Shown here: one piece after another, positions 1 to 64,000 of the stretch
Layout of the letters: every line of letters starts with the position of its first letter
Numbering within the stretch: position 1 is the stretch's first letter
Source: a virus
Strand: one strand, 5' to 3'
Virus record (IMG/VR): IMGVR_UViG_3300021197_001743
Coordinates: 56,039 to 120,038 of that record
Length of the DNA stretch: 64,000 nucleotides
Translations under genes and position numbers: made by a program
Notes under the pieces: generated by a model
Told to the model about the DNA's origin: nothing
Databases searched by the model: none
What the model saw: the letters and a program-made list of their open reading frames with translations, nothing else

Positions 1-51
1 ACGCAAAAAAGAACTTCGCAAGCAACGGCGTAGGGAAAATTAAATAAAAAT

Positions 52-59
52 ACTAGTTA
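52..59 (+). promoter_or_regulatory. putative late promoter motif ACTAGTTA
   Basis: Copy of the recurring (A/T)CTA(T/A/G)TTA motif, 20 nt before the ATG at 79. Confidence 0.55.
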
Positions 60-78
60 TGTAGTAGGAGTTTTTAGC

Positions 79-510
79 ATGGCCTCAAACATTTATACCG
101 CAGGTTTACAAAACGTCGGCTCATATCAAGTATCGGGACAACCATACCTGAGTGGTTCGATAACATCAGATCAAGTAGGATCTGTTTTGTCTTCCTCTTT
201 TTCGTTCCCTTACGTTAGTAAGAAAGTGATAGTAACTAATCATGATGTGTCTAACAACTTGATTGTAAGTTTTGCGCCTTTCTTGTCTAGTGAAGCTGCA
301 ACTTATGGATATACCAATTCAGCGTCTGGTTCTGGAAACTGGTTGTTCTTATCTGCTTCATCAACTATTGAGTTAGATGTTAAGTGCAAACAAGTTTTTG
401 TAGCTCCTGCTGTCAATGCAACCTCTGCATCTTGTACAGTTTACGCAGAGTTAACCAATATAGGCACAAATAAATTATATTCTTTTGATGGCCTCAGGGG
501 GATAAGTTAA
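79..510 (+). CDS. putative virion protein, paralog family 1/4 (GLQNVGSYQVSG motif)
   Basis: AGGAG RBS; N-terminus YTAGLQNVGSYQVSGQPY shared with the next two ORFs and with 47078..47488. Confidence 0.7.
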   Translation: MASNIYTAGLQNVGSYQVSGQPYLSGSITSDQVGSVLSSSFSFPYVSKKVIVTNHDVSNNLIVSFAPFLSSEAATYGYTNSASGSGNWLFLSASSTIELDVKCKQVFVAPAVNATSASCTVYAELTNIGTNKLYSFDGLRGIS

Positions 511-926
511 TGGCTAACAATATATACACTGCCGGCTTACAAAACGTTGGATCATACCAAGTATCTGGTCGACCATTTATCACCGGTTCCAATATATACT
601 CCAACGAAAATGCTATAGCATCAGGTGATGAGACCTCCGTTAGTTTCCCAGCTGTCACTAAATCTATAACGTTGTGGAATTATTCCGCGGATCCTTTGAG
701 CAAATTACGATTAACATTCGTTGCAACAGGGTCCATCAATAACCATCCAGCAAGTGGCGTTTATTACGAACTAGGACAAAACGAATCCTTAACGTTGTCT
801 TTAAAATGCAAAGAGGTATATCTTTCCGCAGTCAGCGGAGAGGTGTTGTGGAAATTATATGCGAGCTTAACTAGTATAGCTCCGGAAAGGATGTATGCCC
901 TAACTGGTTCTGGTATTAGTGAATAA
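510..926 (+). CDS. putative virion protein, paralog family 2/4
   Basis: TAATG coupling; same N-terminal motif; C-terminus ERMYALTGSGISE. Confidence 0.7.
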   Translation: MANNIYTAGLQNVGSYQVSGRPFITGSNIYSNENAIASGDETSVSFPAVTKSITLWNYSADPLSKLRLTFVATGSINNHPASGVYYELGQNESLTLSLKCKEVYLSAVSGEVLWKLYASLTSIAPERMYALTGSGISE

Positions 927-938
927 GGAGGGTACAAC

Positions 939-2117
939 ATGGCTATTTATACAACAGGTCTTCAAAGTGCAGGATCTTACCAAGCTTCCGGACGACCATT
1001 TATTGCCCGTAGGACAGTCTCCAAAGATGGACAAGTAAAGATTGAATTCCCATCAGTAACCAAGAGCATAACCATAAGAATCCCTTCTATATCAAATGCA
1101 GCCGCGAGGATGGAAAAGGTCGCAAGTTCGGATTACTTTTGGTTCACGACCCAAGAAGTCCTTAATAGCAGCCCACAGCTACCAGTTTTCGGGAGCTCAT
1201 CTGCTGGTGCAATTCAGGATTGGACTATTGCCTTGTGGTACAAAGCTGATTCCTCAGGCGGAAACAACAAGCGACTAGTTAACTTATTCGGGACAACATC
1301 CTCGCCGCTTGGGAGGAGAGGAACAATTAGTAATACTAGCAATACGCAATTGACTTTTGAACTATTCGACAACTCAAGCATCTCACTTGGTACCATTACG
1401 AAGACAGGCATTGCCAGTGTTGCTGATTGGAATCATATCTTGCTGACACAAAAAACCGGATCTACACACATGTATGTAAATGGTGTAGCAGGGTCTTCTA
1501 CTGTCAGTCAGATAGGACAAGCGCAAGATATCCGAATCGGATGGAACGGTGGAAACAACCAACCTCTAACGGCTAGTGTCGACGAAATGACTTTTTGGTA
1601 TGATGGCATGGATGCAAACGAGGTTGCCGAATTGTACAATAACGGCGAATGGTTTAACCCGAGAACTCATACAAAAAATTCTGATATTAAATGCTGGTGG
1701 ACCTTCGGCGATCATCATTTGGATGTATTGGGTTCCCCTGCCACAACAGGCACAGTCAAGCTAGACATCATTTATGATGTAATTGATGACACCGAAGAGA
1801 ATCTAAACCTGACGAGATATTTGGATGCCGTAGATCAGAATTACGCAACAACAACAGGGCCATTCACGAACGATTCCATTGGAAAATTGAGAATGCATCT
1901 GCTAAGCACAGGTTCTGCGAGCGGCGCTAATATATATGCCAACAAGCATTATTACGAACTTGGTGGATACAACTCGTCTATTAAATTACCAATGAAAACA
2001 AAAGAAATTTACTTATCTGCTGTTGACGCCGCTGTTACTTTTGAGATTATTGCTGAATTAACTCACATAGCACCTGAGAGAATGTATGCTTTAACGGGCT
2101 CGGGGATCGATGAATAA
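939..2117 (+). CDS. putative virion protein, paralog family 3/4, with inserted LamG/concanavalin-like domain
   Basis: Family N- and C-termini flank WTIALWYK...WNHILLT...MYVNG...VDEMTFW...EVAELYN, a LamG-like pattern. Confidence 0.7.
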   Translation: MAIYTTGLQSAGSYQASGRPFIARRTVSKDGQVKIEFPSVTKSITIRIPSISNAAARMEKVASSDYFWFTTQEVLNSSPQLPVFGSSSAGAIQDWTIALWYKADSSGGNNKRLVNLFGTTSSPLGRRGTISNTSNTQLTFELFDNSSISLGTITKTGIASVADWNHILLTQKTGSTHMYVNGVAGSSTVSQIGQAQDIRIGWNGGNNQPLTASVDEMTFWYDGMDANEVAELYNNGEWFNPRTHTKNSDIKCWWTFGDHHLDVLGSPATTGTVKLDIIYDVIDDTEENLNLTRYLDAVDQNYATTTGPFTNDSIGKLRMHLLSTGSASGANIYANKHYYELGGYNSSIKLPMKTKEIYLSAVDAAVTFEIIAELTHIAPERMYALTGSGIDE

Positions 2118-4498
2118 TGGCAGAATTTGGATGGGCATATGTTGCTGGAGCGCTGGCGGGTGGAGTCTCTGGCTCTGTTCAGACAGCTACTCCGAGAATG
2201 GCACTAACGGGTAGTGATCGTTTAGTATTTGATCATAACACTGATGTGTTAAATCTTTCCGGATCGTTGTACGTCTCTGGTAGTATCACTGCAAACCAAT
2301 ATAACGTTAATGTTATTAATGAAACAGTCACAAACTTAAGTGCCTCAGGTAATACGAGATTTGGAGACACTACTGACGACAGCCATATCTTTACTGGGAG
2401 CCTGTCGATTTCATCCTCAGCTAATCCAATTCAACTCTATGGCTTACAAACGCTTCCTGCATCAAGCTCCGCTCACTTCCTCGCTCTTGATTCCAGCAAC
2501 AATGTTGTTATAACGTCTTCTTTGCCTATTGATGATTATTCGAATGCTGGAGACAACAGGATCATAACAAGTAAACACTCCACCGGTATACAGGGAGAAA
2601 ACAATTTAACATTCAATGGAACAACTTTAAACCTCGCAGGTCACCTCACAGCAAGTGGAATGGTGTCGTCGTCGTTTGGGTATTTTGATGAAATTACTGG
2701 AAGTCGTGGGAGATTCTATTCATTGTCTGTTGGGACAGCGTCAGTTAATATAACCGGCCAAGGCATCACCGGAGCTCAGCTTATTACATCTGACTTCTTG
2801 GCTGGAACTCTCAACACTAGCATTCAAAACAACATTACATCTGTCGGTCCATTAAGTCAATTAACGGTGGCCGGCAATGCTTCTTTTGATACCGATACCT
2901 TATACATTGATTCAGAGGTCAACAGAATCGGCATAGGGACACAAATCCCGACAACGCCCTTAGAAGTCTTCAACAGCAACACACAATTAAGACTAACTAA
3001 TTCGAAATATGTCTTCGGCATCTCGGAGGCGAAACATACAGATCTCTTAACTAACAACCAAGGAGACCTAGTTATAACACCGTCAAGTGGTAAATTAGGC
3101 ATAGGAACCGCTTCACCGACTGCTAACCTAGATGTAATAGGGGATGCGAGAATAACAGGTGATTTGACCATCTCTGGGACACTTAAAGCACAAACAACAG
3201 ATTTTGTTGTCTCAGCTGATACAATGACTCTCGGCGATGAGATAACAGATACCGTCATAATTAATGCCGGAACAATCACGGCAACCAACGGGCTCAACTT
3301 TAATTCAGGTAAATTTGTTCTTGGCTCTGACGGCAACGTTGGAATAGGAACGAGCAATGCTGGTAGCCCTTTAGAGGTTAACTCTGGGCTTGCTCAAATA
3401 GCAATTGCAGACAATCCGGCAAACGCTGTTAAGTTTAAGGCCGAGGAAAGCGGAGATTTCCGCATACTTGTTGCTGGAGATGATACGACATTAGAGTCTC
3501 ACTTGACTATCTCCGGCAATTTAAATGCCGGGCTGGACAGCAATAGTGTTTCAAACATTAGTGGGACATTAAATGTTCTTACTAGGATTACTACTCCAGT
3601 GCTATCCGCTGATACTCTTACAGATGGACATGGGAGCCTATCTTCTGGTTCAATAAGTGGGTTCGATACAATCTCCGCAACCAGCATCATAGGAACCCTC
3701 ACAACACCATCACAAGGCAATATAACTTCTTTGGGCACCCTTACTACTTTAAATGTCTCCGGAGACCTTGACGTTGATTCTGGCACCCTTCACGTTGACT
3801 CTGGCGCCGACCGAGTTGGTATTCGAAAAACAAATCCCCAAAGAACGCTCGAGGTTAAAGATACCGAGAAGCAATTACGCTTAACATATTCTGATTATGT
3901 ATTCGGAATATCAGCTGACGTCAACACTGACATAGGAGTGAACTCAAGCGGATACTTGTCCATAGTACCATCCGGAGCGAGAGTTGGGATTGCAACAGAT
4001 AATCCAACTAAAACTCTGGAGGTCAATGGAGACGGACAGTTCAATGGAGATGTACATGTAAGCGGTACTCTATTTGCTGAACAAGTAAAAGTAACCCTAA
4101 CAGAGGTACAAGTAGTTCACCTCTCTTCAACCGGATCTACATCATTTGGTGATACCTCGGACGATATCCACACGTTTAAAGGTACAGTTGTGTATACCGG
4201 AGGGGTAGTTTATAATAGAAAGTCAATCTCGAGCAACTACTCCATGACCTCTGAGGACTATCTAATAGGAATTAGAGCAAATCAAAACACCACAATTACA
4301 TTGCCATCGGCTTCATCTCTACTAGAGGGGCAATCATTTATAATCAAGGACGAACTAGGAACAGCCTTAGAACAGTCTTTAATAGTACAAGCTTCTCCCG
4401 GCGATACTATTGATGGTCTCGCTAGTATTACTATTCCTAGCCCGCACACATCTTTTAATTTATATACCGACGGATCGGGCGCTTTCTTCATTTTATAA
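2117..4498 (+). CDS. fibre-like virion protein
   Basis: Ser/Thr/Gly-rich; repeated (R/K/N)(V/I/L)GIGTxxPxxxLEV units; duplicated FGDTxDDxHxFxG and QLRLT..YVFGIS blocks. Confidence 0.7.
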   Translation: MAEFGWAYVAGALAGGVSGSVQTATPRMALTGSDRLVFDHNTDVLNLSGSLYVSGSITANQYNVNVINETVTNLSASGNTRFGDTTDDSHIFTGSLSISSSANPIQLYGLQTLPASSSAHFLALDSSNNVVITSSLPIDDYSNAGDNRIITSKHSTGIQGENNLTFNGTTLNLAGHLTASGMVSSSFGYFDEITGSRGRFYSLSVGTASVNITGQGITGAQLITSDFLAGTLNTSIQNNITSVGPLSQLTVAGNASFDTDTLYIDSEVNRIGIGTQIPTTPLEVFNSNTQLRLTNSKYVFGISEAKHTDLLTNNQGDLVITPSSGKLGIGTASPTANLDVIGDARITGDLTISGTLKAQTTDFVVSADTMTLGDEITDTVIINAGTITATNGLNFNSGKFVLGSDGNVGIGTSNAGSPLEVNSGLAQIAIADNPANAVKFKAEESGDFRILVAGDDTTLESHLTISGNLNAGLDSNSVSNISGTLNVLTRITTPVLSADTLTDGHGSLSSGSISGFDTISATSIIGTLTTPSQGNITSLGTLTTLNVSGDLDVDSGTLHVDSGADRVGIRKTNPQRTLEVKDTEKQLRLTYSDYVFGISADVNTDIGVNSSGYLSIVPSGARVGIATDNPTKTLEVNGDGQFNGDVHVSGTLFAEQVKVTLTEVQVVHLSSTGSTSFGDTSDDIHTFKGTVVYTGGVVYNRKSISSNYSMTSEDYLIGIRANQNTTITLPSASSLLEGQSFIIKDELGTALEQSLIVQASPGDTIDGLASITIPSPHTSFNLYTDGSGAFFIL

Positions 4499-4709
4499 TT
4501 TGTGATTTGTCTATAGTTCCCGTGTATAGGGAAACAAAAAAAAATGCAACGTATAGAGCTTCATTTCTAATCTTGCTGTTTTTCTTTTGCTTTTTCTGAA
4601 TTTGGCCCATAGTTATGAGTGCGAATGGACTGAGGTTTCGAACCTTTGTGCTGTTCGCATGTACACACGTACATTTAAAACATAAAATTATTTCGTGGAG
4701 GAAATATAT

Positions 4710-7574
4710 ATGTCTAAATTATTTATTGGAAAAACCAAGCTTGATTCTCAAGCAAAAGGTTTTGATATGGCGGATATGGACGGTGAGCTCAATCTTGATC
4801 CATCTAAAATTACCGCTGATAAGGTTCTTGGCGCTGGTGAGCAACCGGCTGAAAATGGCCACAAGCTAGTTAAAGAAGGTGCTCTTGAAGATGAGAAATC
4901 TCGTGCTCTTGCTGCCGAAGCTGCTATTCAAGCAGATGTTGACCAAAATGAAGCTGATGCTGATGCTGCAATCGCTGCACTTCAAGCTGACGTAGATCAA
5001 AATGAATCTGATGCTGATGCTGGTCTTGCTGCAGCAGGTGTTGCTCGTGCAGCAATTCAAGCAGATGTTGATCAAAATGAAGCTGATGCTGATGCTGCTA
5101 TGGCTGCTGAGATTGCTCGTGCTTCTGCTGCTGAAGCTGCCATTCAAGCTGACGTAGATCAGAATGAATCTGATGCTGACGCATCTTTCGTGGCTGCTAC
5201 TGCAGATCGCGCTGCTGTTCGTTCTGAATTTGCTGCTGCTGATTTGGCTGCTAAAACTGCATATGAAGCTGCTGACGCTGCAATCATTGCAACTGCTGAC
5301 GCTCTTGCTACCACAGTAACTAACAACGCTGCTGCTGACTTGGCTGCTCGTGCAACAATTCAAGCTGATGTTGATGCAAATGAAGCTGCTGCTTTAGCTG
5401 CTCGCACTGCTATTCAATCTGATGTAGATGCTAACGAAGCTGCTGCACTTGCTGGTCGTAATCTTCTTGGTGATGCTATCGATGCTGAAGAGACTCGTGC
5501 TCTTGCTGCTGAAGGTGCTATTCAAGCTGATGTAGATGCTAATGAAGCTGCTGCACTTGCTGGTCGTAATGCTATTCAAGCTGACGTTGACCAAAACGAA
5601 GCTGATGCTGATGCATCTTTCGCTGCTATGGATGTTGCATACAAAGCTGCTGATGCTGCAATCATTGTAACTGCTGACGCTCTTGCTGCTACAGTATCTG
5701 CTATGGACACTGCGTACAAAGCTGCTGATACTGCTGCTGCTACAGATCGTGCTGCTGTTCGTTCTGAATTCGCTGCTGCTGACACTGCTTTGGAATTATC
5801 CTTATTGGGTGATTGTGCTGCTGATTATGACACTCTTGGTAAACTTGAAGACAAAATTCAAGTTGAAGAAGGTCGTGTTGATGCTATCTTGCTTGCTGCT
5901 GATGCAGACAAAGATTCATTCGCAGAAATCGTAACTTTGATCAACTCTGTTGACACTGAAAACGACAATGCACTTGCTGCTGTTATTTCAGATCTTAATA
6001 CTGAAATCGCTGCAACTAATGCAGACATTTCTGCTGCTGCTACAGATCGTGCTGCTGTTCGTTCTGAATTTGCTGCTGCTGATGCTGCTTTAGAATTGGC
6101 TGTTCGTAAAGGTTCTAACGGTGTTTCTTTCGCTGGTTCAATGGCTGATCTTGATGATGCTATTATAGCTGCTGATGATGCTCGTGTTGCTGGTGATGCT
6201 GCTGAGCAAGCTCGCGCTTTAGCTGCTGAAGCTGCTATCCAAGCTGATGTAGATCAAAATGAAGCTGATGCTGACGCATCTTTCGCTGCTATGGATCTTG
6301 CATACAAAGCTGCTGACACTGCAATCATTGCAACTGCTGACGCTCTTGCTGCTTCTTTGGCTACTGAAATCACTAATCGTGCTGCTGACGTTGACGCAGA
6401 AGAAGCTCGTGCTTTAGCTGCTGAAGCTGCTATTCAAGCTGATGTAGATCAAAATGAATCTGATGCTGATGCATCTTTCGCTGCTGCTGGTGTTGCTCGT
6501 GCAGCAATTCAATCAGATGTTGATGCTAACGAAGCTGCTGCTTTGGCTGGCCGTATTGCTATTCAAGCAGACGTTGATGCAAATGAAGCTGCTGCTTTAG
6601 CTGCTCGCACTGCTATCCAAGCAGACGTTGATCAAAATGAAGCTGATGCTGATGCATCTTTCACAGCTGCTGGTGTTGCTCGTGCAGCAATTCAAGCAGA
6701 CGTTGATGCAAATGAAGCTGCTGCTTTAGCTGCTCGTAATCTTCTTGGTGATGCTCTAGATGCAGAAGAGACTCGTGCTCTTGCAGCTGAAGCTGCTATC
6801 CAAGCAGACGTTGATCAAAATGAAGCTGATGCTGACGCATCTTTCGCTGCTATGGATCTTGCATACAAAGCTGCTGACACTGCAATCATTGCAACTGCTG
6901 ATGCTCTTGCTGCTTCTTTAGCTACTGAGATCACTAATCGTGTTGCTGATGTTGATGCTGAAGAAGCTCGCGCTCTTGCTGCTGAAGCTGTGATTCAAGC
7001 TGATGTAAATGGTAAAGATGCTGCTCAAACTGCTGCTCTTGCTGCAGAAGCTACTACTGCTCGTGCTGCTGAAGTTGCTAACGCTGCTGCTGCTGCGGCT
7101 GCTCAAGCTACTGCTGACGCAATCGTTGCTGGTTCTGGTGTATCTCTAGATACTCTTATCGAGATCGTTGCTGCTTATGAATTGGCTGATACTTCAATCA
7201 CTTCTTCTATCACTGCTCTTCAAGCTGATGTAGATGCAAACGAATTGGCTTCTGATAATGCTGAAACTGCTCTTGCAGCTAGCATTGATGATCTTGAAGC
7301 TGGTATGTTGCAATTTGCTTACTTGACTGAAGCTGATCACGCATCTACTCTTGCTAAGCCATATGTTGTTATCAACTCTGGTCTAGCAGGTAGAATGTAT
7401 GTTCTTGCTGGTACAGCGGAAATGATGCAAAATGTTAAGAATGCTTCTGCTCTTTCTATCGATATCGATGCTCCAGCTGGTTGTACATTCGAAAACGGTT
7501 CTGCTGTTCTTACAATGCACGAAGGTACTTCTGCAATGTTCGTTCTTTACGGTTCAACTGTTTATGTATACTAA
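4710..7574 (+). CDS. Ala/Asp-rich long coiled-coil repeat protein (probable virion fibre or filament)
   Basis: GGAGG RBS before ATG 4710 (track start 4695 is a GTG overlapping the RBS); many AIQADVD(Q/A)NEA repeats; strong GCT/GAT codon bias. Confidence 0.75.
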   Translation: MSKLFIGKTKLDSQAKGFDMADMDGELNLDPSKITADKVLGAGEQPAENGHKLVKEGALEDEKSRALAAEAAIQADVDQNEADADAAIAALQADVDQNESDADAGLAAAGVARAAIQADVDQNEADADAAMAAEIARASAAEAAIQADVDQNESDADASFVAATADRAAVRSEFAAADLAAKTAYEAADAAIIATADALATTVTNNAAADLAARATIQADVDANEAAALAARTAIQSDVDANEAAALAGRNLLGDAIDAEETRALAAEGAIQADVDANEAAALAGRNAIQADVDQNEADADASFAAMDVAYKAADAAIIVTADALAATVSAMDTAYKAADTAAATDRAAVRSEFAAADTALELSLLGDCAADYDTLGKLEDKIQVEEGRVDAILLAADADKDSFAEIVTLINSVDTENDNALAAVISDLNTEIAATNADISAAATDRAAVRSEFAAADAALELAVRKGSNGVSFAGSMADLDDAIIAADDARVAGDAAEQARALAAEAAIQADVDQNEADADASFAAMDLAYKAADTAIIATADALAASLATEITNRAADVDAEEARALAAEAAIQADVDQNESDADASFAAAGVARAAIQSDVDANEAAALAGRIAIQADVDANEAAALAARTAIQADVDQNEADADASFTAAGVARAAIQADVDANEAAALAARNLLGDALDAEETRALAAEAAIQADVDQNEADADASFAAMDLAYKAADTAIIATADALAASLATEITNRVADVDAEEARALAAEAVIQADVNGKDAAQTAALAAEATTARAAEVANAAAAAAAQATADAIVAGSGVSLDTLIEIVAAYELADTSITSSITALQADVDANELASDNAETALAASIDDLEAGMLQFAYLTEADHASTLAKPYVVINSGLAGRMYVLAGTAEMMQNVKNASALSIDIDAPAGCTFENGSAVLTMHEGTSAMFVLYGSTVYVY
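6232..6990 (+). repeat. ~200-bp near-identical direct repeat inside the Ala-rich gene (copies ~6232-6430 and ~6793-6990)
   Basis: atggatcttgcatacaaagctgctgacactgcaatcattgcaactgctga at 6291 and 6852; offset 561 nt = 187 aa. Confidence 0.85.
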
Positions 7575-7616
7575 TCACTAGTTGATTTTTATATCAGTAT
7601 TCACAATACTATTCTT

Positions 7617-7650
7617 GGCCTCGGGGTTTTCCCCGAGGTCATTTTTATTT
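7617..7650 (+). terminator. Rho-independent terminator
   Basis: GGCCTCGGGG-TTTT-CCCCGAGGTC followed by ATTTTTATTT. Confidence 0.85.
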
Positions 7651-7708
7651 AATGCCTCTAGTGAAGAGCACTATTCAAAATTGGATTTTACCTTTTCTTA
7701 ATAAGAGC

Positions 7709-7716
7709 ACTATTTA
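7709..7716 (+). promoter_or_regulatory. putative late promoter motif ACTATTTA
   Basis: Upstream of the scaffold/capsid operon. Confidence 0.6.
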
Positions 7717-7749
7717 TAAAGAATAAAAGTATTTCTAGGAGATGAATGA

Positions 7750-8952
7750 ATGTCGAGCATGTTAGAACAAGCCATCATCGATGCAGCCGCATTACGAGAG
7801 GCAGCATTAAAGAACGCCGAACAATCGCTAATTGAAAAATATGCGCCACAAATCAAAGAGGCTGTTGAGGCCATGCTCGAAAATGAAGAATCTCCTCGGA
7901 TGAAATACGAAGGAAGATTAGTCAGTGTTGTTCACGAGGCAGATGATCAAGGCAACGTTACAGTATCAGAAGCAGATGGAAAAGCTTTTGTCGTTAACGA
8001 AGCAGACCTCTCAGAGGCCACAGCAGATGATATATTACAAGAAGAAGAGCTAGCTATGGATATGGGTGCTGCCGATGCTGGAATGTCTCCTGAGGGCAAT
8101 ATTGAAGCTCCATTCGCTGGTAATCCAACTATGCCAGAGGATCAAACTGTTGAACTATCAGTAGACGTTGAGAAAATGGAAAATGATATCACCATCGACC
8201 TCAAGCAATTAGAAAAAGAACTAGAAGGTATTGACATGCCAGAAGACAATATGTTCTCCATAGGCGATGATGTTGCTCCAGAAGTTGAAGCTGAAGAAAC
8301 AAGTGCAGATGATCTACTAGCTGGAGATACTGAAGCTCCTGCAGAGGAAGAGGAAGACCTGCAACTTCAAGAACTACTAAACATGCTCGAAGAAAGCGGA
8401 ATCATTGAAGAAGAATTGGAGGTCGATATGTCAGAACAAAAGGACGGGACCTTCCGTACAGATGAGGGAACGCTAGAGTATTATAGTGATATGCAGGAAG
8501 CTGCAGACGAACACAATTCCGAGGAAGATGAAGAGGAAGATGAAAAATCTGTTCAACTTCAGGAAACAATCGATTTAATTAAGGCTCAAAATGAAAAACT
8601 TGAGTCTGTCGTTCATAAACTGAATGACAAATTAGAAGAGACTTTGCTTTCAAACGCAAAGCTTCTCTATCAAAACCGCACATTGGCAGATGCCTCCTTG
8701 AATGAGCGACAAAAGTCAAAAATTGTCGAAGCCATCTCTAAAGCGGAGTCTCCGAAAGAGGCCAAACAACTTCACGAAACACTAACAACGACAGTGGGAT
8801 CTCAAACTAAAAGAGGTCCACAATCACTGAGCGAATCTGTTAACAATCGATCGAATTTGTCTGGAATTATCAATCGTAGACAAAACTTAAACGAAAGCAA
8901 GACTGATGGATCTTTTATTGATAAGATGCAGAAGCTTGCAGGCATTAAATAA
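7750..8952 (+). CDS. prohead core/scaffold protein
   Basis: Very acidic, coiled-coil, many L-x-E sites; directly upstream of the major capsid gene; ends KMQKLAGIK. Confidence 0.75.
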   Translation: MSSMLEQAIIDAAALREAALKNAEQSLIEKYAPQIKEAVEAMLENEESPRMKYEGRLVSVVHEADDQGNVTVSEADGKAFVVNEADLSEATADDILQEEELAMDMGAADAGMSPEGNIEAPFAGNPTMPEDQTVELSVDVEKMENDITIDLKQLEKELEGIDMPEDNMFSIGDDVAPEVEAEETSADDLLAGDTEAPAEEEEDLQLQELLNMLEESGIIEEELEVDMSEQKDGTFRTDEGTLEYYSDMQEAADEHNSEEDEEEDEKSVQLQETIDLIKAQNEKLESVVHKLNDKLEETLLSNAKLLYQNRTLADASLNERQKSKIVEAISKAESPKEAKQLHETLTTTVGSQTKRGPQSLSESVNNRSNLSGIINRRQNLNESKTDGSFIDKMQKLAGIK

Positions 8953-8975
8953 CAATATATAAGGAGGTTAATCTA

Positions 8976-10679
8976 ATGTCTATTATAGAAAAATTAACCG
9001 AAGGTATTGTAAACCGTGACTTGGCTCAAGAAGGCGCTGCTCTTCTTAACAAATGGTCTCAAACCGGTTTACTTGAAGGCCTTCAAAATGATACTGACAA
9101 GTCTAACATGGCTCGTCTTCTTGAAAATCAAGCAAAAGAACTTCTTCGTGAGTCTAGCTCTATGGCTGGTCAATCTATTGAAGGTTTCGCTGCTGTTGCT
9201 TTTCCAATTGTTCGTCGTGTATTCGCCGGACTGATCGCTAACGATCTTGTTAGTGTTCAACCAATGTCTCTTCCAAGTGGTCTTATCTTCTTCTTGGATT
9301 TCTCTTACAATTCAAGCCGTCTTGGAAACACCGCTGGTGAATCTATTTATGGTGGTGGACAATTGGCTAAGGGAATTGCTGATGGTGTAAGTTTGGCTGG
9401 AGCAAATGCTGAAACTAGTGCATACGCTCTTAACAATGGCTATGCTTCTCCAACCGGTTCTATCACAATCACTACTACTATTGTAGCTTCTGGTTCGGTA
9501 ACTGACGGTGGTGTTCCAGTATTTGATGGTGGGGCTAACTCAGACATCAGACTTCTTCGTTTCGACGCTGACCTAGTTAGCGGTTCTGCCTTCGCAGTAG
9601 CTTCTGTTCCTCTTACTGAGATTGAAGCTACAGCTGGTCAATTCAACGAAGATGATTATGTTGCTATCCTACTGACCGGAAATGCTGATGGACGTCAAGT
9701 TCGTCGTCTTACACGAGTTGATGAAAATGATGCTACACAACTTCTAATCATCGTTAACGCTTCTGGTTCAGAAACTTCCGACACATTGTCTTCTTCTTTA
9801 GACGCCGTTGTTGCTTGTACTGCTCCTATCAAAGACAACTTGGAAACTGGTGGTGCTCTCGGTTCTGTAATCGGTAATGCTACTTGGGGACTTGAAAACG
9901 AAGCTAACATTCCTGAAATCGACATCAAAGTTGATTCTATTGCAATTACAGCTGTAACCAAGAAGTTGAAAGCAAAGTGGACTCCTGAATTGGGACAAGA
10001 CTTGAATGCTTACCACAACTTGGATGCTGAAGTTGAATTAACTTCTATCTTGTCTGAGCAAATCGCTCTTGAAATCGACCGTGAAATCATGGAAGATCTC
10101 GTTAAGGGTGGAACTGCTTCGACTTATTACTGGTCTCGTTCTCCCGGAATGTTCTTGAACCGCGAAACTGGTGCTGAAGTTGGTGCTCAAGCTTCTGCTC
10201 CTGACTTCACCGGTACTGTTTCTGAATGGTATGAGACTTTGATTGAAACTATCAATGATGTTTCAGCTCAAATTCACAGAAAGACACTTCGTGGCGGAGC
10301 TAACTTTGTTGTTGTTTCTCCTGAAGTTGCTAACATTCTTGAATTCACTGCTGGATTCCGTGCTAATGTTACTGCTGATGCAGACAAAGGCGATATCGGG
10401 GCAGTTAAGGTTGGTTCTTTGAACCGTAAGTTCGACGTTATTGTTGACCCTTACTTCCCACGTAATGCTGTTCTTGTTGGACGTAAAGGAAGTTCTTTCC
10501 TTGAGTCTGGATACGTATATGCTCCGTATGTACCTCTCCAAACTACTCCAACTATCTTCGGGCCTGAAGACTTCGTTCCTCGTAAAGGGGTAATGACTCG
10601 TTATGCTAAGAAGATGGTTCGTCCTGACATGTACGGTCTTGTTATCGTTCGTGGACTTCTTGGTGAGTCTGGATCCTAA
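8976..10679 (+). CDS. gp23: major capsid protein, T4 gp23-like
   Basis: LVSVQPMSLPSGLIFFL, KLKAKWTPELGQDLNAYHNLDAEVELTSILSEQIALEIDREI, YAPYVPL, PRKGVMTRY. Confidence 0.95.
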   Translation: MSIIEKLTEGIVNRDLAQEGAALLNKWSQTGLLEGLQNDTDKSNMARLLENQAKELLRESSSMAGQSIEGFAAVAFPIVRRVFAGLIANDLVSVQPMSLPSGLIFFLDFSYNSSRLGNTAGESIYGGGQLAKGIADGVSLAGANAETSAYALNNGYASPTGSITITTTIVASGSVTDGGVPVFDGGANSDIRLLRFDADLVSGSAFAVASVPLTEIEATAGQFNEDDYVAILLTGNADGRQVRRLTRVDENDATQLLIIVNASGSETSDTLSSSLDAVVACTAPIKDNLETGGALGSVIGNATWGLENEANIPEIDIKVDSIAITAVTKKLKAKWTPELGQDLNAYHNLDAEVELTSILSEQIALEIDREIMEDLVKGGTASTYYWSRSPGMFLNRETGAEVGAQASAPDFTGTVSEWYETLIETINDVSAQIHRKTLRGGANFVVVSPEVANILEFTAGFRANVTADADKGDIGAVKVGSLNRKFDVIVDPYFPRNAVLVGRKGSSFLESGYVYAPYVPLQTTPTIFGPEDFVPRKGVMTRYAKKMVRPDMYGLVIVRGLLGESGS

Positions 10680-10705
10680 TCTATAATTGATTAGTCCAAA
10701 AAGAT

Positions 10706-10745
10706 GCCCTCCGTTCCGCAAGGTTCGGGGGGTTTTTCTTTTATT
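10706..10745 (+). terminator. Rho-independent terminator after the capsid gene
   Basis: CCCTCCG..CC-GCAA-GG..CGGGGGG followed by a T run. Confidence 0.75.
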
Positions 10746-10820
10746 TCAAAACTTTTTATAAAGAACATTGGTCTCTCCTCAGCTCTACAAAAGCTTGTGG
10801 GGAGATTTCTTTATTTAGAT

Positions 10821-10828
10821 ACTATTTA
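10821..10828 (+). promoter_or_regulatory. putative late promoter motif ACTATTTA
   Basis: 20 nt before ATG 10849. Confidence 0.55.
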
Positions 10829-10848
10829 ATAAAGTCTAGGAGATAATC

Positions 10849-11172
10849 ATGGGTAGAAAAAAGAAAAGAATTAAACTGGCTCTCAAGAGAGAAATGAGAA
10901 GCGCAGCAGCCAACGCGGTATTGCACCAAGAAAATTCTGTTGTCCAAGAAATTATGAAAGAGCAGATTGCTGAAGAAGTAATGAAAGAGCAGATTGCTGA
11001 AGAAGTAAAGGAAGAACAGATTGCCGAGGTTGCAATAGAAGAAGCTCCGGAACAAGCAAAAGAAGAAAGTGCCACTGTTGCGAAAAAGTATGTTGCGAAA
11101 AAACCTGCTGGGAAGAAGACTGCTCGAAAGAAAAACAATCCGAGACGCAAGAAAAATAACTCCTCCAAATAA
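10849..11172 (+). CDS. small protein with basic termini and an acidic repeat core
   Basis: AGGAG RBS; MGRKKKR start, MKEQIAEEV repeats (27-bp unit at 10954 and 10981), Lys-rich tail. Confidence 0.65.
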   Translation: MGRKKKRIKLALKREMRSAAANAVLHQENSVVQEIMKEQIAEEVMKEQIAEEVKEEQIAEVAIEEAPEQAKEESATVAKKYVAKKPAGKKTARKKNNPRRKKNNSSK

Positions 11173-11188
11173 TAGTACTATACAACTG

Positions 11189-11222
11189 CAAACCTCCGTC
11201 CTCTAAAGTTCGGAGGTTTCTG
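11189..11222 (+). terminator. putative terminator
   Basis: AAACCTCCG...CGGAGGTTT inverted repeat. Confidence 0.6.
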
Positions 11223-11231
11223 TTAGTTCGA

Positions 11232-11239
11232 ACTATTTA
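11232..11239 (+). promoter_or_regulatory. putative late promoter motif ACTATTTA
   Basis: Upstream of the neck genes. Confidence 0.55.
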
Positions 11240-11260
11240 CGTTTAGCGGAGGATTAATAC

Positions 11261-12508
11261 ATGAGTTTCCCAAGTTTAACACCAACGTCGACTGTGTCGG
11301 CAATAACTCTACCAGCCACTGGTACTGTTAGTAGCGTTGCTCCATCGTTGGCAATTGGATTTTATAGTGGAAGTGCTAGCTTTCTAAGTGGTGCGTCTGC
11401 TCAGGTTGCCTATACATACAAGAGGCTCGGCGGCGACGTTCTGGATATTGAAATAAAAGCAGAAAACGTTTATAATCATTACGAGGAAGCTGTATTAGAA
11501 TACTCCTACATTGTGAACCTTCACCAAGCAAGAAACGCACTAGGAAGTGCTCTCGGTGGAGAAACAGGATCCTTTGATCACCAAGGAAACGTGTCAGGTA
11601 CCGATGACAAGGCTCTAAAGTATCCCAAATTCCTATTTGATTATGCTTTTAGAGTGGCTGATAAGTTTTCATCTGAGGCCATGGTTGGAGGAACAACTCC
11701 TTTATATTCCGCTTCTTTTGATAGAGTAGCCATGCAGCAAGACTATGATTTACAACAGATCGTTAGTGCCTCTGCAGCCTCAGGTTCTGTTCCTTATGCT
11801 GATTTCGTTGGGAACAAAAGAATTAAAATCCGTCAAGTTTATTACGTAACTCCTCGTCAAATGTGGAGGTTCTATGGATATTATGGTGGACTTAATGTTA
11901 CCGGTGATATGCACAACTATGGACAGTATGCAGATGATTCATCATTTCAAGTGATACCTGTGTGGCAAAATAAGATACAAGCTATACAATACGAAGATCA
12001 CCTGTACACAAGAACATCCCACTATAGCTATGAAATAAATGACAATAAGCTTCGGATATATCCAACGCCCGATGAAGTGTCTCCAACAAAATTCTGGTTT
12101 AGATTTGATGTTGAGGACAATGATGCATACGCAACCGGCTCGTATGATAATGGTATCGATGGAATTAACAACATTAACACGCTACCGTTTGAGAATATAG
12201 CGTTCAATAAAATTAATTCTATGGGGCAACAATGGATCAGAAGGTTCGCCCTAGCATTATCAAAAGAAACCCTTGGGCAAGTACGTGGGAAGTTCGGCAA
12301 CACCGTTCCAATCCCCGGAGATAGCGTTTCGCTCAATGCCTCTGACTTATTAAGTCAAGCAGCAACCGAGCAGGCTACCTTGAGAGAAGAGCTCAACAAA
12401 CAATTGGATGAAACACTTTACGCTAAGTTAGCGGAGACTGACAAGGCCTTTATCGACAACACTGACGCTATTGTTGCCAAGGCTCCACTTAAGATATACG
12501 TGGGATAA
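11261..12508 (+). CDS. neck protein, T4 gp13-like
   Basis: YKRLGGDVLDIE..EEAVLEY, WIRRFALALSKETLGQVRGKF..PG..V.LN; position after the capsid gene. Confidence 0.75.
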   Translation: MSFPSLTPTSTVSAITLPATGTVSSVAPSLAIGFYSGSASFLSGASAQVAYTYKRLGGDVLDIEIKAENVYNHYEEAVLEYSYIVNLHQARNALGSALGGETGSFDHQGNVSGTDDKALKYPKFLFDYAFRVADKFSSEAMVGGTTPLYSASFDRVAMQQDYDLQQIVSASAASGSVPYADFVGNKRIKIRQVYYVTPRQMWRFYGYYGGLNVTGDMHNYGQYADDSSFQVIPVWQNKIQAIQYEDHLYTRTSHYSYEINDNKLRIYPTPDEVSPTKFWFRFDVEDNDAYATGSYDNGIDGINNINTLPFENIAFNKINSMGQQWIRRFALALSKETLGQVRGKFGNTVPIPGDSVSLNASDLLSQAATEQATLREELNKQLDETLYAKLAETDKAFIDNTDAIVAKAPLKIYVG

Positions 12509-12512
12509 ATAG

Positions 12513-12998
12513 ATGGGAAAATGGACAAGACCAACGCAACCTCCGCCACCACTTTTCTTGGGGGAGAAAGAAAAAAACCTTGTTAAACAAGTTAACGATG
12601 AAATAATTGAACGCGTTGTTGGCCAGCAAGTTTTATATTTCCCAATTGACATAGAGCACACTGATTATCATCCCCTTTATGGAGAAGCGATAGAAAAGAC
12701 CTTTTTACACCCAATCCGAGTATATGCATTGGTGGACTATCAAGGAGTCGAAACCTCGGACATGGATAACTTCGCAATTGATAAAGCGACAAAAATAAAG
12801 ATTAACTTTCATAAGCGTCGCTTAACCGAGGATCAAAATCTTTTCGTAAGAGAGGGAGATTTTGTTAGGTTTGGAGATATCTACTATGAGATTGTTAAAC
12901 TAATTGAGCCAAAATTATTATTTGGACAACCAGAATCTCGATTTGAGATCCAAGCAGAATGTATAAGAGCAAGGGACGGACTATTCAATGCAGAGTGA
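12513..12998 (+). CDS. neck/head-closure protein, gp14-like
   Basis: EIIERVVGQQVLYF, HPLYGEA, VREGDFV..GDIYYEI. Confidence 0.65.
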   Translation: MGKWTRPTQPPPPLFLGEKEKNLVKQVNDEIIERVVGQQVLYFPIDIEHTDYHPLYGEAIEKTFLHPIRVYALVDYQGVETSDMDNFAIDKATKIKINFHKRRLTEDQNLFVREGDFVRFGDIYYEIVKLIEPKLLFGQPESRFEIQAECIRARDGLFNAE

Positions 12999-13881
12999 AG
13001 AGATAATTCAAATTGTACCATCAACATTGGAAACTATTGATACCGCGGTGTTTAGGTTTGTGGATGAAAGATTAAATGTGCACACAACAACAAACCGGGG
13101 TTTAACAAAAGTACCTGTTCTCTGGCTTGGTACCGAGAGGGCACACCAGATAAAAAACAATAAAGACCTAAGAGACAAGGTTGGAAAGCTAAAATTACCA
13201 TTGATTACAGTTAGTAGAAGTAGTGTATCGCGAGATGACGACTTCAGAGGATCATACCAGTCTTATTATCCGCCAACAAAAGGTCCTGAAGGTGGAAGGA
13301 CGGCAATCACTAAGATCATTAAGCAAGAAAAGACAAGAAACTTTGCTAATGCTGCTGAGAACAAAAGAAACAAAGGGAACGAGACAGGTCCCGCTGTTAA
13401 TAATAAAATTGTATATGAAACCATATTGGTACCTAAGCCAACTTATATCACCTGCATGTTTGAGATTAACATAAGAACCGAATACCAACAACAGATGAAT
13501 GACATCCTTCCAGTCATGATTATTGATCAAAAAAACGTTGAAATCATCGGACACGATGGATATCAATATGAGTTGTTTGTTCAAGCAGACTACTCCATCA
13601 ACAACAACATTAACACCTTAGGATCGGACGAAAGAATGTTTACTGCTAAAGTAAGCTTCAAAGTACTTGGGTACCTCATAGGTGATGGAGAAAATGGTAG
13701 CGTCCCAAGCATTATCAGAAAACAAAATGCTGTTAGCATAACTGTTTCCCGTGAGCGGATTGTAACAAATTTACCATCCAATAATCCCCCAGAAGATGCT
13801 TTAAATACTAGTACTCGATTGCCGATCAAGGGAGTGACAGGGAAAAGAAGCACATCGCCTTGGAATTCAATTGAAGATTAG
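12988..13881 (+). CDS. tail terminator/sheath stabiliser, gp15-like
   Basis: Synteny between neck and sheath; KVPVL, LKLPLITV, P.YI...FEINIRT..QQQMN. Confidence 0.55.
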   Translation: MQSEEIIQIVPSTLETIDTAVFRFVDERLNVHTTTNRGLTKVPVLWLGTERAHQIKNNKDLRDKVGKLKLPLITVSRSSVSRDDDFRGSYQSYYPPTKGPEGGRTAITKIIKQEKTRNFANAAENKRNKGNETGPAVNNKIVYETILVPKPTYITCMFEINIRTEYQQQMNDILPVMIIDQKNVEIIGHDGYQYELFVQADYSINNNINTLGSDERMFTAKVSFKVLGYLIGDGENGSVPSIIRKQNAVSITVSRERIVTNLPSNNPPEDALNTSTRLPIKGVTGKRSTSPWNSIED

Positions 13882-13946
13882 TCCTCTAGAGGATCTATGA
13901 AAGAGATTGGTAAATATAGAGAAATTTGACTTTCGCTATTTAATAA

Positions 13947-13954
13947 ACTATTTA
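13947..13954 (+). promoter_or_regulatory. putative late promoter motif ACTATTTA
   Basis: Upstream of the sheath; a second copy GCTATTTA at 13935. Confidence 0.55.
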
Positions 13955-13985
13955 ATAGGAATAATGTATTGAAGGAGTATTATTA

Positions 13986-16742
13986 ATGCCTACGAAATTT
14001 GACTTTGTTTCTCCCGGGATTCAACTACGAGAAATTGACGAATCACAACTTCCAGAAGCGCAAGAAGCCGATGGTATTCTCTTAATTGGTCGTGCACGAA
14101 GCGGCCCCGCGATGAAACCTGTAAAAGTTAAGAATCTTAACGATTTTATCGACACTTTTGGAAGACCAATTGATGGTGTCCGCCAAGATGACCCATGGAG
14201 AGAAGGAAACACTGCTGCTCCAAACTATGCTGCTTATGCTGCTCAAGCATACCTCGCTGCTGGTGTTGGTCCCGTTAAATATGTTCGACTTCTCGGTCTG
14301 TCTAAAAACGCTACTGCTGGAAATGAAGCAGGGTGGACAATGGGCAGTAATCTAAGTAATACAATTGCTAGCAATGCGGCTGCTTATGGACTTTTCCTTA
14401 CACCTTCTGCATCTGCTGGAACTGTTGATGCTACTCTAGCGGCTGTCTTTTATGTTTCTGGCGCTGCTGTTGCATTGAGTGGTACTGTAGTTGGTGCTGC
14501 CGCTGCTGTTTCTGCTAGTGCATTGATGGCCAGCTCTGGTGATAATTACGGTTTTAATCTTGCTATTTCTAGTAGTGGTGGTGAAACCATCCACAGTATT
14601 AACTTTAATGATACAAGTGCTCAATACATCCGTACTGTATTAAATACTGACCCTACTAAATTTTATAATTCTGCCAATTATCAATTGACTGATGTTCCTT
14701 ACTTCCTCGGTGAAACTTATGACGTTAACGTAAGTCGTTTAGTTTCTAGTTCTGCTGGAAATGTATATGGCTTCATCGCTGGTCTTGAGAACTCCGGAAC
14801 AGGACTTGATGACTTCCAAAACGAATTAACTGCTGCAAAAAGTGGATGGTTTATTGGTGCTCAGCCTACTCAAAAGTATCTTTTCCGCTTGATTGCCATG
14901 GATGACGGCGAAGAGTTCGAAAACAATTACTACTGTCGGATCAAAGATATTAAATTGGCCACATCTCTTCAGCCAAGCGCTGCTTTCACTCTTGAAATAG
15001 TTAAGAGAGTTTCTGGTGGTCGCGATACAGTTATCGAGCAATACTCAAATCTGTCTTTGGATGTCAACAGTGCAAACTATATCTCTAAAAGAATTGGAGA
15101 CGAAGACCAAAGTTGGAACGAAACAACTCAGAGAATGGACATTACAGGTAAATACCCTAATGTTTCAAACCTTGTTAGAGTTGAAGTAGCTGCTGATCTT
15201 AATAAGTCAGATGTTCCTTTCGGATTTCTTGGACCAGCTGTTTTGGCAGCTCAGACAATGATCGGTGGTGCAGCAACTTCTTTAGGCTGGATCCACGGAG
15301 GCAACACTATTGCCCTTGGTAATGGAGCCGGAGAACTTATCGAAGGTTGGCCTGCGAGCTATACTGCATCTGTTGCTTTCCCAACAATGAAGCTTACTAC
15401 CACCGGAACAAAAGCCAACGGTACAGCTGCTGGTGGAGATTATGCATACACAGATTACTTTGGACTTCATCACATGAAATCTAATCGTCGTAATCACGAT
15501 AACAGCATCAGAGATCTTGCAAGACTTCGAAGCGCTGTTGATCCTCACCTGAGCGAAGGAGCAGCATTTTCTGGTGCTTCATTCACATTTACTCTCGACG
15601 ATATCGTATCTAGTTCAGCTGGTGCAACATCTTATTACTTCAGTGCCGGGACTTATACCGGTGGAACCAGTATATCAGCCCTTAGTGGATTGACTGGAGC
15701 TACTGGTCTTATCGACGGATTGAAAATAAAGCAATTCAATGCTCCATTCTTTGGTGGCTTTGATGGTGTCGATGTGCGTTATGCAGACCCATTCAGTACT
15801 GCTAGAATTGAAAATGGTACCGATAAGTATCCAGCTTGGTCCGTTGAGCAAGCCTTGGAGATGGTTCGAGACCAAGACCAAATTCGTTATGAATTAATCT
15901 CAATGCCCGGCCTTTTAGCTGAGGCTCCCGGAGAGACTTTATTAGATATCGTAACTACTCGTGGAGATGCATTGGCCATCATGGACATCAAAGGAATTGC
16001 TAGAGACACTTGGGATTCCGAAGGTGCTGCATCTGCTGCCTCTATTAATGACATTACATCTAATCTAGATACTAGACAGATTGATTCTTCTTATGCTGCT
16101 ACATATTTTCCAAATGTTCGTCTTCGCGACACACTATCTGGAAATGGCACCGTCTTGATTGCTCCGCCATCAGTTGCTGCTATTGGCGCCATTGCTAAAT
16201 CTGAGAACCTTACTCAACCTTGGTTCGCTCCTGCTGGTTTCAATCGTGGTGGGCTTGCTCGCCTTGGTGGTTCAAGCGGACCATCTGTTGTTGGAACTTC
16301 ATTGCATCTTACAAAAGATGATCGCGATGTTCTATACGCGGCGAACATTAATCCAATCGCTAGGTTTCCTTCAACAGGGGACACTGTGATCTTTGGACAA
16401 AAGACACTGCAACAAACACCATCGGCTCTTGATCGTATTAACGTTCGTCGCTTGATGATTTATCTAAAGAGACAAATTGGAATTATTGCCGATACCATCT
16501 TGTTCGACCAAAACGTTCAAGTAACTTGGAATAGATTCAAGTCTCAAGCAAACAGTGTTCTTTCATCTGTCCAAGCTGAATTGGGTATCACCGAGTACAA
16601 ATTGGTTTTAGATGAAACCACTACAACTGCTGATCTTATCGATCGCAATATCTTATACGCTAAGATTTTCGTTAAGCCTGCTCGAGCAATCGAATTCATC
16701 GCTATTGACTTCGTCATCACTCGAACAAGTGTAGAATTTTAA
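13986..16742 (+). CDS. gp18: contractile tail sheath protein
   Basis: FVSPGIQLREID, PWFAPAGFNRG, INPIARFP, FGQKTLQ..PSALDRINVRRL, KPARAIEFIAIDF. Confidence 0.95.
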   Translation: MPTKFDFVSPGIQLREIDESQLPEAQEADGILLIGRARSGPAMKPVKVKNLNDFIDTFGRPIDGVRQDDPWREGNTAAPNYAAYAAQAYLAAGVGPVKYVRLLGLSKNATAGNEAGWTMGSNLSNTIASNAAAYGLFLTPSASAGTVDATLAAVFYVSGAAVALSGTVVGAAAAVSASALMASSGDNYGFNLAISSSGGETIHSINFNDTSAQYIRTVLNTDPTKFYNSANYQLTDVPYFLGETYDVNVSRLVSSSAGNVYGFIAGLENSGTGLDDFQNELTAAKSGWFIGAQPTQKYLFRLIAMDDGEEFENNYYCRIKDIKLATSLQPSAAFTLEIVKRVSGGRDTVIEQYSNLSLDVNSANYISKRIGDEDQSWNETTQRMDITGKYPNVSNLVRVEVAADLNKSDVPFGFLGPAVLAAQTMIGGAATSLGWIHGGNTIALGNGAGELIEGWPASYTASVAFPTMKLTTTGTKANGTAAGGDYAYTDYFGLHHMKSNRRNHDNSIRDLARLRSAVDPHLSEGAAFSGASFTFTLDDIVSSSAGATSYYFSAGTYTGGTSISALSGLTGATGLIDGLKIKQFNAPFFGGFDGVDVRYADPFSTARIENGTDKYPAWSVEQALEMVRDQDQIRYELISMPGLLAEAPGETLLDIVTTRGDALAIMDIKGIARDTWDSEGAASAASINDITSNLDTRQIDSSYAATYFPNVRLRDTLSGNGTVLIAPPSVAAIGAIAKSENLTQPWFAPAGFNRGGLARLGGSSGPSVVGTSLHLTKDDRDVLYAANINPIARFPSTGDTVIFGQKTLQQTPSALDRINVRRLMIYLKRQIGIIADTILFDQNVQVTWNRFKSQANSVLSSVQAELGITEYKLVLDETTTTADLIDRNILYAKIFVKPARAIEFIAIDFVITRTSVEF

Positions 16743-16748
16743 TAAGCC

Positions 16749-16756
16749 ACTAATTA
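16749..16756 (+). promoter_or_regulatory. putative late promoter motif ACTAATTA
   Basis: Upstream of the tail tube. Confidence 0.5.
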
Positions 16757-16776
16757 AATTATAGGAGACTAACATA

Positions 16777-17343
16777 ATGGCATTCTGGAAAGAAAACACA
16801 GTATCACCAAAAAGAAATTACCGATTTCAAATTCAATTCGGTCGTACAACAGACGGCGGATCTATCAGTCCATCGCAAGCATTTTGGTGGGCAAAGGATG
16901 TAAAAGTTCCTACTTTTTCTGTTGCTTCAGTAGAACACCACTATTTGGATAACAAGTATAACTTCCCCGGAAGAACTACTTGGGAAGATGTGTCTATGAG
17001 CCTTGTTGATCCAAGTGATCCGGACGCTGTTGAAATTATCTTAGATATGTTGAACAAGTCTGGCTATGCAGTAAAGGCTTTAGCTGATACTCCTGCTACT
17101 ATCGGAAAAGTAAAAGCAGCTCAAGTTGATGCTGTAATTACAATGCTCGACGAAGAAGGCTCAGCCATTGAAACTTGGACCCTGAACAATTGCTTTATTT
17201 TGAGTGCAGATCTTGGACAATATGATTATTCAAGCGATGAGCTTAGAGCTCTTTCTTTAACTCTTAAATACGATTGGGCAACATGCGAAATCGGCACGAA
17301 CACTTTCTTCCCAGCAGCTACAACTCCTAATTCTAACGCATAA
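16777..17343 (+). CDS. tail tube protein 1
   Basis: PKRNYRF, KYNFPGRTTWEDVSMSLVDP, IETWTLNN.F, DYSSDEL...LTLKYDWA. Confidence 0.85.
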   Translation: MAFWKENTVSPKRNYRFQIQFGRTTDGGSISPSQAFWWAKDVKVPTFSVASVEHHYLDNKYNFPGRTTWEDVSMSLVDPSDPDAVEIILDMLNKSGYAVKALADTPATIGKVKAAQVDAVITMLDEEGSAIETWTLNNCFILSADLGQYDYSSDELRALSLTLKYDWATCEIGTNTFFPAATTPNSNA

Positions 17344-17353
17344 TAGGTGAGCG

Positions 17354-17878
17354 ATGAGCTTCTGGAAAGAAAACAAGGCTGAACCCACCAGACAATTTAG
17401 ATTTACAATTGATGGATCTGGAATCTGGTGGTGGGCCAAAAGTGTCGATAAGCCGTCATTTGAAATAAACACAAGTGAGTATTTGTTGATCAACCATAAA
17501 TTTAAATATCCCGGCGTTCTTACATGGAACGATGTTAATATCTCTCTTGTAGATGTCGGCGACTCTCTTGTTAAAAGAATCAATGATGAGTATTTAAAGG
17601 CAGCCGGCTATACAAATCCGCAAATAAACAAAACAGGCATCCAGAAAAACGGATACGATGGAATAGGCGGAAATTTAATAATCAATCAGCTGGACAGCAA
17701 AGGGACGATCGTTGAAAAATGGCAACTAATGAATTCTTTCATCAAATCTATTAATTATGGAAGCTTGGATTATAGTTCAGATGAATTAGTACAAATAGAA
17801 ATGACAATAGCATATGACTATGCATTGCTCGGAGAAGAAACAACTGCCCAACCAGAGGGCTCTACTACTGACTCGTGA
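17354..17878 (+). CDS. tail tube protein 2 (paralog)
   Basis: Same motifs as tube 1: MSFWKEN, KYPGVLTWNDV, DYSSDELV. Confidence 0.8.
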   Translation: MSFWKENKAEPTRQFRFTIDGSGIWWWAKSVDKPSFEINTSEYLLINHKFKYPGVLTWNDVNISLVDVGDSLVKRINDEYLKAAGYTNPQINKTGIQKNGYDGIGGNLIINQLDSKGTIVEKWQLMNSFIKSINYGSLDYSSDELVQIEMTIAYDYALLGEETTAQPEGSTTDS

Positions 17879-17886
17879 GGTGAAAA

Positions 17887-18720
17887 TTGAGTAGAAACAA
17901 AGATCGGCTTGGCGGCCACAAGCCACAACATTCGGAGACACCAACTTTTAATCCATTGAACTTTGTTGCTCCAACCGAATTCGTAGAATTACCATCCAGA
18001 GGAAAGGGATATACCGATGACCACCCTCTTTGTGATGAAGAAACAATTGAGATCAAATTCATGACGGCAAAGGATGAAGACATTCTTACGTCCCACACTC
18101 TCTTGAAAAAAGGAATTGCGATCGATCGCTTCATTCAGAATATCTTGGTTGATAAAACAATTGACCCCGATACACTATTGATCGGTGATAAGAACGCAAT
18201 TTTGGTTGCAGCAAGAGCCAGCGGATATGGTCATGACTATGATGCAACAATAACTTGCCCAGAATGCACGAAGAAGTCGCAATTAATGTTTGATCTCCGG
18301 AGTCCCACCATTATCGGAAACCTAAATGTGGACCAAACAATAGTTTCCGAAGTTTCTCGCGGAAAATACATCACAAAAATGCCTTTGTCTCAATTTCAGA
18401 TTGAATTCCGCTTATTGACCGGCGCAGACGAGAGGTTCCTACAAGATAAGCTAAAAAATATCGCAGATAACAAAGAAGAAAACCTCTTGACAAGTCAATT
18501 CAAGAGAATTATTACATCAATTGAGGGGCATACCGACAGACCGATCATTGATCAATATGTTGATAATATGCCCACCGTTGATTCGAGACACTTCAAGATA
18601 TGTCTCAAAGCAGTAACTCCCAATATTGAAATCAAAGAGACATTCAAATGTCGAGCTTGTTCTTTTGAAAAGGAGGTCGATGTTCCTTTTGGAACTGACT
18701 TTTTTTGGCCTGACCTCTAA
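17887..18720 (+). CDS. tail/baseplate hub assembly chaperone (T4 gp26/gp51-like) with two CxxC pairs
   Basis: TTG start with GAGGTG RBS; ELPSRG, MTAKDEDIL, LLIGDKNAILVAAR..GYG, CPEC, CRAC; ends DFFWPDL. Confidence 0.7.
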   Translation: MSRNKDRLGGHKPQHSETPTFNPLNFVAPTEFVELPSRGKGYTDDHPLCDEETIEIKFMTAKDEDILTSHTLLKKGIAIDRFIQNILVDKTIDPDTLLIGDKNAILVAARASGYGHDYDATITCPECTKKSQLMFDLRSPTIIGNLNVDQTIVSEVSRGKYITKMPLSQFQIEFRLLTGADERFLQDKLKNIADNKEENLLTSQFKRIITSIEGHTDRPIIDQYVDNMPTVDSRHFKICLKAVTPNIEIKETFKCRACSFEKEVDVPFGTDFFWPDL

Positions 18721-18895
18721 ATATATGGAAGCCGTATATGAGCAATTCTTTCTTCTAAAGCATTTTGGGGGTTGGAGTTTCATTGAGGCGTATAACCTGC
18801 CCGTAGGGCTTCGAGAATGGTTCGTAGGGAGACTTCAAAAGCAATTCGATGACGAAGCCAAGGCAATGGAGAAAGCTCGCAACAAAAGCCGTTAA
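18701..18895 (+). CDS. tail chaperone C-terminal extension, probably reached by frameshift (in-frame ATG at 18725 has no RBS)
   Basis: +1 frame open across the T7 run at 18700-18706; GWSFIEAYNLPVGLREWF resembles GT/E'-type extensions. Confidence 0.6.
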   Translation, partial: FFGLTSKYMEAVYEQFFLLKHFGGWSFIEAYNLPVGLREWFVGRLQKQFDDEAKAMEKARNKSR

Positions 18896-18921
18896 CGCTT
18901 GTTGCCGAGCATTTCTTTTTT
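18875..18921 (+). terminator. putative terminator
   Basis: GCTCG-CAACA...TGTTG-C-CGAGC followed by a T run. Confidence 0.55.
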
Positions 18922-18924
18922 GAG

Positions 18925-18932
18925 ACTATTTA
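18925..18932 (+). promoter_or_regulatory. putative late promoter motif ACTATTTA
   Basis: Upstream of the tape-measure operon. Confidence 0.55.
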
Positions 18933-18954
18933 AAAAAGACAAGAGGGAACAGCT

Positions 18955-19296
18955 GTGATTAAGATCGATCTAACCAATAAAACTCTCAATGAGTCATGGA
19001 TGAAAATGTGGGGATTTTGGAATAAAAAGCTCCTTCAGCACATCTATGGAAAAGATGTGAATATGGTAGCCAATTTAAACGAGGAGAATACCGATTCCTT
19101 GCATTTCTCAATCAAGGGAGAGTATGAAGACGTTAAAGCTTACGCAATGGCTTTAAAGGCCGAATCTGATCACCTGAGAGCATACATTGATCATGGTAAA
19201 GATGCACCTGAGACAAAAGAGGCAAAAACAAAGGCTGACGCTGCCTCAAAAGAATTTGTGAACAAGACCGGTCTCCCATGGCCATTTAAGGATTAA
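18955..19296 (+). CDS. hypothetical protein
   Basis: GTG start with GAGGG RBS; lies in the tail operon. Confidence 0.6.
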   Translation: MIKIDLTNKTLNESWMKMWGFWNKKLLQHIYGKDVNMVANLNEENTDSLHFSIKGEYEDVKAYAMALKAESDHLRAYIDHGKDAPETKEAKTKADAASKEFVNKTGLPWPFKD

Positions 19297-19300
19297 TTAA

Positions 19301-21532
19301 ATGGCAACAAAAAAAGAAGTTATAGCGGCCATTAAAGGATTTTCTGCATCCGAAAAGAAAGAAATCAAGGAAGCATTGGGAATATCCGGTGATTCATCAG
19401 ATTTTTCTGGGCTGGATGAGAAAGCACTTGAGCAGCAAAAAGAATATAACAAGGTCTTAAAGGAAACTGCTCAATCGCTTGGAAATGTCTTGGATGCTCG
19501 AAAAGCCGAATACGGTGAATTAGAGGCCACTTTGCGACTGGCAACAGATGAAAACAACAAGCGTATATTCACTGAACAGCAGATAGCTGATATTCGGGCT
19601 GGGCAGATGAATTCTTACACCGATGAGCAAGTCCACCTGAAAGCCATTGCCGATCAATATCGCGACATACACCTGTTAAAAGAAGCAGATAAGCAATACG
19701 GTGAAGACCAAAGAAAGCTTCTTGGGGACATTGCCGGCGGACTAGGGGTCAACATGAAGTTCTCCGAGAGCTTCTTGGGTACTGTTATAAAGGTCGGAGA
19801 TGCATTCAAAGACACAAGCGAGGTTGGACTAAAACAAAGAGAATTGTTGATTGATAACTTTAAGCAAATGTTCAGCTTTGGAAACTTGGCTTATTCAATA
19901 TTCACTAAAGTTGCCGAAGCATCCGCGGGTTTGCTGGTTTCTTTTGATAATGCTCGAGCATCACTAGCCTCAGCCACTGGAGCAGGATACAAATTTGCTG
20001 ATTCAATGTTCGATGCTCAGAGGGAAATGAACCTTCTCGGTATTACAATGGACGAAGCCGGAGCAGCAACAGCAACGTTAGCCGAAAACACATCGATGTT
20101 TGCAAAAATGAGCAATGCTGCAAGGTCAGAGATGATCAAAACCACAGCTGCTCTTGGCAAAATTGGAGTTGATGCAGCAACGGCAGCTGAAACTTTTCAA
20201 TTCTTAAACTTGAACTTGGGCATGACCTCTGAAGAGGCTCTTGGTGTACAAGAAAGTCTTGCCATGATGGGAACATCGATTGGAATTAGTTCAGCTAAGA
20301 TAACCAAAGACTTCAACGCAGCGCTTCCAACCCTTGCCGTATATGGCAAGCAATCAGTTGAGGTGTTTAGTAACTTAGCTGCAGCCGCAAAGTCAGCAGG
20401 AGTTGAGACTTCTGCACTGTTGGGTATCGCAAAACAATTTGATACATTTGCTGGTGCTGCAGAGGGCGTTGGGAAACTAAATGCATTGCTCGGCACGCAA
20501 TTATCAACAACACAGATGTTGATGATGACTGAGGATGAAAGAATCGAAACACTCATTGAGCAAGTTCAAGCTCAAGGTGTTGCCTTTAAAGATATGGATC
20601 GTTTCACTCAAAAAGCAATCGCGGCTGCTGCTGGGATTGACGACATGAACGAGGCCCAAAAGATCTTTGGAATGAACCTCGGAGACTACAAGAAGAACCA
20701 AGAAGAAATGGCGAGAAACGCGGAAGCTCAAGGCAAGTTCGAGGACGCAATAAGAAAAACTGTACCGGTCATGAACCAATTTAAGCTCCTCGCAACAGAA
20801 ATAGTTGCTTCTGTCCAGCCCATGCTGGAGGTTTTAGGTAGCTTAGCAGCAAAATTAACTAAAACACTCCAAGAGATGAACCCAGAAACAAAAGAGTTTA
20901 TAGGCAATCTTGTGCTAGGTGCCACTGGTGCTTTCATGTTATTCAAGGCAGTCAAGCCACTACTAACCATTTTTGGCGTCCTTGGTGGTGCTGGTGGAGC
21001 AGCTGCTGGTGCTGGTGGTGCAGTAGGTGCTGCAGCTAGCATAAGTGCCTTCTCCGGTGCTTTATGGGCTGCCTTGCCGGCTATAGGAGCCGTTGCCTTA
21101 GCCCTTGGTGGTCTATATTTACTTTACAAGGCGGCCACGGCCATTGGGGATTCTTTTGGCGGTAGTACTGCTGCTAGCACCGAAGAGACCGTTGCGCTAG
21201 CTGCAGCCTCCGAGAAGGTTCTGACCAACTTGACCAAGATTGGAGAATCGGACTTTTCTGCGGCAATTGCCGGAATGAATGCTCTGATCATGAAAGCAAA
21301 CGAATTTGATAATTTAAGTCCAAAAGTGACTGCCACCATTGAGAACCTTGCTCTGATTAATGTAGGAAAAGCAACAAGCTCCATAACAGGCGGTGTCATC
21401 ACAGCCAGCGGTGGGAATATCACAGCCAATGTTAAAAACGTATTCAGCAACATGAAAGTCGTTGTAGACATTGGAGGAGAGCAATTTAATGCCAAAGTAA
21501 GAACAATCGCCGCTGACGAGGCTAACAAATAA
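19301..21532 (+). CDS. tape measure protein
   Basis: Helical, Ala/Gly-rich, hydrophobic C-terminal segments; position after tubes and chaperone. Confidence 0.8.
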   Translation: MATKKEVIAAIKGFSASEKKEIKEALGISGDSSDFSGLDEKALEQQKEYNKVLKETAQSLGNVLDARKAEYGELEATLRLATDENNKRIFTEQQIADIRAGQMNSYTDEQVHLKAIADQYRDIHLLKEADKQYGEDQRKLLGDIAGGLGVNMKFSESFLGTVIKVGDAFKDTSEVGLKQRELLIDNFKQMFSFGNLAYSIFTKVAEASAGLLVSFDNARASLASATGAGYKFADSMFDAQREMNLLGITMDEAGAATATLAENTSMFAKMSNAARSEMIKTTAALGKIGVDAATAAETFQFLNLNLGMTSEEALGVQESLAMMGTSIGISSAKITKDFNAALPTLAVYGKQSVEVFSNLAAAAKSAGVETSALLGIAKQFDTFAGAAEGVGKLNALLGTQLSTTQMLMMTEDERIETLIEQVQAQGVAFKDMDRFTQKAIAAAAGIDDMNEAQKIFGMNLGDYKKNQEEMARNAEAQGKFEDAIRKTVPVMNQFKLLATEIVASVQPMLEVLGSLAAKLTKTLQEMNPETKEFIGNLVLGATGAFMLFKAVKPLLTIFGVLGGAGGAAAGAGGAVGAAASISAFSGALWAALPAIGAVALALGGLYLLYKAATAIGDSFGGSTAASTEETVALAAASEKVLTNLTKIGESDFSAAIAGMNALIMKANEFDNLSPKVTATIENLALINVGKATSSITGGVITASGGNITANVKNVFSNMKVVVDIGGEQFNAKVRTIAADEANK

Positions 21533-21541
21533 AGAGGATGA

Positions 21542-22198
21542 ATGATGGGATTTGAAACAATCAAAAACACTTATGCAAAGACAACTGGTTCTCAGTTAAC
21601 ATTTATATCAGTATTGTCCGATCGGCGAGTTAATTTTTTAGCTTTCTTAACTTCATTTGCTCAAAGCTTTCAATCAGAATGGAATACCGAAACAGTTTAT
21701 GGACGGAATGATCCAATCGCAACGTTCCGAGGTACTACTAGAACCTTGGCTCTGTCTTGGGATGTACCAGCTGGTAATTTAAATGAGGCTAAAGAAAATT
21801 TATTACAATTTAGTGAACTCACCAAAATGATATATCCGGCCTATACTCGAGGCCCTTCTGTTCTTCCCGCGTCATCAGAAGAACCAGAAGGAAAACAAGT
21901 CTCCTCGAACGCCCTTACGCTTTCAAAGTCTCCACTTATAAGATTAAAGTTTGCAAACTTAATTACAGATGCTAGTGGGAAAAAAGATGGTCTACTTGGT
22001 TATATAACTTCTCTCGATTGGAACCCTGTCTTGGATATGGGGATGTTTACGGATAATGGGGAATTGTATCCAAAAGTTGTATCTTTAAATGTTTCCTTTG
22101 GTGTATTACATGAGCATGACTTGGGAACTATACCAGTAGCATCAGGATCGGGCCCCAGCCCCTTCCCAAATTCAGCCAAATTTCCATTCGGAGGATAA
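21542..22198 (+). CDS. baseplate tube initiator-like protein
   Basis: WNTETVYGRNDPIATFRGTTRTLALSW, SPLIRLKFANLI, YPKVV. Confidence 0.6.
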   Translation: MMGFETIKNTYAKTTGSQLTFISVLSDRRVNFLAFLTSFAQSFQSEWNTETVYGRNDPIATFRGTTRTLALSWDVPAGNLNEAKENLLQFSELTKMIYPAYTRGPSVLPASSEEPEGKQVSSNALTLSKSPLIRLKFANLITDASGKKDGLLGYITSLDWNPVLDMGMFTDNGELYPKVVSLNVSFGVLHEHDLGTIPVASGSGPSPFPNSAKFPFGG

Positions 22199-22201
22199 GA
22201 C

Positions 22202-22534
22202 ATGTCAAGATACGAAGGAAGATCTCAAGGAATAAACGATAACGAAATGTACAAAGACACTCTGGATGACAGAGGTGTACAGGAAATCCTTCAATACAGA
22301 ACGCCTGTTCTCAAGTTTCCCTCAGAGGAAGATTTTAGAAGGATTCAAACAATCGATCATACATGGATCCAAGGCGACAAGTTTTGGAAACTAGCCGCAA
22401 AACAATATGGTGATCCAAAATTATGGTGGGTCATTGCCCAATTCAACAGAAAACCAACAGAAGGACATTTAAGCCCCGGAGATGTAATTAAGATCCCAAT
22501 CGATCTTGCCGTTGCTTTGGGAGCGTTGACATAA
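22202..22534 (+). CDS. LysM-like baseplate wedge protein (gp53/tail X-like)
   Basis: HTWIQGDKFWKLAAKQYGDPKLWWVIAQFN...PGDVIKIP. Confidence 0.8.
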   Translation: MSRYEGRSQGINDNEMYKDTLDDRGVQEILQYRTPVLKFPSEEDFRRIQTIDHTWIQGDKFWKLAAKQYGDPKLWWVIAQFNRKPTEGHLSPGDVIKIPIDLAVALGALT

Positions 22535-25500
22535 TGTCGGATGTGAGTGAAATACGGAAGGAAGTTGAAGAATTAAAAGCCCTAGTAAACAACTGGAGTG
22601 GCTCTTGGGATGAAATTATCTTCGGCTCGAGGGGTCGCGACAAATTCAAATACGGAATCCTAGATGTCCTAGATACTCGCTTTGCTGATACTTCGACACT
22701 TCTTGGTCTTGCTGGTGCTAATAACTTAGTGATTTGGCAAAACCAGTGGCCGGCCTATAAACTGGCTGTGGAACAAGTGATTAATGAAAATAACCCGTTC
22801 TACGTATGGGAACGGTTCAGTGAGCTTGAACCAAACGAAGAGAAGCGTGGCGGCGAGTATCTGAGGGCACTGAAAGATTCGATTATTGAACAGATAACAA
22901 ACAAGGGACAATCGAGCGATCCAATTGTATTGGACGTGTGGAGAAAAAATCTCATCAAAGGATTGATCGAAAGACAGTCTGGTAAGCTTGATCTATATGG
23001 CGAAGGCTCTGAATACACACTTGAAGACCTCAGACTCAACTCAGGCAGTCCGGATTACTATTCCCCTGAGCTGCAGTGGGCTTATTTCACATCTAATGCT
23101 TTTGATATATATGGATATCGCAATGACGATGAAGAAGCAAGACTCTGGTTTCCAACAGAAGAACTAATAGAAATGAAAGAGTGGCTAGGGCAAATATTGA
23201 GGGCCGTTATTGAAACAGAAGGCGTAGACATAGATGATGTTTTTGATATCGATTTGTTGGGCACTGTTCAAATTGAACTCTACACATTGGAAAAAGCCTA
23301 CAAGGAAGTTTCGGAGGCCATAAGAAACAAAATAAAAGATAGCGAGGATATAGAACTCCAGTTATCTGATGACCAAATAGAATGGTTTCCTAGATTTCAA
23401 TCTGCCACAATGGGGGATTTTTATCTACAAGCTCCCGGGGTCTCTCCAGATGAAGGTGAAGGAAAATTCCCTTTTATTCGCTTCTCACTTATAGGAGAAG
23501 AAAAATGGGATGATCCATTAATTGCTGATATTTATAACCATGGCCCCGTACAATATCCCGGTGTTGAAGGCAGTGTTTTTCAATCAGATAGCTATAAAGA
23601 TTTAATTAAAACATTTGGTGATACTGGTTTTTCAATAGCAACTTATGATTTTAATTATACACCTTCCGTGCCTCAGTCGGGTCTTGAAGAGGGGGTCTGG
23701 GATTGGTTCTGGAGTGCAGAGTATGACGCACTGGACCAAGTCAAGCTCTTATTTAAAAATCAACATTTTTCTTTTCTACTTGAGACAATTACAGATGCTA
23801 ATTCTAGGATAAGCGACGACACACAAGCAAATTTTGCAGAGGAAACATTCAATAAGTGGTTTGATGACAATTTCATCAGCGATCTTTATGGAAGATTACT
23901 TCTCGATAAGGAAATCGAGAGAAGAGTCGAAAAATTTAAGAAACTAGCTGAGGAACTTAAAGATGTTCCGGATGATGGCCCATTGACCGAGGACCAAACA
24001 GCTGAATTAGCTGAAAAAGCCAACAATGCTGGTAATGAAGCCATGCTCCGAGGCTCCGACCCAACTCCAGTAGGAGATACTAAGCTATCGGAAGAAGACA
24101 TAAAGAAAAGAGAAAAGTTTTTTAAACAATGTGCTCTTATATTAAACATGGACTCCTTGAAAGAAGGACTAAGTCAGCAAATAAAACGAAAGGGAAAGCG
24201 CCACAAAAAGAAACCCTTTGGAGGAAGATTTTGGATGGCAGAGTGCGCCGTGGAACAAGAGTTGTTAATTAACAATTTGGTATCTCCGGAAGACGGGAAG
24301 GAGTTTTTCGAGATTCCGCCTCCCGTGGTCAGCAATCTAGTTCCAAAAATAAGACTTTTTCGTGTTGAGAACAATAAAAAGAAGCTTCAGGAGACCGAGT
24401 TTATATTCCCCCAGAGTACTGATATCGATCGTACAAGAGACTACAGCTCTAATCAACCACAGGACCTTGCAATCCCATCTAGTTTTCTTGAGGCACCATT
24501 TGATAAAGGGGATGGTTGTGGTTTAAAAGAATTTTCCTTTGAATTCAACGGAACAAACCCAGCTGAATCCAGAAACGACATCACTGCCAACTTAACGTTG
24601 TATTTTCAAACTTTCACTGACTTTGTTCGTGAAAGAGTAAGTTATAACGGACAGAAATACAGATTTGTTGACCTAATCATTCAGCCAGCTCCGGATAAAG
24701 ATGGGAAAGTGAACGGGGTCAGTGTTATACACCCAAATCAATATGATCCTTCTTTTTACAGGATAAGGGCGGAGGTTGGATATCACTACCCAGATAACAT
24801 GGATGATTTATACAATGATCCTGATAAAAAGCTAAAGTCTGCTATACAAAGAACCAATCGTTCCTTTTTCCTTTGCATGGTAGACCATGACATCAATATC
24901 GACGTCGACGGTTCAGTAACTATTAGCATTTCTTATCGTGCCTATGTGGAGACCGCACTGAAGTCTTTGAGGTTCGATTCTTTATCTACACCAGAATTAA
25001 TCAGCGCGAAAAGAAATAATCTAAGGCTAATTGAGGAACTACTTGATTCCAAAAGCTGCACTATAGACGAGATAAAGGAAATAAAATTAACCGCCGCTGC
25101 CAAGGAAGAAGAGTTAAGAAAGAAAAGCCTTCAATCAATAGTTCAGAGACTCTACGATGATCACAAAATATTCATTGTCAAAGTGGACCCTGATCATGCT
25201 AGGCAATTCAGAGAAAACGGGTCTTTTACAAGCTGCACTCTTACCAATATTAAAGGGGAAAGAATTATTCCTTTTACGCCATCGGATGCGTTAGATAGCA
25301 TTGATGCCGGCAGCTTAATAGATAACATACTTAGTAGTGAACCACCAGATGATTGGAATTACAACAACGAAATCGATAACAACATTCAATATTTCTTTTT
25401 CGGAGATCTTCTTTATACAATTATGGATACAATGTTTGAGCAGGATGGAAAATTTGTGGAAGGCTTGGAAAACACAAGAATTATTCTGGGTAGCTTTGAT

Positions 25501-26949
25501 TATCACCCTTATATCAAGGAGTCCCAAGGCAACACTATTAATATTGCACAAATACCAATCTCTCTAGACTTCTTCACTAAATGGTTTACAGATAACGTTA
25601 TTGCTCAAGGAGAAACTCGTAAATCATTTCCAATCTTAACATTCATAAGGAATTTGTCTAACAATCTACTGCAAACTTCATTATTAGAAACTTGTGTCAA
25701 CAGAGATGTTGAAAAGTCTCTTCGGTTTTCAACAGGGCAAATCAGTGCATATTCTAAAAATGGAAAGGATCCTCTTAACCCTCTGGTTTCTAACGAAATT
25801 CCCATCATTAATACAGATTCACATAGGGGACCAACCGGTGTCCTACCGTTAAGTGGTGATAGCGATAATGAACTGAGAAGCAAGAATAAAATAACAAATT
25901 ATTACAATTATTTAGTCCTAAATGTGCTCGGGAGTTCCTTGTCATATACCGGTAGAGGCGATTATGCTGAAGATGTGAAAGTCGGCCGGTACCATGTTGA
26001 TATTGGATCCAACAAGGGTATCGTAAAGACTGTATCGTTTTCAAAGACAGACATGCAATATATTAGAGAGGCTAGGCTCTTTCAGCAGGGCATTGATGGA
26101 CTACAACAACTAACAAACGTGTACAAAGTTTCTGTTGAAATGTACGGAAATACTCTGTTTTACCCCGGAATGGAGATGTTCATAAACCCATATGGAATTG
26201 GAGGGACAGCACTAGGGTCTCCAACACGAGGTCCTAAATCTTCTTCTGGTCGTTCAATGGCAAACACTTTGGGACTTGGAGGGTATCATACCATAATTTC
26301 AATTAAATCTTCTTTAACGCCCGGGAACTATTCCACAACCATCGAGGCACAGCAATATTATAGCGGTGACGGTCAAGGTAATCCAAACCCAGACGGCGTA
26401 GCACTAAGGAAAGAGAAAGCAAAACGAGCCCAAAGGCTAGAGCAAGAAAGCGCAATTCCGGATGCAACAAATCGAACAGACATACAACAAGACTTCTGCC
26501 GGTCTATACTTCAGTCAGTCCTAGACGGAGACCAAGGAACCACCACGGTCCAATCAATCGAAGAATTCACAGCGGCTGAAGAAGCTCTGGAGCAAGCGGC
26601 CGAGTATCGGTTCGAGAACACGACAACGGAGGCAGTGGCTGGTGAGGTTTATGAGCTGGCGTTTCAGCCAACAGATGATGATGGCAACGACCTTGGTACT
26701 CCTAAAATTTGGCAATATGATTCTGTTCGAAGAAACGACCAAGATGATGGCGGATATTCTATATTCTATGATAGAAGAGGCGACCAAGTAGCTTCTGTTA
26801 CAAAAGGGACTGATGGCGAGGGGAATGAAAAGTGGGTACTAAGAATTAAAGATGTCGGGATTCCATATACCTCAACAGTAGCGCCAATATTTGAAAGTGA
26901 AGAGGCCTTGCAAGCCCGTTTTGATACACTAAGCGAGGAGTCTGAATAA
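22534..26949 (+). CDS. large baseplate hub-like protein
   Basis: 1471-aa ORF coupled to the LysM gene; C-terminal YKVSVEMYGNTLFYPGM...LGLGGYH hub-like motif. Confidence 0.5.
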   Translation: MSDVSEIRKEVEELKALVNNWSGSWDEIIFGSRGRDKFKYGILDVLDTRFADTSTLLGLAGANNLVIWQNQWPAYKLAVEQVINENNPFYVWERFSELEPNEEKRGGEYLRALKDSIIEQITNKGQSSDPIVLDVWRKNLIKGLIERQSGKLDLYGEGSEYTLEDLRLNSGSPDYYSPELQWAYFTSNAFDIYGYRNDDEEARLWFPTEELIEMKEWLGQILRAVIETEGVDIDDVFDIDLLGTVQIELYTLEKAYKEVSEAIRNKIKDSEDIELQLSDDQIEWFPRFQSATMGDFYLQAPGVSPDEGEGKFPFIRFSLIGEEKWDDPLIADIYNHGPVQYPGVEGSVFQSDSYKDLIKTFGDTGFSIATYDFNYTPSVPQSGLEEGVWDWFWSAEYDALDQVKLLFKNQHFSFLLETITDANSRISDDTQANFAEETFNKWFDDNFISDLYGRLLLDKEIERRVEKFKKLAEELKDVPDDGPLTEDQTAELAEKANNAGNEAMLRGSDPTPVGDTKLSEEDIKKREKFFKQCALILNMDSLKEGLSQQIKRKGKRHKKKPFGGRFWMAECAVEQELLINNLVSPEDGKEFFEIPPPVVSNLVPKIRLFRVENNKKKLQETEFIFPQSTDIDRTRDYSSNQPQDLAIPSSFLEAPFDKGDGCGLKEFSFEFNGTNPAESRNDITANLTLYFQTFTDFVRERVSYNGQKYRFVDLIIQPAPDKDGKVNGVSVIHPNQYDPSFYRIRAEVGYHYPDNMDDLYNDPDKKLKSAIQRTNRSFFLCMVDHDINIDVDGSVTISISYRAYVETALKSLRFDSLSTPELISAKRNNLRLIEELLDSKSCTIDEIKEIKLTAAAKEEELRKKSLQSIVQRLYDDHKIFIVKVDPDHARQFRENGSFTSCTLTNIKGERIIPFTPSDALDSIDAGSLIDNILSSEPPDDWNYNNEIDNNIQYFFFGDLLYTIMDTMFEQDGKFVEGLENTRIILGSFDYHPYIKESQGNTINIAQIPISLDFFTKWFTDNVIAQGETRKSFPILTFIRNLSNNLLQTSLLETCVNRDVEKSLRFSTGQISAYSKNGKDPLNPLVSNEIPIINTDSHRGPTGVLPLSGDSDNELRSKNKITNYYNYLVLNVLGSSLSYTGRGDYAEDVKVGRYHVDIGSNKGIVKTVSFSKTDMQYIREARLFQQGIDGLQQLTNVYKVSVEMYGNTLFYPGMEMFINPYGIGGTALGSPTRGPKSSSGRSMANTLGLGGYHTIISIKSSLTPGNYSTTIEAQQYYSGDGQGNPNPDGVALRKEKAKRAQRLEQESAIPDATNRTDIQQDFCRSILQSVLDGDQGTTTVQSIEEFTAAEEALEQAAEYRFENTTTEAVAGEVYELAFQPTDDDGNDLGTPKIWQYDSVRRNDQDDGGYSIFYDRRGDQVASVTKGTDGEGNEKWVLRIKDVGIPYTSTVAPIFESEEALQARFDTLSEESE

Positions 26950-26950
26950 A

Positions 26951-28159
26951 ATGCCGAAATTTAAAGGAAAAAACTCAATAAGATCTGCTTTTCGTTTAGG
27001 AAGAGAAAGAGCGAAATACAATCTCGAGGCATTCCCAGAGAACGATGGGCTTGGCCGTGAACAGATTGTCGACTTTAACTTTGCTGAGCGTTCGTTATAT
27101 GGAAAGGTCGATCGTCAATTAAATCCAGTAATACCAAATGAAGACTTTATCGTTCCAATAATCTCTGGAGACGGATCCAACAACACTGTATTGGCAATGA
27201 ATTTCGTGGCAGACCAATTTCGAGACTTAGAGAAACATTTTGTAAGAGCATGTCAACTTGGTCTCATAACTACAGACGATCCAGTTTTATCAACCCTTGT
27301 TGCAAAGAGAGGGTACGTAAACCCTAAACAAAGTTATTTAAATTATGTACAAAACGTGATGTCGACCTACACAAACGAATTTTTAAAGCCAAAAGCATCA
27401 CAAATCAATAGCTTTGATGATTTTCTTAATGCATTTCCGGATTTCATGCTGAACATGAGGGATATTTTTCCCGTTACCTATTCTGGTTTTCAAAGATCAA
27501 GTCAAAGTTCCATTTTTTCCTCCGGTTTAGCGATTGACGTTGCTGGTATTCCGTTTGACGACGACGAAAAGAAGCAAAACCTTCTCTTTGATAGCCCAGC
27601 GTTTCAATATTATATCAATCTAGCAAAACAATATGGGTTTTCAGTTAACAAACGAAATCCCGGTGTTTTAATTTCAGACGTTGCAAGTCCAGTTACTCTA
27701 TTATACCGCAGAAAGTATGCATTGTCAAGCGTTAATTCAATTTTTTCTTTACAATATTCAAAAACTCTTCATGAAGATATCAGTTTGTTATCTAAACTCC
27801 TGTCGGACTGGTATAATTCTTTCATTGCCAAGAGTCCATTCATAAGAACTTTTGATGTCTGCTCAGGTAAAACTATTACAAGTGTACAAATAAAAAAAGG
27901 TATTAATAATATAAATAATAATAATATAATTAATAATAATATAATATATTTATATATAAACATTAGAAATATAGAAGAAAGAGAATCTTATACAAATATA
28001 GAAATAGATAATATATATTTAAATGCAATTAGGTTAAAGAAAATATCAGAAGATAGCATGCTCCAATATATCGACGATCAATTCAAAGCAAAGTACAATT
28101 TGCAAGATGGAACACTAACTTATTACAAAAAAAAGAATGAAAAAAGACTTGACAACTGA
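26951..28159 (+). CDS. hypothetical protein with Asn/Ile low-complexity segment
   Basis: 402-aa ORF; GAGGAG upstream. Confidence 0.6.
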   Translation: MPKFKGKNSIRSAFRLGRERAKYNLEAFPENDGLGREQIVDFNFAERSLYGKVDRQLNPVIPNEDFIVPIISGDGSNNTVLAMNFVADQFRDLEKHFVRACQLGLITTDDPVLSTLVAKRGYVNPKQSYLNYVQNVMSTYTNEFLKPKASQINSFDDFLNAFPDFMLNMRDIFPVTYSGFQRSSQSSIFSSGLAIDVAGIPFDDDEKKQNLLFDSPAFQYYINLAKQYGFSVNKRNPGVLISDVASPVTLLYRRKYALSSVNSIFSLQYSKTLHEDISLLSKLLSDWYNSFIAKSPFIRTFDVCSGKTITSVQIKKGINNINNNNIINNNIIYLYINIRNIEERESYTNIEIDNIYLNAIRLKKISEDSMLQYIDDQFKAKYNLQDGTLTYYKKKNEKRLDN

Positions 28160-28177
28160 CCCTTAACAGGCTATATT
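28149..28177 (+). promoter_or_regulatory. sigma70-like promoter
   Basis: TTGACA-N17-TATATT. Confidence 0.8.
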
Positions 28178-28206
28178 ATAAAAGACGACGACATATTGGA
28201 GGACAA

Positions 28207-29400
28207 ATGATATTTCAAGTCTTAGACGACAAGAAAGATTGCAGAGGCATATATACAAATGGAAATTTTATTTATGATAGAATTCCCAAATCAGCCAACA
28301 GAACTTGGGCTTACTCAGACCACATTTCAGACCGCTTCATTGAATACGGTTATTTGTGGTCCGAAGGCAAATCCATTCAAGAAATATGCCCAGAACATCT
28401 TAAATTGCGATTAACTACACACGAAAATAGAATGAAAGGGCACTTTAAATCTTTTCATACGGCAAAAATCAACTTTGAAGACATCTGCTTTTATGAGTTG
28501 GTACCAGACAAACAATTACGACACTACTTTGAAATTAAAAATGAAGTATGTGAGTGGGTTTTTGAAAATTACCCAAAACCAAGGAATTATTCTTTTCTAC
28601 ATGATTCATACATAACAATTCAGCAAATAGCGAAAAATCCAGTTAATTTAAATTTGCATAAACTATATAGCTTTGCTAAAGAAGATTTGAAAGCCAAAAG
28701 TCTTTTAAGGTGGACCAAGGAGAACCCTCGTCATACTGTGAATTATGACCTTTTCGGAAGCATCACCGGTAGAATTACTACTAAAACAGGAAGTTTTCCG
28801 ATAATGAACCTTAAGAAAGAGATAAGATCAATATTAAAACCAAACCTAGACTGCTTCCTTGAGCTTGACTTCAATGCAGCAGAAATAAGAACAATGATTT
28901 CCCTAATGGGACAACAACAACCACAGGAGGATATTCATGAGTGGAACATCAAAAACATATTTAAAGAAGATATCAGCAGAGCACAAGCAAAACAAAAATT
29001 CTTTGCATGGCTCTATAACTCGGAAAACAAAACTATCAATTCTGAACTCTATAGCAAAGACATTCTCGTCGAAAAGTTTTACAAAGAAGGGCAAATACGG
29101 ACCCCGTTTGGCAGGAGGACAGTATGCGATAGATTTCACGCCCTCAACTACCTGTTGCAATCCGCTTCCTCCGACAATTGTATGGACCGAGTCAACAAAA
29201 TTGAAAGATTCTTAAGAGACAGGAGAAGTTATGTCGCCTTTACTATACACGATTGTGTTATTATTGACCTTCATCGGGACGATCGCTCTCTTATTCCACA
29301 ATTGAAGGAGATCTTTGAGGACACTAAATTGGGACAATTCCCTTCTTCTTGCCACCTAGGTAAAGATTTTGGAAGCATGAGAGAGTTTAAATGGAACTAA
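28207..29400 (+). CDS. minimal family A DNA polymerase (polymerase domain only)
   Basis: ITGRIT; motif A ELDFNAAEIR; motif B RAQAKQKFFAWLY; RTPFGRR; ALNYLLQS; motif C TIHDC. Confidence 0.8.
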   Translation: MIFQVLDDKKDCRGIYTNGNFIYDRIPKSANRTWAYSDHISDRFIEYGYLWSEGKSIQEICPEHLKLRLTTHENRMKGHFKSFHTAKINFEDICFYELVPDKQLRHYFEIKNEVCEWVFENYPKPRNYSFLHDSYITIQQIAKNPVNLNLHKLYSFAKEDLKAKSLLRWTKENPRHTVNYDLFGSITGRITTKTGSFPIMNLKKEIRSILKPNLDCFLELDFNAAEIRTMISLMGQQQPQEDIHEWNIKNIFKEDISRAQAKQKFFAWLYNSENKTINSELYSKDILVEKFYKEGQIRTPFGRRTVCDRFHALNYLLQSASSDNCMDRVNKIERFLRDRRSYVAFTIHDCVIIDLHRDDRSLIPQLKEIFEDTKLGQFPSSCHLGKDFGSMREFKWN

Positions 29401-29609
29401 AGTATGGCGATCTAATCATCACTCTCCCAAAAGTTGAAAAAATAAAAGCAATTTTAACACAACTAACTGGAGGAATGATTGGTGTCGTCGTTGAAGCGAG
29501 CGCGGAATTTGATAAGATAAAAGTTTATGGCATCCTAATCGATGGAGAAATTTTTTATCTATTTGAAGATGAAATAGAAAAATTGGAGGACGACGATGAA
29601 GATCGGTGA
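29391..29609 (+). CDS. small SH3/KOW-like protein
   Basis: KYGDLI...IGVVVE pattern. Confidence 0.5.
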   Translation: MELKYGDLIITLPKVEKIKAILTQLTGGMIGVVVEASAEFDKIKVYGILIDGEIFYLFEDEIEKLEDDDEDR

Positions 29610-29793
29610 TTTAGTTATAACAAAGCCATGTTCTTGGTTTTATGGCTCAGAGGACAAAGCCAAAAGGATTGGGATCATATTAGAAATTTTCGAAGCACCA
29701 GCTCTTGGATATGTAGCCAACTGTTGGTTTGAGCATCTCGGCTATTTTCAAATAAACGTTGAAGGCATTGAATTATTGGAGGAAGAATGTTAA
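29596..29793 (+). CDS. small SH3/KOW-like protein
   Basis: MKIGDLV...IGIILE; GGAGG RBS. Confidence 0.55.
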   Translation: MKIGDLVITKPCSWFYGSEDKAKRIGIILEIFEAPALGYVANCWFEHLGYFQINVEGIELLEEEC

Positions 29794-30602
29794 TTATTGG
29801 TTTAGGACAAGCAGGATGTAATATCGCAAAGTTATTCGAACAACATGAACAATACCATGTTGAGTTGCTAGATGAAGGAAAAGGAATTAAAAAACAAAAA
29901 ACAGTCGAAGGTTATGATACAATTAATTATAAACCTCGCAAGAAAGGCATCAAATCGGCCACTGACGGCATTCTGTTCGTTTGTGGGAGTGGTAAGATAG
30001 CCGGAGCCACACTGCGTGTTCTAGAGGGTCTCAAGCACGTTAAAATGCAAGTTGTTTATGTTATTCCGGACCTCGAGTACTCTTCTCTCAAGGAACAGTT
30101 GAGACATCGAGTGCATTATAACGTCTTACAGCAATATGCTCGCTCTGGAATGGTCGAGGAACTAATGCTAATAGATAATAAGATATTAATTAATATAGTG
30201 GGTCATGGTACAATATATGATTATTATAAGAAAGTAAATCATTACATATATACTGCAATTCACACATTAAACTATTGCAATAATGTGAAAGCAGAATTTG
30301 GAGTCCTTCATACTCCTAGAGAAATCAGCAGGATAACAACTCTCGGCTATGGGCTACTAGAAAAAAATGAAGAAAAGTTGTTCTTTTCACTTGACAACAT
30401 AACTGAGACGAGTTATATTATAAGTATAAATGAAGATGATCTGGTTAATGATATTTCTGTTTTGCCTAATGTGAAAGCAATGGCGAAAGAGTGTAAAGAC
30501 TTAGGAAGAGAAACTTCATTTGCTATTTGGGCAACAGAAGAAGCCGAGAGTTACTACTATACCAAATATTATACACACGTTATACAACAGGAGAACGAAT
30601 GA
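29787..30602 (+). CDS. divergent tubulin/FtsZ-like protein
   Basis: N-terminal IIGLGQAGCNIA loop; later LIDN; the GGGTG signature is replaced by CGSGKIAG. Confidence 0.65.
   Translation: MLIIGLGQAGCNIAKLFEQHEQYHVELLDEGKGIKKQKTVEGYDTINYKPRKKGIKSATDGILFVCGSGKIAGATLRVLEGLKHVKMQVVYVIPDLEYSSLKEQLRHRVHYNVLQQYARSGMVEELMLIDNKILINIVGHGTIYDYYKKVNHYIYTAIHTLNYCNNVKAEFGVLHTPREISRITTLGYGLLEKNEEKLFFSLDNITETSYIISINEDDLVNDISVLPNVKAMAKECKDLGRETSFAIWATEEAESYYYTKYYTHVIQQENE
30391..30419 (+). promoter_or_regulatory. sigma70-like promoter inside the tubulin-like CDS
   Basis: TTGACA-N17-TATATT followed by ATA, same as the intergenic copies. Confidence 0.65.
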
Positions 30603-30680
30603 AATTAAATTATAAAATAAGATCCGCCTTTAAGGATTCTCGAAATAGTAAGAAATCTTCAAAAAAGATTAAGAAAATAC

Positions 30681-30709
30681 TTGACAAGATAACCTAGACA
30701 GGTTATATT
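30681..30709 (+). promoter_or_regulatory. sigma70-like promoter
   Basis: TTGACA-N17-TATATT. Confidence 0.8.
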
Positions 30710-30738
30710 ATATACATAATAAGAAAAAAGGAGAAATA

Positions 30739-30831
30739 ATGCTAACACTTATGCTAACAATTCTAATTGGCTGTGGTGAAAAGGCGGATGATACCGCTGA
30801 TTCTGCAACTATTATCGAACCAACTGAATAA
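30739..30831 (+). CDS. 30-aa lipoprotein-like micro-ORF (MLTLMLTILIGCGEKADDTADSATIIEPTE)
   Basis: Own promoter, AAGGAG RBS, hydrophobic stretch ending in LIGC; absent from the ORF track. Confidence 0.6.
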   Translation: MLTLMLTILIGCGEKADDTADSATIIEPTE

Positions 30832-30846
30832 ACTTTAAGAAAAAAC

Positions 30847-30875
30847 TTGACACGGTTTAAAAAATGTGTTATAAT
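30847..30875 (+). promoter_or_regulatory. consensus sigma70 promoter for the SSB gene
   Basis: TTGACA-N17-TATAAT with TG extension. Confidence 0.85.
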
Positions 30876-30973
30876 ATAAGTATGAGTTGATTTATACAAC
30901 TTAAAATAAACTGGGAGTAAGGTTGAAACCCTGCTCACCTTAAACAATAGCAAAAAAAATCATAGGAGATCAA

Positions 30974-31741
30974 ATGGCTATAAATATAGAAGCGATGCGT
31001 GCCAAACTTAATGCATCTAAAAACGGCAACAAAGGTCAATCAAACAGTACGAAATGGCGACCAACTCAAGGAGACCAAACCATTCGTATCCTTCCTACAG
31101 CGGACGGAGACCCCTTTAAGGAGTTCCACTTCCATTATAATGTAGGCAAAAACCCCGGGATTATGTGCCCCAAACGAAATCATGGAGAAGACTGTCCAAT
31201 TTGTGAATTTGCGTCTAAATGTTGGCGTGAAGGAGTAGAGAACGACGATAGTACGCTTAAAAATGAAGCAAAGAAGCTTTTTAGTCGTAAGCGCTATTAC
31301 TCTCCAATTATCGTTCGCGGCAAGGAAACCGAGGGTGTAAAAGTTTGGTCTTATGGGAAGACCGCGTATGAAACCTTGCTGGGTTATGTCCTCGACCCTG
31401 ACTATGGTGATATCACAGACCCTGACGTGGGCACTGATATTGTTCTCAATTATGACGTACCGGGAACTCCGGGGTCCTTCCCTAAGACCACCCTTAAACC
31501 TCGACGACGACCGAGTGTTCTTTGCGACGATGCAGTAGCAGATTGCGATACATTAATTCAATCGATCCCAGATATTGGAAGCTTATTCGATAGAAAGACA
31601 ACAGAAGATGTTCAAGCATACCTTGACGATTTTCTCTCTGGCGACTCTTCTTCGGAAAGCAGATCTACTGAAACAACTAAATATGCAAAAAACAACACTA
31701 ATGTCGATGAGGAATTTCAAAAATTCATGAATAACGATTAG
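30974..31741 (+). CDS. ssDNA-binding protein, T4 gp32-like
   Basis: IRILP...PF.E.HFHY, CP....EDCPICE zinc site, DYGDITDP..G.D, acidic C-terminus. Confidence 0.85.
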   Translation: MAINIEAMRAKLNASKNGNKGQSNSTKWRPTQGDQTIRILPTADGDPFKEFHFHYNVGKNPGIMCPKRNHGEDCPICEFASKCWREGVENDDSTLKNEAKKLFSRKRYYSPIIVRGKETEGVKVWSYGKTAYETLLGYVLDPDYGDITDPDVGTDIVLNYDVPGTPGSFPKTTLKPRRRPSVLCDDAVADCDTLIQSIPDIGSLFDRKTTEDVQAYLDDFLSGDSSSESRSTETTKYAKNNTNVDEEFQKFMNND

Positions 31742-31795
31742 TCCTCCTGTGTTAATAGACCGATAAGCCATTGCGTAAGGTCTTATGAAAGGCTC

Positions 31796-31830
31796 CCCGT
31801 CTGCCTAGAAAGACGGGATCTTTATTCTTT
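31796..31830 (+). terminator. terminator after SSB
   Basis: CCCGTCT-gcctagaa-AGACGGG followed by a T-rich tail. Confidence 0.7.
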
Positions 31831-31921
31831 ATAAAAAATTAATTTTAGGCTATTCTTATTAGCCGCCAACACCCGTTCTTATCGGGTTTAAAAATGAAAA
31901 AACAACAAGGAGTTTTTTATT

Positions 31922-33067
31922 ATGTCTATTAGACCACAGTACACTGCGAAAGTCTCACATCAGTATAAACAAGAGACCCAACACCGTAAGGTTAGATATT
32001 CGGTTGAAGAAAACCTTTTAGCATACCCAGACATTCTAAATGTATTTTTGGAGTGGAGACTAAAGCAATCGGTGAGATCTATTGCCACATTCGAAAGCGT
32101 GATGCATGAAGACTATCAATTCCCTCTTTTCGATATAAGAACAGCGGAAATCAGAGAAGATTGGGGCCAAAGAAACCCTCTTCTGGAGTCCGGCAGGCAA
32201 GCAAAAATTCTTGGTATGGCTAAGACTTTCAACATTAAATTGATTGAACCCATCAGCGTTGATTATATTGTAGACGAAGATGCTTTTATAATTAGAGATG
32301 GCGGTGGTAGAGCCCACGCAGCATTTATGAATGGTATTTATAAAATACCAGCGATTGTTAGAATCATTTCCTCAGCAGAAGAAAGTCGTGAACTGTTTGT
32401 TACACAAGATAAAAATGCTGCATCAATTTCCGGTTATGATAAATTCCTCCAGTATCTTGCTGATCCTACTAGCAATTATCACAACAAGTCTTGTGATACT
32501 TTTGCTATCTCGAGATCTTCCGGCATTTGCTTGCATCATAGCCAAAAATCTAAGAGCAATCCTTTAGTAGAAGGAATTGGAACACTACAGAGAATAATTA
32601 ACAGCTGTGGTGGCGACCAGAAAGGTACGAAATGGGGGAAGAAATCTGCTCCTAATTTAGTTAAGTCTATTGATATACTTAAAAATTGTTTTCCTAACAA
32701 TGATGAGTTTCCTGTGTCCGTCTTGTATGCTCTAACAGCTTTTGTTGAAGTTTCCAAACACAGAATTCCATCAGGTGAGAAAGGGTTAAATCGCTTGATC
32801 GATTTTGTTAATTTGGTTAAGGCTTCTTCTGCCGAACTTGAAGATATTAACAATTGGGTTCGAGTTCTGAAGTTTGACTCTTCTAATCATTATGATACTT
32901 ATGGAGCATCCGCTCTGATGAAAAAATGGAATGAAGTATTCAAGAATGCTAATAAAGGACGAAAGCCTGCAGATTTTTATTCTTTTGTTAAGTGGGATGA
33001 TTGGGAAATAGAGAGCGCTAGTAATAAGATTTTCTCGTTTGCTAGAGATCCTTCTCTTTATTCATAA
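31922..33067 (+). CDS. ParB/Srx-like N-terminal domain protein
   Basis: AAGGAG RBS; QR...IEPISV...IIRDGGGRAHAA...IPAIV matches a ParB-like fold pattern. Confidence 0.5.
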   Translation: MSIRPQYTAKVSHQYKQETQHRKVRYSVEENLLAYPDILNVFLEWRLKQSVRSIATFESVMHEDYQFPLFDIRTAEIREDWGQRNPLLESGRQAKILGMAKTFNIKLIEPISVDYIVDEDAFIIRDGGGRAHAAFMNGIYKIPAIVRIISSAEESRELFVTQDKNAASISGYDKFLQYLADPTSNYHNKSCDTFAISRSSGICLHHSQKSKSNPLVEGIGTLQRIINSCGGDQKGTKWGKKSAPNLVKSIDILKNCFPNNDEFPVSVLYALTAFVEVSKHRIPSGEKGLNRLIDFVNLVKASSAELEDINNWVRVLKFDSSNHYDTYGASALMKKWNEVFKNANKGRKPADFYSFVKWDDWEIESASNKIFSFARDPSLYS

Positions 33068-33134
33068 AATTTAAATACCGCAGGGAGGCACGGGTTTACA
33101 GGTGCCTCACGTTATAGAACCGAGTGAGCAACAA

Positions 33135-33998
33135 ATGAAGAACATAGTTGAAATATATAGCAAGTTTTGCAGAGACAAAGGAATAAAGTATCAGTTGGAC
33201 GATACTGTTTGTCCGTATGATAACACAACTCTCTTTTGCCCAGCAGGCATGCAACAGTTTAAAAAGAAGTTCAACTCGGAAGAAACGGGAACAGTCGCAA
33301 ATGTTCAATCTTGTATTAGAATGAACGACTTGGAAGAAATTGGTGATGGTACTCATTATCTTTATTTTGATATGATTGGGCTGTTCTCGTTTCGCTCTAT
33401 GTCCGTCCAGCAAGCAGTTGACTTCTGGATGGAATTCCTTGAAGATATTCTAGAGATAAAAGTCGACTACATAACAATACACCCAGACAAGCTCGAAGAG
33501 TGGAAAAGTCTTTATGATAACTACGATGTGGAGATCAGAGAAGATGAAGAGTGTAAATGGACAGACGGACAGATCGGAGGATACTGCACTGAGTTCTATA
33601 AGGATGACGTGGAGATTGGAAACATTGTCAATCCATTGGGCAATTGTATCGATGTTGGCTTCGGCTTACAAAGACTAAATATGTTTGTGAATGGAAGAAA
33701 CGAAGAGACCAAAGAAGAAATACTTGTTCTAACTTGTGAAAAGCTTTTATACTCTGGCTACTATCCAAGCAACAAGGAACAAGGGTATGTGTTCAGGAAA
33801 CTGTTGAGAGAGCTTTATAGAATTCAATCAACTTGGGATAACGAACACTATCAGAAAGAGAAAGAGCGCCAAGACAAAGTAATTAAGCGCTATAACAAAG
33901 ACAAAAATAAGGCCAAATATCAGGGTAAATCAAAAGAGTGGTGGTTCGACACCATGGGAGTTGATATTGACTTTATCGAGAGTATAGAAAATAAATAA
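33135..33998 (+). CDS. alaS: minimal alanyl-tRNA synthetase (aminoacylation and tRNA-recognition parts; no editing or C-Ala domain)
   Basis: DNTTLFCPAGMQQFK, VQSCIRMNDLEEIGDGTHYLYFDMIGLFSF, VEIGNIV, IDVGFGLQRL, PSNKEQGYVFRKLLR; ATG 33135 preferred over GTG 33102, which sits in a hairpin. Confidence 0.9.
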   Translation: MKNIVEIYSKFCRDKGIKYQLDDTVCPYDNTTLFCPAGMQQFKKKFNSEETGTVANVQSCIRMNDLEEIGDGTHYLYFDMIGLFSFRSMSVQQAVDFWMEFLEDILEIKVDYITIHPDKLEEWKSLYDNYDVEIREDEECKWTDGQIGGYCTEFYKDDVEIGNIVNPLGNCIDVGFGLQRLNMFVNGRNEETKEEILVLTCEKLLYSGYYPSNKEQGYVFRKLLRELYRIQSTWDNEHYQKEKERQDKVIKRYNKDKNKAKYQGKSKEWWFDTMGVDIDFIESIENK

Positions 33999-34007
33999 GG
34001 AGCAAGT

Positions 34008-34082
34008 ATGCATAACTACTTTTACATAGACCCAGATGATGATTATGACGATGATGACTGGGATTACGGCTACGATTTATAA
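34008..34082 (+). CDS. 24-aa acidic/aromatic micro-ORF (MHNYFYIDPDDDYDDDDWDYGYDL)
   Basis: AAGGAG RBS 5 nt before the ATG; fills the AlaRS-RecA gap; absent from the ORF track. Confidence 0.55.
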   Translation: MHNYFYIDPDDDYDDDDWDYGYDL

Positions 34083-34100
34083 ACAGTACTTAACAAGGAG

Positions 34101-35228
34101 GTGCCTTTGGGCAAAGTAATTAAAATGGCTACAAAACCGGGAAAAATAGACATCAGTGCAATGAAAAAATTCGTCAACAAAAAAGTTGGCATGGACGTTG
34201 CTCATGATCTTCGGGAAGACAATCCCACCGAAGTAAAACAATGGATCCCTACGGGATCTAGATGGCTTGACTCTATTACAGTTAGAGGAAAGTATGGCGG
34301 AATACCCGTCGGCAAGATTACTGAAATTGCAGGTTTGAGCTCTGCTGGTAAATCTTTTATGGCTGTGCAAATAGCCGCAAATGCTCAAAAAATGGGTCAA
34401 ACAGTTGTCTATTTCGACGCTGAAAGTGCTATTGACCCTGTTTTCTTAACTAATTCTGGTGTGGATATTGATGATAACTTTCTTTATGTGCAAGCGGTAT
34501 CAGTTGAGAAGACGTTAGAGACCATTGAGGACCTTTTGTCTGAATACTCAGAGACGCAATTCTTGTTTATTTGGGATAGTATTGCTGCTACCTCATCTGA
34601 GAAGGAAATAGAATCTGATTTCAATCCCCAATCCACAATGGCAGTTAAGCCTCGCATTTTCGCAAAGGCTTTTCCTAAACTAACAATCCCTCTCGCTAAT
34701 CAACAGTGTACTCTTGTGTTGATTAACCAGTTGAAAACCAATATCACAAGCAACATTGCAGAGAAATTTACGACACCTTACGTCGCCCCCGGCGGAAAGG
34801 CAATAGAATATTTTTGTTCAATGCGTGTTTGGCTAACGAAACGTAAAGCAAAGGCAGCATATGTTACTGATGATACTGGATTGAGGGTAGGCTCTGAGGT
34901 GAAGGTCAAGATTGAGAAATCTAGATTTGGAACTGAAGGTCGCACTTGTGGCTTCAAGATACTTTGGGGAGACAAAGTTGGAATACAAGATGAAGAGTCT
35001 TGGTTAGAGGCCATAAGACTATCTGGCACCGATAGATATCGAGTTGGTGGTGGTTGGTACTACCTCACTGACTCAAAAGGCAAGGAGCATAAGTTCCGAG
35101 CCTCTGAGTGGGTCTCAAAGCTCACTGATAAAAAGTTTCGTTCGTTAGTGTTCGAAATAATGGATGAAGAGATTATCAAAAAGTTTGATACTGAGGGTAA
35201 AAACTTCTCTATTGAAGATGATAAATAA
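34101..35228 (+). CDS. recA: RecA/UvsX recombinase
   Basis: WIPTGS..LD, GGIPVGKITEIAGLSSAGKS, FDAESAID, WDSIAA, INQL, PGGKAIEY; exact start (34101/34107/34125) uncertain. Confidence 0.93.
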   Translation: MPLGKVIKMATKPGKIDISAMKKFVNKKVGMDVAHDLREDNPTEVKQWIPTGSRWLDSITVRGKYGGIPVGKITEIAGLSSAGKSFMAVQIAANAQKMGQTVVYFDAESAIDPVFLTNSGVDIDDNFLYVQAVSVEKTLETIEDLLSEYSETQFLFIWDSIAATSSEKEIESDFNPQSTMAVKPRIFAKAFPKLTIPLANQQCTLVLINQLKTNITSNIAEKFTTPYVAPGGKAIEYFCSMRVWLTKRKAKAAYVTDDTGLRVGSEVKVKIEKSRFGTEGRTCGFKILWGDKVGIQDEESWLEAIRLSGTDRYRVGGGWYYLTDSKGKEHKFRASEWVSKLTDKKFRSLVFEIMDEEIIKKFDTEGKNFSIEDDK

Positions 35229-35258
35229 CTAATTATTTATAACATCGTTTTTCTCCTT

Positions 35259-35300
35259 ATGCCCCTTCCTGTTTTAATATGGGAAGGGGCATTTTTATTT
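35259..35300 (+). terminator. Rho-independent terminator
   Basis: ATGCCCCTTCC...GGAAGGGGCAT followed by TTTTATTT. Confidence 0.85.
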
Positions 35301-35338
35301 AAAATTTCTAATTAGAAACAAACAATAGGACAACAAAA

Positions 35339-36115
35339 ATGCAATTAACACCCAAAGCTTTACGTAAATTAATTCTAGAAGTCTTAAATGAAGGCTGGGC
35401 AATTACCAAATCTACCCGATTACCATCACAGGCATCAGGCGCTGGGTCTTTAAAAAAGCCAACATATATGGACACTCCAGAGAAAGCCGGCAAAGCATAT
35501 GAAGCCGTAAAGAAAGGGGTAAAACTAGAAGGTTGGGATCTCTATGCACAACTGGTAGCAGAAGCTTACAAAGCAGCCCCTAAAGAAAACCCTGAGGGAC
35601 TTAAAGGATACGACATATTTAAGGATCATATTTTAAGTCTATACCCTAAAGTGTCTTCTACATATGATGTTTCGTTTGTAGACAAGCAGCCATACGACAC
35701 TGGCGAGGAAATGGGTCAAAAAGTTAAAGACACAGGCGACCTAGAAATCTCAACACAGTTTCTACAATCTGATGATGATGAAGAAAGGATGTTAAATCTT
35801 AAGAACCGTGCTGTTCATGATTATTTCGGCCATCTCAAAGCAAGGGGACACGAAAAGCAAGGGGTTAATGCTAATTTTACTCTCCTAGGAGAGATCAAGT
35901 CCTTTAATAACCAAGCTAAAATGATACCACCAGAGGGAGTTCCTTTTCTGTTCTCAATATTGGTAGGTCAAGCAGCACATTATAATTACTATGGGTATTT
36001 CCCAGAGTTTAAGGCCACTACGTTAGATGATTTTAATCCATTCCGCCTTGGCGAAGTAAAGGGTTATAAAATAACAAAAGATAATAATTTGGAAAAGACA
36101 AATGAGACTGACTGA
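35339..36115 (+). CDS. hypothetical protein with shared N-terminal leader and RAVHDYFGH motif
   Basis: MQLTPKALRKLILEVLNE leader; TCTAATTA motif at 35307. Confidence 0.65.
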   Translation: MQLTPKALRKLILEVLNEGWAITKSTRLPSQASGAGSLKKPTYMDTPEKAGKAYEAVKKGVKLEGWDLYAQLVAEAYKAAPKENPEGLKGYDIFKDHILSLYPKVSSTYDVSFVDKQPYDTGEEMGQKVKDTGDLEISTQFLQSDDDEERMLNLKNRAVHDYFGHLKARGHEKQGVNANFTLLGEIKSFNNQAKMIPPEGVPFLFSILVGQAAHYNYYGYFPEFKATTLDDFNPFRLGEVKGYKITKDNNLEKTNETD

Positions 36116-36812
36116 AGATAAATTAAAAAAAATAATTTTAGAAATACTCGAGGAAGAACAGGATGTTAAGGGGACCTACTTCACATCTTTAAATATGCTC
36201 GATGATGGTGCATTGGAAGAAGCAGAAGAATTAGAAGTAATGGTTTCAACTCCAACTGCTCCAAATGAGGAAGTAATACAGGCTTTTATGGATGGTATAG
36301 AAGAAAACCCAAGATCGGAATTCATAACCAAACTTTCTTATGATCAATTGAGAAGCAGGAAACTAGTAATAACCCTAGATAAAATGACAGGAATGGCCAC
36401 AGAACAAAATGGACATATGGGTACCGGCTGGAACAACAAGGAAGGTCATGGCGGCCGCTTAATGAACTTGATGCACTATTCTCGAGACAATCTAGGCGGA
36501 AAAACAGGTGATCACTTAGACGGCAGACTTTCCAGTGTTTATCGAAATATGGGCCTAGATAAGGTTTATAAAATAATTGATTGGGATGATGCCTACGCTC
36601 CAAAAAACTGGAACTATAGGCCGATTGATATTTTCGATCCCAAATGGTCTGCGTATGCAGATGGCTTCAGTAAAGCAAATTATCAACGTGGCAATTTGCC
36701 GAACAAAATAGTTTCAATAAATACAGAAGGCTTGACAGTAGATATCAACCCCTATGAGAAAGCCGTCCAGTATTCAAATGGGATGCCAGACATAATTTTT
36801 AGAAGATTTTAA
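36102..36812 (+). CDS. hypothetical protein with shared leader, possible GNAT-like domain
   Basis: MRLTEDKLKKIILEILEE leader; GG..DHLDG.L..VYRNMG...WDDAYAPKNWNY...PDIIF. Confidence 0.6.
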   Translation: MRLTEDKLKKIILEILEEEQDVKGTYFTSLNMLDDGALEEAEELEVMVSTPTAPNEEVIQAFMDGIEENPRSEFITKLSYDQLRSRKLVITLDKMTGMATEQNGHMGTGWNNKEGHGGRLMNLMHYSRDNLGGKTGDHLDGRLSSVYRNMGLDKVYKIIDWDDAYAPKNWNYRPIDIFDPKWSAYADGFSKANYQRGNLPNKIVSINTEGLTVDINPYEKAVQYSNGMPDIIFRRF

Positions 36813-36822
36813 TTAAAATTAT

Positions 36823-36851
36823 TTGACAAGTTGTTCATAGTACGTTATATT
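36823..36851 (+). promoter_or_regulatory. sigma70-like promoter
   Basis: TTGACA-N17-TATATT. Confidence 0.8.
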
Positions 36852-36874
36852 ATAAGTATAATACAGAGGACAAG

Positions 36875-37030
36875 ATGAAAAAAATATTAATTAAACACAA
36901 GGATATCCAATTTGTGGGATATCTAATAGAAGACAAAGAGACAAAATTTATTGCTCTCAACGAAACAAAGGTGGTAACTTGGCATTATCCAAAAGCATCA
37001 TATTCTTATAAAACACTGGAGGAAAAATGA
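36875..37030 (+). CDS. 51-aa hypothetical protein
   Basis: GAGGA RBS after the promoter; ATGA overlap with the next gene. Confidence 0.55.
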   Translation: MKKILIKHKDIQFVGYLIEDKETKFIALNETKVVTWHYPKASYSYKTLEEK

Positions 37031-37977
37031 AAAAAGTATTATTGATTGATGGACTCAACATGTTCATCCGAAGCTATATAGTGAACCCTACTTTAGATAG
37101 ACATGGCAACCCAATCGGAGGTTGTATAGGATTTCTAAAATCACTTCAAAAGGTATGTAGGAAATTTGATCCTCAAGAAGTCATTGTGGCTTGGGATGGA
37201 CACGAAGGCTCTCAGCGCAAGAGAGCACTCAACAAGGAATACAAAGAAGGTAGAAGTCCTATACGGTTCAACCGGAGACTGATTGAGCTAGACCCCGCAG
37301 AGCAAGTAAAAAACAAAGCCTATCAACTAATCAGATTGATGGAATATCTAAACGAATTACCAATTATTCAAATCACAATTGATTTTGTTGAAGCTGATGA
37401 TGTAATCGCTTACGGTGTACAACACCCTTATTACAAAGATTGGGGCAAGGTGATTGTATCATCCGATAAAGACTTTTTTCAACTCTGTGATGATCGCACA
37501 TCTATCTACCGACCTATCCAAGATAAGATTGTTACAAAACAAAGTATTCTTGATGAGTTTAAGATTCATCCCAATAATTTTGCCCTTGCTCGAGCAATTG
37601 CTGGGGACTCATCCGATAATCTTCCGGGTGTAGCTGGGATTGGACTTAAAACGGTTGCTAAAAGATTCCCATTTTTACTTAAAGAAGAAGAATCAAGTTG
37701 TGATAAAATCATTACAAATTGCAACATGCAAACAAAAAAGCTTAAATTACATCAAAACTTGTTAGAATCAGCTGATTTGATCAAAAACAATTACAGGATT
37801 ATGCAATTGTATTCTCCTAACATAGGGGTGGTAAATAGGATATTTATTGACAACACAATACGAGATTTCGAAGCAGAATATTCGAAAATAAATTTCACTA
37901 AGATGTTGTTTTCGGATGATTGCTCATACATCAAATTTGATGAACTTACCAGAATAATGAAAAATATAAAAAGATAA
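37027..37977 (+). CDS. 5'-3' exonuclease/flap endonuclease (Pol I N-terminal / T4 RNase H-like)
   Basis: LLIDGLNMFIR, AWDG, EYKEGR, EADDVI, SSDKDFFQL, GDSSDNLPGV.GIG.KT. Confidence 0.92.
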   Translation: MKKVLLIDGLNMFIRSYIVNPTLDRHGNPIGGCIGFLKSLQKVCRKFDPQEVIVAWDGHEGSQRKRALNKEYKEGRSPIRFNRRLIELDPAEQVKNKAYQLIRLMEYLNELPIIQITIDFVEADDVIAYGVQHPYYKDWGKVIVSSDKDFFQLCDDRTSIYRPIQDKIVTKQSILDEFKIHPNNFALARAIAGDSSDNLPGVAGIGLKTVAKRFPFLLKEEESSCDKIITNCNMQTKKLKLHQNLLESADLIKNNYRIMQLYSPNIGVVNRIFIDNTIRDFEAEYSKINFTKMLFSDDCSYIKFDELTRIMKNIKR

Positions 37978-37985
37978 AATATGAC

Positions 37986-38014
37986 TTGACTTGTTGACAC
38001 AAACAGGTTATATT
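37986..38014 (+). promoter_or_regulatory. sigma70-like promoter
   Basis: TTGACT-N17-TATATT. Confidence 0.7.
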
Positions 38015-38036
38015 TATATAACACCATGGAGGACAC

Positions 38037-39395
38037 ATGACTATTAATAACGACCACGAAACTTTTTTACGCTTTGGAAAAAAATTCCAAGAAAATATGT
38101 GCCAACTTATGTTGGAAGATAGACCATTCTTTGACCAAATATCGGAGGTATTAAGAGTTGAATTTTTTGAACTCAAATACCTGCAGATTTTTGCAGATAC
38201 ATTAATAAAATACAGATCTAAATACAATACACACCCAAATCATGAAGTCATGATGGCAATACTCAGGACTGAGTTGAACCACTGCGACGATGCTGCAGCA
38301 ACACAAGTAAGAAATTACTTTGCAAGGATCATGAAATCAGAAGGTGTAGAAGAGTCAGAATATGTTAAGGATAAATCTTTAGATTTCTGTCGCAAGCAGG
38401 TTCTTAAGGGAGCAATGATGAAATCAATAAAACTTATCAAGTCTTCATCATTCGATGAGATTGAAAAGGTGATTCAGGAAGCTTTAAAATTAGGAACAGA
38501 TAACAACTTTGGGCACAATTATCACATAGACGCTCTTAAACGCTTTGAATTGATTAATCGTGCTCCAATTTCTACCGGTTGGGATCGAATGGACGAGATT
38601 GTTAAGGGTGGATTAGGTAAAAGTGAATTGGGCGTTGTTATCGCTCCAACAGGAGCCGGTAAATCTATGGTCCTTGTACACCTTGCAGCGCAAGCCCTTA
38701 AACAAGGCAAGACCGTAGTATATTACACTTTGGAATTAAAAGATACTGTGGTTGGTGGAAGATTTGACTCTTGTCTAAGTGGAATACCATTAAACGAACT
38801 CAGAGATCGCAAAGAAGAGGTTCTGGACCACATTGAGACGGTTGATGGTACACTTATTATTAAAGAGTATCCAACCAAATCAGCTTCTGTTCAAACAATA
38901 AAAAATCATATCGAGAAATTAAAGAAAAGAGGAATATATCCGGATATGGTGTTGTGTGATTACGCTGACCTCCTTCGTCCTTCGCGAAGTTCAAGCGAGA
39001 AGCGACATGAATTAGAGGAGACATATGAAGGTCTCCGAGCATTAGCTCAAATATATGAAATACCAGTGTGGACAGCTTCACAAACTAACAGAAGTGGACT
39101 GAATGCCGAGGTAATTACAATGGAAGCCATATCAGAGGCTTTTAACAAATGTTTCGTTGCGGATTTCATCTTCTCGCTGTCCCGAACAGTTCAGGATAAA
39201 GCAGCTAATAAAGGAAGATTATTCGTAGCTAAAAATAGAAATGGCCCAGACGGTTTAGTGTTCCCTACTTTTGTCGATTGGTCTGATGTTACAATCAAAG
39301 TGTTAAATAGGGAAGATAATGATATCGAGATGCCTTCTGCAAAGGATGCTCTCGAAACTCTTAGAAGAAAATATAATGAATTGAATGCGAAATAA
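38037..39395 (+). CDS. replicative helicase, DnaB/T4 gp41-like
   Basis: ISTGW..MD...GGL, APTGAGKS, YTLEL, DYADLL, WTASQTNR, AKNRNGP. Confidence 0.93.
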   Translation: MTINNDHETFLRFGKKFQENMCQLMLEDRPFFDQISEVLRVEFFELKYLQIFADTLIKYRSKYNTHPNHEVMMAILRTELNHCDDAAATQVRNYFARIMKSEGVEESEYVKDKSLDFCRKQVLKGAMMKSIKLIKSSSFDEIEKVIQEALKLGTDNNFGHNYHIDALKRFELINRAPISTGWDRMDEIVKGGLGKSELGVVIAPTGAGKSMVLVHLAAQALKQGKTVVYYTLELKDTVVGGRFDSCLSGIPLNELRDRKEEVLDHIETVDGTLIIKEYPTKSASVQTIKNHIEKLKKRGIYPDMVLCDYADLLRPSRSSSEKRHELEETYEGLRALAQIYEIPVWTASQTNRSGLNAEVITMEAISEAFNKCFVADFIFSLSRTVQDKAANKGRLFVAKNRNGPDGLVFPTFVDWSDVTIKVLNREDNDIEMPSAKDALETLRRKYNELNAK

Positions 39396-39405
39396 GGGAA
39401 ATATT

Positions 39406-41262
39406 ATGAATTTAGAAAATAAAATTTTATCAGATGTAACAGTATACATGAAGTATGCTAGGTATTTAGAAGATCAAAATCGACGCGAGAACTGGGAAGA
39501 GTTGGTTTCTCGGAACATGGATATGCATATAAAAAAATTCCCATCTTTAGATAGGGAAATAAGAAGCGCGTATCAATATGTCTTCCAGAAGAAAGTTCTT
39601 CCTTCCATGAGAAGCATGCAGTTTGGAGGTAAACCAATTGAAGTATCTCCAAATAGAATTTTCAATTGTGCATATGCGCCTGTTGATAATTATCATGTGT
39701 TTTCTGAGATTATGTTTCTCCTCCTAGGAGGAACTGGTGTCGGATTTTCCGTCCAACACCACCATGTAGACAAGCTACCAGAAATAAGAAAGCCTTCAGC
39801 AAGAAGTCGAAGATTTCTTATTGGAGACTCAATTGAGGGTTGGGCAGACTCTATTAAGGCTCTAGTGGCTTCGTATTTTAAAGGCACTTCTCGACTACGT
39901 TTTGACTTCTCGGATATCCGTCCGAAAGGATCCAGACTAGTTACCTCCGGAGGTAAAGCTCCCGGACCTCAGCCCTTGAAAGAATGCTTAGTAAAAATTG
40001 AAGGAATATTAGATGAAAAAGAAGACGGCTCCCAACTTACTCCCATTGAAGTTCATGACATCGTCTGTTATATTGCGGACGCGGTTTTGGCTGGGGGTAT
40101 TCGTAGGGCTGCGCTCATATCTTTGTTCTCTGCTGATGACGAAGAGATGCTCGCTGCCAAAACAGGCGACTGGTGGGAACTTAACCCGCAAAGAGGAAGG
40201 GCAAACAATTCTGTTGTTCTTATGCGTCATCGCATCGATCGTGATACTTTTATGGGTATCTGGCAGCGTGTTCGCGAGTCAGGAGCAGGGGAACCCGGGT
40301 TTTACTTCTCCAACGACAAAGATTGGGGAACCAATCCCTGCTGTGAAATAGGCTTGAGGCCATATCAATTTTGCAATCTTGTTGAAGTCAATGTGAGCGA
40401 CATAAGCAATCAGGAAGAATTAGAAGAAAGAGTGGCCGCTGCAACGTTCATAGGTACCCTTCAAGCGTCTTACACGGACTTCCACTACCTAAGACCTATC
40501 TGGCAAAGAAACACTGAAAAGGATGCCCTTATTGGCGTTTCTATGACTGGTATTGCATCTGGTGGAGTACTTGGTTTGGATTTAACTACTGCTTCGTTGG
40601 TTGTTAAGAGAGAAAATAGAAGAATAGCAATGCAAATTGGAATCAAACCAGCAGCAAGAACAACCTGTGTAAAACCAGCAGGAACAACATCCTTGACCCT
40701 CGGAACATCTTCCGGAATTCATGCGTGGCATAACGACCATTATGTACGCAGAATTCGCGTAGGAAAGAACGAGGCGATCTATTCTTATCTTAAAGAAAAC
40801 ATCCCAGAGCTTATTGAAGATGATAAATTCCGACCGCACGATACGGCACTTATTAAAGTCCCACAAAAAGCTCCACAAGGGGCCATAACACGCCACGAGA
40901 GCGCTTTGGATCTCTTAAGAAGGGTAAAGGGTATTAGTGATACTTGGATCAAAGGAGGGCACCAAAGCGGGAACAACACGCACAATGTGTCTGCTACCAT
41001 CACTGTCAAGCCAAACGAATGGAAATCAGTTGGCGAGTGGATGTGGTTAAATCGCAAGTGCTACAATGGATTGTCTGTGTTGCCCCATTCAGAACACACA
41101 TATGTCCAAGCTCCTTTTACCGATTGCACGAAAGAAGAGTACGAATCTTTATTACAATCGGTAAAAAGAATAGATTTGGACCTAATTATAGAAGATCAAG
41201 ATGAAACAAATTTGTCCGGAGAAATAGCGTGTGCCGGTGGATCATCCTGTGAAATATTTTAG
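39406..41262 (+). CDS. nrdJ: class II (B12-dependent) ribonucleotide reductase
   Basis: LPSMRSMQFGG, FNCAY, GTGVGFS, TNPCCEIGL, CVKPAGTTS, C-terminal ACAGGSSCEI; no adjacent beta subunit. Confidence 0.92.
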   Translation: MNLENKILSDVTVYMKYARYLEDQNRRENWEELVSRNMDMHIKKFPSLDREIRSAYQYVFQKKVLPSMRSMQFGGKPIEVSPNRIFNCAYAPVDNYHVFSEIMFLLLGGTGVGFSVQHHHVDKLPEIRKPSARSRRFLIGDSIEGWADSIKALVASYFKGTSRLRFDFSDIRPKGSRLVTSGGKAPGPQPLKECLVKIEGILDEKEDGSQLTPIEVHDIVCYIADAVLAGGIRRAALISLFSADDEEMLAAKTGDWWELNPQRGRANNSVVLMRHRIDRDTFMGIWQRVRESGAGEPGFYFSNDKDWGTNPCCEIGLRPYQFCNLVEVNVSDISNQEELEERVAAATFIGTLQASYTDFHYLRPIWQRNTEKDALIGVSMTGIASGGVLGLDLTTASLVVKRENRRIAMQIGIKPAARTTCVKPAGTTSLTLGTSSGIHAWHNDHYVRRIRVGKNEAIYSYLKENIPELIEDDKFRPHDTALIKVPQKAPQGAITRHESALDLLRRVKGISDTWIKGGHQSGNNTHNVSATITVKPNEWKSVGEWMWLNRKCYNGLSVLPHSEHTYVQAPFTDCTKEEYESLLQSVKRIDLDLIIEDQDETNLSGEIACAGGSSCEIF

Positions 41263-41271
41263 GAGAATAAT

Positions 41272-41460
41272 ATGAGAGAACGACTCGAAATTATAATTGA
41301 AGAACTCAAAAGTGCAATGAGTGATATCGACAAAGTGGAATCCGGTACCTATGGCTATAAAGCTGCAGCACCGAGAGCCCGAAAGGTTGCTTTAACTGCT
41401 ATAAAAGAACTGAAAGAATTGAGATCAGAAATACAAAATAAGAAAAATTCTCACGAATAA
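41272..41460 (+). CDS. histone H1-like (Hc1-type) small basic protein
   Basis: G.KAAA.RARK....IKELKELRSEIQNKK pattern. Confidence 0.6.
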   Translation: MRERLEIIIEELKSAMSDIDKVESGTYGYKAAAPRARKVALTAIKELKELRSEIQNKKNSHE

Positions 41461-41463
41461 TAC

Positions 41464-41492
41464 TTGACAACCGCCTCTTAATGTGTTATAAT
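41464..41492 (+). promoter_or_regulatory. consensus sigma70 promoter
   Basis: TTGACA-N17-TATAAT. Confidence 0.85.
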
Positions 41493-41536
41493 ATAATATG
41501 TTAAGAGGCGTTTGCTATATTTGTGATGGAGGAAAA

Positions 41537-41815
41537 ATGTATTTAGAGCCAAAAAATAGACACCTTCTCGTCCTTCCGATGGATGATGAAGAAAAAGAGA
41601 AAACTGTAATAGTATTGCCGGGAGATTATAAGAAACCAATTTCGCCCTATGTTACCTGCGATATATTAGGAATATCAGAAGATTGCGAAATAGGAGTTTC
41701 TATCGGCGATCGTATTGTAGTAGAAAGAAGAATGCTGCAAGAGATAAAAGCAATAGGGGAAACTAATTACCTAGTATTGGAAAATTATGTTTACGGGAGA
41801 CTAAAAGATGAATAA
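41537..41815 (+). CDS. GroES-like co-chaperonin
   Basis: GGAGG RBS; LEPKNRHLLV..IVLP..VSIGDRIVV...YLVLENYVYG. Confidence 0.7.
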   Translation: MYLEPKNRHLLVLPMDDEEKEKTVIVLPGDYKKPISPYVTCDILGISEDCEIGVSIGDRIVVERRMLQEIKAIGETNYLVLENYVYGRLKDE

Positions 41816-42578
41816 AGAATTATTAAAAAATATGATAAAAAAGGTTATATTAGAGAACAGACAGAAGCCTGTTTTACTTGAAGAGCCATTGAGAGAAATG
41901 GCAACGTTTGCATCAGCAAAACATAAAATAAATGAATTGATGGTACCATTTTTAGCAGTATCAGCGTTTAGATCTGAGAGAAGCTATAGAAAAAATATGG
42001 AAATGGACAGAAAAATCAGAGAAGAAATATTGAAGCCTAGTGGTTATTCTTACACAATTGTGGAAGGTGGATTCCTTGAGAAGCCTCGTGATGATCAAGG
42101 TGTCGAGATAGAAGATTCAGAAGGTACCGAGGTCAATGAAAAGACTTATTTAGTTTTTGATAAAGAAACTAGACCCGGCGGCAAGTTGAGCATGGGCTTG
42201 TTTGAATTGGGAAAAAAGATAGCAAAAGCGTCAAATCAACATAGCTTTTCCTATGGATACCCTAGAACAATTCAAGACCCTAACCAAGAAGAGCCTACAC
42301 GAGAGATGTTTATTGCCATTTATGAACCTGACGCTCAAGCCCCCGGCGATGCTCATAGAGTTAAGGAGCCATGGGCAGGGCCTTGGTCTTCATACGAAGA
42401 GATGGAACACGACGACATATATTATACCAAAGTTAGAGGTTCCAGAGGTAAATTCGCAGAACAAAAAATACAAGAAGCATTGGACATTAATCCAAAGAGC
42501 GTCTTTGAGGCCATGAAAAAAGAGCACCAAATTAAGTATTGGAAGAGCTTAAAAGAACGCTATAATAGAGGTGAATGA
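41808..42578 (+). CDS. hypothetical protein with shared N-terminal leader
   Basis: MNKELLKNMIKKVILE; ACTAATTA motif at 41762; VSAFR...N...GY....EGGF.E...E.TYLV. Confidence 0.6.
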   Translation: MNKELLKNMIKKVILENRQKPVLLEEPLREMATFASAKHKINELMVPFLAVSAFRSERSYRKNMEMDRKIREEILKPSGYSYTIVEGGFLEKPRDDQGVEIEDSEGTEVNEKTYLVFDKETRPGGKLSMGLFELGKKIAKASNQHSFSYGYPRTIQDPNQEEPTREMFIAIYEPDAQAPGDAHRVKEPWAGPWSSYEEMEHDDIYYTKVRGSRGKFAEQKIQEALDINPKSVFEAMKKEHQIKYWKSLKERYNRGE

Positions 42579-43291
42579 TGCCATATCAGAAAACGATTGA
42601 TTTATATTCTGATGGCATAGGAAAGGTTCAATATATAGACCACATGGGCACTGACCTCACGATTGTGAACAGTGCTCGTGTTTCATTTGGAGTTCAGAAG
42701 GAGGAACTAGATGATAGAGATAAAAAACTTGTTAATTACCTTGTTAAACACCGACACACGTCTACGTTCGAGCACAATGTGGTTACCTTTAAGTTTGTCG
42801 TTCCTCTTTTTGTGCGCTCTCAGCATATGCGGCACAGAACTTGGTCTTATAACGAGATTTCCAGAAGATATACAGATAAAGATCTTGCTTTTTATTGCCC
42901 AGATACATTCCGTACACAGCATAAGTCCAACAGGCAGTCTTCTAATCAAGACCAGATAGATCCTATTCTTTATCCGGACTTGTCTGACCCTAGTTTTGGA
43001 TTGTCCTGTGCGGATTATCTAAAACAACACACTAGAGCGTCGAAAGAATTGTTCGAACAATTGATGAGTGCGGGAGTTTGTAGAGAGCAAGCACGAATGG
43101 TTCTGCCGCAAAACATGTACACTGAATATTATGGAACAGTCAATTTAAATAATTTACTTAAGTTCATAGGCCTAAGGACCCATGATGGTGCCCAACAGGA
43201 GATACAAGATGTAGCCTTAGGGTGCCTAGAGATAGCAACAAACTTATGGCCGACAGCCATAGCAGCTTATAGGACGCATAAAAGTGTTTGA
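42575..43291 (+). CDS. thyX: flavin-dependent thymidylate synthase
   Basis: IVNSARVSF, HTSTFEH, QHMRHRTWSYNEISRRY, REQARMVLP. Confidence 0.95.
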   Translation: MMPYQKTIDLYSDGIGKVQYIDHMGTDLTIVNSARVSFGVQKEELDDRDKKLVNYLVKHRHTSTFEHNVVTFKFVVPLFVRSQHMRHRTWSYNEISRRYTDKDLAFYCPDTFRTQHKSNRQSSNQDQIDPILYPDLSDPSFGLSCADYLKQHTRASKELFEQLMSAGVCREQARMVLPQNMYTEYYGTVNLNNLLKFIGLRTHDGAQQEIQDVALGCLEIATNLWPTAIAAYRTHKSV

Positions 43292-43511
43292 AGAAGGAGA
43301 CATATTTTTTCTCAACGAAGAAGGGGTAATGCTGTTTAAGCATATTCAAGGTGAGAATGGAATTATAATAAACGGACCTTATGCTTTATATCGACATGAT
43401 TTCCATGGAACTCCAGAGACAATTGAATATGCTGGATATGATATTTTAATTAAGGGAAGATTGTTCAAGGAAATACCAGAGAAGTTCCTAAAAAGAGTTG
43501 TAAAAATTTGA
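43284..43511 (+). CDS. small SH3/KOW-like protein
   Basis: FEEGDIF...GIII; overlaps the thyX stop. Confidence 0.5.
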   Translation: MFEEGDIFFLNEEGVMLFKHIQGENGIIINGPYALYRHDFHGTPETIEYAGYDILIKGRLFKEIPEKFLKRVVKI

Positions 43512-43526
43512 ATAGACGGAGAATAA

Positions 43527-44324
43527 GTGAGCGATTTAGATTTATATTATGATAAGATTAATGTTGGAAAGACCATAACCTGTCTTTTGCATTCTTTTCG
43601 AACGGAGACCCCTTGTGTATTATTGGAGCCCTCTCCGCCTTTTAATTTAGACATTAGGTATGACAATTATGATTTTTCATGGCTCGGTATTGATTCCCCG
43701 AAACCACTGCAAATTTGGGACCGACTTTGTTTTTTACTGAGCATGTCGGGCATTTTGTTGTTTCCAAACAATGTCCTGAATTATCGTAGGGAAGAAGGGA
43801 CACTTGTAATTGTTTCAAATCACAATAAGAGAATTAATGTCCATTACGAAAAAATAAATGTTTTCGATGAACAAGAGACGGGCTGGAGCTATGTATATGA
43901 CTATTATGATTGGAAGTCCGGAGGCCAACACAAATTTGATGAGATAAATGATACTGATGAAAACTTTATAAAGAGTATAAAATTCTATTCTTCTGAGAGA
44001 GACATGGTAGGAAGCCACATAAAGGATCTTGTAGGGGTCTCGTACTTGTCAGAAGAGGAACTGTCATCGATGGAAACTTCTCATGTTTATTCTAGGTTGA
44101 AAATTTTACAAATGCTAAGAACAAATGGTATCTTAGGTAATGTGGTTGGTTATGGCCCAACCGGCAGAGCCAAATATAGAAAGCCTGTTATAGAATTTCG
44201 GAAAAGAATTATAAAGCCTGATTATATACCTGAGATTTCTTTTAAAGATGCTTATGAGATGGAACAGAAAAGAGGATACACATGGAAGTTACTAGAGAAA
44301 ATAACACAACATACTTCCACTTAG
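43527..44324 (+). CDS. hypothetical protein
   Basis: GTG start with GGAG RBS; overlaps the nucleotidyltransferase-like gene. Confidence 0.6.
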   Translation: MSDLDLYYDKINVGKTITCLLHSFRTETPCVLLEPSPPFNLDIRYDNYDFSWLGIDSPKPLQIWDRLCFLLSMSGILLFPNNVLNYRREEGTLVIVSNHNKRINVHYEKINVFDEQETGWSYVYDYYDWKSGGQHKFDEINDTDENFIKSIKFYSSERDMVGSHIKDLVGVSYLSEEELSSMETSHVYSRLKILQMLRTNGILGNVVGYGPTGRAKYRKPVIEFRKRIIKPDYIPEISFKDAYEMEQKRGYTWKLLEKITQHTST

Positions 44325-45205
44325 CCGGCATTGTTCCCGTTGCTGGTCAACCATTAGATTTTGACCAAGCTTGGCCTGACTGCTTGATGCCTATAGCTCC
44401 GGACTATTCTTTGTTAGAAGCCGCCGTTGCTGAGTGCGCTTATGCTGGATGTGATACGATTTGGATTATCTGCAATGATGACATTTCTCCCCTAATAAAA
44501 AAGAAACTTGGAGACTTTGTGAAGGACCCAGTTTATGCCCATCGCCGGCACGAGAGAAAGCCCGATCAGACCATCCGTTACATCCCAATTTATTATGTGC
44601 CGATACATCCCAAAGACAGAGACAAAAGAGATTGCCTAGCTTGGTCTGTCATTCATGGATCACTCTCAATTTTTAAAATTGCTGATGAGATTTCCAAATG
44701 GGTGATCCCCAATAAGTACTACGTCAGCTTCCCGTATGGCTTCTATCCTTCTTGGCAAATTCGAGAGCATAGAAAATTAATTTCTTCATCAAAGAACTTT
44801 TATATCTCATCCAAAGGAAAAACATTTAAGGACGGCCTTTATTCCTCCTTTACTTTTGGTAAGGATGAGTTTATAGAGTTCAGAAAAATCATAAGATCAG
44901 GAACGGGAAGGTTCCGCCCCGGAGCAGACTGGAAAGAGCATGATGCGTTGCCAATTGAGGAAAGGTGGTCTGCAAGATTTTTTCCAATTGAAAAAGTGTT
45001 TGCTCCTTTTAATCTAGATGCAGCAAACGAAATAAAAATAGAAAATTTTTGGAACATATCTTCATGGCAAGAGTACAAATCGTTCATATCAGATAATGTT
45101 GACAAAGAAATAAAACGCCCTACAAAGACCATCCTCACGAGACAAAAGTGTAAACCGATCGCAGTGAACTATTTAGAAAGCGATGAAAAAGATAAAGAAG
45201 CTTAA
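44282..45205 (+). CDS. sugar-phosphate nucleotidyltransferase-like protein (divergent)
   Basis: LAGIVPVAG...PDCLMPI....LLE..V.E...AGCD.I.II resembles the RmlA/GalU N-terminus. Confidence 0.6.
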   Translation: MEVTRENNTTYFHLAGIVPVAGQPLDFDQAWPDCLMPIAPDYSLLEAAVAECAYAGCDTIWIICNDDISPLIKKKLGDFVKDPVYAHRRHERKPDQTIRYIPIYYVPIHPKDRDKRDCLAWSVIHGSLSIFKIADEISKWVIPNKYYVSFPYGFYPSWQIREHRKLISSSKNFYISSKGKTFKDGLYSSFTFGKDEFIEFRKIIRSGTGRFRPGADWKEHDALPIEERWSARFFPIEKVFAPFNLDAANEIKIENFWNISSWQEYKSFISDNVDKEIKRPTKTILTRQKCKPIAVNYLESDEKDKEA

Positions 45206-45794
45206 ATTTAAAAAACTGTTGAACGAATACAGGTCTCTCTATTATGAATATGAATATATTCTAGAGGCATGTCAAGAAACGTTGTCTGATTTTGACGACA
45301 ATCTAAGGAATTATTGCGAAAAAAACGATATCAATATTGAAGAATTAAATAAAAAATTATCACCCAAGAAACAGCAAGAAACAGACATGGTCCCTTTTGA
45401 AGATGAATGTCTCGAGATTTCAAAGAGCTCAGAAGACGAAGAGTATGATGCAAAAAAATTATTTCGACAAGTAGCAAGAGCGTTCCATCCGGATATGCTC
45501 AATGACGAAGATCCAGATAAATTAGAAAAAGAAGAGATATTTAAAAGAGCCTCGGTTGCAATCGAAAACAAAAATTGGGGCGAACTCTTCAATATTGCAG
45601 ACCGCTATGATCTGGATCTTGATGATTATATATCAGTTAATAATTCTTTAAGGCTGGACATCCAAAGAATGAAAGAGAAAATAAAAGAGAAGCAAGGCAC
45701 CTACTCTTGGCTATTATATACATGCGAAGATAACGTAGAGTGTATGGATAGAGTCGCTAAATCGTTTCTAGAACAGATGTATAATTATAAATAA
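45183..45794 (+). CDS. J-domain-containing protein
   Basis: KKLFRQVARAFHPD...EEIFK with HPD motif. Confidence 0.7.
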   Translation: MKKIKKLKFKKLLNEYRSLYYEYEYILEACQETLSDFDDNLRNYCEKNDINIEELNKKLSPKKQQETDMVPFEDECLEISKSSEDEEYDAKKLFRQVARAFHPDMLNDEDPDKLEKEEIFKRASVAIENKNWGELFNIADRYDLDLDDYISVNNSLRLDIQRMKEKIKEKQGTYSWLLYTCEDNVECMDRVAKSFLEQMYNYK

Positions 45795-45838
45795 TATTTT
45801 TAGATAGCTTCGATCTTATCGAGACTAGTTAAGATACT

Positions 45839-46267
45839 ATGGCAAGAATTTTATTCATTGATGATAACCCAGATCAGTTTCGTATGATACTAGATACGTT
45901 AGAATTTATAATTGATGATCTGGATATTGAGTATTCAAATAGCGTAAGTGATGCAATAAAGAAAATGTGCGAAAAAGAATATGATGTGGTTATTATGGAT
46001 ATTTTTTTACCGCTCGGAACAAACTCTCAATCTATTGTCGGACCAAAAAATAAATTATATAAAGACTTAGATGCCTCGCACCTAGGAGGCTTAGAAGTAT
46101 TAGACTTCCTTGAGAAGATGCAAGATCACCCTAAAGTGTTAATGCATACAGCTAGTCTAGACAGCATGCTGATCGAAATGTTCAGCGATATATCAGAGTA
46201 TCGAATCCCTAAACCCTGCCCACCAGAGGTTTTTATAAGTAAAGTATCCGAGGCTTTATGTAAATAA
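45839..46267 (+). CDS. stand-alone response-regulator receiver domain
   Basis: ILFIDDN, YDVVIMDIFLP, GLEVL, VLMHTA, IPKP; ACTAGTTA motif at 45824. Confidence 0.85.
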   Translation: MARILFIDDNPDQFRMILDTLEFIIDDLDIEYSNSVSDAIKKMCEKEYDVVIMDIFLPLGTNSQSIVGPKNKLYKDLDASHLGGLEVLDFLEKMQDHPKVLMHTASLDSMLIEMFSDISEYRIPKPCPPEVFISKVSEALCK

Positions 46268-46286
46268 AGACTAATTATATACGTAT

Positions 46287-46362
46287 GGGGGTATAGCTCA
46301 GTTGGGAGAGCGTCTGCCTTGCACGCAGAAGGTCGTGAGTTCGATCCTCGCTACCTCCACCA
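46287..46362 (+). tRNA. tRNA-Ala(UGC)
   Basis: GGGGGTA/TACCTCC acceptor stem with G3:U70; TCTGC-CT-TGC-AC-GCAGA; GTTCGAT; encoded CCA. Confidence 0.96.
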
Positions 46363-46370
46363 TATATCTA

Positions 46371-46390
46371 AAACCTCCTTCGGGAGGTTT
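46371..46390 (+). terminator. cUUCGg hairpin between the two tRNAs (terminator or processing site)
   Basis: AAACCTCC-TTCG-GGAGGTTT. Confidence 0.6.
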
Positions 46391-46426
46391 AGTATTGTCT
46401 TGACTTACTATATAAAATAGACTGAT

Positions 46427-46501
46427 GGTGCTGTAGTTCAGTTGGTTTAGAATGCCGGCCTGTCACGCCGGAGGTCGCGGGTTCGAGTCCCGTCAGCACC
46501 G
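46427..46501 (+). tRNA. tRNA-Asp(GUC), CCA not encoded
   Basis: GGTGCTG/CAGCACC stem; CCGGC-CT-GTC-AC-GCCGG; GTTCGAG; discriminator G followed by TCA. Confidence 0.95.
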
Positions 46502-46529
46502 TCAACCTTAAACACTCAAGGAGCATTAT

Positions 46530-47051
46530 ATGAGAATAGATCACATTGCATATCGTGTAGCAGACAGAAATAAAACAGCACAATTCTTCATTGATGCCTT
46601 CAATTATCGGATAGCTGATGAATTCGAAATTCAATTTGACGATGGAAGTTGCGCTCAATGCTATGCCCTTTCTCCACCAGAAAGACTAGATGGTACTTCT
46701 TTTAAAGCTTGGACAATGTTTGGAGAATCTGAATATCATTCCCCACCAGAAATCTTTGTTTCTCAAGGCTCAGCTGGATCCATTGTTGATAAGTGGGTAA
46801 AAGAGCGCAATTCCGTTGGAGGAGTTCACCATATAGCATATCAAGTTGATGATGTTGAAGAGACTATGAAAGATTGGAAAGACAAAGGTTGGGCAGAATT
46901 CACAACAGACCAACCCATCGTGGCTGACGGGCTATCCCAGTGCTTTACAAAGCCTCACATGTTAACTGGAGTAGTTTACGAATTTATATTCAGAACCAAA
47001 AAAGGTTTTAATGTAGACAGTGTACGAGATTTGATGGTGAGCACTAATTAG
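46530..47051 (+). CDS. VOC-fold protein resembling the catalytic C-terminal half of 4-hydroxyphenylpyruvate dioxygenase
   Basis: IDHIAY, GVHHIAYQVDDV, QCFTKP, YEFIFR..GF: His/His/Glu triad. Confidence 0.7.
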   Translation: MRIDHIAYRVADRNKTAQFFIDAFNYRIADEFEIQFDDGSCAQCYALSPPERLDGTSFKAWTMFGESEYHSPPEIFVSQGSAGSIVDKWVKERNSVGGVHHIAYQVDDVEETMKDWKDKGWAEFTTDQPIVADGLSQCFTKPHMLTGVVYEFIFRTKKGFNVDSVRDLMVSTN

Positions 47052-47077
47052 TTATAAAATGGACACTGATTACTATT

Positions 47078-47488
47078 ATGAGCAACTTCAGATATACAAT
47101 GGGCCTAGGCCATGTTCCTTCGTTCCAAACATCTGCAAGGCCGTACTTAACTTCATCTTTGACAGTGCCGGCAGTATCAGCCGAGCCAATCGAAATATCT
47201 TTTGAAACGGTTAGTAGATTTATTATAATAACCAACACACTCGATGGTTCTGCTACAAACGTTCCTCTCCGCTTTGGATTTTCAGCTGATGGTGTGAAGG
47301 GATCAATTAATAATAATTATGCAATTCTCAACAATGGGGAAAGCTTTGAAGCCGATCTTAAAGTTACAAAAATCTTTTTATTGAGTAATTCGGTTAATGA
47401 GTGCACCGCTTCGGTTATTGCAGGCCTGACTGGTATAGGCTCTAGATATTTAATTAACAATTGGTCAGGTTCAATAGGAGTAGGATAA
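47078..47488 (+). CDS. putative virion protein, paralog family 4/4
   Basis: YTMGLGHVPSFQTSARPY...F.TVSRFIIITN...ES....LKV.KIFL; ACTAATTA at 47043. Confidence 0.65.
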   Translation: MSNFRYTMGLGHVPSFQTSARPYLTSSLTVPAVSAEPIEISFETVSRFIIITNTLDGSATNVPLRFGFSADGVKGSINNNYAILNNGESFEADLKVTKIFLLSNSVNECTASVIAGLTGIGSRYLINNWSGSIGVG

Positions 47489-49017
47489 TGGGATTTACAG
47501 ATTTAAACAAACCTAGCAAAACTTTAGGGGCCAATGATGTTAATATAAAAAGTCCTAACTCAACCTTTGGTGAAATATTAACAACTACCCTTGAGCCTCT
47601 TGCTCAAGGTGATTTCATTCACAATATCAACGGTCAGATTTTTACAACATCAACGTTCTCCGGTGGCTCAATAACTACTGTCTCCGGCAACGCAGAACTC
47701 TCAAGTGGCACCAGTGCATCAGGTTCTTCTACAGTTCAATTGAGAAGGCGGCTTGAGTATAGACCCGGACAAGGCTCTCTTATGAGAGCAACAGCGATTT
47801 TCGATACTCCAGATGCAGGAAACGCTCAGTTTGTAGGTGCTGGAACTTCCGAGTGTGGTTATTTTATTGGCTATTTTGCCGGCTTCTTTGGGATCTTGCA
47901 TTCTGAAACAGGAGCAAGAGAGGTAAGAAAATACACGGTATCAGCTGGCGAAGGAACTGAGAGTGTAACTGTAACATTAGATGGATCTTCTGTTGTTGTC
48001 CCAGTTTCCGGAGGCGCTGATACTTCTCAAACAGCATATCAGCTTTCACTCGGTGATTATTCACAAGTTGGCAAGGGCGGCTGGCTAGCTGATGCACAAG
48101 GCAGTAGTGTGTTCTTTATCGCGGCACGAGCCAATGCGACTTCAACAGGTGCGTATTCTATCACCTCCGGAGGGAGCATCGACGGTTCTTTTACACGAGA
48201 GCAAATCGGCGAGGCCCAAACAAACACATTTATAACTTCCGGCTCATTCAATGTAGACAAGCTAGACGGAACAGGTCCATCTGGATTTACAATAAACCCA
48301 CAAAAAGGAAACGTGTATCAAATTGGATATCAGTACCTTGGGTATGGCAATGCTATTTTTGGAGTTGAAAATCCTGAAACAGGAAAAAATACTCCCTGTC
48401 ATGTGCTAAAGAACCCTAACACAAGAACAACCCCAGTCTTAAAAGATCCAAACCTATCAGTCTTAGCTACGTCAGCAAATATTGGAGGCACCACAAGTAA
48501 GGTAATAAAAACAGCATCCATGGCAGCCTTCACGGAAGGAAAAGTCATGAAGTTAGATCCAAAGTTTTCCAAGAGCTTCTCCTTCTCTAGTTTTTCTGAG
48601 CAAACATATTCTCCATTAGCTATATTCAAATCAAATCGCTTTTTTGATGGTCGTAGTAGTTTTGGCGAGTTTGATATAATGAGAATTAATGGTTCGAATG
48701 AATCCACAACAAAGACTTTAACTGTCGGCTTCTTCTTGAATGCGGAGATCAACGGAGATGTAGACTTTCAATACGTAAATGAGCAAGAGAGTATAGTATC
48801 CGTCGCTTCGTTAGATCCTGACAGTGATACAATTGTAGATCTAGCATCACAGCAACCATTTCATGAATTTGTTATTGGGCCACTAACAGGTCTTTCTGAG
48901 AACTTAGAGGATTTAAAATTTGTCTTTGGTCCCGGAAGCAATTTCGTTATTGCGATAAAAGTTTCATCTGGAAACATTACCGGACAAGTTGGCGTTAATT
49001 GGTTTGAGCAACAATAA
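47488..49017 (+). CDS. putative virion structural protein (beta-rich)
   Basis: TAATG coupling (ATG 47488); Ser/Thr/Gly-rich; YRPGQG, NVDKLDGTGPSG, YQYLGYG. Confidence 0.6.
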   Translation: MGFTDLNKPSKTLGANDVNIKSPNSTFGEILTTTLEPLAQGDFIHNINGQIFTTSTFSGGSITTVSGNAELSSGTSASGSSTVQLRRRLEYRPGQGSLMRATAIFDTPDAGNAQFVGAGTSECGYFIGYFAGFFGILHSETGAREVRKYTVSAGEGTESVTVTLDGSSVVVPVSGGADTSQTAYQLSLGDYSQVGKGGWLADAQGSSVFFIAARANATSTGAYSITSGGSIDGSFTREQIGEAQTNTFITSGSFNVDKLDGTGPSGFTINPQKGNVYQIGYQYLGYGNAIFGVENPETGKNTPCHVLKNPNTRTTPVLKDPNLSVLATSANIGGTTSKVIKTASMAAFTEGKVMKLDPKFSKSFSFSSFSEQTYSPLAIFKSNRFFDGRSSFGEFDIMRINGSNESTTKTLTVGFFLNAEINGDVDFQYVNEQESIVSVASLDPDSDTIVDLASQQPFHEFVIGPLTGLSENLEDLKFVFGPGSNFVIAIKVSSGNITGQVGVNWFEQQ

Positions 49018-49022
49018 AAAAC

Positions 49023-49051
49023 TTGACAAACTATCTTGAGCATGTTATATT
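49023..49051 (+). promoter_or_regulatory. sigma70-like promoter of the tmRNA
   Basis: TTGACA-N17-TATATT, 13 nt before the tmRNA 5' end. Confidence 0.8.
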
Positions 49052-49064
49052 ATAATTATAATAA

Positions 49065-49396
49065 GGGCTCGCAATGGCTTCGACGGGTTAGAATCAAGGG
49101 GAGAGTGCATGCAGGCGTGAATCAGCCTTAATCGTTCAAATTTTTATAAACGCAAACAATAATTTGTTTTTCGACGAAGTCGCTTTAGCGGCTTAATCGG
49201 GTGGTCGCCTCGAACCATCTATCCAAGAGAGGCAAAACAACAGGACAGTTGTAAAAATCACATCTCCTTCGGCCACGGACTATGGAGAATAAAACGCAGT
49301 GGATACCTCGCTAGGAGGGAAATAACTAGACAAGCATGTGAATGACTCAAACTAAGACTAGCGCGGACAGGGGTTCGATTCCCCTCGAGTCCACCA
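49065..49396 (+). ncRNA. ssrA: tmRNA, tag (A)ANNNLFFDEVALAA
   Basis: 5' GGGCTCG..GGCTTCGACGG; 3' AGGGGTTCGATTCCCCT-CGAGTCC-ACCA with G3:U70; ATAAAC-GCA resume codon at 49152; tag ORF ends ALAA-TAA at 49196. Confidence 0.95.
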
Positions 49397-49410
49397 CTTT
49401 GGAGGAAAAA

Positions 49411-49575
49411 ATGAAATTATTACAAAACAAATGGACAAGCTTTGCATGTGCTTGTCTGAATGCATTTGCAGCTGCAATGTGTCTTATTGATGGTAAAACA
49501 AACATGTTCGTGATGTGCACAGTCTTTGCTGTGTGGTGTGGTTATAACTTTGTTAATCAAATGGAGGAAAAATGA
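49411..49575 (+). CDS. small Cys-rich two-TM membrane protein
   Basis: GGAGG RBS; ATG 49411 (track start 49342 lies inside the tmRNA). Confidence 0.6.
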   Translation: MKLLQNKWTSFACACLNAFAAAMCLIDGKTNMFVMCTVFAVWCGYNFVNQMEEK

Positions 49576-49739
49576 AAAATTTATTAAATATGAAATGGTT
49601 CACATTCTTATGTTGTGCCTTTAATTTAGCAGTGGCTGCCGCTGCTATCAAAACAGGAGACTGGGGTCTATTTGTAGCCTGCTCTCTTTTTGCTGGAGTA
49701 ACAGGATTTAGTTTCTGGCAACAAATGGGGGAAGAATGA
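49572..49739 (+). CDS. small Cys-rich two-TM membrane protein, paralog of the previous ORF
   Basis: MKNLLNMKWFTFLCCAFNLAVAAAAIKTGDWGLFVACSLFAGVTGFSFWQQMGEE; ATGA overlaps at both ends; absent from the track. Confidence 0.6.
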   Translation: MKNLLNMKWFTFLCCAFNLAVAAAAIKTGDWGLFVACSLFAGVTGFSFWQQMGEE

Positions 49740-50620
49740 GATATCTATTACCTTTTCTTCTGTCCTGTACAGAAGTGTCTATCAACAAAATACCAAATGA
49801 GCCAAGCGACTCCGCGGTTGTAATTGTAGACACCACAGAACCATCGTCAGAGCCAGCCGTAGAGCCCTCTGTAGAGCCTATGGAAGGCATCGGAGGGTAT
49901 GTACACTACTATCTTCAACAAGTGGCGTGTCCGGCTTGTATGGGCGAAGCAAATGAGATAACTGTTGAGATGAATGCTAGATTTCATGAGCCAATTAATG
50001 ATTCATATACATCTTGGATTGTCCCGCAGGGCCAATGCACACAAAATTTAACTCAAACAGTTCCCTCTGTGCCGTTAATGGACAAAGGATCGGAAATTAA
50101 AACAAGAGCAGACGGGAATATCTTATTTGCATACAGAACATCGCAGAATAGCTATTACAACTCTTGGAATACAGACATATATTATACTCGTGATGCTGTA
50201 CACTACATATCCGAGGAGAACAATTACGAATTTGCTTCTTTTACATCGCTCCATGGGTTTGATTCAATCGAACCTTATGAATTACGATATGTGGACCCAG
50301 CTTATGCCTTCTCAGCCAAGATTTACAGATCGGGTCCTACCTTTTGGTGGTCTCCCAACGGCTCAAATAGCATGTTCACGATAACACTGGCAGTATACAC
50401 ACCAGATGGCTCTTCTTTACTGGGTTATGTTGCTTGCTCAAGCGGAGACACAGGGATGATGACTATCCCGGGACAATATCTAGAAACTTATCCTTATTGG
50501 TCACTAGTTGCAGTACACATGACAAGACACAAGATTGAATTGGTTCCTTGGGTAGAACAGAACACTTATATCGAGACACACATGGAGTGGTCAGTTATCG
50601 GCACAGGTCATATAGAATGA
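49736..50620 (+). CDS. putative lipoprotein
   Basis: MRYLLPFLLSC lipobox-like start; EPSSEPAVEPSVEP linker; CPAC. Confidence 0.65.
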   Translation: MRYLLPFLLSCTEVSINKIPNEPSDSAVVIVDTTEPSSEPAVEPSVEPMEGIGGYVHYYLQQVACPACMGEANEITVEMNARFHEPINDSYTSWIVPQGQCTQNLTQTVPSVPLMDKGSEIKTRADGNILFAYRTSQNSYYNSWNTDIYYTRDAVHYISEENNYEFASFTSLHGFDSIEPYELRYVDPAYAFSAKIYRSGPTFWWSPNGSNSMFTITLAVYTPDGSSLLGYVACSSGDTGMMTIPGQYLETYPYWSLVAVHMTRHKIELVPWVEQNTYIETHMEWSVIGTGHIE

Positions 50621-50919
50621 CCAAGAAACAAAAAGACATATTAATCAAGGACCGGCAGAAGATCGATCGACCTAAAAAATACAAGGTTGTTTTCTACAAT
50701 GACGACTTTACTCCGATGGATTTTGTCACTTTGCTTTTGATGAACGTATTTAATAAAGGAAAGCAAGAAGCGCAAAGTATAATGATGCAGGTTCACAAGC
50801 AAGGAAAGGGGATAGCAGGTGTCTACTCAAAACAAATCGCTGAAACTAAAATCGAAACAGCAAAAATGTATGCAATCGATGCCGGCCACCCTCTGCATGC
50901 AGAAGCCGAACCAGAATAA
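50617..50919 (+). CDS. clpS: ATP-dependent Clp protease adaptor
   Basis: PKKYKVVFYNDDFTPMDFV, MMQVHKQGKGIAGVY...IAETK, HPL; ATG 50617. Confidence 0.95.
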   Translation: MTKKQKDILIKDRQKIDRPKKYKVVFYNDDFTPMDFVTLLLMNVFNKGKQEAQSIMMQVHKQGKGIAGVYSKQIAETKIETAKMYAIDAGHPLHAEAEPE

Positions 50920-50986
50920 GAATTGCTCATCTTGCAAAAAAAACATATGCGAATGCGATGTTTATGTTGTGTGGGGTGATTATTGA

Positions 50987-51211
50987 TTGAGGTGGAAGCT
51001 AGGCGATTATAAACAGGGAGACCTTGTTATCTTGCTTGAAACAATTGAGTGGGATGACATAATTGCTATTCGCGGAGAAATTTGCTTCATAGCGGAGATA
51101 TACGATCCCGAAGACGAACATCAATTTTTTAATTATAGAATTTTCCTTGGCGACGGCCGGTCGCTTGATGTTTGGGCTGGGGAAATAGAGAAGCTGAACC
51201 ATGAGACCTAG
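50987..51211 (+). CDS. small SH3/KOW-like protein
   Basis: YKQGDLVIL...GEI; start uncertain. Confidence 0.45.
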   Translation: MRWKLGDYKQGDLVILLETIEWDDIIAIRGEICFIAEIYDPEDEHQFFNYRIFLGDGRSLDVWAGEIEKLNHET

Positions 51212-51407
51212 ACTCAATGTTGGCGATCTCGTTAGAATACACGACCCTAACGATACAGATAGACAGATAGGGATCATTGTAGCTCTAAGCCCTCGTCAAG
51301 TACATCTTGCTTCTCATGGTACGACAGACATTGTTCAGGTGTTCTGGCCAAAGATAAATGATACTGACTGGGAATATGACTTTTTTCTTATTAAAATTGA
51401 AGAATAG
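51201..51407 (+). CDS. small SH3/KOW-like protein
   Basis: LNVGDLVRI...IGIIV...VQVFW. Confidence 0.55.
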   Translation: MRPRLNVGDLVRIHDPNDTDRQIGIIVALSPRQVHLASHGTTDIVQVFWPKINDTDWEYDFFLIKIEE

Positions 51408-51410
51408 AGC

Positions 51411-51439
51411 TTGACAAAGGTTAGTCAATAGGTTATATT
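51411..51439 (+). promoter_or_regulatory. sigma70-like promoter
   Basis: TTGACA-N17-TATATT. Confidence 0.8.
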
Positions 51440-51458
51440 ATATAAAACGGAGGTTAAG

Positions 51459-51839
51459 ATGTATATATGGAATTACGTATTTCAAATATTTATGATAAGG
51501 TATTGGGAAGATTGCTATAGAGGAGTTCCTGTGTTTAGGGGAGAATTGCCGGACGATGAGCTGGCCAATTTTCAACATACACGAACTGGAATTAATGATA
51601 TTATTTTATCGACCAACCAACGACTTACAGATCGTGAACTAATGGGTGTTCTCTTGCACGAGATGTGCCATCATGTGGTGTTCGAGGAGCATGGTTATGA
51701 CGTTGCCCCTCATGGTTCTGAGTGGGCGTCTGAGATGCGTAGAATTGGCTTTGAAGACCCAACTGAGCTTACTGATGGTACCAATTTCTTCTCGCAAGAG
51801 CAATACCATGAGATAATGGATCTTGTGGAGGGAATATGA
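51459..51839 (+). CDS. SprT-like zinc metalloprotease domain protein
   Basis: VLLHEMCH...HGSEW..EM.RIG. Confidence 0.75.
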   Translation: MYIWNYVFQIFMIRYWEDCYRGVPVFRGELPDDELANFQHTRTGINDIILSTNQRLTDRELMGVLLHEMCHHVVFEEHGYDVAPHGSEWASEMRRIGFEDPTELTDGTNFFSQEQYHEIMDLVEGI

Positions 51840-52510
51840 ATTATAAAACATGCACCAAGTGCGGCGAAGAAAAACCCGCCACATTAGAATTTTTCTATGG
51901 ACAAAAAACAGGAAAATACGGTCTCCGAGGCGACTGCAAACACTGCCAGAAACAGTACAAAGCAAAGTATTATGCCGAAAACAAAGAAGCAAAAGCAAAG
52001 TATGATGCAAAGTATCGTGCCGAAAACAAAGAAGCAAAAGCAAAGTATGATGCAAAGTATTATGCCGAAAACAAAGAAGCAAAAGCAAAGTCCCAAGCAA
52101 AGTATCGTGCCGAAAACAAAGAAGCAAAGCCGGGTTGTGTCTATGCACTAGACAACGATGTGAATAGTAAAGTTTACATTGGAGAAACAACGAGAGGGGA
52201 ACTTCGCTGGAAAGATCATATCAGATATCTCCGCGGTAATTACCATGGTAATCCACAACTCCAGAAAGATTTCAACGAATACGGAGAAGAGGCCTTTGGT
52301 TTGAAGTTTAGGATAATCCAAGAATACCCGAAAGACAAAGAGCTCCTGCTTCTTCATGAAGCACTGGAGATTGAACGACATATTCAAGAAGGCATAGAAT
52401 TATACAATGCCATTCGTACGATAGACCAACTAAAAATGTTAACAGAACACCGGAGGACAAATGAATACATTAGAACAAATAAGGGAACTAAGAGAGTATC
52501 TAGAGTCTAG
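51836..52510 (+). CDS. GIY-YIG homing endonuclease-like protein with Zn finger and tandem repeats
   Basis: CTKC...CKHC; GCVYAL...KVYIGET...RW.DH...H.N.QLQ.DFN.YG. Confidence 0.75.
   Translation: MNYKTCTKCGEEKPATLEFFYGQKTGKYGLRGDCKHCQKQYKAKYYAENKEAKAKYDAKYRAENKEAKAKYDAKYYAENKEAKAKSQAKYRAENKEAKPGCVYALDNDVNSKVYIGETTRGELRWKDHIRYLRGNYHGNPQLQKDFNEYGEEAFGLKFRIIQEYPKDKELLLLHEALEIERHIQEGIELYNAIRTIDQLKMLTEHRRTNEYIRTNKGTKRVSRV
51962..52129 (+). repeat. 45-bp coding tandem repeat, ~3.7 copies
   Basis: GCAAAGTAT(TAT/CGT)GCCGAAAACAAAGAAGCAAAAGCAAAG(TATGAT/TCCCAA). Confidence 0.9.
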
Positions 52511-52799
52511 AGAAAAACAAGTTCACCAAGAAGAGATAAACAAAATTATCTTAGACCACATTAACAGCAAGATAGAGCCGTATTATTACGAAAACATAAA
52601 AGGCCTTGAACGACTGGTTATCAAGATTGGCCCGAAATACATTTTAGAAGCAGTAGATGCGTCGGCCTCTCAATATCTTCGGTACGAAAGAGGCAACAAG
52701 CCTACGCAAGAAAGCGTGGACATGTTTTTTAATAAGATCGGAGGTATCGCTGTAAATAAACACAGAGGGTATAACCCTTGGACACCGGAGGACAAATGA
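52461..52799 (+). CDS. hypothetical protein
   Basis: GGAGG RBS; 112-aa ORF. Confidence 0.6.
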   Translation: MNTLEQIRELREYLESREKQVHQEEINKIILDHINSKIEPYYYENIKGLERLVIKIGPKYILEAVDASASQYLRYERGNKPTQESVDMFFNKIGGIAVNKHRGYNPWTPEDK

Positions 52800-53248
52800 A
52801 TTATAAATGTTTCGAATGTGGAACAGCGGAATGTATACAACACCACCACGTCGTCCCACGTTCCGTTGGGGGAACGAAAACTATTCCGTTGTGTTCTATT
52901 TGCCATGGAAAAGTTCATGGAATCAAAAGAGATAAGCAAATTAATGTAAGTGAACTTACCAAAGCTGGCATTGCAAGAGCTAGAGCAGCAGGAAAACAAA
53001 TTGGTAACCCTGACATGTCAAAAGCTAGAATCAATTCTCACACAACGAGAACTCGCCGCGCTAACGAATTCGCCTTATCTCTAGGTCCAGAAATGATTAT
53101 CTTAAGAGAGAATTCTGGTTTATCATGGAGAAAGCTTGCAGATAATTTGAACAACCAAGGTATCAAGACGCGCCATGGATACCAATGGCAAGGAGCAACT
53201 GTTAGGAATGTTTATTGGCGTTATAAAAAATTGTTGGAGGACAAATGA
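52796..53248 (+). CDS. HNH endonuclease fused to a serine-recombinase-like DNA-binding tail
   Basis: CFEC...HHVVPRSVGG...LCSICHGKVH; SELTKAGIARARAAG...GNP; S.RKLADNLN.QGIKT..G.QW..TV. Confidence 0.7.
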   Translation: MNYKCFECGTAECIQHHHVVPRSVGGTKTIPLCSICHGKVHGIKRDKQINVSELTKAGIARARAAGKQIGNPDMSKARINSHTTRTRRANEFALSLGPEMIILRENSGLSWRKLADNLNNQGIKTRHGYQWQGATVRNVYWRYKKLLEDK

Positions 53249-53937
53249 ATATATTTAAAAAGACAGACTCACTGTCGTTAATGAAAGAGCTAGAGAAAGA
53301 AACCGTGGACTTGGTGTTGACCGATCCACCATACATTATAAGCAAGCCCTCGGGCTTCAAGAGCGTAGTAACCGGAGAGAAGCGTTTCGCTGTCTCCACA
53401 GAGCATGGAGAATGGGACAAACCCGAAAATTTTTCTTTGGAAGATTTGGGAGATTCTATTAAGGCATATTACCGCGTCCTTAAGAAGCACGGCACAATGA
53501 TCACCTTCTGCGACCTGTGGAAGATTAGCGACGTAAAGCGTCTAATGGAAGATGCAGGGTTCAAGCAAATTCGCTTCATCGAATGGATTAAAACAAACCC
53601 AGTTCCTTTAAACTCCGGTCGCAATTACCTCAGCAATGCTAGAGAGGTCGCTCTCCTAGGCGTAAAGGTCAGCAAGCCCACGTTTCATTCAAAATATGAT
53701 AATGGAGTCTATCGATATCCTATATGCCACGAGAAAGGCCGTTTCCACCCCACACAGAAGCCTTTGGCGTTTATGCAAGAGCTGATCGCGAAACACAGCA
53801 ATCCGGGAGACGTGGTACTGGATTCATTCGCTGGATCTGCAACAACGCTACTCGCCGCCAAAAATTTGCAACGCAAATACATCGGGTGTGAATTGGACCA
53901 AGGATTTTTTGATAAAGCCGTAGAAAGATTGAAATAA
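53245..53937 (+). CDS. DNA amino-methyltransferase (N6-A/N4-C, beta class)
   Basis: LTDPPY, HPTQKP, VLDSFAGSATT. Confidence 0.92.
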   Translation: MNIFKKTDSLSLMKELEKETVDLVLTDPPYIISKPSGFKSVVTGEKRFAVSTEHGEWDKPENFSLEDLGDSIKAYYRVLKKHGTMITFCDLWKISDVKRLMEDAGFKQIRFIEWIKTNPVPLNSGRNYLSNAREVALLGVKVSKPTFHSKYDNGVYRYPICHEKGRFHPTQKPLAFMQELIAKHSNPGDVVLDSFAGSATTLLAAKNLQRKYIGCELDQGFFDKAVERLK

Positions 53938-53951
53938 AACTAGTTATAGTT

Positions 53952-54905
53952 ATGAAAAAAGAAACATTACATAGGTTAATTGAGCAAGTTATCAACGAGG
54001 CTGAAATAGCTAATCTTGTTGCCACGGGCGATCCGGATTATCTACGGCAAGCAATTGATTTAGCGGTAATGCTTGGAGACGAAGAGAAAGGTCAAGTTAT
54101 TGAAGCGCTTTTACAATTAAGCTCTGAAGACTTCCTTAACGTTGCAGATGCAATAATGGAAGTGGACGAGTACTTCTCCGTGCGTCAGATGATGCCGATT
54201 TATGACACAGTCAAGTACACACTTCTCAGCGTCTTTAGAAAACGCAGAATGCCTACTATCACCAAAAATCCGAACGCATCCCCGTGGCTGTTAGAACAGG
54301 CCTATTTATTCCTGAATAGACTCCACCAGAAGCCGGCGGCTGATAGAGACATGCTCTATTTGGCAAAAAACCCGGCAACTCCAGTCAAAGTGTTGAAAAG
54401 ATTAACAACATACTCGTCGGCCCACGTTAGGAAATCCGCTGAGAACAATTTAGCAAACCGTACTTCGCTCGAAGAAGCTCCGCAAAAAAGAGAGGCATTG
54501 ACTTATGAAGGAGATGACTCGATACTTGAACATTTTAAGGGAGCCACGCTCGAAGAAGGAGACCTTGTATGTGAAGGGTGCTTATTCGAAATGCTTCAGG
54601 AGGCTTCTTGCGGATGTCCTGATTTAGTCGGTGAAGCAGAGTATCAAGGAAGAAAAGTAACGCTTAATAAGCCTACTCGAGGCGATGTGAAGAAGTTTAA
54701 GGTCTATGTAAAAGATCCAAAAACTGGAAACATCAAGAAAGTAAATTTCGGCCATGGAGGCACATCAGCTAAAGCCAAGGGTGAAAAGACAATGAAGATC
54801 CGCAAAAACAACCCAGAAGCACGTAAATCATTTCGCGCTCGTCACAACTGCGACAACCCGGGACCAAAGACCAAAGCACGCTATTGGTCATGCAAAAAGT
54901 GGTAG
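53952..54905 (+). CDS. protein with shared leader, LRV-like repeats and a basic C-terminal domain
   Basis: MKKETLHRLIEQVINE; KNPNAS/KNPATP; KKFKVYVKDPKTG..KKVNFG...RKSFRARH.C...RYWSC; ACTAGTTA at 53939. Confidence 0.65.
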   Translation: MKKETLHRLIEQVINEAEIANLVATGDPDYLRQAIDLAVMLGDEEKGQVIEALLQLSSEDFLNVADAIMEVDEYFSVRQMMPIYDTVKYTLLSVFRKRRMPTITKNPNASPWLLEQAYLFLNRLHQKPAADRDMLYLAKNPATPVKVLKRLTTYSSAHVRKSAENNLANRTSLEEAPQKREALTYEGDDSILEHFKGATLEEGDLVCEGCLFEMLQEASCGCPDLVGEAEYQGRKVTLNKPTRGDVKKFKVYVKDPKTGNIKKVNFGHGGTSAKAKGEKTMKIRKNNPEARKSFRARHNCDNPGPKTKARYWSCKKW

Positions 54906-54912
54906 ATAAAAC

Positions 54913-54941
54913 TTGACAAGCATCCTCCAACCAGTTATATT
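54913..54941 (+). promoter_or_regulatory. sigma70-like promoter
   Basis: TTGACA-N17-TATATT. Confidence 0.8.
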
Positions 54942-54973
54942 ATAAACATAACACAAAGACATTGGAGGACACA

Positions 54974-55915
54974 ATGACTAATTATCGACTAGGCTATGCC
55001 TGTATAAACATGACCCTTGCTGCTCAAAAGCCAAGGATCACAACAAACCGCTCAATGATCAAGCGCACGTTCAAAGCAAAGGGTCTGCCTTATGCTTCCG
55101 AACTTATTCTGCAGAACGTCAAAGATCTCAAGACAATCCTTGAGTGGAACGTCGCAAACGACATCACGTTCTTTCGCATGTCTTCTGACATCTTTCCGTG
55201 GGCCTCGGAGTATGCACTCGAAGACCTGCCTGACTTCGCAGAGATCGAAGAAATTTTATTCGATTGTGGCTTGTATGCCGAGGAGCACAACATCCGCCTC
55301 ACAACGCATCCCGGTCCATTCAACAAATTATGCTCTCCCAACGAACAGGTTGTCCTAAACACCCTGCGCGACTTGGAGATCAACGGTAAATTAATGGACT
55401 TGCTGTGCCAACCACGCACACCACAAGCAAAGATTAACATTCACGTAGGCGGTGCCTACAACGATAAACCAATGGCTCTTGGAAACTTCTGCCGAAACTT
55501 CCATAGACTATCAGACGCAGTCAAAACGAGACTGACCGTAGAGAACGACGACAAAGAGTCGCTATATTCAACCCAAGAGTTGTATGATGGTATATTCAAA
55601 AACATAGGCATCCCCATCGTACATGACTATCACCACCACACGTTTTGCACTGGTGGCCTGTCTCAACTGGATGCCGTTGAATTAGCGATCTCTACGTGGG
55701 GCGACGTTCGTCCCGTTGTTCATTACAGCCAGTCTCGTTCCATCGAGCACAATGATCCCAAGATCAGAGCCAATGCTCATTCGGACTCTTATTGGCATCC
55801 AATTGACACCTTCGGGCTTGATATGGATGTGATGCTTGAGTGTAAGCACAAAGAACTCGGTCTATTCAAGATGCGAGAGCTAATGACTGTCGATTTACAA
55901 TCGGCAGCAAAATAA
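54974..55915 (+). CDS. uvsE: UV damage endonuclease
   Basis: RLGYACIN, FFRMSSDIFP, RLTTHPG.F, INIHVGG, LTVENDD, DYHHH, AHSD, MLECKHKE. Confidence 0.93.
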   Translation: MTNYRLGYACINMTLAAQKPRITTNRSMIKRTFKAKGLPYASELILQNVKDLKTILEWNVANDITFFRMSSDIFPWASEYALEDLPDFAEIEEILFDCGLYAEEHNIRLTTHPGPFNKLCSPNEQVVLNTLRDLEINGKLMDLLCQPRTPQAKINIHVGGAYNDKPMALGNFCRNFHRLSDAVKTRLTVENDDKESLYSTQELYDGIFKNIGIPIVHDYHHHTFCTGGLSQLDAVELAISTWGDVRPVVHYSQSRSIEHNDPKIRANAHSDSYWHPIDTFGLDMDVMLECKHKELGLFKMRELMTVDLQSAAK

Positions 55916-55918
55916 AAC

Positions 55919-55947
55919 TTGACAGATTAAGTTTAACAAGTTATAAT
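55919..55947 (+). promoter_or_regulatory. consensus sigma70 promoter, followed by a late motif at 55955
   Basis: TTGACA-N17-TATAAT, then ACTAATTA. Confidence 0.8.
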
Positions 55948-55979
55948 ATAAGCAACTAATTAAGCACCGGAGAATCACT

Positions 55980-57110
55980 ATGCTATTATTTTTATCACTG
56001 CTTGCAAGTCAAGCAGAGGACTTATCACTATCAGAAACATCATACACCGGAGCGTCCATTCTTATTGGAGACTCGGATGTTATTTTTGAGGAAACCCTAA
56101 ACCAAGATTATGAAACAGATCCACATGCGTATTCCTTCTTTGAGGGAAACACTCTGTATCTGGGGAACAGCGACGACGAAGGAAACTCCGTTGATGCTAT
56201 CATAGAATTCTTTTGGTTTCGCTCGTCAATTGACCGCGGTTCTGACTTCTACGTCGGTGTTATCAAGGCGAGATCAACTCCGGGCAAAGATTGTTTCCTG
56301 TCTGATTGTCACCTATGGGCCGACGAATACCAAGACTGGGGAGAGTACCCTGTGATAAGCGTAGAGGCCTTCACAGACGTCTCTAGAGAACAAGGAGCCT
56401 TCCGGTGGGACTGGTCTGTTCCGTTTGAAAATTACGGCATTGATGCTTACGGGCAAGTGTCTTTCTCCAACCAATATGGTATCGGAGGAAACGCCGAAGG
56501 CTCTGTTATGGCTCATGGAGAATACCAGATCAGCGAAGAGGGTGATGTTAAGGCAGCAGGAGACGTTCAGGTCAAAGGCTACATCGGCACAGAATATAGA
56601 GTGCAGACACAATATGACGTTACGCTTTACGAATGGGATGTATATGTAAGCGGTCGAGCAGACTTGATGGCATGGGATATGTATCTCAACCTTGGAGCAC
56701 GCGACGATCAATCAGCATACCATGAATACTTCCTCGCAATTCAAGTTGAAGAAGGAGAGGCCTTCATGCTCGACGAACTTAACATCATGGGCAATTTCGA
56801 CATGGGTTGGTGGAACCCTATCCACAAAGAGCTAGGAGTGTCTCTTCAGGACATCATAATCTCCCAACCTTACTACGAGCCTGCTATAGACACTGGAGAC
56901 GAAGAGGAGCCTTCTGACGAACCTGTGGACACCGGTGAACCTGAAGACACTGCAACCCCAGAACCAGAGGAAGAAGCAGAAGAAGACACCCAAGAAGAGG
57001 AACTGGAGCTTGATGAAGGCGTTCCTGTTAAATCCTGCTCGTCTTCCACAACATTACCAGAGTGGATTTTACTACTCGCACCATTTGCATTCATGCGGAG
57101 GAAAAGATGA
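55980..57110 (+). CDS. secreted acidic protein with a MYXO-CTERM-like C-terminal anchor
   Basis: Signal peptide; DTG/EP-rich linker; KSCSSS..WILLLAPFAFMRRKR. Confidence 0.65.
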   Translation: MLLFLSLLASQAEDLSLSETSYTGASILIGDSDVIFEETLNQDYETDPHAYSFFEGNTLYLGNSDDEGNSVDAIIEFFWFRSSIDRGSDFYVGVIKARSTPGKDCFLSDCHLWADEYQDWGEYPVISVEAFTDVSREQGAFRWDWSVPFENYGIDAYGQVSFSNQYGIGGNAEGSVMAHGEYQISEEGDVKAAGDVQVKGYIGTEYRVQTQYDVTLYEWDVYVSGRADLMAWDMYLNLGARDDQSAYHEYFLAIQVEEGEAFMLDELNIMGNFDMGWWNPIHKELGVSLQDIIISQPYYEPAIDTGDEEEPSDEPVDTGEPEDTATPEPEEEAEEDTQEEELELDEGVPVKSCSSSTTLPEWILLLAPFAFMRRKR

Positions 57111-57247
57111 AAAAAGCAATTCAAAAAATAAAAGACTTTGTTAGACCTGTCCCTATGAAGACACAACAAAGACGCCAAGAAGAGATAGAGGTAGCCGGAG
57201 AAGAAACTTCGGAGGTTGCCAAAGAATTTCTAGAAAGTTTGAGATAA
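57107..57247 (+). CDS. small hypothetical protein
   Basis: GGAGG RBS, ATGA overlap. Confidence 0.45.
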   Translation: MKKAIQKIKDFVRPVPMKTQQRRQEEIEVAGEETSEVAKEFLESLR

Positions 57248-57250
57248 AAC

Positions 57251-57279
57251 TTGACAACTAAACAACAACACGTTATATT
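57251..57279 (+). promoter_or_regulatory. sigma70-like promoter
   Basis: TTGACA-N17-TATATT. Confidence 0.8.
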
Positions 57280-57318
57280 ATAAGTATAATAAACAACACA
57301 TAAGATCATGGAGGACAC

Positions 57319-60300
57319 ATGACAATAAGAAAAGAACAATTCGTTGGGCTACACGCTCATTCGGGCGTTGGATCGCCATTTGATGGCTTTGGACATCCGC
57401 AACAACACATGAACTATGCTTACGAAAACGGAAGCACAGCCCTAGCTCTAACCGACCATGGAAATATGAACGGCTTAGCCTATCAGGTATTGCATGCTAA
57501 GAAGATGAAGAAGGAAGGAAAAGACTTCAAGCCAATCTTTGGTGTGGAAGCTTACTTCATCGAGTCCGTCGCGGATTGGAAGGTCAAGCTTGACGAACAC
57601 CGCGCAGACAAAACCAAATCAAAAAAGATTGATGACGACCGTAGCGGGACCACCGTTGAAAACGAAGCGGAGTCAAAGCAGTCCACCAAATCAGAATTGA
57701 ACCGCAAGCGACACATGGTACTTCTTGCTATGAACCAAGAAGGCCTCAATAACATCTTCAAGTTGGTGTCCCAATCATATGATGGAGACTACTTCTATCG
57801 CAAGCCTCGTATCGACCTTGACCTCTTAGAGAAGCATAGTGAGGGCGTTATCGCTCTCTCCGCTTGTCTCGGTGGTGTCTATGCTGGCTGCTACTGGGAA
57901 CACCGAGAGACCGGTTCCGAGGCTGTTGTGGATGCTATGCGCTCTATAACGAAGAATATGTTAAGCATCTTTGGCGACCGTTGGTACGGTGAACTTCAAT
58001 GGAATGCAATTCCGGAACAACACGAATTGAACAATTACGTCATTCAAATGCACCAAGAATTCGGCATACCTCTGGTATCAACGTGCGACTCTCATTACCC
58101 AACTCCAGACGCTTGGAACGATCGAGAACTATATAAGAAGATAGGTTGGCTCGGAAAGGGCAAGCCTGAATGGATGTCAGATGAGTTACCTGAAGGTGTG
58201 GATGAAATCGGGTATGAACTTTACCCAAAGAACGGCGAACAAATGTGGGCCGATTATAAAAGATACACTAACATCATACACACCGACATTACTTACGATG
58301 ACGACATCGTTCGTCAGTCAATGTTGGAGACGGTCAATATTGCTTTTGAGAGGATTGATAGTTTTCTCCCAGATAACACTGTGCGCTTGCCTGATTTTGT
58401 CGTACCTGCTGGCCATCACCCTGCAGAATACTTGGCTCAATTATCCTTCGAGGGTCTATTTGAGATTATGGCATCGCGTTCTGTCGAACGAGGGTCGACC
58501 ACTTGGGTGGATTACACCGATAGACTGAAGCATGAACTCGAAGTCATATCAGACAGAGGGTTCTCTAAATATTTCTTGACGATGAAGTCAATCACGGACA
58601 AAACAAATGAAGTACAACTCGCAGGACCCGGCCGAGGATCAGCAGCAGGATCGCTGGTGGCTTATGCACTGGGCATTACACAAGTGGATCCAATTAAGTA
58701 TGGTCTACTATTCTCTCGTTTCCTCCGAGCGGACGCCACGGATTATCCTGACATTGACTACGATGTCTCTGATCCTATGGTGCTCAAGGAGCTGTTAATC
58801 AATGAGTGGGGTTCCAACACTGTTGTGCCTATCTCCAACTTCAATACACTACAATTGAAGTCTCTTATCAAAGACATCTCAAAGTTCTATGACATCCCGT
58901 TTCCCGAAGTCAACAAGGTTACCAACACTATGCTCAAGGAAGCAACTCCTCTTGCAAAGAAGAAGCATGGTATCCGTGCAGGAATCTATGCCCCGACTTT
59001 TGAAGAGGTATGTGAGTTCTCCGAGACACTGCAAAAGTTCTTCTCTGACCATCCAAAGGTTAAATCACACGTCGAAGGCCTAATGGGTCAAATCCGTTCA
59101 ACCTCTCGTCATGCTGGAGGTGTTGTAATTGGCTCTGAACTGGATAAGTACATGCCATTAATTGCTTCCAAGGGCGTACGACAAACTCCTTGGTCTGAAG
59201 GTATGAATGTACGCCAACTAGAGCCAATGGGTTTCATCAAGTTTGATATTCTTGGTCTTGCAACCCTTCGTATGATGGAAGAAGCAATCGAAAGAATTCT
59301 TCAGAGGCACCATGGTATCGAGAACCCAACGTTCGCTGATGTTAAGAAATATTATGATGAGAACCTTCATCCTGACAAGATCGATCTCAACGACCAGACA
59401 GTTTACAAAAACATCTTCCGCGCTGGTAAATGGATGGGCATCTTCCAATTCACAGAGAATGGAGCCCAAAGCCTTGCTAAGAGAGCACAGCCAAGATCCA
59501 TCATTGACTTGTCTGCTATCACTTCAATCTATCGTCCCGGCCCTCTATCGGCTGGTGTTGACAAGGCTTACATTAAAGCAATCCGTGATCCTATGTCTGT
59601 GAGTTATGAGAATGCGATTGTCGAAGAGATAACCAGTGAAACCAGTGGGTTTATGATCTTCCAAGAGCAAATTGCTCTTCTGGCTCATAAGCTTGGTAAA
59701 GACATCAATCTAGATGACGCCAATCTGCTGCGTAAACTCTTGACCAAGAAAGGCCTCGATGCTTCGAAACAAGCAAAGAAAGAAGAGATTATGACGAAGT
59801 TTGTTCAAGGTTGCATTGAGAAAGGCATAACTATGCGTTCTGCCGAGGAAATGTGGCAGAAGTTTGAGTACTTCTCTGGCTATGGCTTCAACAAGTCTCA
59901 CGCTGTTGCTTACTCAATCATTTCATATCAAACTGCTTGGTTAGCAACGTATTACAATGCAGAGTGGGCTTGTGCCTTCTTGGATAAGGAGCCTGAGTCT
60001 AGAAAAGAAAAGGCAATCAACATTGCTAAATCTTGGGGCTATACAATTAAGCCTTTGAACATTAACACCTCCGGTCGACGATGGACTGCTACTGGTAAAA
60101 GTACACTGGTAGCTCCACTGACAACCATCAAAGGTCTTGGTGATGCTGCAATTGATGAGATCATCGAGAAGCGCCCATTTACGTCCGTAGAGCATCTTTT
60201 GTTCGACGGTGGGGTGGTAGCAAGGAAACTCAACAAGAAGTCCTTAGACGCCCTCACAAGAGCCTCTGCGATGAATGATTTGATTGATGATAGGTTCTAT

Positions 60301-60780
60301 GGAGACAAGCATTTCTGGTCTGCCGTTGTTGTTGATAAGCCAAAGAACAAGAAGAAATTGAATGAAAACATCGAAAAATATCGCAAGGAAGGTTCTTTTA
60401 GTACAGCCGAGCTGATACAGAACACACAAGCATTGACGGGTATTTATCCAATTAACATGGTCATGACTGAAAGGGCGTTGAAGATTATAGAACATCATGT
60501 AGTACCTCCTCTTTCGGAGTACGACTCAGCACTTGGAGTGGCATGGTGCATCCCAACCAAAATTCATACGAAGAAAAGCAAAAATGGTAAATGGTTTTAC
60601 ACTATTGATGTGATCGACTCCAATTCGAAAGCTACCAAAATCCGCTGTTGGGGCGTAGATCCACAAAAGGACCTCATCTTTCTTAACAAGCCATATGTAC
60701 TTAAGCACCCAAGCTACAATGAAACTTGGGGTTTCTCGACATACGGCCGGGTTGACAAGAAGTGGATGATGATTGGGTAA
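57319..60780 (+). CDS. dnaE: DNA polymerase III alpha subunit (family C)
   Basis: PHP LHAHS/TDHGN/GVEAY; GPGRGSAAGSLVAYALGIT; YPDIDYD; HAGGVV; KFDILGL; YGFNKSHA. Confidence 0.96.
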   Translation: MTIRKEQFVGLHAHSGVGSPFDGFGHPQQHMNYAYENGSTALALTDHGNMNGLAYQVLHAKKMKKEGKDFKPIFGVEAYFIESVADWKVKLDEHRADKTKSKKIDDDRSGTTVENEAESKQSTKSELNRKRHMVLLAMNQEGLNNIFKLVSQSYDGDYFYRKPRIDLDLLEKHSEGVIALSACLGGVYAGCYWEHRETGSEAVVDAMRSITKNMLSIFGDRWYGELQWNAIPEQHELNNYVIQMHQEFGIPLVSTCDSHYPTPDAWNDRELYKKIGWLGKGKPEWMSDELPEGVDEIGYELYPKNGEQMWADYKRYTNIIHTDITYDDDIVRQSMLETVNIAFERIDSFLPDNTVRLPDFVVPAGHHPAEYLAQLSFEGLFEIMASRSVERGSTTWVDYTDRLKHELEVISDRGFSKYFLTMKSITDKTNEVQLAGPGRGSAAGSLVAYALGITQVDPIKYGLLFSRFLRADATDYPDIDYDVSDPMVLKELLINEWGSNTVVPISNFNTLQLKSLIKDISKFYDIPFPEVNKVTNTMLKEATPLAKKKHGIRAGIYAPTFEEVCEFSETLQKFFSDHPKVKSHVEGLMGQIRSTSRHAGGVVIGSELDKYMPLIASKGVRQTPWSEGMNVRQLEPMGFIKFDILGLATLRMMEEAIERILQRHHGIENPTFADVKKYYDENLHPDKIDLNDQTVYKNIFRAGKWMGIFQFTENGAQSLAKRAQPRSIIDLSAITSIYRPGPLSAGVDKAYIKAIRDPMSVSYENAIVEEITSETSGFMIFQEQIALLAHKLGKDINLDDANLLRKLLTKKGLDASKQAKKEEIMTKFVQGCIEKGITMRSAEEMWQKFEYFSGYGFNKSHAVAYSIISYQTAWLATYYNAEWACAFLDKEPESRKEKAINIAKSWGYTIKPLNINTSGRRWTATGKSTLVAPLTTIKGLGDAAIDEIIEKRPFTSVEHLLFDGGVVARKLNKKSLDALTRASAMNDLIDDRFYGDKHFWSAVVVDKPKNKKKLNENIEKYRKEGSFSTAELIQNTQALTGIYPINMVMTERALKIIEHHVVPPLSEYDSALGVAWCIPTKIHTKKSKNGKWFYTIDVIDSNSKATKIRCWGVDPQKDLIFLNKPYVLKHPSYNETWGFSTYGRVDKKWMMIG

Positions 60781-60798
60781 AAAACTTGAAATAAAAAC

Positions 60799-60827
60799 TT
60801 GACAAACTACCACAGACCAGTTACATT
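60799..60827 (+). promoter_or_regulatory. sigma70-like promoter
   Basis: TTGACA-N17-TACATT. Confidence 0.75.
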
Positions 60828-60857
60828 ATATATATGAAAACAAAAACAGGAGGAACT

Positions 60858-61442
60858 ATGACTACATACACTTTTGACACAATACCACAACGAATGACTA
60901 AAGAGTGGAGACACGAAAACATTTCTTTGAACTCCAAAGACAACAGCTCTGAAAAGTTTCAGAAGAGCTTTATCCTTGATAATCTTGGAGTCGACCTGAA
61001 AACCTTTGAAAACAACGAAAGGTCAATTCGGATTAACAAAAGAACATTGCAGTTCAAAAACCAAAGAGTCGTAACAAGCAGAGAAGACTTCATGGATTGG
61101 ACGGAAGACTTTGACGGTGTAAAGAAGGTCAATGACAAAATGACCTATTGGAACTTAAAAATAATCCCAGATTCTGGTGGAGCACAAAACAGATCTATCA
61201 GGCCAGTGATTGACATGGTAGAGTCTTTCGCAAAGCACATAAAGAAAAATAAATGCGATGACAAGTTCTTTGTATGTATCACTGATGGAAGCTATTATTG
61301 CAACTTCTCTCTTTTGAGAGAAGGAAACGGCAGAACACAATTCGAATATGCTATCGATCAGGTTGACCCTTCCTTAAGGAAGTATTTTTACTGCGGACCA
61401 CTTAAAAACCTAGAGGAGTGGTGGAATGACAGAATCAAATAA
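60858..61442 (+). CDS. putative restriction endonuclease
   Basis: EDFDG...NLK...SGGAQ.R...ITDG, a PD-(D/E)xK-like pattern; overlaps a methyltransferase; AGGAGG before ATG 60858. Confidence 0.55.
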   Translation: MTTYTFDTIPQRMTKEWRHENISLNSKDNSSEKFQKSFILDNLGVDLKTFENNERSIRINKRTLQFKNQRVVTSREDFMDWTEDFDGVKKVNDKMTYWNLKIIPDSGGAQNRSIRPVIDMVESFAKHIKKNKCDDKFFVCITDGSYYCNFSLLREGNGRTQFEYAIDQVDPSLRKYFYCGPLKNLEEWWNDRIK

Positions 61443-62430
61443 GAAAAAATTCGGACAATATTATACTACAAATTGCGACTATATTCTTTCGAACATTAAA
61501 ATTCCGCATGGTGCTAAACTAGTTGAGCCGTTTGTTGGGCAAGGTGACTTGGTAAAGTGGTCTAAGAGAACTGACTGGGAGCTATACGATATAGAGCCAA
61601 AGTGTTCTGCTATAACCCAAGATACCTTGCTCAATCCTCCGGACTATAAAGATAAGTATCCTGTGACTAATCCTCCGTTCTTAGCTAAGAACAAAAACAA
61701 GGATAAAAGAGTTTACGAAAAATATGGTGTTGATGATTTATATAAAGCTTGTATCAAAAGCTTTGTCGATGGAGACGTTGCCGGAGGTATTTTAATAATT
61801 CCTCTAAACTTCTTCTGCGACAGAGACAAGAACATTAGAGATATATTTTTTGAGAGATACAATGTTGATGAAGTAAATGTGTTTGAAGAAACAGTATTTG
61901 ACGACACAACCTACACTATTTGCTCATTTAGCTTTACCAGAGGAAGATATCAAAACGATACAACCTTTCATTTTTACCCTAGCAAGACTTCGAAAGTATT
62001 TGAGTTAAAAAAGGAACATGGTTGGCGAGTAGGCGGAGGATTATTTAAAAAAACAGAAACAAAATATAAACTTGGTCGCCTTCTAGAAGGGCAAGAACCA
62101 TCAACGATGATATTTTTAAATGCAATTGACACTGGGTCTGAAGAAGGTCGGATAAGATTAATTGCTAATCATGAGCTTTTTTATGACAACACGCCAAATC
62201 GTTCAAATCGAGCATTTGCAACAATCACCAGTAATATCAAAATCATCGATGAACAGTTAATAGTCGATAAGTTTAACAAGCGACTGGAGACACTCAGAGA
62301 GACTTACAACAGTTTGTTTCTCGTTAATTATAGAAATTCAACTAAAAACTATGCAAGAAAGCGTATATCGTTTAAGCAATGCTATATGCTCTTAATAGAA
62401 ATTCTGGAAGAATACAACAAGGAGGAATAA
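61426..62430 (+). CDS. DNA adenine methyltransferase
   Basis: FGQYYT, VEPFVGQG, YDIEP, TNPPF. Confidence 0.85.
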   Translation: MTESNKKKFGQYYTTNCDYILSNIKIPHGAKLVEPFVGQGDLVKWSKRTDWELYDIEPKCSAITQDTLLNPPDYKDKYPVTNPPFLAKNKNKDKRVYEKYGVDDLYKACIKSFVDGDVAGGILIIPLNFFCDRDKNIRDIFFERYNVDEVNVFEETVFDDTTYTICSFSFTRGRYQNDTTFHFYPSKTSKVFELKKEHGWRVGGGLFKKTETKYKLGRLLEGQEPSTMIFLNAIDTGSEEGRIRLIANHELFYDNTPNRSNRAFATITSNIKIIDEQLIVDKFNKRLETLRETYNSLFLVNYRNSTKNYARKRISFKQCYMLLIEILEEYNKEE

Positions 62431-62549
62431 TGGAACACTTAGCAAATTGTCATGGCGAATGGAATGCCCTCTTCGCTTTGATATCATCAATGCCGTTCAT
62501 CGGCATCTGGGCAAAAGCAAAATTACACAATCATAAGGAGGAATTATGA
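62430..62549 (+). CDS. 39-aa hydrophobic micro-ORF
   Basis: AAGGAGG RBS; TAATG and ATGA overlaps; MEHLANCHGEWNALFALISSMPFIGIWAKAKLHNHKEEL. Confidence 0.55.
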   Translation: MEHLANCHGEWNALFALISSMPFIGIWAKAKLHNHKEEL

Positions 62550-62845
62550 CTAAATTTGAATTTGTAACTAATAACACCACCGCTATCGTAGAGGAATACG
62601 AAGAGCCGGCATTTAAATCAAAAGAGCAACACATGGGCGATTATATTAGATCGATGAAAGCTTTGGAAGAGGCCATGGAACCCTATAAGGAACAAAAGCG
62701 TGAACTTAAATCAGATTACGTTGACAACGGTTGGCTTACAAAAGAAGACATCTCTTTAACTGTCCGTGCTTATAGACTGCTCAAGAATGATGTAGACATA
62801 GAAGCATTAATTGATATCTATGAAAATCTTAGAGGAGACAAGTAA
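62546..62845 (+). CDS. small helical DNA-binding protein (T4 DsbA/GapR-like)
   Basis: ALEEAMEPYKEQKRELK...ISLTVRAY pattern. Confidence 0.45.
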   Translation: MTKFEFVTNNTTAIVEEYEEPAFKSKEQHMGDYIRSMKALEEAMEPYKEQKRELKSDYVDNGWLTKEDISLTVRAYRLLKNDVDIEALIDIYENLRGDK

Positions 62846-63306
62846 TGCTTATCGATTATTTTAAAATAAGAGATAGCGCAAAAGACCCCGTCCGAGCTAA
62901 TCCCTCGGACGCCGGTCTTGATGTGTTTTACTGTCCATCGGGAGAAAACTCCGGCCCATTAATTATAAATTCTGGCGACTCCATTGTTGTTGAAACAGGA
63001 TTAAAGTTTGGTGTGCCTCATGGATTCATGCTCGAGGTCAAAAACAGATCATCACTAGCTGCAAAGAAACAGCTTGTGGTCGGCGCATGTATAATAGATC
63101 CGGGATACAATGGAGAGCTTATGATCAACCTTAACAACATAGGAAACAAAAGCAGAACAATCCAACCGGGAGATAAAATAGCTCAGGTGGTCATGATACC
63201 CATTATTCACTTTAGAGCAAGAAAACTCATGACTGATACTCTTTATAATAGTGATATCTGTATCTCTAAAAGAGGAACAGGTGGTTTTGGTTCAACAGGA
63301 GAGTAA
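62845..63306 (+). CDS. dut: dUTPase
   Basis: DAGLD, NRSSLA, IIDPGYNGEL, GDKIAQ, RGTGGFGSTG. Confidence 0.95.
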   Translation: MLIDYFKIRDSAKDPVRANPSDAGLDVFYCPSGENSGPLIINSGDSIVVETGLKFGVPHGFMLEVKNRSSLAAKKQLVVGACIIDPGYNGELMINLNNIGNKSRTIQPGDKIAQVVMIPIIHFRARKLMTDTLYNSDICISKRGTGGFGSTGE

Positions 63307-63307
63307 T

Positions 63308-63526
63308 ATGAATTGGATCTATGAAGGAATGAAGTCGTTCTTATGGCAAATAGCATTGTTCGCAATGTTTATGGCCATATCGGCGGCTGTCATATGGAGT
63401 TGCAATTATTTGCAAATAAGTCCGGGGTACGGAATTATATCATTGTATACGTTAGTGATAATGATATTTAATCTTGCTCTAGCAAGAGAGAAACAAAAAT
63501 GGAGCCCACCAGCCAATGCCAAATAA
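63308..63526 (+). CDS. small two-TM membrane protein
   Basis: GGAG RBS before ATG 63308; two hydrophobic stretches. Confidence 0.55.
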   Translation: MNWIYEGMKSFLWQIALFAMFMAISAAVIWSCNYLQISPGYGIISLYTLVIMIFNLALAREKQKWSPPANAK

Positions 63527-63848
63527 ATACGCCAAAGACACGAAGAAATATACTTTTTATGCTAAAGACACGCTACATGCAAAATTCAAAGCAAGAATGC
63601 AGTTTCATAGCCTCACACAGTCAGAGTTTCTTCGTGCTTGCGTTGAGGCGGTAGTTGGAGAGGATCCAATGATGGAATTGTTTATCGATCACTACAAAGA
63701 AGAGAACAATAAACAATCCAAGGTTCAAAGAGAGAAGATAAAAAAAGAGAAAGAAAAAAGTAAAGACATACTAAATGACTTTGGACTGGGTGATGGAGAC
63801 ATCGAGGATATTTTCGATTTAATTGCTAAAGAGCACCCAGAAATTTGA
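63516..63848 (+). CDS. ribbon-helix-helix-like protein
   Basis: KKYTFY..DTLHAKFK......LTQSEFLRACV. Confidence 0.5.
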   Translation: MPNKYAKDTKKYTFYAKDTLHAKFKARMQFHSLTQSEFLRACVEAVVGEDPMMELFIDHYKEENNKQSKVQREKIKKEKEKSKDILNDFGLGDGDIEDIFDLIAKEHPEI

Positions 63849-63925
63849 TTTAAATACGTTCTTTTATTTTTTTTATTTCTATTTATAATGAAAAAACGCT
63901 TTAAGGATTAAGGAGATTTATAATT

Positions 63926-64000
63926 ATGGCTAAGAAACTATTAAGCGAGGCAGTTGTCCGCAGATTTGCTAAGTTGGCAAACCTTTCACCCATCAATGAG
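63926..64000 (+). CDS. partial ORF running off the window (MAKKLLSEAVVRRFAKLANLSPINE)
   Basis: AAGGAG RBS; TCTATTTA motif at 63878. Confidence 0.6.
   Translation, partial: MAKKLLSEAVVRRFAKLANLSPINE

Follow-up and report, generated by a model that had tools for sequence, protein, structure and literature searches.

A mini-AlaRS homologue, tRNA-Ala, tmRNA and ClpS in a marine myovirus: probably separately inherited accessory cassettes

Does a phage that carries an alanyl-tRNA synthetase (AlaRS) homologue, tRNA-Ala, tmRNA and the adaptor ClpS possess one alanine circuit, or a set of separate helper genes? The question is raised by a 64,000-nucleotide window (positions 56,039 to 120,038 of IMG/VR record IMGVR_UViG_3300021197_001743) in a contig of 120,038 bp that is only ~66% complete (CheckV). 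ARAGORN, Rfam and Pfam confirmed the AlaRS core, tRNA-Ala(UGC), one-piece tmRNA and ClpS that a preliminary description had placed here. That description also saw in them an alanine circuit whose genes should be linked across relatives. We find that the four vary independently among related phages, which makes them look like independent helper genes and not like parts of a single wired system. With a probability of roughly two in three, the window holds three accessory cassettes, inherited separately, in a marine myovirus lineage of ~180-190 kb, and not a co-evolved alanine circuit.

The AlaRS homologue (33102..33998; all features given here are on the + strand) has two candidate starts: a GTG at 33102 gives 298 aa, and an ATG at 33135 gives 287 aa, the commoner length among relatives. 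The open reading frame scores 74.9 bits against Pfam tRNA-synt_2c (cut-off 30.3) and 74.1 bits against the alaS equivalog model, far under the cut-off of 457. It comprises the catalytic core and a shortened tRNA-recognition domain, with neither an editing nor a C-Ala domain; no tRNA_SAD domain was found in the contig. In the AF2 model (pLDDT 88.6), residues 10-298 superpose on residues 1-416 of the E. coli AlaRS fragment (VIA Z 23.9), and we are confident that the protein, as modelled, folds as an AlaRS catalytic fragment. The class II core invariant residues are retained, as are the G3:U70-reading Asn and Asp (Asn224 and Asp283, from alignment to A. aeolicus AlaRS). Across 50 members of the family, R73, D184, G186 and other active-site residues are invariant and Asp283 is kept in 48, while no more than 38 retain the Asn that reads U70 and nine have Pro in its place. 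The cassette adjoins recA, lying before it here and after it in two relatives (G001 and L150), and the genes flanking AlaRS vary from relative to relative. The protein probably works as an active alanine-tRNA ligase that has no editing function and recognises the acceptor stem alone. During infection it would therefore raise the cell's capacity to alanylate every RNA with G3:U70, namely the tRNA-Ala of host and phage alike and, incidentally, tmRNA.

Three RNA genes were detected by ARAGORN in the whole contig: tRNA-Ala(UGC) (46287..46362; Rfam 68.2 bits), tRNA-Asp(GUC) (46426..46503; Rfam 71.6 bits), which the preliminary description had passed over, and the tmRNA (ssrA; 49065..49396). Direct reading of the sequence supports the presence of the alanine identity set in both alanine RNAs, as previously described: tRNA-Ala and tmRNA each begin with GGG and have the acceptor pairs G1-C72, G2-C71 and G3:U70, followed by A73 and an encoded CCA. 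The tmRNA matches Rfam RF00023 over its full length (1-374/374) at 90.4 bits (gathering score 47). In an alignment of eight tmRNAs of the lineage G3:U is kept in all eight, and 17 of the 59 predicted pairs show compensatory changes. A consensus scan placed a putative sigma-70-like promoter at 49023..49051, 13 nt upstream of the tmRNA, in agreement with the earlier suggestion. It reads TTGACA-17-TATATT with a TG-extended -10 and matches 11 of 12 consensus positions; promoter-like sites are not enriched across the region (18 found vs 14.4 +/- 4.5 in shuffles).

Directly 3' of the tmRNA lie two tandem paralogous small hydrophobic ORFs of 54 and 55 aa (49411..49739), recognised from their translations, whose homologues sit after the tmRNA in five relatives' loci. 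They overlap each other by 4 nt at start and stop, as do the second ORF and the next gene, which encodes a 294-aa phage protein of unknown function (49736..50620); this has no match in Pfam or PHROG, and its Atlas neighbours are viral hypothetical proteins. Its stop in turn overlaps the start of ClpS, the N-degron adaptor of ClpAP (50617..50919, ATG start), so that four ORFs downstream of the tmRNA overlap start to stop. No terminator-like site was found on the + strand from the tmRNA to the ClpS stop, and the tmRNA may be co-transcribed with the ClpS operon. ClpS scores 102.8 bits against PF02617 (cut-off 23), aligns full-length to the solved structures 3dnj and 3o2b, and keeps the N-degron pocket motifs, with NDD[F/Y]TPM and VH conserved.

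These components do not make a host-independent loop of charging, rescue and degradation, as had been proposed, since SmpB, ClpP and the ClpA N-domain were not found in the 120-kb contig. The earlier failure to see SmpB thus holds for the whole contig as searched, and whole-record searches of 27 relatives, including one complete genome, also found none. The tmRNA would have to recruit host SmpB for rescue of stalled ribosomes, and the tag that it would add, ANNNLFFDEVALAA followed by a stop (ARAGORN), has ALAA at its end, a terminus expected to be recognised by host ClpXP or ClpAP. Nor does ClpS serve as the degradation arm, or as an adaptor for ssrA-tagged proteins, because it is reported to inhibit their degradation by ClpAP (PMC8666677); it also occurs in relatives that lack tmRNA. 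ClpS is a backbone gene of the lineage, and should turn host ClpAP towards N-degron substrates and off ssrA-tagged ones.

A 203-aa gene with a weak DnaJ-like match (45183..45794; Pfam DnaJ 20.9 bits, under the cut-off of 27.8) is the conserved left flank of a variable tRNA/tmRNA hotspot, with synteny in eight relatives' loci and in G001, and the 294-aa gene is its conserved right flank, with ClpS just downstream. The hotspot holds tRNA-Ala, tRNA-Asp and tmRNA here; among relatives it is hypervariable, with tmRNA, tRNA-Gly or tRNA-Ala, and two relatives have tRNA-Lys or tRNA-Met just downstream.

We defined the phage's own lineage as 80 loci with a ribonucleotide reductase (RNR) at least 71% identical. 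AlaRS is present in one of the 36 loci that cover its site, and the 22 that cover the hotspot contain tmRNA in six, tRNA-Ala in two and ClpS in six. Sixteen syntenic loci cover both sites: five have tmRNA, none has AlaRS, and hence none combines the two. The genes are thus distributed largely independently in this lineage. Whole-record searches of 27 of the RNR-defined relatives, most of which are fragments (6-49% complete) whose absences weigh less than their presences, returned AlaRS in one (G002), which lacks tmRNA; tmRNA in ten (nine over the cut-off and one incomplete at a contig end), none with AlaRS; and ClpS in nine, six with tmRNA and three without. In G048 (187 kb, 100% complete), tmRNA and ClpS are present, AlaRS and SmpB were not found, and no tRNA-Ala match was obtained at E<=1e-11. 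G052 (locus L144) has the same tag peptide as our phage and, by alignment, an identical tRNA-Ala, and lacks AlaRS. The closest AlaRS-bearing relative, G001 (AlaRS syntenic and 80% identical), has AlaRS, tRNA-Ala and ClpS, with no tmRNA by either Rfam model.

Part of the circuit idea survives: the parts are there, they share the G3:U70 logic, and AlaRS lies near tmRNA in three other groups of phages. We therefore considered whether, where they are co-present, the mini-AlaRS is selected mainly to charge phage tmRNA and tRNA-Ala, as a facultative module for times when the host enzyme is limiting or has been shut down; the trio would then be a working unit in this phage. AlaRS is the only synthetase detected in the contig, in line with the earlier claim for the window: five Pfam families were searched, and PF00152, PF00587, PF00133 and PF00749 returned no other. 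This fits a special role for alanine and counts against our reading of separate cassettes. We examined 45 IMG/VR records that carry AlaRS and are 30 kb or longer. Nine of them contain tmRNA (three one-piece, six permuted), which is not negligible beside the 2.3% given in the literature for phage genomes (402/18,146; PMC9004378), a set that is not size-matched to this one. tRNA-Ala occurs in 21 of the 45 (19 at >=70 bits with our own model and two more by ARAGORN). In a separate count over 76 loci with flanks of up to 10 kb, 15 have tRNA-Ala in the flank of AlaRS, and tRNA-Ala makes up 31 of the 215 neighbouring tRNAs. A permuted tmRNA lies ~0.3 kb downstream of AlaRS in G011 and G012, with tRNA-Ala 0.9-2.4 kb upstream, and the AlaRS-tmRNA distance is 1.9 kb in G072 and 10.4 kb in G036. 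Because AlaRS thus falls within 0.3-2 kb of tmRNA inside tRNA islands of two other lineages, an optional synergy is conceivable.

Against such a module stand the 16 syntenic loci and the ten tmRNA-bearing relatives described above, the lack of SmpB, and the absence of tmRNA from all five close relatives that carry AlaRS and span 30 kb or more (G001-G005). Eight AlaRS-bearing records are at least 90% complete: four have tmRNA and four do not, four have tRNA-Ala and four gave no match, and two have SmpB; all three alanine genes occur together in three complete genomes, all of 482-608 kb. Inside tRNA arrays, tRNA-Ala is the closest tRNA neighbour of AlaRS at 6 of 28 loci, vs 4.6 expected (P=0.28). 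We consider the module unlikely, at odds of about one in six.

Less likely still, with a probability of about one in ten, is a mini-AlaRS that works outside translation, repurposed to supply Ala-AMP or Ala-tRNA to a non-ribosomal reaction or acting as a G3:U70 RNA binder or decoy. Its low alaS equivalog score, the incomplete conservation of the U70-reading Asn and its presence in complete genomes where no tRNA-Ala could be detected are consistent with this, and phage Mu Mom is a reported precedent for tRNA-dependent non-ribosomal transfer, from Gly-tRNA (PMC13219725). However, the invariant active site and nearly invariant Asp283 point to conserved aminoacylation chemistry and acceptor-stem reading, the Tupanvirus mini-AlaRS is reported to charge tRNA-Ala and rescue yeast while lacking both Asn and Asp (PMC10036535), and no partner transferase is evident among the variable neighbours. 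The least probable alternative, that tmRNA and ClpS work together as a pair, with ClpS shielding proteins tagged through the phage tmRNA from host ClpAP or reprogramming ClpAP in infection, would suit the overlapping ORFs, the lack of a terminator-like site before the end of ClpS, the reported inhibition of ClpAP on ssrA substrates and the order tmRNA, small ORFs, 294-aa gene, ClpS in five relatives, but we think it improbable, given that ClpS occurs without tmRNA in four relatives (G001 among them) and tmRNA without ClpS in two, that the two coincide in only 2 of the 23 searched AlaRS-set records, both more distant phages, and that the linked cases are confined to one sub-lineage and so may count as a single event.

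Separately inherited cassettes remain our preferred reading. Several known systems come close to parts of what is seen here. TuAlaRS of Tupanvirus (461 aa; Antika et al. 2023, PMC10036535) is, like the phage AlaRS, virus-encoded and limited to the aminoacylation part: both have catalytic and tRNA-recognition domains and no editing or C-Ala domain, and Tupanvirus is likewise described as encoding G3:U70 tRNA-Ala genes. The phage AlaRS (287-298 aa) is ~165 residues shorter, with internal deletions, and has the Asn and Asp that TuAlaRS is reported to lack, the Asn position being Pro there. The modelled fold is the same as that of bacterial AlaRS catalytic fragments (E. coli 441-aa, PDB 3hxu/3hxz; A. 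aeolicus 1riq; Foldseek E 5e-16 to 2e-14, TM (query) 0.65-0.74; VIA Z 23.5-23.9 over 284-286 aligned residues), and the sequences align at the class II motifs and at the recognition motifs PSN..GYV and DT.G. However, identity is only 21-26%, ~130 residues are missing, a Lys-rich helix stands in for the middle of the recognition domain, and the phage protein is a natural stand-alone gene whereas the bacterial fragments are engineered truncations.

The mycobacteriophage Bxz1 group and Bacillus phage G also have a complete ssrA in a lytic-looking large phage (PMC4131195), and the contig resembles known phage tmRNA carriers in having no SmpB of its own. Marine Melnitz-type phages are described as carrying two-piece tmRNAs, in contrast to the one-piece tmRNA here, and the marine share of one-piece phage tmRNAs is given as only 2.5% (PMC9004378). 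In both groups tmRNA is common and not defining (17 of 47 Melnitz-like contigs in the same account, 10 of 27 relatives here). Huge phages are reported to carry synthetases, tRNAs, tmRNA and SmpB, with a proposed role in supporting host translation or redirecting it (Al-Shayeb et al. 2020, PMC7162821), whereas our phage is mid-sized and its 120-kb contig, ~66% complete, has one synthetase, two tRNAs and no SmpB. Jumbo-phage ClpS has been proposed to deliver targets to host ClpAP (Iyer et al. 2021, PMC7824862); what sets the present ClpS apart is its position 1.2 kb 3' of a tmRNA, apparently in one operon. Phages carrying synthetases, tRNAs, tmRNA, SmpB or ClpS have thus already been reported, and what is new is the AlaRS family of ~290 aa.

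A preliminary description had joined four genes of the window, those for AlaRS, tRNA-Ala, tmRNA and ClpS, into a possible host-independent loop of charging, ribosome rescue and degradation. All four genes are real, as judged by ARAGORN, Rfam, Pfam and fold comparison, and their distribution among related phages shows that they are independent cassettes, not a conserved circuit.

The window forms the final 64 kb of an IMG/VR virus record of 120,038 bp, whose completeness CheckV puts at ~66%. PHROG and Pfam matches identify a myovirus, with a T4-type major head protein, tail sheath, large DNA polymerase (phrog_405), DnaB, RecA, ribonucleotide reductase (RNR) and thymidylate synthase. The cultured phages closest by capsid, with 41-50% identity, are those of Flavobacterium, Microcystis and Rhodothermus, and a scan of genome contigs for ClpS returned only two matches, to Balneolia MAGs (43-47% identity). 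Alanine makes up 6.8% of codons (GCT 41%, GCA 33%), a usage that, taken by itself, is unremarkable. The stretch from the tRNA genes to clpS recurs as near-identical DNA in marine metagenomes: at least part of it is present in 20 of the 24 runs listed, which come from 12 studies, and half or more of its words in 12 runs, with two possible source runs set aside from these counts. An assembly artefact is excluded as the source of this arrangement by one independent 5.5-kb contig that spans 46466-50997.

ARAGORN finds three RNA genes in the contig, each also matched by Rfam: tRNA-Ala(UGC) at 46287-46362, tRNA-Asp(GUC) at 46426-46503, which the preliminary description had not listed, and a full-length, one-piece tmRNA at 49065-49396. 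The tmRNA matches Rfam RF00023 with 90.4 bits (gathering threshold 47) over model positions 1-374 of 374, and its tag, called by ARAGORN as ANNNLFFDEVALAA*, is encoded in a frame that closes with a stop; blastn against 50,697 phage records gave zero matches. Read directly from the sequence, tRNA-Ala and tmRNA both have G1-C72, G2-C71, the alanine pair G3:U70, A73 and an encoded CCA, as had been described, and G3:U is kept in 8/8 lineage tmRNAs, whose acceptor and T stems show compensatory changes. The sigma70-like promoter ascribed to the tmRNA is likewise visible, as TTGACA-17-TATATT with a TG extension, 13 nt upstream of the gene; promoter-like sites of this kind are not enriched across the region. 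The lack of SmpB held when the search was widened, PF01668 being absent from the whole contig and from 27/27 lineage relatives, and the tmRNA presumably uses host SmpB. Short contigs of metatranscriptome run X20, with at most one difference, lie on 49088-49288 in the tmRNA, and contigs of the same run lie on 47820-48042, 48883-49033 and 50176-50340; DNA carry-over is possible, these contigs cannot show transcription, and the stretches they leave uncovered carry no meaning. A GC-rich terminator-like hairpin stands between tRNA-Ala and tRNA-Asp (46371-46390), for which reason the two may be separate transcription units. Directly upstream of tRNA-Ala, at 45839-46267, a 142-aa protein is encoded that contains one half of a response-regulator receiver domain (40.8 bits with Pfam), and a relative has such a protein just upstream of its tRNA-Ala too (L144:18167).

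The ClpS gene (50617-50919) matches Pfam PF02617 with 102.8 bits against a cut-off of 23 and the best NCBIfam equivalog with 107.2, slightly under the cut-off of 112. The alignment with solved ClpS structures spans the whole protein, in which the N-degron pocket motifs NDD[F/Y]TPM and VH are retained. In the window the tmRNA is followed by two small paralogous membrane ORFs, a 294-aa gene and clpS. The two ORFs, tandem, hydrophobic and ~54 aa each (49411-49739), lie directly 3′ of the tmRNA and have homologues after the tmRNA in five relatives; an atlas search with the 294-aa protein returned no function. Because the four ORFs after the tmRNA, through clpS, have successive start/stop overlaps and the run from tmRNA to ClpS contains no terminator-like site on the + strand, the whole run could possibly be co-transcribed from the tmRNA promoter. 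The preliminary description had cast ClpS as the degradation partner of tmRNA tagging. This runs against the action of ClpS as given in the available text of PMC8666677: ClpS brings N-degron substrates to ClpAP and inhibits the degradation of ssrA-tagged proteins by ClpAP, which argues that it is not an adaptor for tmRNA-tagged products. Nor is the proposed loop independent of the host: like SmpB, both ClpP (PF00574) and the ClpA N-domain (PF02861) are absent from the ~66% complete contig, so rescue and degradation would depend on host factors.

The AlaRS gene is an ordinary open frame that starts at GTG 33102 or ATG 33135 and ends at 33998, encoding a mini-AlaRS of 287-298 aa. It matches Pfam PF01411 (tRNA-synt_2c) with 74.9 bits (cut-off 30.3), restricted to profile positions 3-130 of 552, and scores 74.1 bits with the full-length alaS equivalog TIGR00344, far under the cut-off of 457. 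The contig holds no tRNA_SAD editing domain, and searches returned no longer close form of the protein, the sole match among longer proteins being a 608-aa AlaRS at 25% identity. With phmmer, four pieces of mini-AlaRS align, in order, with catalytic fragments of bacterial AlaRS in the PDB: motifs 1-2 (residues 15-143), the PSN..GYV helix (217-241) and the DT.G helix (269-295) with A. aeolicus AlaRS (PDB codes 3htz/1riq), and the motif 3 piece (172-201), a sub-threshold stretch, with entry 9jdn. Asn224 in PSN..GYV and Asp283 in DT.G match the same motifs of the A. aeolicus enzyme. In E. coli AlaRS, U70 and G3 are read by N303 and D400 (PMC10036535, available text), with which Asn224 and Asp283 are equated by motif, not residue by residue.

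An AlphaFold (AF2) model built from 50 homologues (pLDDT 88.6, pTM 0.83) displays the fold of the AlaRS aminoacylation domain. Its best Foldseek matches are AlaRS catalytic fragments (E 5e-16, TM 0.72-0.74), and comparison with VIA gives Z 23-24 against AlaRS (rmsd 3.7-4.4 over 283-288 residues), with model residues 10-298 overlaying residues 1-416 of the E. coli AlaRS fragment; GlyRS-alpha, HisRS and PylRS fall well below this, with Z of at most 15.6. Across the family alignment (n=50), the catalytic residues R73, D184, G186, N174 and E164 are present in 50/50 sequences, Asp283 in 48/50 and Asn224 in 38/50, with Pro at the latter position in 9. The family is large: 1006 of 1350 candidates of 163-522 aa match at E<=1e-3, the best 120 matches measure 248-304 aa, and 49 clusters (50% identity) of an all-against-all library reach E<=1e-30 with mini-AlaRS. 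Its carriers are viral contigs, marine and other, that range from 4 kb to 657 kb. A tblastn search of the 50,697 phage records matched 14, one of them, a 634,780-bp uncultured phage, with at least 80% query coverage. We read mini-AlaRS as a genuine AlaRS aminoacylation domain that is under selection and has been shortened internally.

The position of the gene varies: in the window it precedes recA (33102-35228), and two close relatives (G001, which contains locus L130, and L150) have it between recA and the gene for the exonuclease. This switch around recA suggests a mobile cassette or a local rearrangement.

To follow the four genes within the phage's own lineage, we took the best 80 of 387 IMG/VR matches to RNR, which are 71-88% identical to the RNR of the window; RNR sits between AlaRS and the RNA genes, and 10-kb flanks therefore take in all sites. 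The gene order RecA, exonuclease, DnaB, RNR, thymidylate synthase, 203-aa gene, variable slot and 294-aa gene is conserved, and among the loci examined about half have ClpS next after the 294-aa gene. The slot is a conserved insertion hotspot (window 45183-50620, counted with its two flanking genes; loci L133-L177) whose RNA genes differ between relatives: tmRNA alone (L133, L141), tmRNA with tRNA-Gly (L134, L135, L137) or tmRNA with tRNA-Ala (L144, L152). In the window it additionally carries the receiver-domain gene, a glyoxalase-like gene and a virion-protein gene. In L164 and G001, tRNA-Ala lies directly 3′ of the 294-aa gene, and farther downstream of that gene are tRNA-Lys (L164) and tRNA-Met (L177).

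Judged by the yardstick that the preliminary description had itself proposed, co-occurrence across relatives, the genes assort independently within the lineage. Among the best 80 of 387 RNR matches, AlaRS occurs in 1 of the 36 loci that cover its site; the 22 loci covering the slot have tmRNA in 6, tRNA-Ala in 2 and ClpS in 6; and the 16 syntenic loci covering both sites have tmRNA in 5 and AlaRS in none. Whole-record searches of 27 of the 80 (all contigs of at least 28 kb, plus L134, L152 and L200) give AlaRS in 1 (G002, without tmRNA), tmRNA in 10 (9 above cut-off and 1 truncated at the contig end) and ClpS in 9, with AlaRS and tmRNA together in 0/27. The permuted-tmRNA model RF04321, which also matches the 5′ half of one-piece tmRNAs, is new evidence in this set only for G050. 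Individual records show the same dissociation. The 187-kb, 100% complete record G048 has tmRNA and ClpS, lacks AlaRS and SmpB, and gives no tRNA-Ala match at E<=1e-11. Locus L144 has the same tag peptide as the window and an identical tRNA-Ala, and AlaRS is absent from its 58.9-kb record. Conversely, the syntenic 84-kb record G001 has an AlaRS 80% identical to that of the window, tRNA-Ala and ClpS, and no tmRNA by either Rfam model, and the five close AlaRS-bearing records of 30 kb or more (G001-G005) all lack tmRNA. A search with another marker, a 518-aa virion protein encoded just upstream of the tmRNA, returned 20 loci, with tmRNA in 1 and no tRNA-Ala, ClpS or AlaRS in their flanks. ClpS accompanies tmRNA in 6 lineage records and stands without it in four (G001, G057, G061 and G069), and is a fairly stable backbone gene of the lineage. 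That the same tmRNA-ClpS arrangement keeps recurring within a single marine lineage offers a modest, testable clue to what phages do with tagged proteins.

The wider set of AlaRS-bearing phages comprises 76 loci from a profile scan, and whole-record searches covered 45 of them, all with contigs of 30 kb or more. Nine of the 45 have a tmRNA above cut-off, 3 one-piece and 6 permuted (four of these added, beyond L033 and L034, by the permuted model RF04321); a further tmRNA is called by ARAGORN on the small contig of L074, 1.9 kb from AlaRS. tRNA-Ala is present in 21/45: 19 reach at least 70 bits with a covariance model made from 25 phage genes, a line that is specific and not fully sensitive, and 2 are called by ARAGORN only. 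From the 29 distinct ARAGORN tRNA-Ala calls, 5 without a clean acceptor stem or G3:U70 were discarded. The eight records at least 90% complete have tmRNA in 4, tRNA-Ala in 4, SmpB in 2 and ClpS in 2, and the three that combine AlaRS, tRNA-Ala and tmRNA are all huge phages of 482-608 kb.

Some of these genes lie close together. The permuted tmRNA of G011 and G012 is ~0.3 kb downstream of AlaRS, with tRNA-Ala 0.9-2.4 kb upstream, and AlaRS and tmRNA are 1.9 kb apart in G072 and 10.4 kb apart in G036. At L033:11104-11409 and L034:11102-11407, a permuted two-piece tmRNA ~0.3 kb downstream of mini-AlaRS overlaps ARAGORN tRNA-Glu/tRNA-Ser calls; the idea that these were false positives (RF00023, ~17 bits) was dropped, as RF04321 gives 64-67 bits. 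The close AlaRS-tmRNA cases sit within tRNA islands. In flanks of up to 10 kb, 15/76 AlaRS loci have tRNA-Ala and 28/76 have any tRNA; the tRNA nearest to AlaRS is Ala in 6/28, where shuffling of labels within loci predicts 4.6 (P=0.28), so adjacency beyond that of tRNA islands is unsupported. The crude tmRNA rate is 9/45 with AlaRS and 10/26 in AlaRS-negative relatives of the window phage; the two sets are unmatched, so we claim neither enrichment nor depletion, and a weak enrichment of tmRNA with AlaRS may exist.

Three further observations concern the tRNAs around mini-AlaRS. The 215 tRNAs within 10 kb of it (L003-L078) mostly read GNN codons (raw counts: Glu 34, Ala 31, Gly 17, Asp 17). 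An 88-nt ARAGORN Ala(AGC) call at L061:8567-8654, L063:9338-9425 and L068:9338-9425, 0.6-1.3 kb from mini-AlaRS, has T3-A70 in place of G3:U70. Finally, a 7-kb contig has a tRNA array mirrored on both strands around mini-AlaRS (L047:1699-5340), probably a palindromic assembly artefact.

The preliminary description had one enzyme serve two G3:U70 substrates, and while the biochemical logic of this is sound, the genes assort independently and do not form a conserved circuit. One might instead suppose that the ~290-aa phage protein is the smallest working AlaRS, a compact charger that reads the acceptor stem, carried as an optional, modular alanine supply rather than as part of a fixed circuit, an account we consider unlikely. 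Because the acceptor stem alone would be read, such an enzyme could charge every G3:U70 RNA, and in tmRNA-bearing phages both trans-translation and alanine decoding would be maintained as host AlaRS activity drops; this would concern the window phage and at least three other groups, with tmRNA and AlaRS 0.3-10 kb apart. As independent cassettes, phage helper genes for translation and proteostasis (aaRS, tRNAs, tmRNA and ClpS) are exchanged at defined hotspots, and because such cassettes swap independently, co-residence in one genome should not be taken for a pathway without comparative evidence.

Several of these components are already in print, in the available texts of the papers concerned: phage tmRNAs (PMC4131195, PMC9004378), phage aaRS together with tRNAs and SmpB (PMC7162821) and phage ClpS (PMC7824862). 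Among the papers listed, the literature searches yielded no relevant one linking phage-encoded ClpS with tmRNA, and, judged by titles and the starts of abstracts, no description of a ~290-aa phage AlaRS or of such an enzyme together with tmRNA, although the supplementary tables of PMC7162821 and PMC9004378 may list such genes or their co-occurrence with tmRNA. The new element is the miniature AlaRS itself. It may well be enzymatically active, as is suggested by the published activity of the larger, 461-aa mini-AlaRS of Tupanvirus, TuAlaRS (PMC10036535, available text), which has Pro at the Asn position, as do 9/50 members of the phage family. If so, ~290 residues would suffice for reading G3:U70 and charging tRNA, which would be of value for aaRS evolution and for minimal translation systems: such a protein has about one third the length of a cellular AlaRS and falls well short of TuAlaRS in size.

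Follow-up and report, generated by a model that had tools for sequence, protein, structure and literature searches.

A 287-residue protein encoded by a tailed marine phage, hereafter the mini-AlaRS, is probably a functional, stand-alone and editing-free alanyl-tRNA synthetase (AlaRS), condensed to about one third of the normal length, that charges tRNA-Ala. Its gene lies within the window, the stretch of 64,000 nucleotides analysed here (positions 56,039 to 120,038 of the record IMGVR_UViG_3300021197_001743, referred to below as the 120-kb record, 66% complete). It forms part of a replication/recombination module, flanked by a RecA/UvsX-like gene and, in the opposite direction, by a gp32-like gene and one further, unassigned gene. 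An earlier note on this DNA had described a homologue of AlaRS, less than 300 aa long, in which class II motifs 2 and 3 are kept; that observation is confirmed, and the interpretation built on it is partly supported. The features of the gene region, in window coordinates, are as follows.

33084..33108, plus strand: hairpin with a 7-bp stem, GGAGGCAC-N10-GTGCCTC, 27 nt 5′ of the ATG (sequence)
33102..33134, plus strand: possible N-terminal extension of 11 codons, beginning at an in-frame GTG (ORF open from 33102)
33135..33998, plus strand: mini-AlaRS coding sequence, 287 codons, stop at 33996-33998 (ORF list, translation, PF01411, AlphaFold model)
33306..33392, plus strand: class II motif 2 region, aa 58-86, R62 on E. 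coli R69 (profile alignment to PDB AlaRS chains)
33552..33677, plus strand: rest of the putative alanine/ATP pocket, including motif 3 (profile alignment to PDB AlaRS chains, translation)
33765..33821, plus strand: tRNA-recognition helix PSNKEQGYVFRKLLRELYR, N213 on E. coli N303 (HMM and profile alignments)
33843..33902, plus strand: single long linker helix, aa 237-256 (DSSP of the model; hhalign gaps of ~31 and ~10 columns around it)
33939..33971, plus strand: WWFDTMGVDID, D272 on E. coli D400, the G3-contacting Asp (HMM and profile alignments)

Membership of the AlaRS family is established by both sequence and fold. The protein matches Pfam PF01411 (tRNA-synt_2c) with an E-value of 6.5e-21 (74.9 bits, cut-off 30.3), phmmer against the PDB recovers AlaRS fragments of A. 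aeolicus and E. coli (E 5e-14 to 1e-9), a PDB profile search links it to AlaRS at 8e-33, and hhalign to 21 full-length AlaRS gives 4.4e-49 over 302 columns. The 457-bit cut-off of the TIGR00344 alaS equivalog is not reached (74.1 bits). The AlphaFold model (pLDDT 95.1, pTM 0.88) aligns in VIA with bacterial AlaRS fragments at Z 24.2-25.2 over 284-286 of 287 residues, while human AlaRS fragments do no better (Z 23.9-24.8, with three of four aligning only 248-252 of 287 residues); bacterial AlaRS are the best matches. Model residues 1-286 overlie E. coli AlaRS 1-416 and A. fulgidus AlaRS 59-462, the superposition being one of aligned ranges and not residue by residue. A GlyQ-like identity was considered and rejected. 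GlyQ, the bacterial GlyRS alpha subunit of ~300 aa, is similar in size and has a related class II core, but it reaches only Z 15-16 against the model, compared with 25 for AlaRS, only the first ~205 residues can be aligned, and there is no Pfam match to the GlyQ family. GlyQ needs its beta subunit for tRNA binding, whereas the phage mini-AlaRS loci show no conserved partner gene.

Motifs 2 and 3 are both aligned and conserved (QSCIRMNDLEEIGDGTHYLYFDMIGLFSF and IDVGFGLQRL), and the absence of 'GGKH' from motif 2 was rejected as a loss specific to the short form, because 11 of the 21 full-length AlaRS likewise lack it. Beyond R62, residues W142, E153, E160, N163 and V165 align with E. coli W170, E183, E209, N212 and V214, and D173, G175 and R180 with D235, G237 and R242. 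For E. coli R69, W170, N212, D235, G237 and R242, residues of the alanine/ATP pocket, the counterparts R62, W142, N163, D173, G175 and R180 are each kept in 139-140 of 140 family members (R62 in all 140), and V165 is invariant across 26 sequences; as judged from these alignments, the pocket appears complete. The pocket Asn and Asp are described as critical in the available text of one study (PMC12945691), and D235 in that of another (PMC12143591).

Retention of these residues bears directly on a quite unlikely alternative, namely an AcmF-type transferase that would use host-made Ala-tRNA-Ala and pass the alanine to a nucleoside, lipid, cell-wall precursor or phage DNA. AcmF, from ascamycin biosynthesis, is also a truncated AlaRS-like protein with aminoacylation and tRNA-recognition domains only, and it moves alanine from Ala-tRNA to a nucleoside sulfamate, so that a protein of this architecture can be an aminoacyl-tRNA-dependent transferase (PMC12945691, available text). 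Phages do employ aminoacyl-tRNA outside translation, as in the use of Gly-tRNA-Gly by Mom (PMC13219725, available text), and the mini-AlaRS family occurs in Rhizobium as an accessory paralogue beside a normal AlaRS. However, AcmF carries N219Q and D232E and has lost most ATP/Ala residues (PMC12945691, available text), whereas the phage protein keeps N163 and D173 (139/140 each), and each of the aligned Asn, Asp, Arg, Trp and Gly is retained by 139 or all 140 of the family members. The phage gene also lies outside any biosynthetic cluster, and no acceptor-making or biosynthetic neighbour is conserved. Among 39 phage loci, window included, no conserved partner was found (trans-editing factor, C-Ala-like protein or carrier); the only cluster common to more than seven loci is the mini-AlaRS gene itself, the other recurrent clusters being antisense ORFs inside it. 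Among 60 bacterial loci, neighbours are common to at most 19 (PdxA, alcohol dehydrogenase, ABC transporters).

The tRNA-recognition module is retained in part. Both strings singled out in the earlier note were recovered: PSNKEQGYVFRKLLR spans aa 211-225 (nt 33765-33809), WWFDTMGVDID spans aa 269-279 (nt 33939-33971), and hhalign places them on PSNEGRGYVLRR and LYDTYGFPlDL, respectively, of full-length AlaRS. In E. coli AlaRS, N303 is the Asn that contacts U70, and N303 and D400 together read the G3:U70 pair (PMC10036535, available text). The claim that both G3:U70-reading residues are kept stands for the phage protein, in which N213 and D272 align with N303 and D400. It does not extend to the family, where the N213 position is Asn in 90 of 140 members, Pro in 34 and another residue in 16 (the non-Asn residues being P, S, A, H or Q); with Asn replaced in 50 of 140 members, canonical U70 reading cannot hold family-wide. 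The D272 position is Asp in 117 and Glu in 12 of the 140. A WW pair is specific to the mini family (W269 in 135/140, W270 in 132/140) and precedes equally well-kept positions (T273 135/140, G275 138/140), and R221, K222 and R225 are conserved across the 140 members.

Around these motifs the protein has been pared down, mostly from within: six in-frame deletions leave it ~116 residues shorter than the aligned 403 of full-length AlaRS. The recognition domain is reduced to ~95 residues, with gaps of ~29, ~31 and ~10 columns in the region, and the one linker helix at aa 237-256 replaces a longer helical segment of full-size AlaRS, in agreement with the shortened helical linker reported earlier. 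The C-terminus falls 15 residues past D272, with the end of the model aligning to E. coli residue 416; the last third of the usual aminoacylation domain (E. coli ~417-461) is absent, and with it a complete recognition domain, which extends to ~461. Both the editing domain and the C-Ala domain are missing, as the earlier note had also stated: the protein stops at aa 287, and no tRNA_SAD editing domain (PF07973) was found anywhere in the 120-kb record.

This degree of reduction suggests a second alternative, an adenylate-forming or tRNA-binding protein in which aminoacylation is not completed and which would act as an Ala-AMP producer, a sensor, or a decoy for tRNA-Ala or host factors. E. coli AlaRS fragments shorter than 461N form adenylate and charge tRNA poorly, and those without residues 369-461 make adenylate and leave tRNA uncharged, behaviour that favours this alternative for a protein with a ~95-residue recognition domain and nothing past E. 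coli 416. We nevertheless consider it unlikely, as the two acceptor-stem contact motifs and the basic helix are strongly conserved, the gene tends to cluster with tRNA-Ala genes, and an Ala-codon leader in relatives (see below) points to Ala-tRNA supply.

To our knowledge, AlaRS is regarded as the synthetase that keeps its four-domain plan throughout life, with the Tupanvirus enzyme TuAlaRS as the one natural exception studied. The mention of this enzyme in the earlier note is correct. As described in the available text of Antika et al. (2023; PMC10036535), TuAlaRS has 461 aa, charges tRNA-Ala and a microhelix with G3:U70 specificity while binding the acceptor stem only, and is reported as the only natural aminoacyl-tRNA synthetase (aaRS) made solely of an aminoacylation domain. 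Like the phage mini-AlaRS, it is viral, naturally short and devoid of editing and C-Ala domains, and because it charges via the acceptor stem alone it supplies a working precedent for the mechanism proposed here. It differs, on the same source, in keeping the whole ~460-aa aminoacylation domain, where the phage protein of 287 aa has lost ~116 residues internally, in having P and T where the phage protein keeps N and D, and in being related to the AlaRS of its eukaryotic host, whereas the mini-AlaRS is closest to bacterial AlaRS. The structural neighbours of the mini-AlaRS in BFVD are giant-virus AlaRS of 464-513 aa only. The best matches in structure (Z 24-25) and in sequence are engineered fragments, E. 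coli 1-441 (3hxu), A. aeolicus 1riq/3htz and Methylomonas AlaRS429 (9jc7), which share the pocket and helix order with the phage protein; they are man-made and of 429-465 aa, whereas the mini-AlaRS is natural and of 287 aa. AlaRS429 is active without an editing domain (PMC12143591, available text). Compared with these fragments, the phage protein is without the loop holding Methylomonas L219, the segment after motif 3, two recognition-domain helices and everything past E. coli 416.

The reading frame itself is intact. It runs from the ATG at 33135 to 33998 on the plus strand, and would comprise 298 codons if the upstream GTG at 33102 were used; the gene caller took this longer 298-aa form for P0001. 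Since 15 close relatives start at the position of ATG 33135 or at the next codon, this ATG is the likely start, and the 11-codon extension at 33102..33134 is probably not translated. The hairpin at 33084..33108 occurs once in the window and genome, and its summed contig depth is very high in one seawater DNA run. Setting aside loci L002 and L003, which are cut from the same genome, the pattern is absent upstream of the mini-AlaRS gene in other loci and recurs only in L020, far from that locus's mini-AlaRS gene. An acidic 24-codon ORF 3′ of the gene is conserved in 0 of 14. Some stretches of the gene are matched with 0-2 mismatches by contigs (165-240-nt records) that come from two metatranscriptome runs within a single study; with other parts uncovered and DNA carry-over possible, these contigs say nothing firm on transcription.

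The gene is under purifying selection. Against the 15 relatives dN is 0.12-0.14 with dS saturated, and dS is usable in 30 of 120 pairs, whose median dN/dS is 0.037 (range 0-0.072). A recently truncated pseudogene, which the earlier note had named as a refuting outcome, or an assembly artefact would account for a protein of one third of normal length scoring far below the alaS equivalog cut-off, but the probability of either is negligible. The deletions are internal and in frame, length is kept in more than 100 listed relatives, dN/dS is ~0.04, the fold is predicted with confidence, and the sequence was assembled in runs of several studies; these results rule out a pseudogene, fragment or artefact.

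The family to which the phage protein belongs is large and distinct. We found 1006 homologues, of which the best 120 have 248-304 aa, and in a quick tree the mini family is separate, set apart by a branch whose SH-aLRT support is 98%. Its members occur in many phages of 85-600 kb and are not confined to phages. Unexpectedly, they are also present in Rhizobium and other Alphaproteobacteria under the RefSeq name 'alanine--tRNA ligase-related protein', as accessory paralogues on chromids, plasmids and chromosomes, with Rhizobium carrying a normal AlaRS as well. At 74 bacterial loci identity to mini-AlaRS residues 3-287 is 50-55%. These cellular proteins (e.g. WP_028743334.1 on pRL9 of R. johnstonii 3841) have the same length and the WW-D-T-x-G motif, with the strings PGNKEQGYVLRKLLR and EWWFDTHGI, and differ from the phage copy in being cellular accessory paralogues. 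A look for fused or longer forms among 49 representatives with E ≤1e-30 gave 403 aa as the greatest length. Forms of ~420 aa (P0186, P0233, P0254, P0264, P0267) stop around PF01411 position 430-436. P0254 is encoded by a contig of 262 kb, and L083, the sole viral locus found with it, resembles a frameshifted full-length gene. Our literature search found no paper on a ~280-aa phage or Rhizobium AlaRS family and no published characterisation of the RefSeq protein, and AlaRS is unmentioned in the available text of PMC7162821, PMC7824862 and PMC12619734, whose supplementary tables may list such genes.

If the mini-AlaRS charges RNA, candidate substrates are encoded nearby. The tRNA-like genes of the 120-kb record are tRNA-Ala, tRNA-Asp and tmRNA only, and the two with an alanine acceptor stem are the following.

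46287..46362, plus strand: phage tRNA-Ala(UGC) with G3:U70, A73 and encoded CCA (ARAGORN; Rfam tRNA 68.2 bits; acceptor stem read)
49065..49396, plus strand: phage tmRNA with tag ANNNLFFDEVALAA, G3:U70 and encoded CCA (ARAGORN; Rfam RF00023 90.4 bits; acceptor stem read)

The tRNA-Ala(UGC) is a likely substrate, and the tmRNA a possible second one. tRNA-Ala ranks first among the tRNAs that lie within 1 kb of the mini-AlaRS gene in 41 phage loci (7 of 27), and it makes up 11 of 59 tRNAs within 2 kb vs 9 of 140 at 2-10 kb (Fisher p 0.017, from loci that are not independent; p 0.054 after dropping two 88-nt 'Ala(AGC)' genes without G3:U70). tRNA-Ala is absent from several gene-bearing phages, including a complete 85-kb genome with tRNA-Arg only. 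A complete 279-kb genome gives 25 tRNA matches, and no tRNA-Ala was found in 13 loci scanned there.

The earlier note had reasoned that missing proofreading would matter little for tmRNA, and an enzyme dedicated to alanylating the phage tmRNA, where the lack of editing would be harmless, is a further alternative that we regard as very unlikely. The phage tmRNA lies ~15 kb downstream in the same genome with the G3:U70 pair, CCA and an adjoining ClpS gene, and of 45 phage loci, four have an ARAGORN tmRNA prediction no more than 10 kb from the gene, two of these predictions overlapping tRNA calls. Wider sampling weakens the rationale: a tmRNA above the Rfam cut-off occurs in only 4 of 25 large gene-bearing phage records; nine of these records reach 90% completeness or more, and three of the nine have one. 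At E ≤0.001, 22 of the 25 matched tmRNA, most of them through tRNA-sized hits, and only four pass the gathering score; three more matches, in G008, G015 and G024, span 197-230 nt at 32-38 bits. The closest long relative (82% identical) has an 84-kb record that keeps tRNA-Ala and yielded no tmRNA, and the complete 85-kb gene-bearing genome yielded none either. SmpB was not found in the 120-kb record (66% complete), nor was a linked tmRNA in 14 Rhizobium loci scanned.

Our best explanation is a charging enzyme. The class II AlaRS pocket would activate alanine with ATP, and the alanine would then pass to the 3′ end of RNAs bearing the alanine acceptor stem, the presumed acceptors being host tRNA-Ala, the phage tRNA-Ala(UGC) and probably the phage tmRNA. 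The acceptor stem alone would be bound, through a trimmed module made up of the helix with the Asn, a single linker helix and the turn formed by WW-D-T-x-G, and there would be no proofreading. Given the position of the gene in a replication/recombination module, the enzyme probably boosts or secures the Ala-tRNA supply during infection. The alanine-poor composition and the Ala-codon leader of relatives, both set out below, speak for this explanation; the score below the alaS equivalog cut-off, the missing end of the aminoacylation domain, the substituted Asn in 50 of 140 members and the gene-bearing phages with no tRNA-Ala speak against it.

A bolder version of this explanation, which we put forward as a doubtful but conceivable extension, holds that the ~280-aa proteins act as an emergency AlaRS that is sufficient by itself, and that no natural reader of G3:U70 is smaller, with a pocket that rejects serine and an alanine-poor make-up suited to Ala-tRNA shortage. 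Editing could be dispensable in such an enzyme because the condensed pocket may reject serine at activation. In Methylomonas AlaRS, L219 sits in a loop that is lost here with the deletion between the N163-V165 strand and motif 3; L219M or L219F makes V204 block serine in that enzyme (PMC12143591, available text), and V204 aligns with the invariant V165. Alanine accounts for 1.4% of the mini-AlaRS (4 of its 287 residues), the genome median being 5.9%. This share, the third lowest among 101 ORFs, could permit synthesis of the protein when Ala-tRNA runs short, as might follow host shut-off or an attack on host tRNA-Ala or AlaRS. A frameshift leader with an Ala codon in relatives could serve the same end: 36 of 145 loci lack an in-frame start for the mini-AlaRS relative, many Rhizobium/alphaproteobacterial copies among them carrying an Ala-codon leader instead, and all 11 such loci inspected have a Shine-Dalgarno sequence (SD) and a short +1-frame leader ending in (D/N)-Ala-stop. 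This leader is in keeping with an enzyme made in response to the supply of Ala-tRNA. The window copy has an in-frame ATG and, read by eye, no ATG-initiated leader in other frames.

If the mini-AlaRS does charge tRNA, it would be far smaller than any AlaRS shown to work, would show that the G3:U70 "operational RNA code" can be read by a smaller enzyme than known so far, and would reveal which parts of the tRNA-recognition domain are truly needed. It would also be a small and possibly orthogonal synthetase, of use in cell-free and synthetic-biology work, and a single phage genome offers the test set of mini-AlaRS, tRNA-Ala and tmRNA. Should tRNA prove not to be charged, the family would represent a repurposed aaRS paralogue of a new kind whose adenylation site is intact. 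If the charging function holds, alanine charging would look like a recurrent bottleneck against which phages of many sizes, and some Rhizobia, insure themselves.

The mini-AlaRS belongs to a large, as yet uncharacterised family of condensed AlaRS that is common to phages and Alphaproteobacteria. It is encoded in the final 64 kb of a 120,038-bp IMG/VR virus record (completeness 66%), where its surroundings are a replication and recombination module and the long ORFs near it are all on the + strand.

Features around the mini-AlaRS (window positions)
30974-31741, + strand: gp32-like protein
Between the gp32-like gene and the mini-AlaRS, + strand: 381-aa ORF, no Pfam match
GTG 33102 or ATG 33135 to stop 33996-33998, + strand: mini-AlaRS ORF
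34101-35228, + strand: RecA/UvsX-like protein
Farther along the module from the RecA/UvsX-like gene: 5′-3′ exonuclease, DnaB-like helicase, ribonucleotide reductase

Because 15 relatives (~80% identity) have their N-terminus at the ATG position or one codon later, the start was taken as ATG 33135, giving 287 residues. Directly 3′ of the stop, a very acidic 24-codon ORF with an AAGGAG ribosome-binding site occupies 34008-34082; it is probably not a gene, because none of 14 close relatives has a counterpart 3′ of its mini-AlaRS gene. On the other side, 27 nt 5′ of the ATG, a hairpin with a 7-bp stem and a 10-nt loop (33084-33108) occurs only once in the 120-kb genome. Summed contig depth in one seawater DNA run is 1862 for the bin containing this hairpin versus 40-62 alongside, with many contigs there having flanks that differ from the window; the hairpin looks like a short element common to many other sequences. 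Comparison of phage and bacterial loci found no conserved protein-coding neighbour of the mini family gene.

That this ORF encodes a condensed AlaRS, as the earlier note proposed, was confirmed by both profile and structure comparisons. Pfam tRNA-synt_2c matches it with E 6.5e-21, and TIGR00344 (alaS) scores only 74 bits, not reaching its cut-off of 457. A 26-member mini family profile matches PDB AlaRS chains at E 8e-33 to 4e-28, and comparing the family profile with that of 21 full-length AlaRS yields an alignment of 302 columns at E 4.4e-49. We built an AlphaFold2 model from the 26-sequence alignment, which is confident (mean pLDDT 95.1, pTM 0.88), and its best PDB matches in Foldseek are AlaRS aminoacylation fragments, namely the Methylomonas fragment AlaRS429 (9jc7, E 1.7e-16), E. 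coli 3hxu and A. aeolicus 1riq. VIA-align superposes 284-286 of the 287 residues on such fragments (Z 24.2-25.2, rmsd 3.9-4.3 Å), with model residues 1-286 aligned to E. coli 1-416, A. aeolicus 1-405 and A. fulgidus 59-462, while GlyRS alpha aligns over only the first ~205 residues (Z 16).

The residues of the active site are retained. In the profile alignment, where E. coli numbering was recovered from PDB chain numbering (e.g. R69, K73), R62, D65, W142, E153, E160, N163, D173, G175 and R180 correspond to E. coli R69, D76, W170, E183, E209, N212, D235, G237 and R242, and V165 to E. coli V214 (also Methylomonas V204). These mapped pocket positions, R62 to R180, are conserved in 139-140 of 140 aligned sequences (the mini-AlaRS and 139 relatives of 270-335 aa). 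The claim that the residues reading G3:U70 are present proved right for the window copy by alignment. The helix PSNKEQGYVFRKLLR aligns with PSNE(G/N)RGYVLRR, which places N213 on the AlaRS asparagine called N303 in the Tupanvirus mini-AlaRS (TuAlaRS) paper (PMC10036535). At the C-terminus, profile-profile alignment pairs WWFDTMGVDID with LYDTYGFPlDL and D272 with D400; this stretch is below significance by HMMER alone, and its placement agrees with the end of the structural alignment (model residue 286 at E. coli 416 and A. fulgidus 462), a superposition by ranges only.

The 287 residues span residues 2-404 of full-length AlaRS, and the difference in length consists of in-frame gaps.

Segments removed from the mini-AlaRS
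~19 residues: from the E153-bearing strand to the E160-bearing strand
~13 residues: before motif 3
~29 residues: after motif 3
~31 and ~10 residues: flanking the sole remaining linker helix
4 residues: in motif 2, a gap also present in 11 of 21 full-length AlaRS and so discarded as special to the mini-AlaRS

Everything past this span is missing as well: the editing domain, C-Ala and the remainder of the recognition domain. No tRNA_SAD editing domain was found elsewhere in the 120-kb record, which bears out the reported absence of that domain. Four members (P0146, P0157, P0164 and P0171) retain the post-motif-3 segment and, together with P0153, which lacks it, branch away from the other 20 in a quick tree; this pattern fits stepwise condensation.

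TuAlaRS (461 aa), which lacks both C-Ala and the N and D residues, specifically charges tRNA-Ala and microhelix-Ala; its authors consider it the only natural aaRS consisting of the aminoacylation domain alone (PMC10036535). Five other AlaRS (P0186, P0233, P0254, P0264 and P0267), 419-435 aa long, all end at about Pfam-model position 430-436; one of them is on a 262-kb contig, another on a contig of 65 kb. Natural AlaRS made up of just the aminoacylation domain may be less rare than published work implies. AcmF, the truncated AlaRS-like transferase of ascamycin biosynthesis, has lost the activation residues (PMC12945691), whereas the phage mini-AlaRS keeps them. In Methylomonas AlaRS429, L219M or L219F lets V204 keep serine out during activation (PMC12143591). 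The mini family has the L219 loop deleted while the V204 counterpart is invariant, which raises the possibility of intrinsic serine rejection. A literature search found no publication on a ~280-aa AlaRS family, and the passages covered from the huge-phage paper's main text have no mention of AlaRS.

The mini family is real and old. A word-indexed search returned 1006 homologous proteins at E <= 0.001, the best 120 of which are all 248-304 aa long with 54-94% identity, and an exhaustive search gave 49 cluster representatives at E <= 1e-30, the longest being <= 403 aa. Between the mini-AlaRS and 15 relatives, dN is 0.12-0.14 and dS is saturated; of 120 pairs, 30 have dS between 0.05 and 3, and their median dN/dS is 0.037. 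In a quick ML tree, 26 mini sequences form one side of a branch (SH-aLRT 98), apart from full-length and ~420-aa forms. The gene occurs at 79 IMG/VR loci on contigs of 2 kb to 608 kb, including a complete 85-kb genome with terminal repeats. Nor is the family restricted to phages: when prokaryotes were scanned with a single genome for each species, 74 bacterial loci (46-59% identity, equal length) turned up, mostly on chromosomes and large plasmids of Rhizobium, Neorhizobium, Inquilinus, Phyllobacterium and Caulobacteraceae. Translations of bacterial copies keep the PGNKEQGYVLRKLLR and EWWFDTHGI motifs. In PLSDB, 90 Rhizobium plasmids carry the gene, annotated "alanine--tRNA ligase-related protein". 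On pRL9 of R. johnstonii 3841 (locus L188), the homologue WP_028743334.1 adjoins ABC transporters and two toxin-antitoxin pairs, Phd/YefM-PIN and Xre-RES (7062-9846).

The 120-kb record has just three tRNA-like genes, tRNA-Ala(UGC), tRNA-Asp and tmRNA. The acceptor stems of tRNA-Ala (with A73) and tmRNA both have G1-C72, G2-C71, G3-U70 and CCA, and both RNAs may be additional substrates in this phage. ARAGORN places tRNA-Ala within 10 kb of the gene in 13 of 45 phage loci.

tRNA genes by distance from the mini family gene (four near-duplicate loci left out)
<=1 kb: tRNA-Ala 7, all tRNAs 27
<=2 kb: tRNA-Ala 11, all tRNAs 59
2-10 kb: tRNA-Ala 9, all tRNAs 140

Fisher comparison of the <=2 kb and 2-10 kb classes gives p 0.017, or p 0.054 minus two 88-nt 'Ala(AGC)' genes without G3:U70, both values overstating the evidence because the loci are related. 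Such 88-nt calls (L061 8567-8654, L062 9338-9425 and L070 9338-9425) carry U3:A70, and the other tRNA-Ala calls are 73-79 nt long. At another locus, L079 of a 332-kb phage, two CUA-anticodon tRNAs (8152-8438, 'Pyl' by ARAGORN) lie 1.6-1.8 kb upstream of its mini-AlaRS; these may act as amber suppressors and hint at recoding of stop codons.

A phage tRNA-Ala is not an obligatory companion of the gene. The sole tRNA of the complete 85-kb genome is Arg, a 245-kb record (96% complete) has tRNA-Met and one odd match, a 233-kb record (88% complete) has seven tRNAs with Ala not among them, and a complete 279-kb genome with 25 tRNA matches showed no tRNA-Ala in 13 loci scanned. Rarer still is tmRNA: of 25 large records carrying the gene, 4 have one that exceeds the Rfam cut-off, and it is absent from the 84-kb record of an 82%-identical relative that retains tRNA-Ala, leaving the earlier note's tmRNA rationale weak. 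Because both RNAs are often missing alongside the gene, the enzyme would usually have to work on host tRNA-Ala. The window also encodes a homologue of the adaptor ClpS (PF02617, E 8.6e-30) at 50548-50919, 1.2 kb beyond the tmRNA on its downstream side; a search of the 120-kb record for SmpB gave no match.

Two further features concern the gene start and the alanine content. In the stretch from the upstream stop to the aligned N-terminus, 57 of 145 loci have no in-frame ATG, and 36 have no in-frame ATG, GTG or TTG. All 11 start-less loci inspected (phage L026, L047, L061, L068 and L069; bacterial L126, L130, L134, L143, L172 and L185) carry a strong SD and, after it, a short ORF in the +1 frame. 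This leader lies ~10-45 nt 5′ of the aligned N-terminus and ends in (D/N)-Ala followed by a stop within 0-7 codons (M-S-P-R-D-A-stop in a Rhizobium example). In these relatives, the arrangement is consistent with a −1 frameshift switch; the window copy has a plain in-frame ATG, with no ATG-initiated leader in the other frames. Alanine makes up 4 of its 287 residues (1.4%), the third lowest share among 101 ORFs of the genome (median 5.9%), with medians of 2.1% in 140 family members, three of which have none, and 3.8% in the first 450 residues of 21 full-length AlaRS. The genome's lowest share (0.75%) belongs to a 265-aa ORF at 43527-44324 without a Pfam match, which might follow the same alanine-sparing logic. 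Both the leader and the low alanine fit an enzyme intended for synthesis when Ala-tRNA is scarce, a fit that lends support to true AlaRS function. We regard the mini-AlaRS as probably an AlaRS that has no editing and acts on the acceptor stem.
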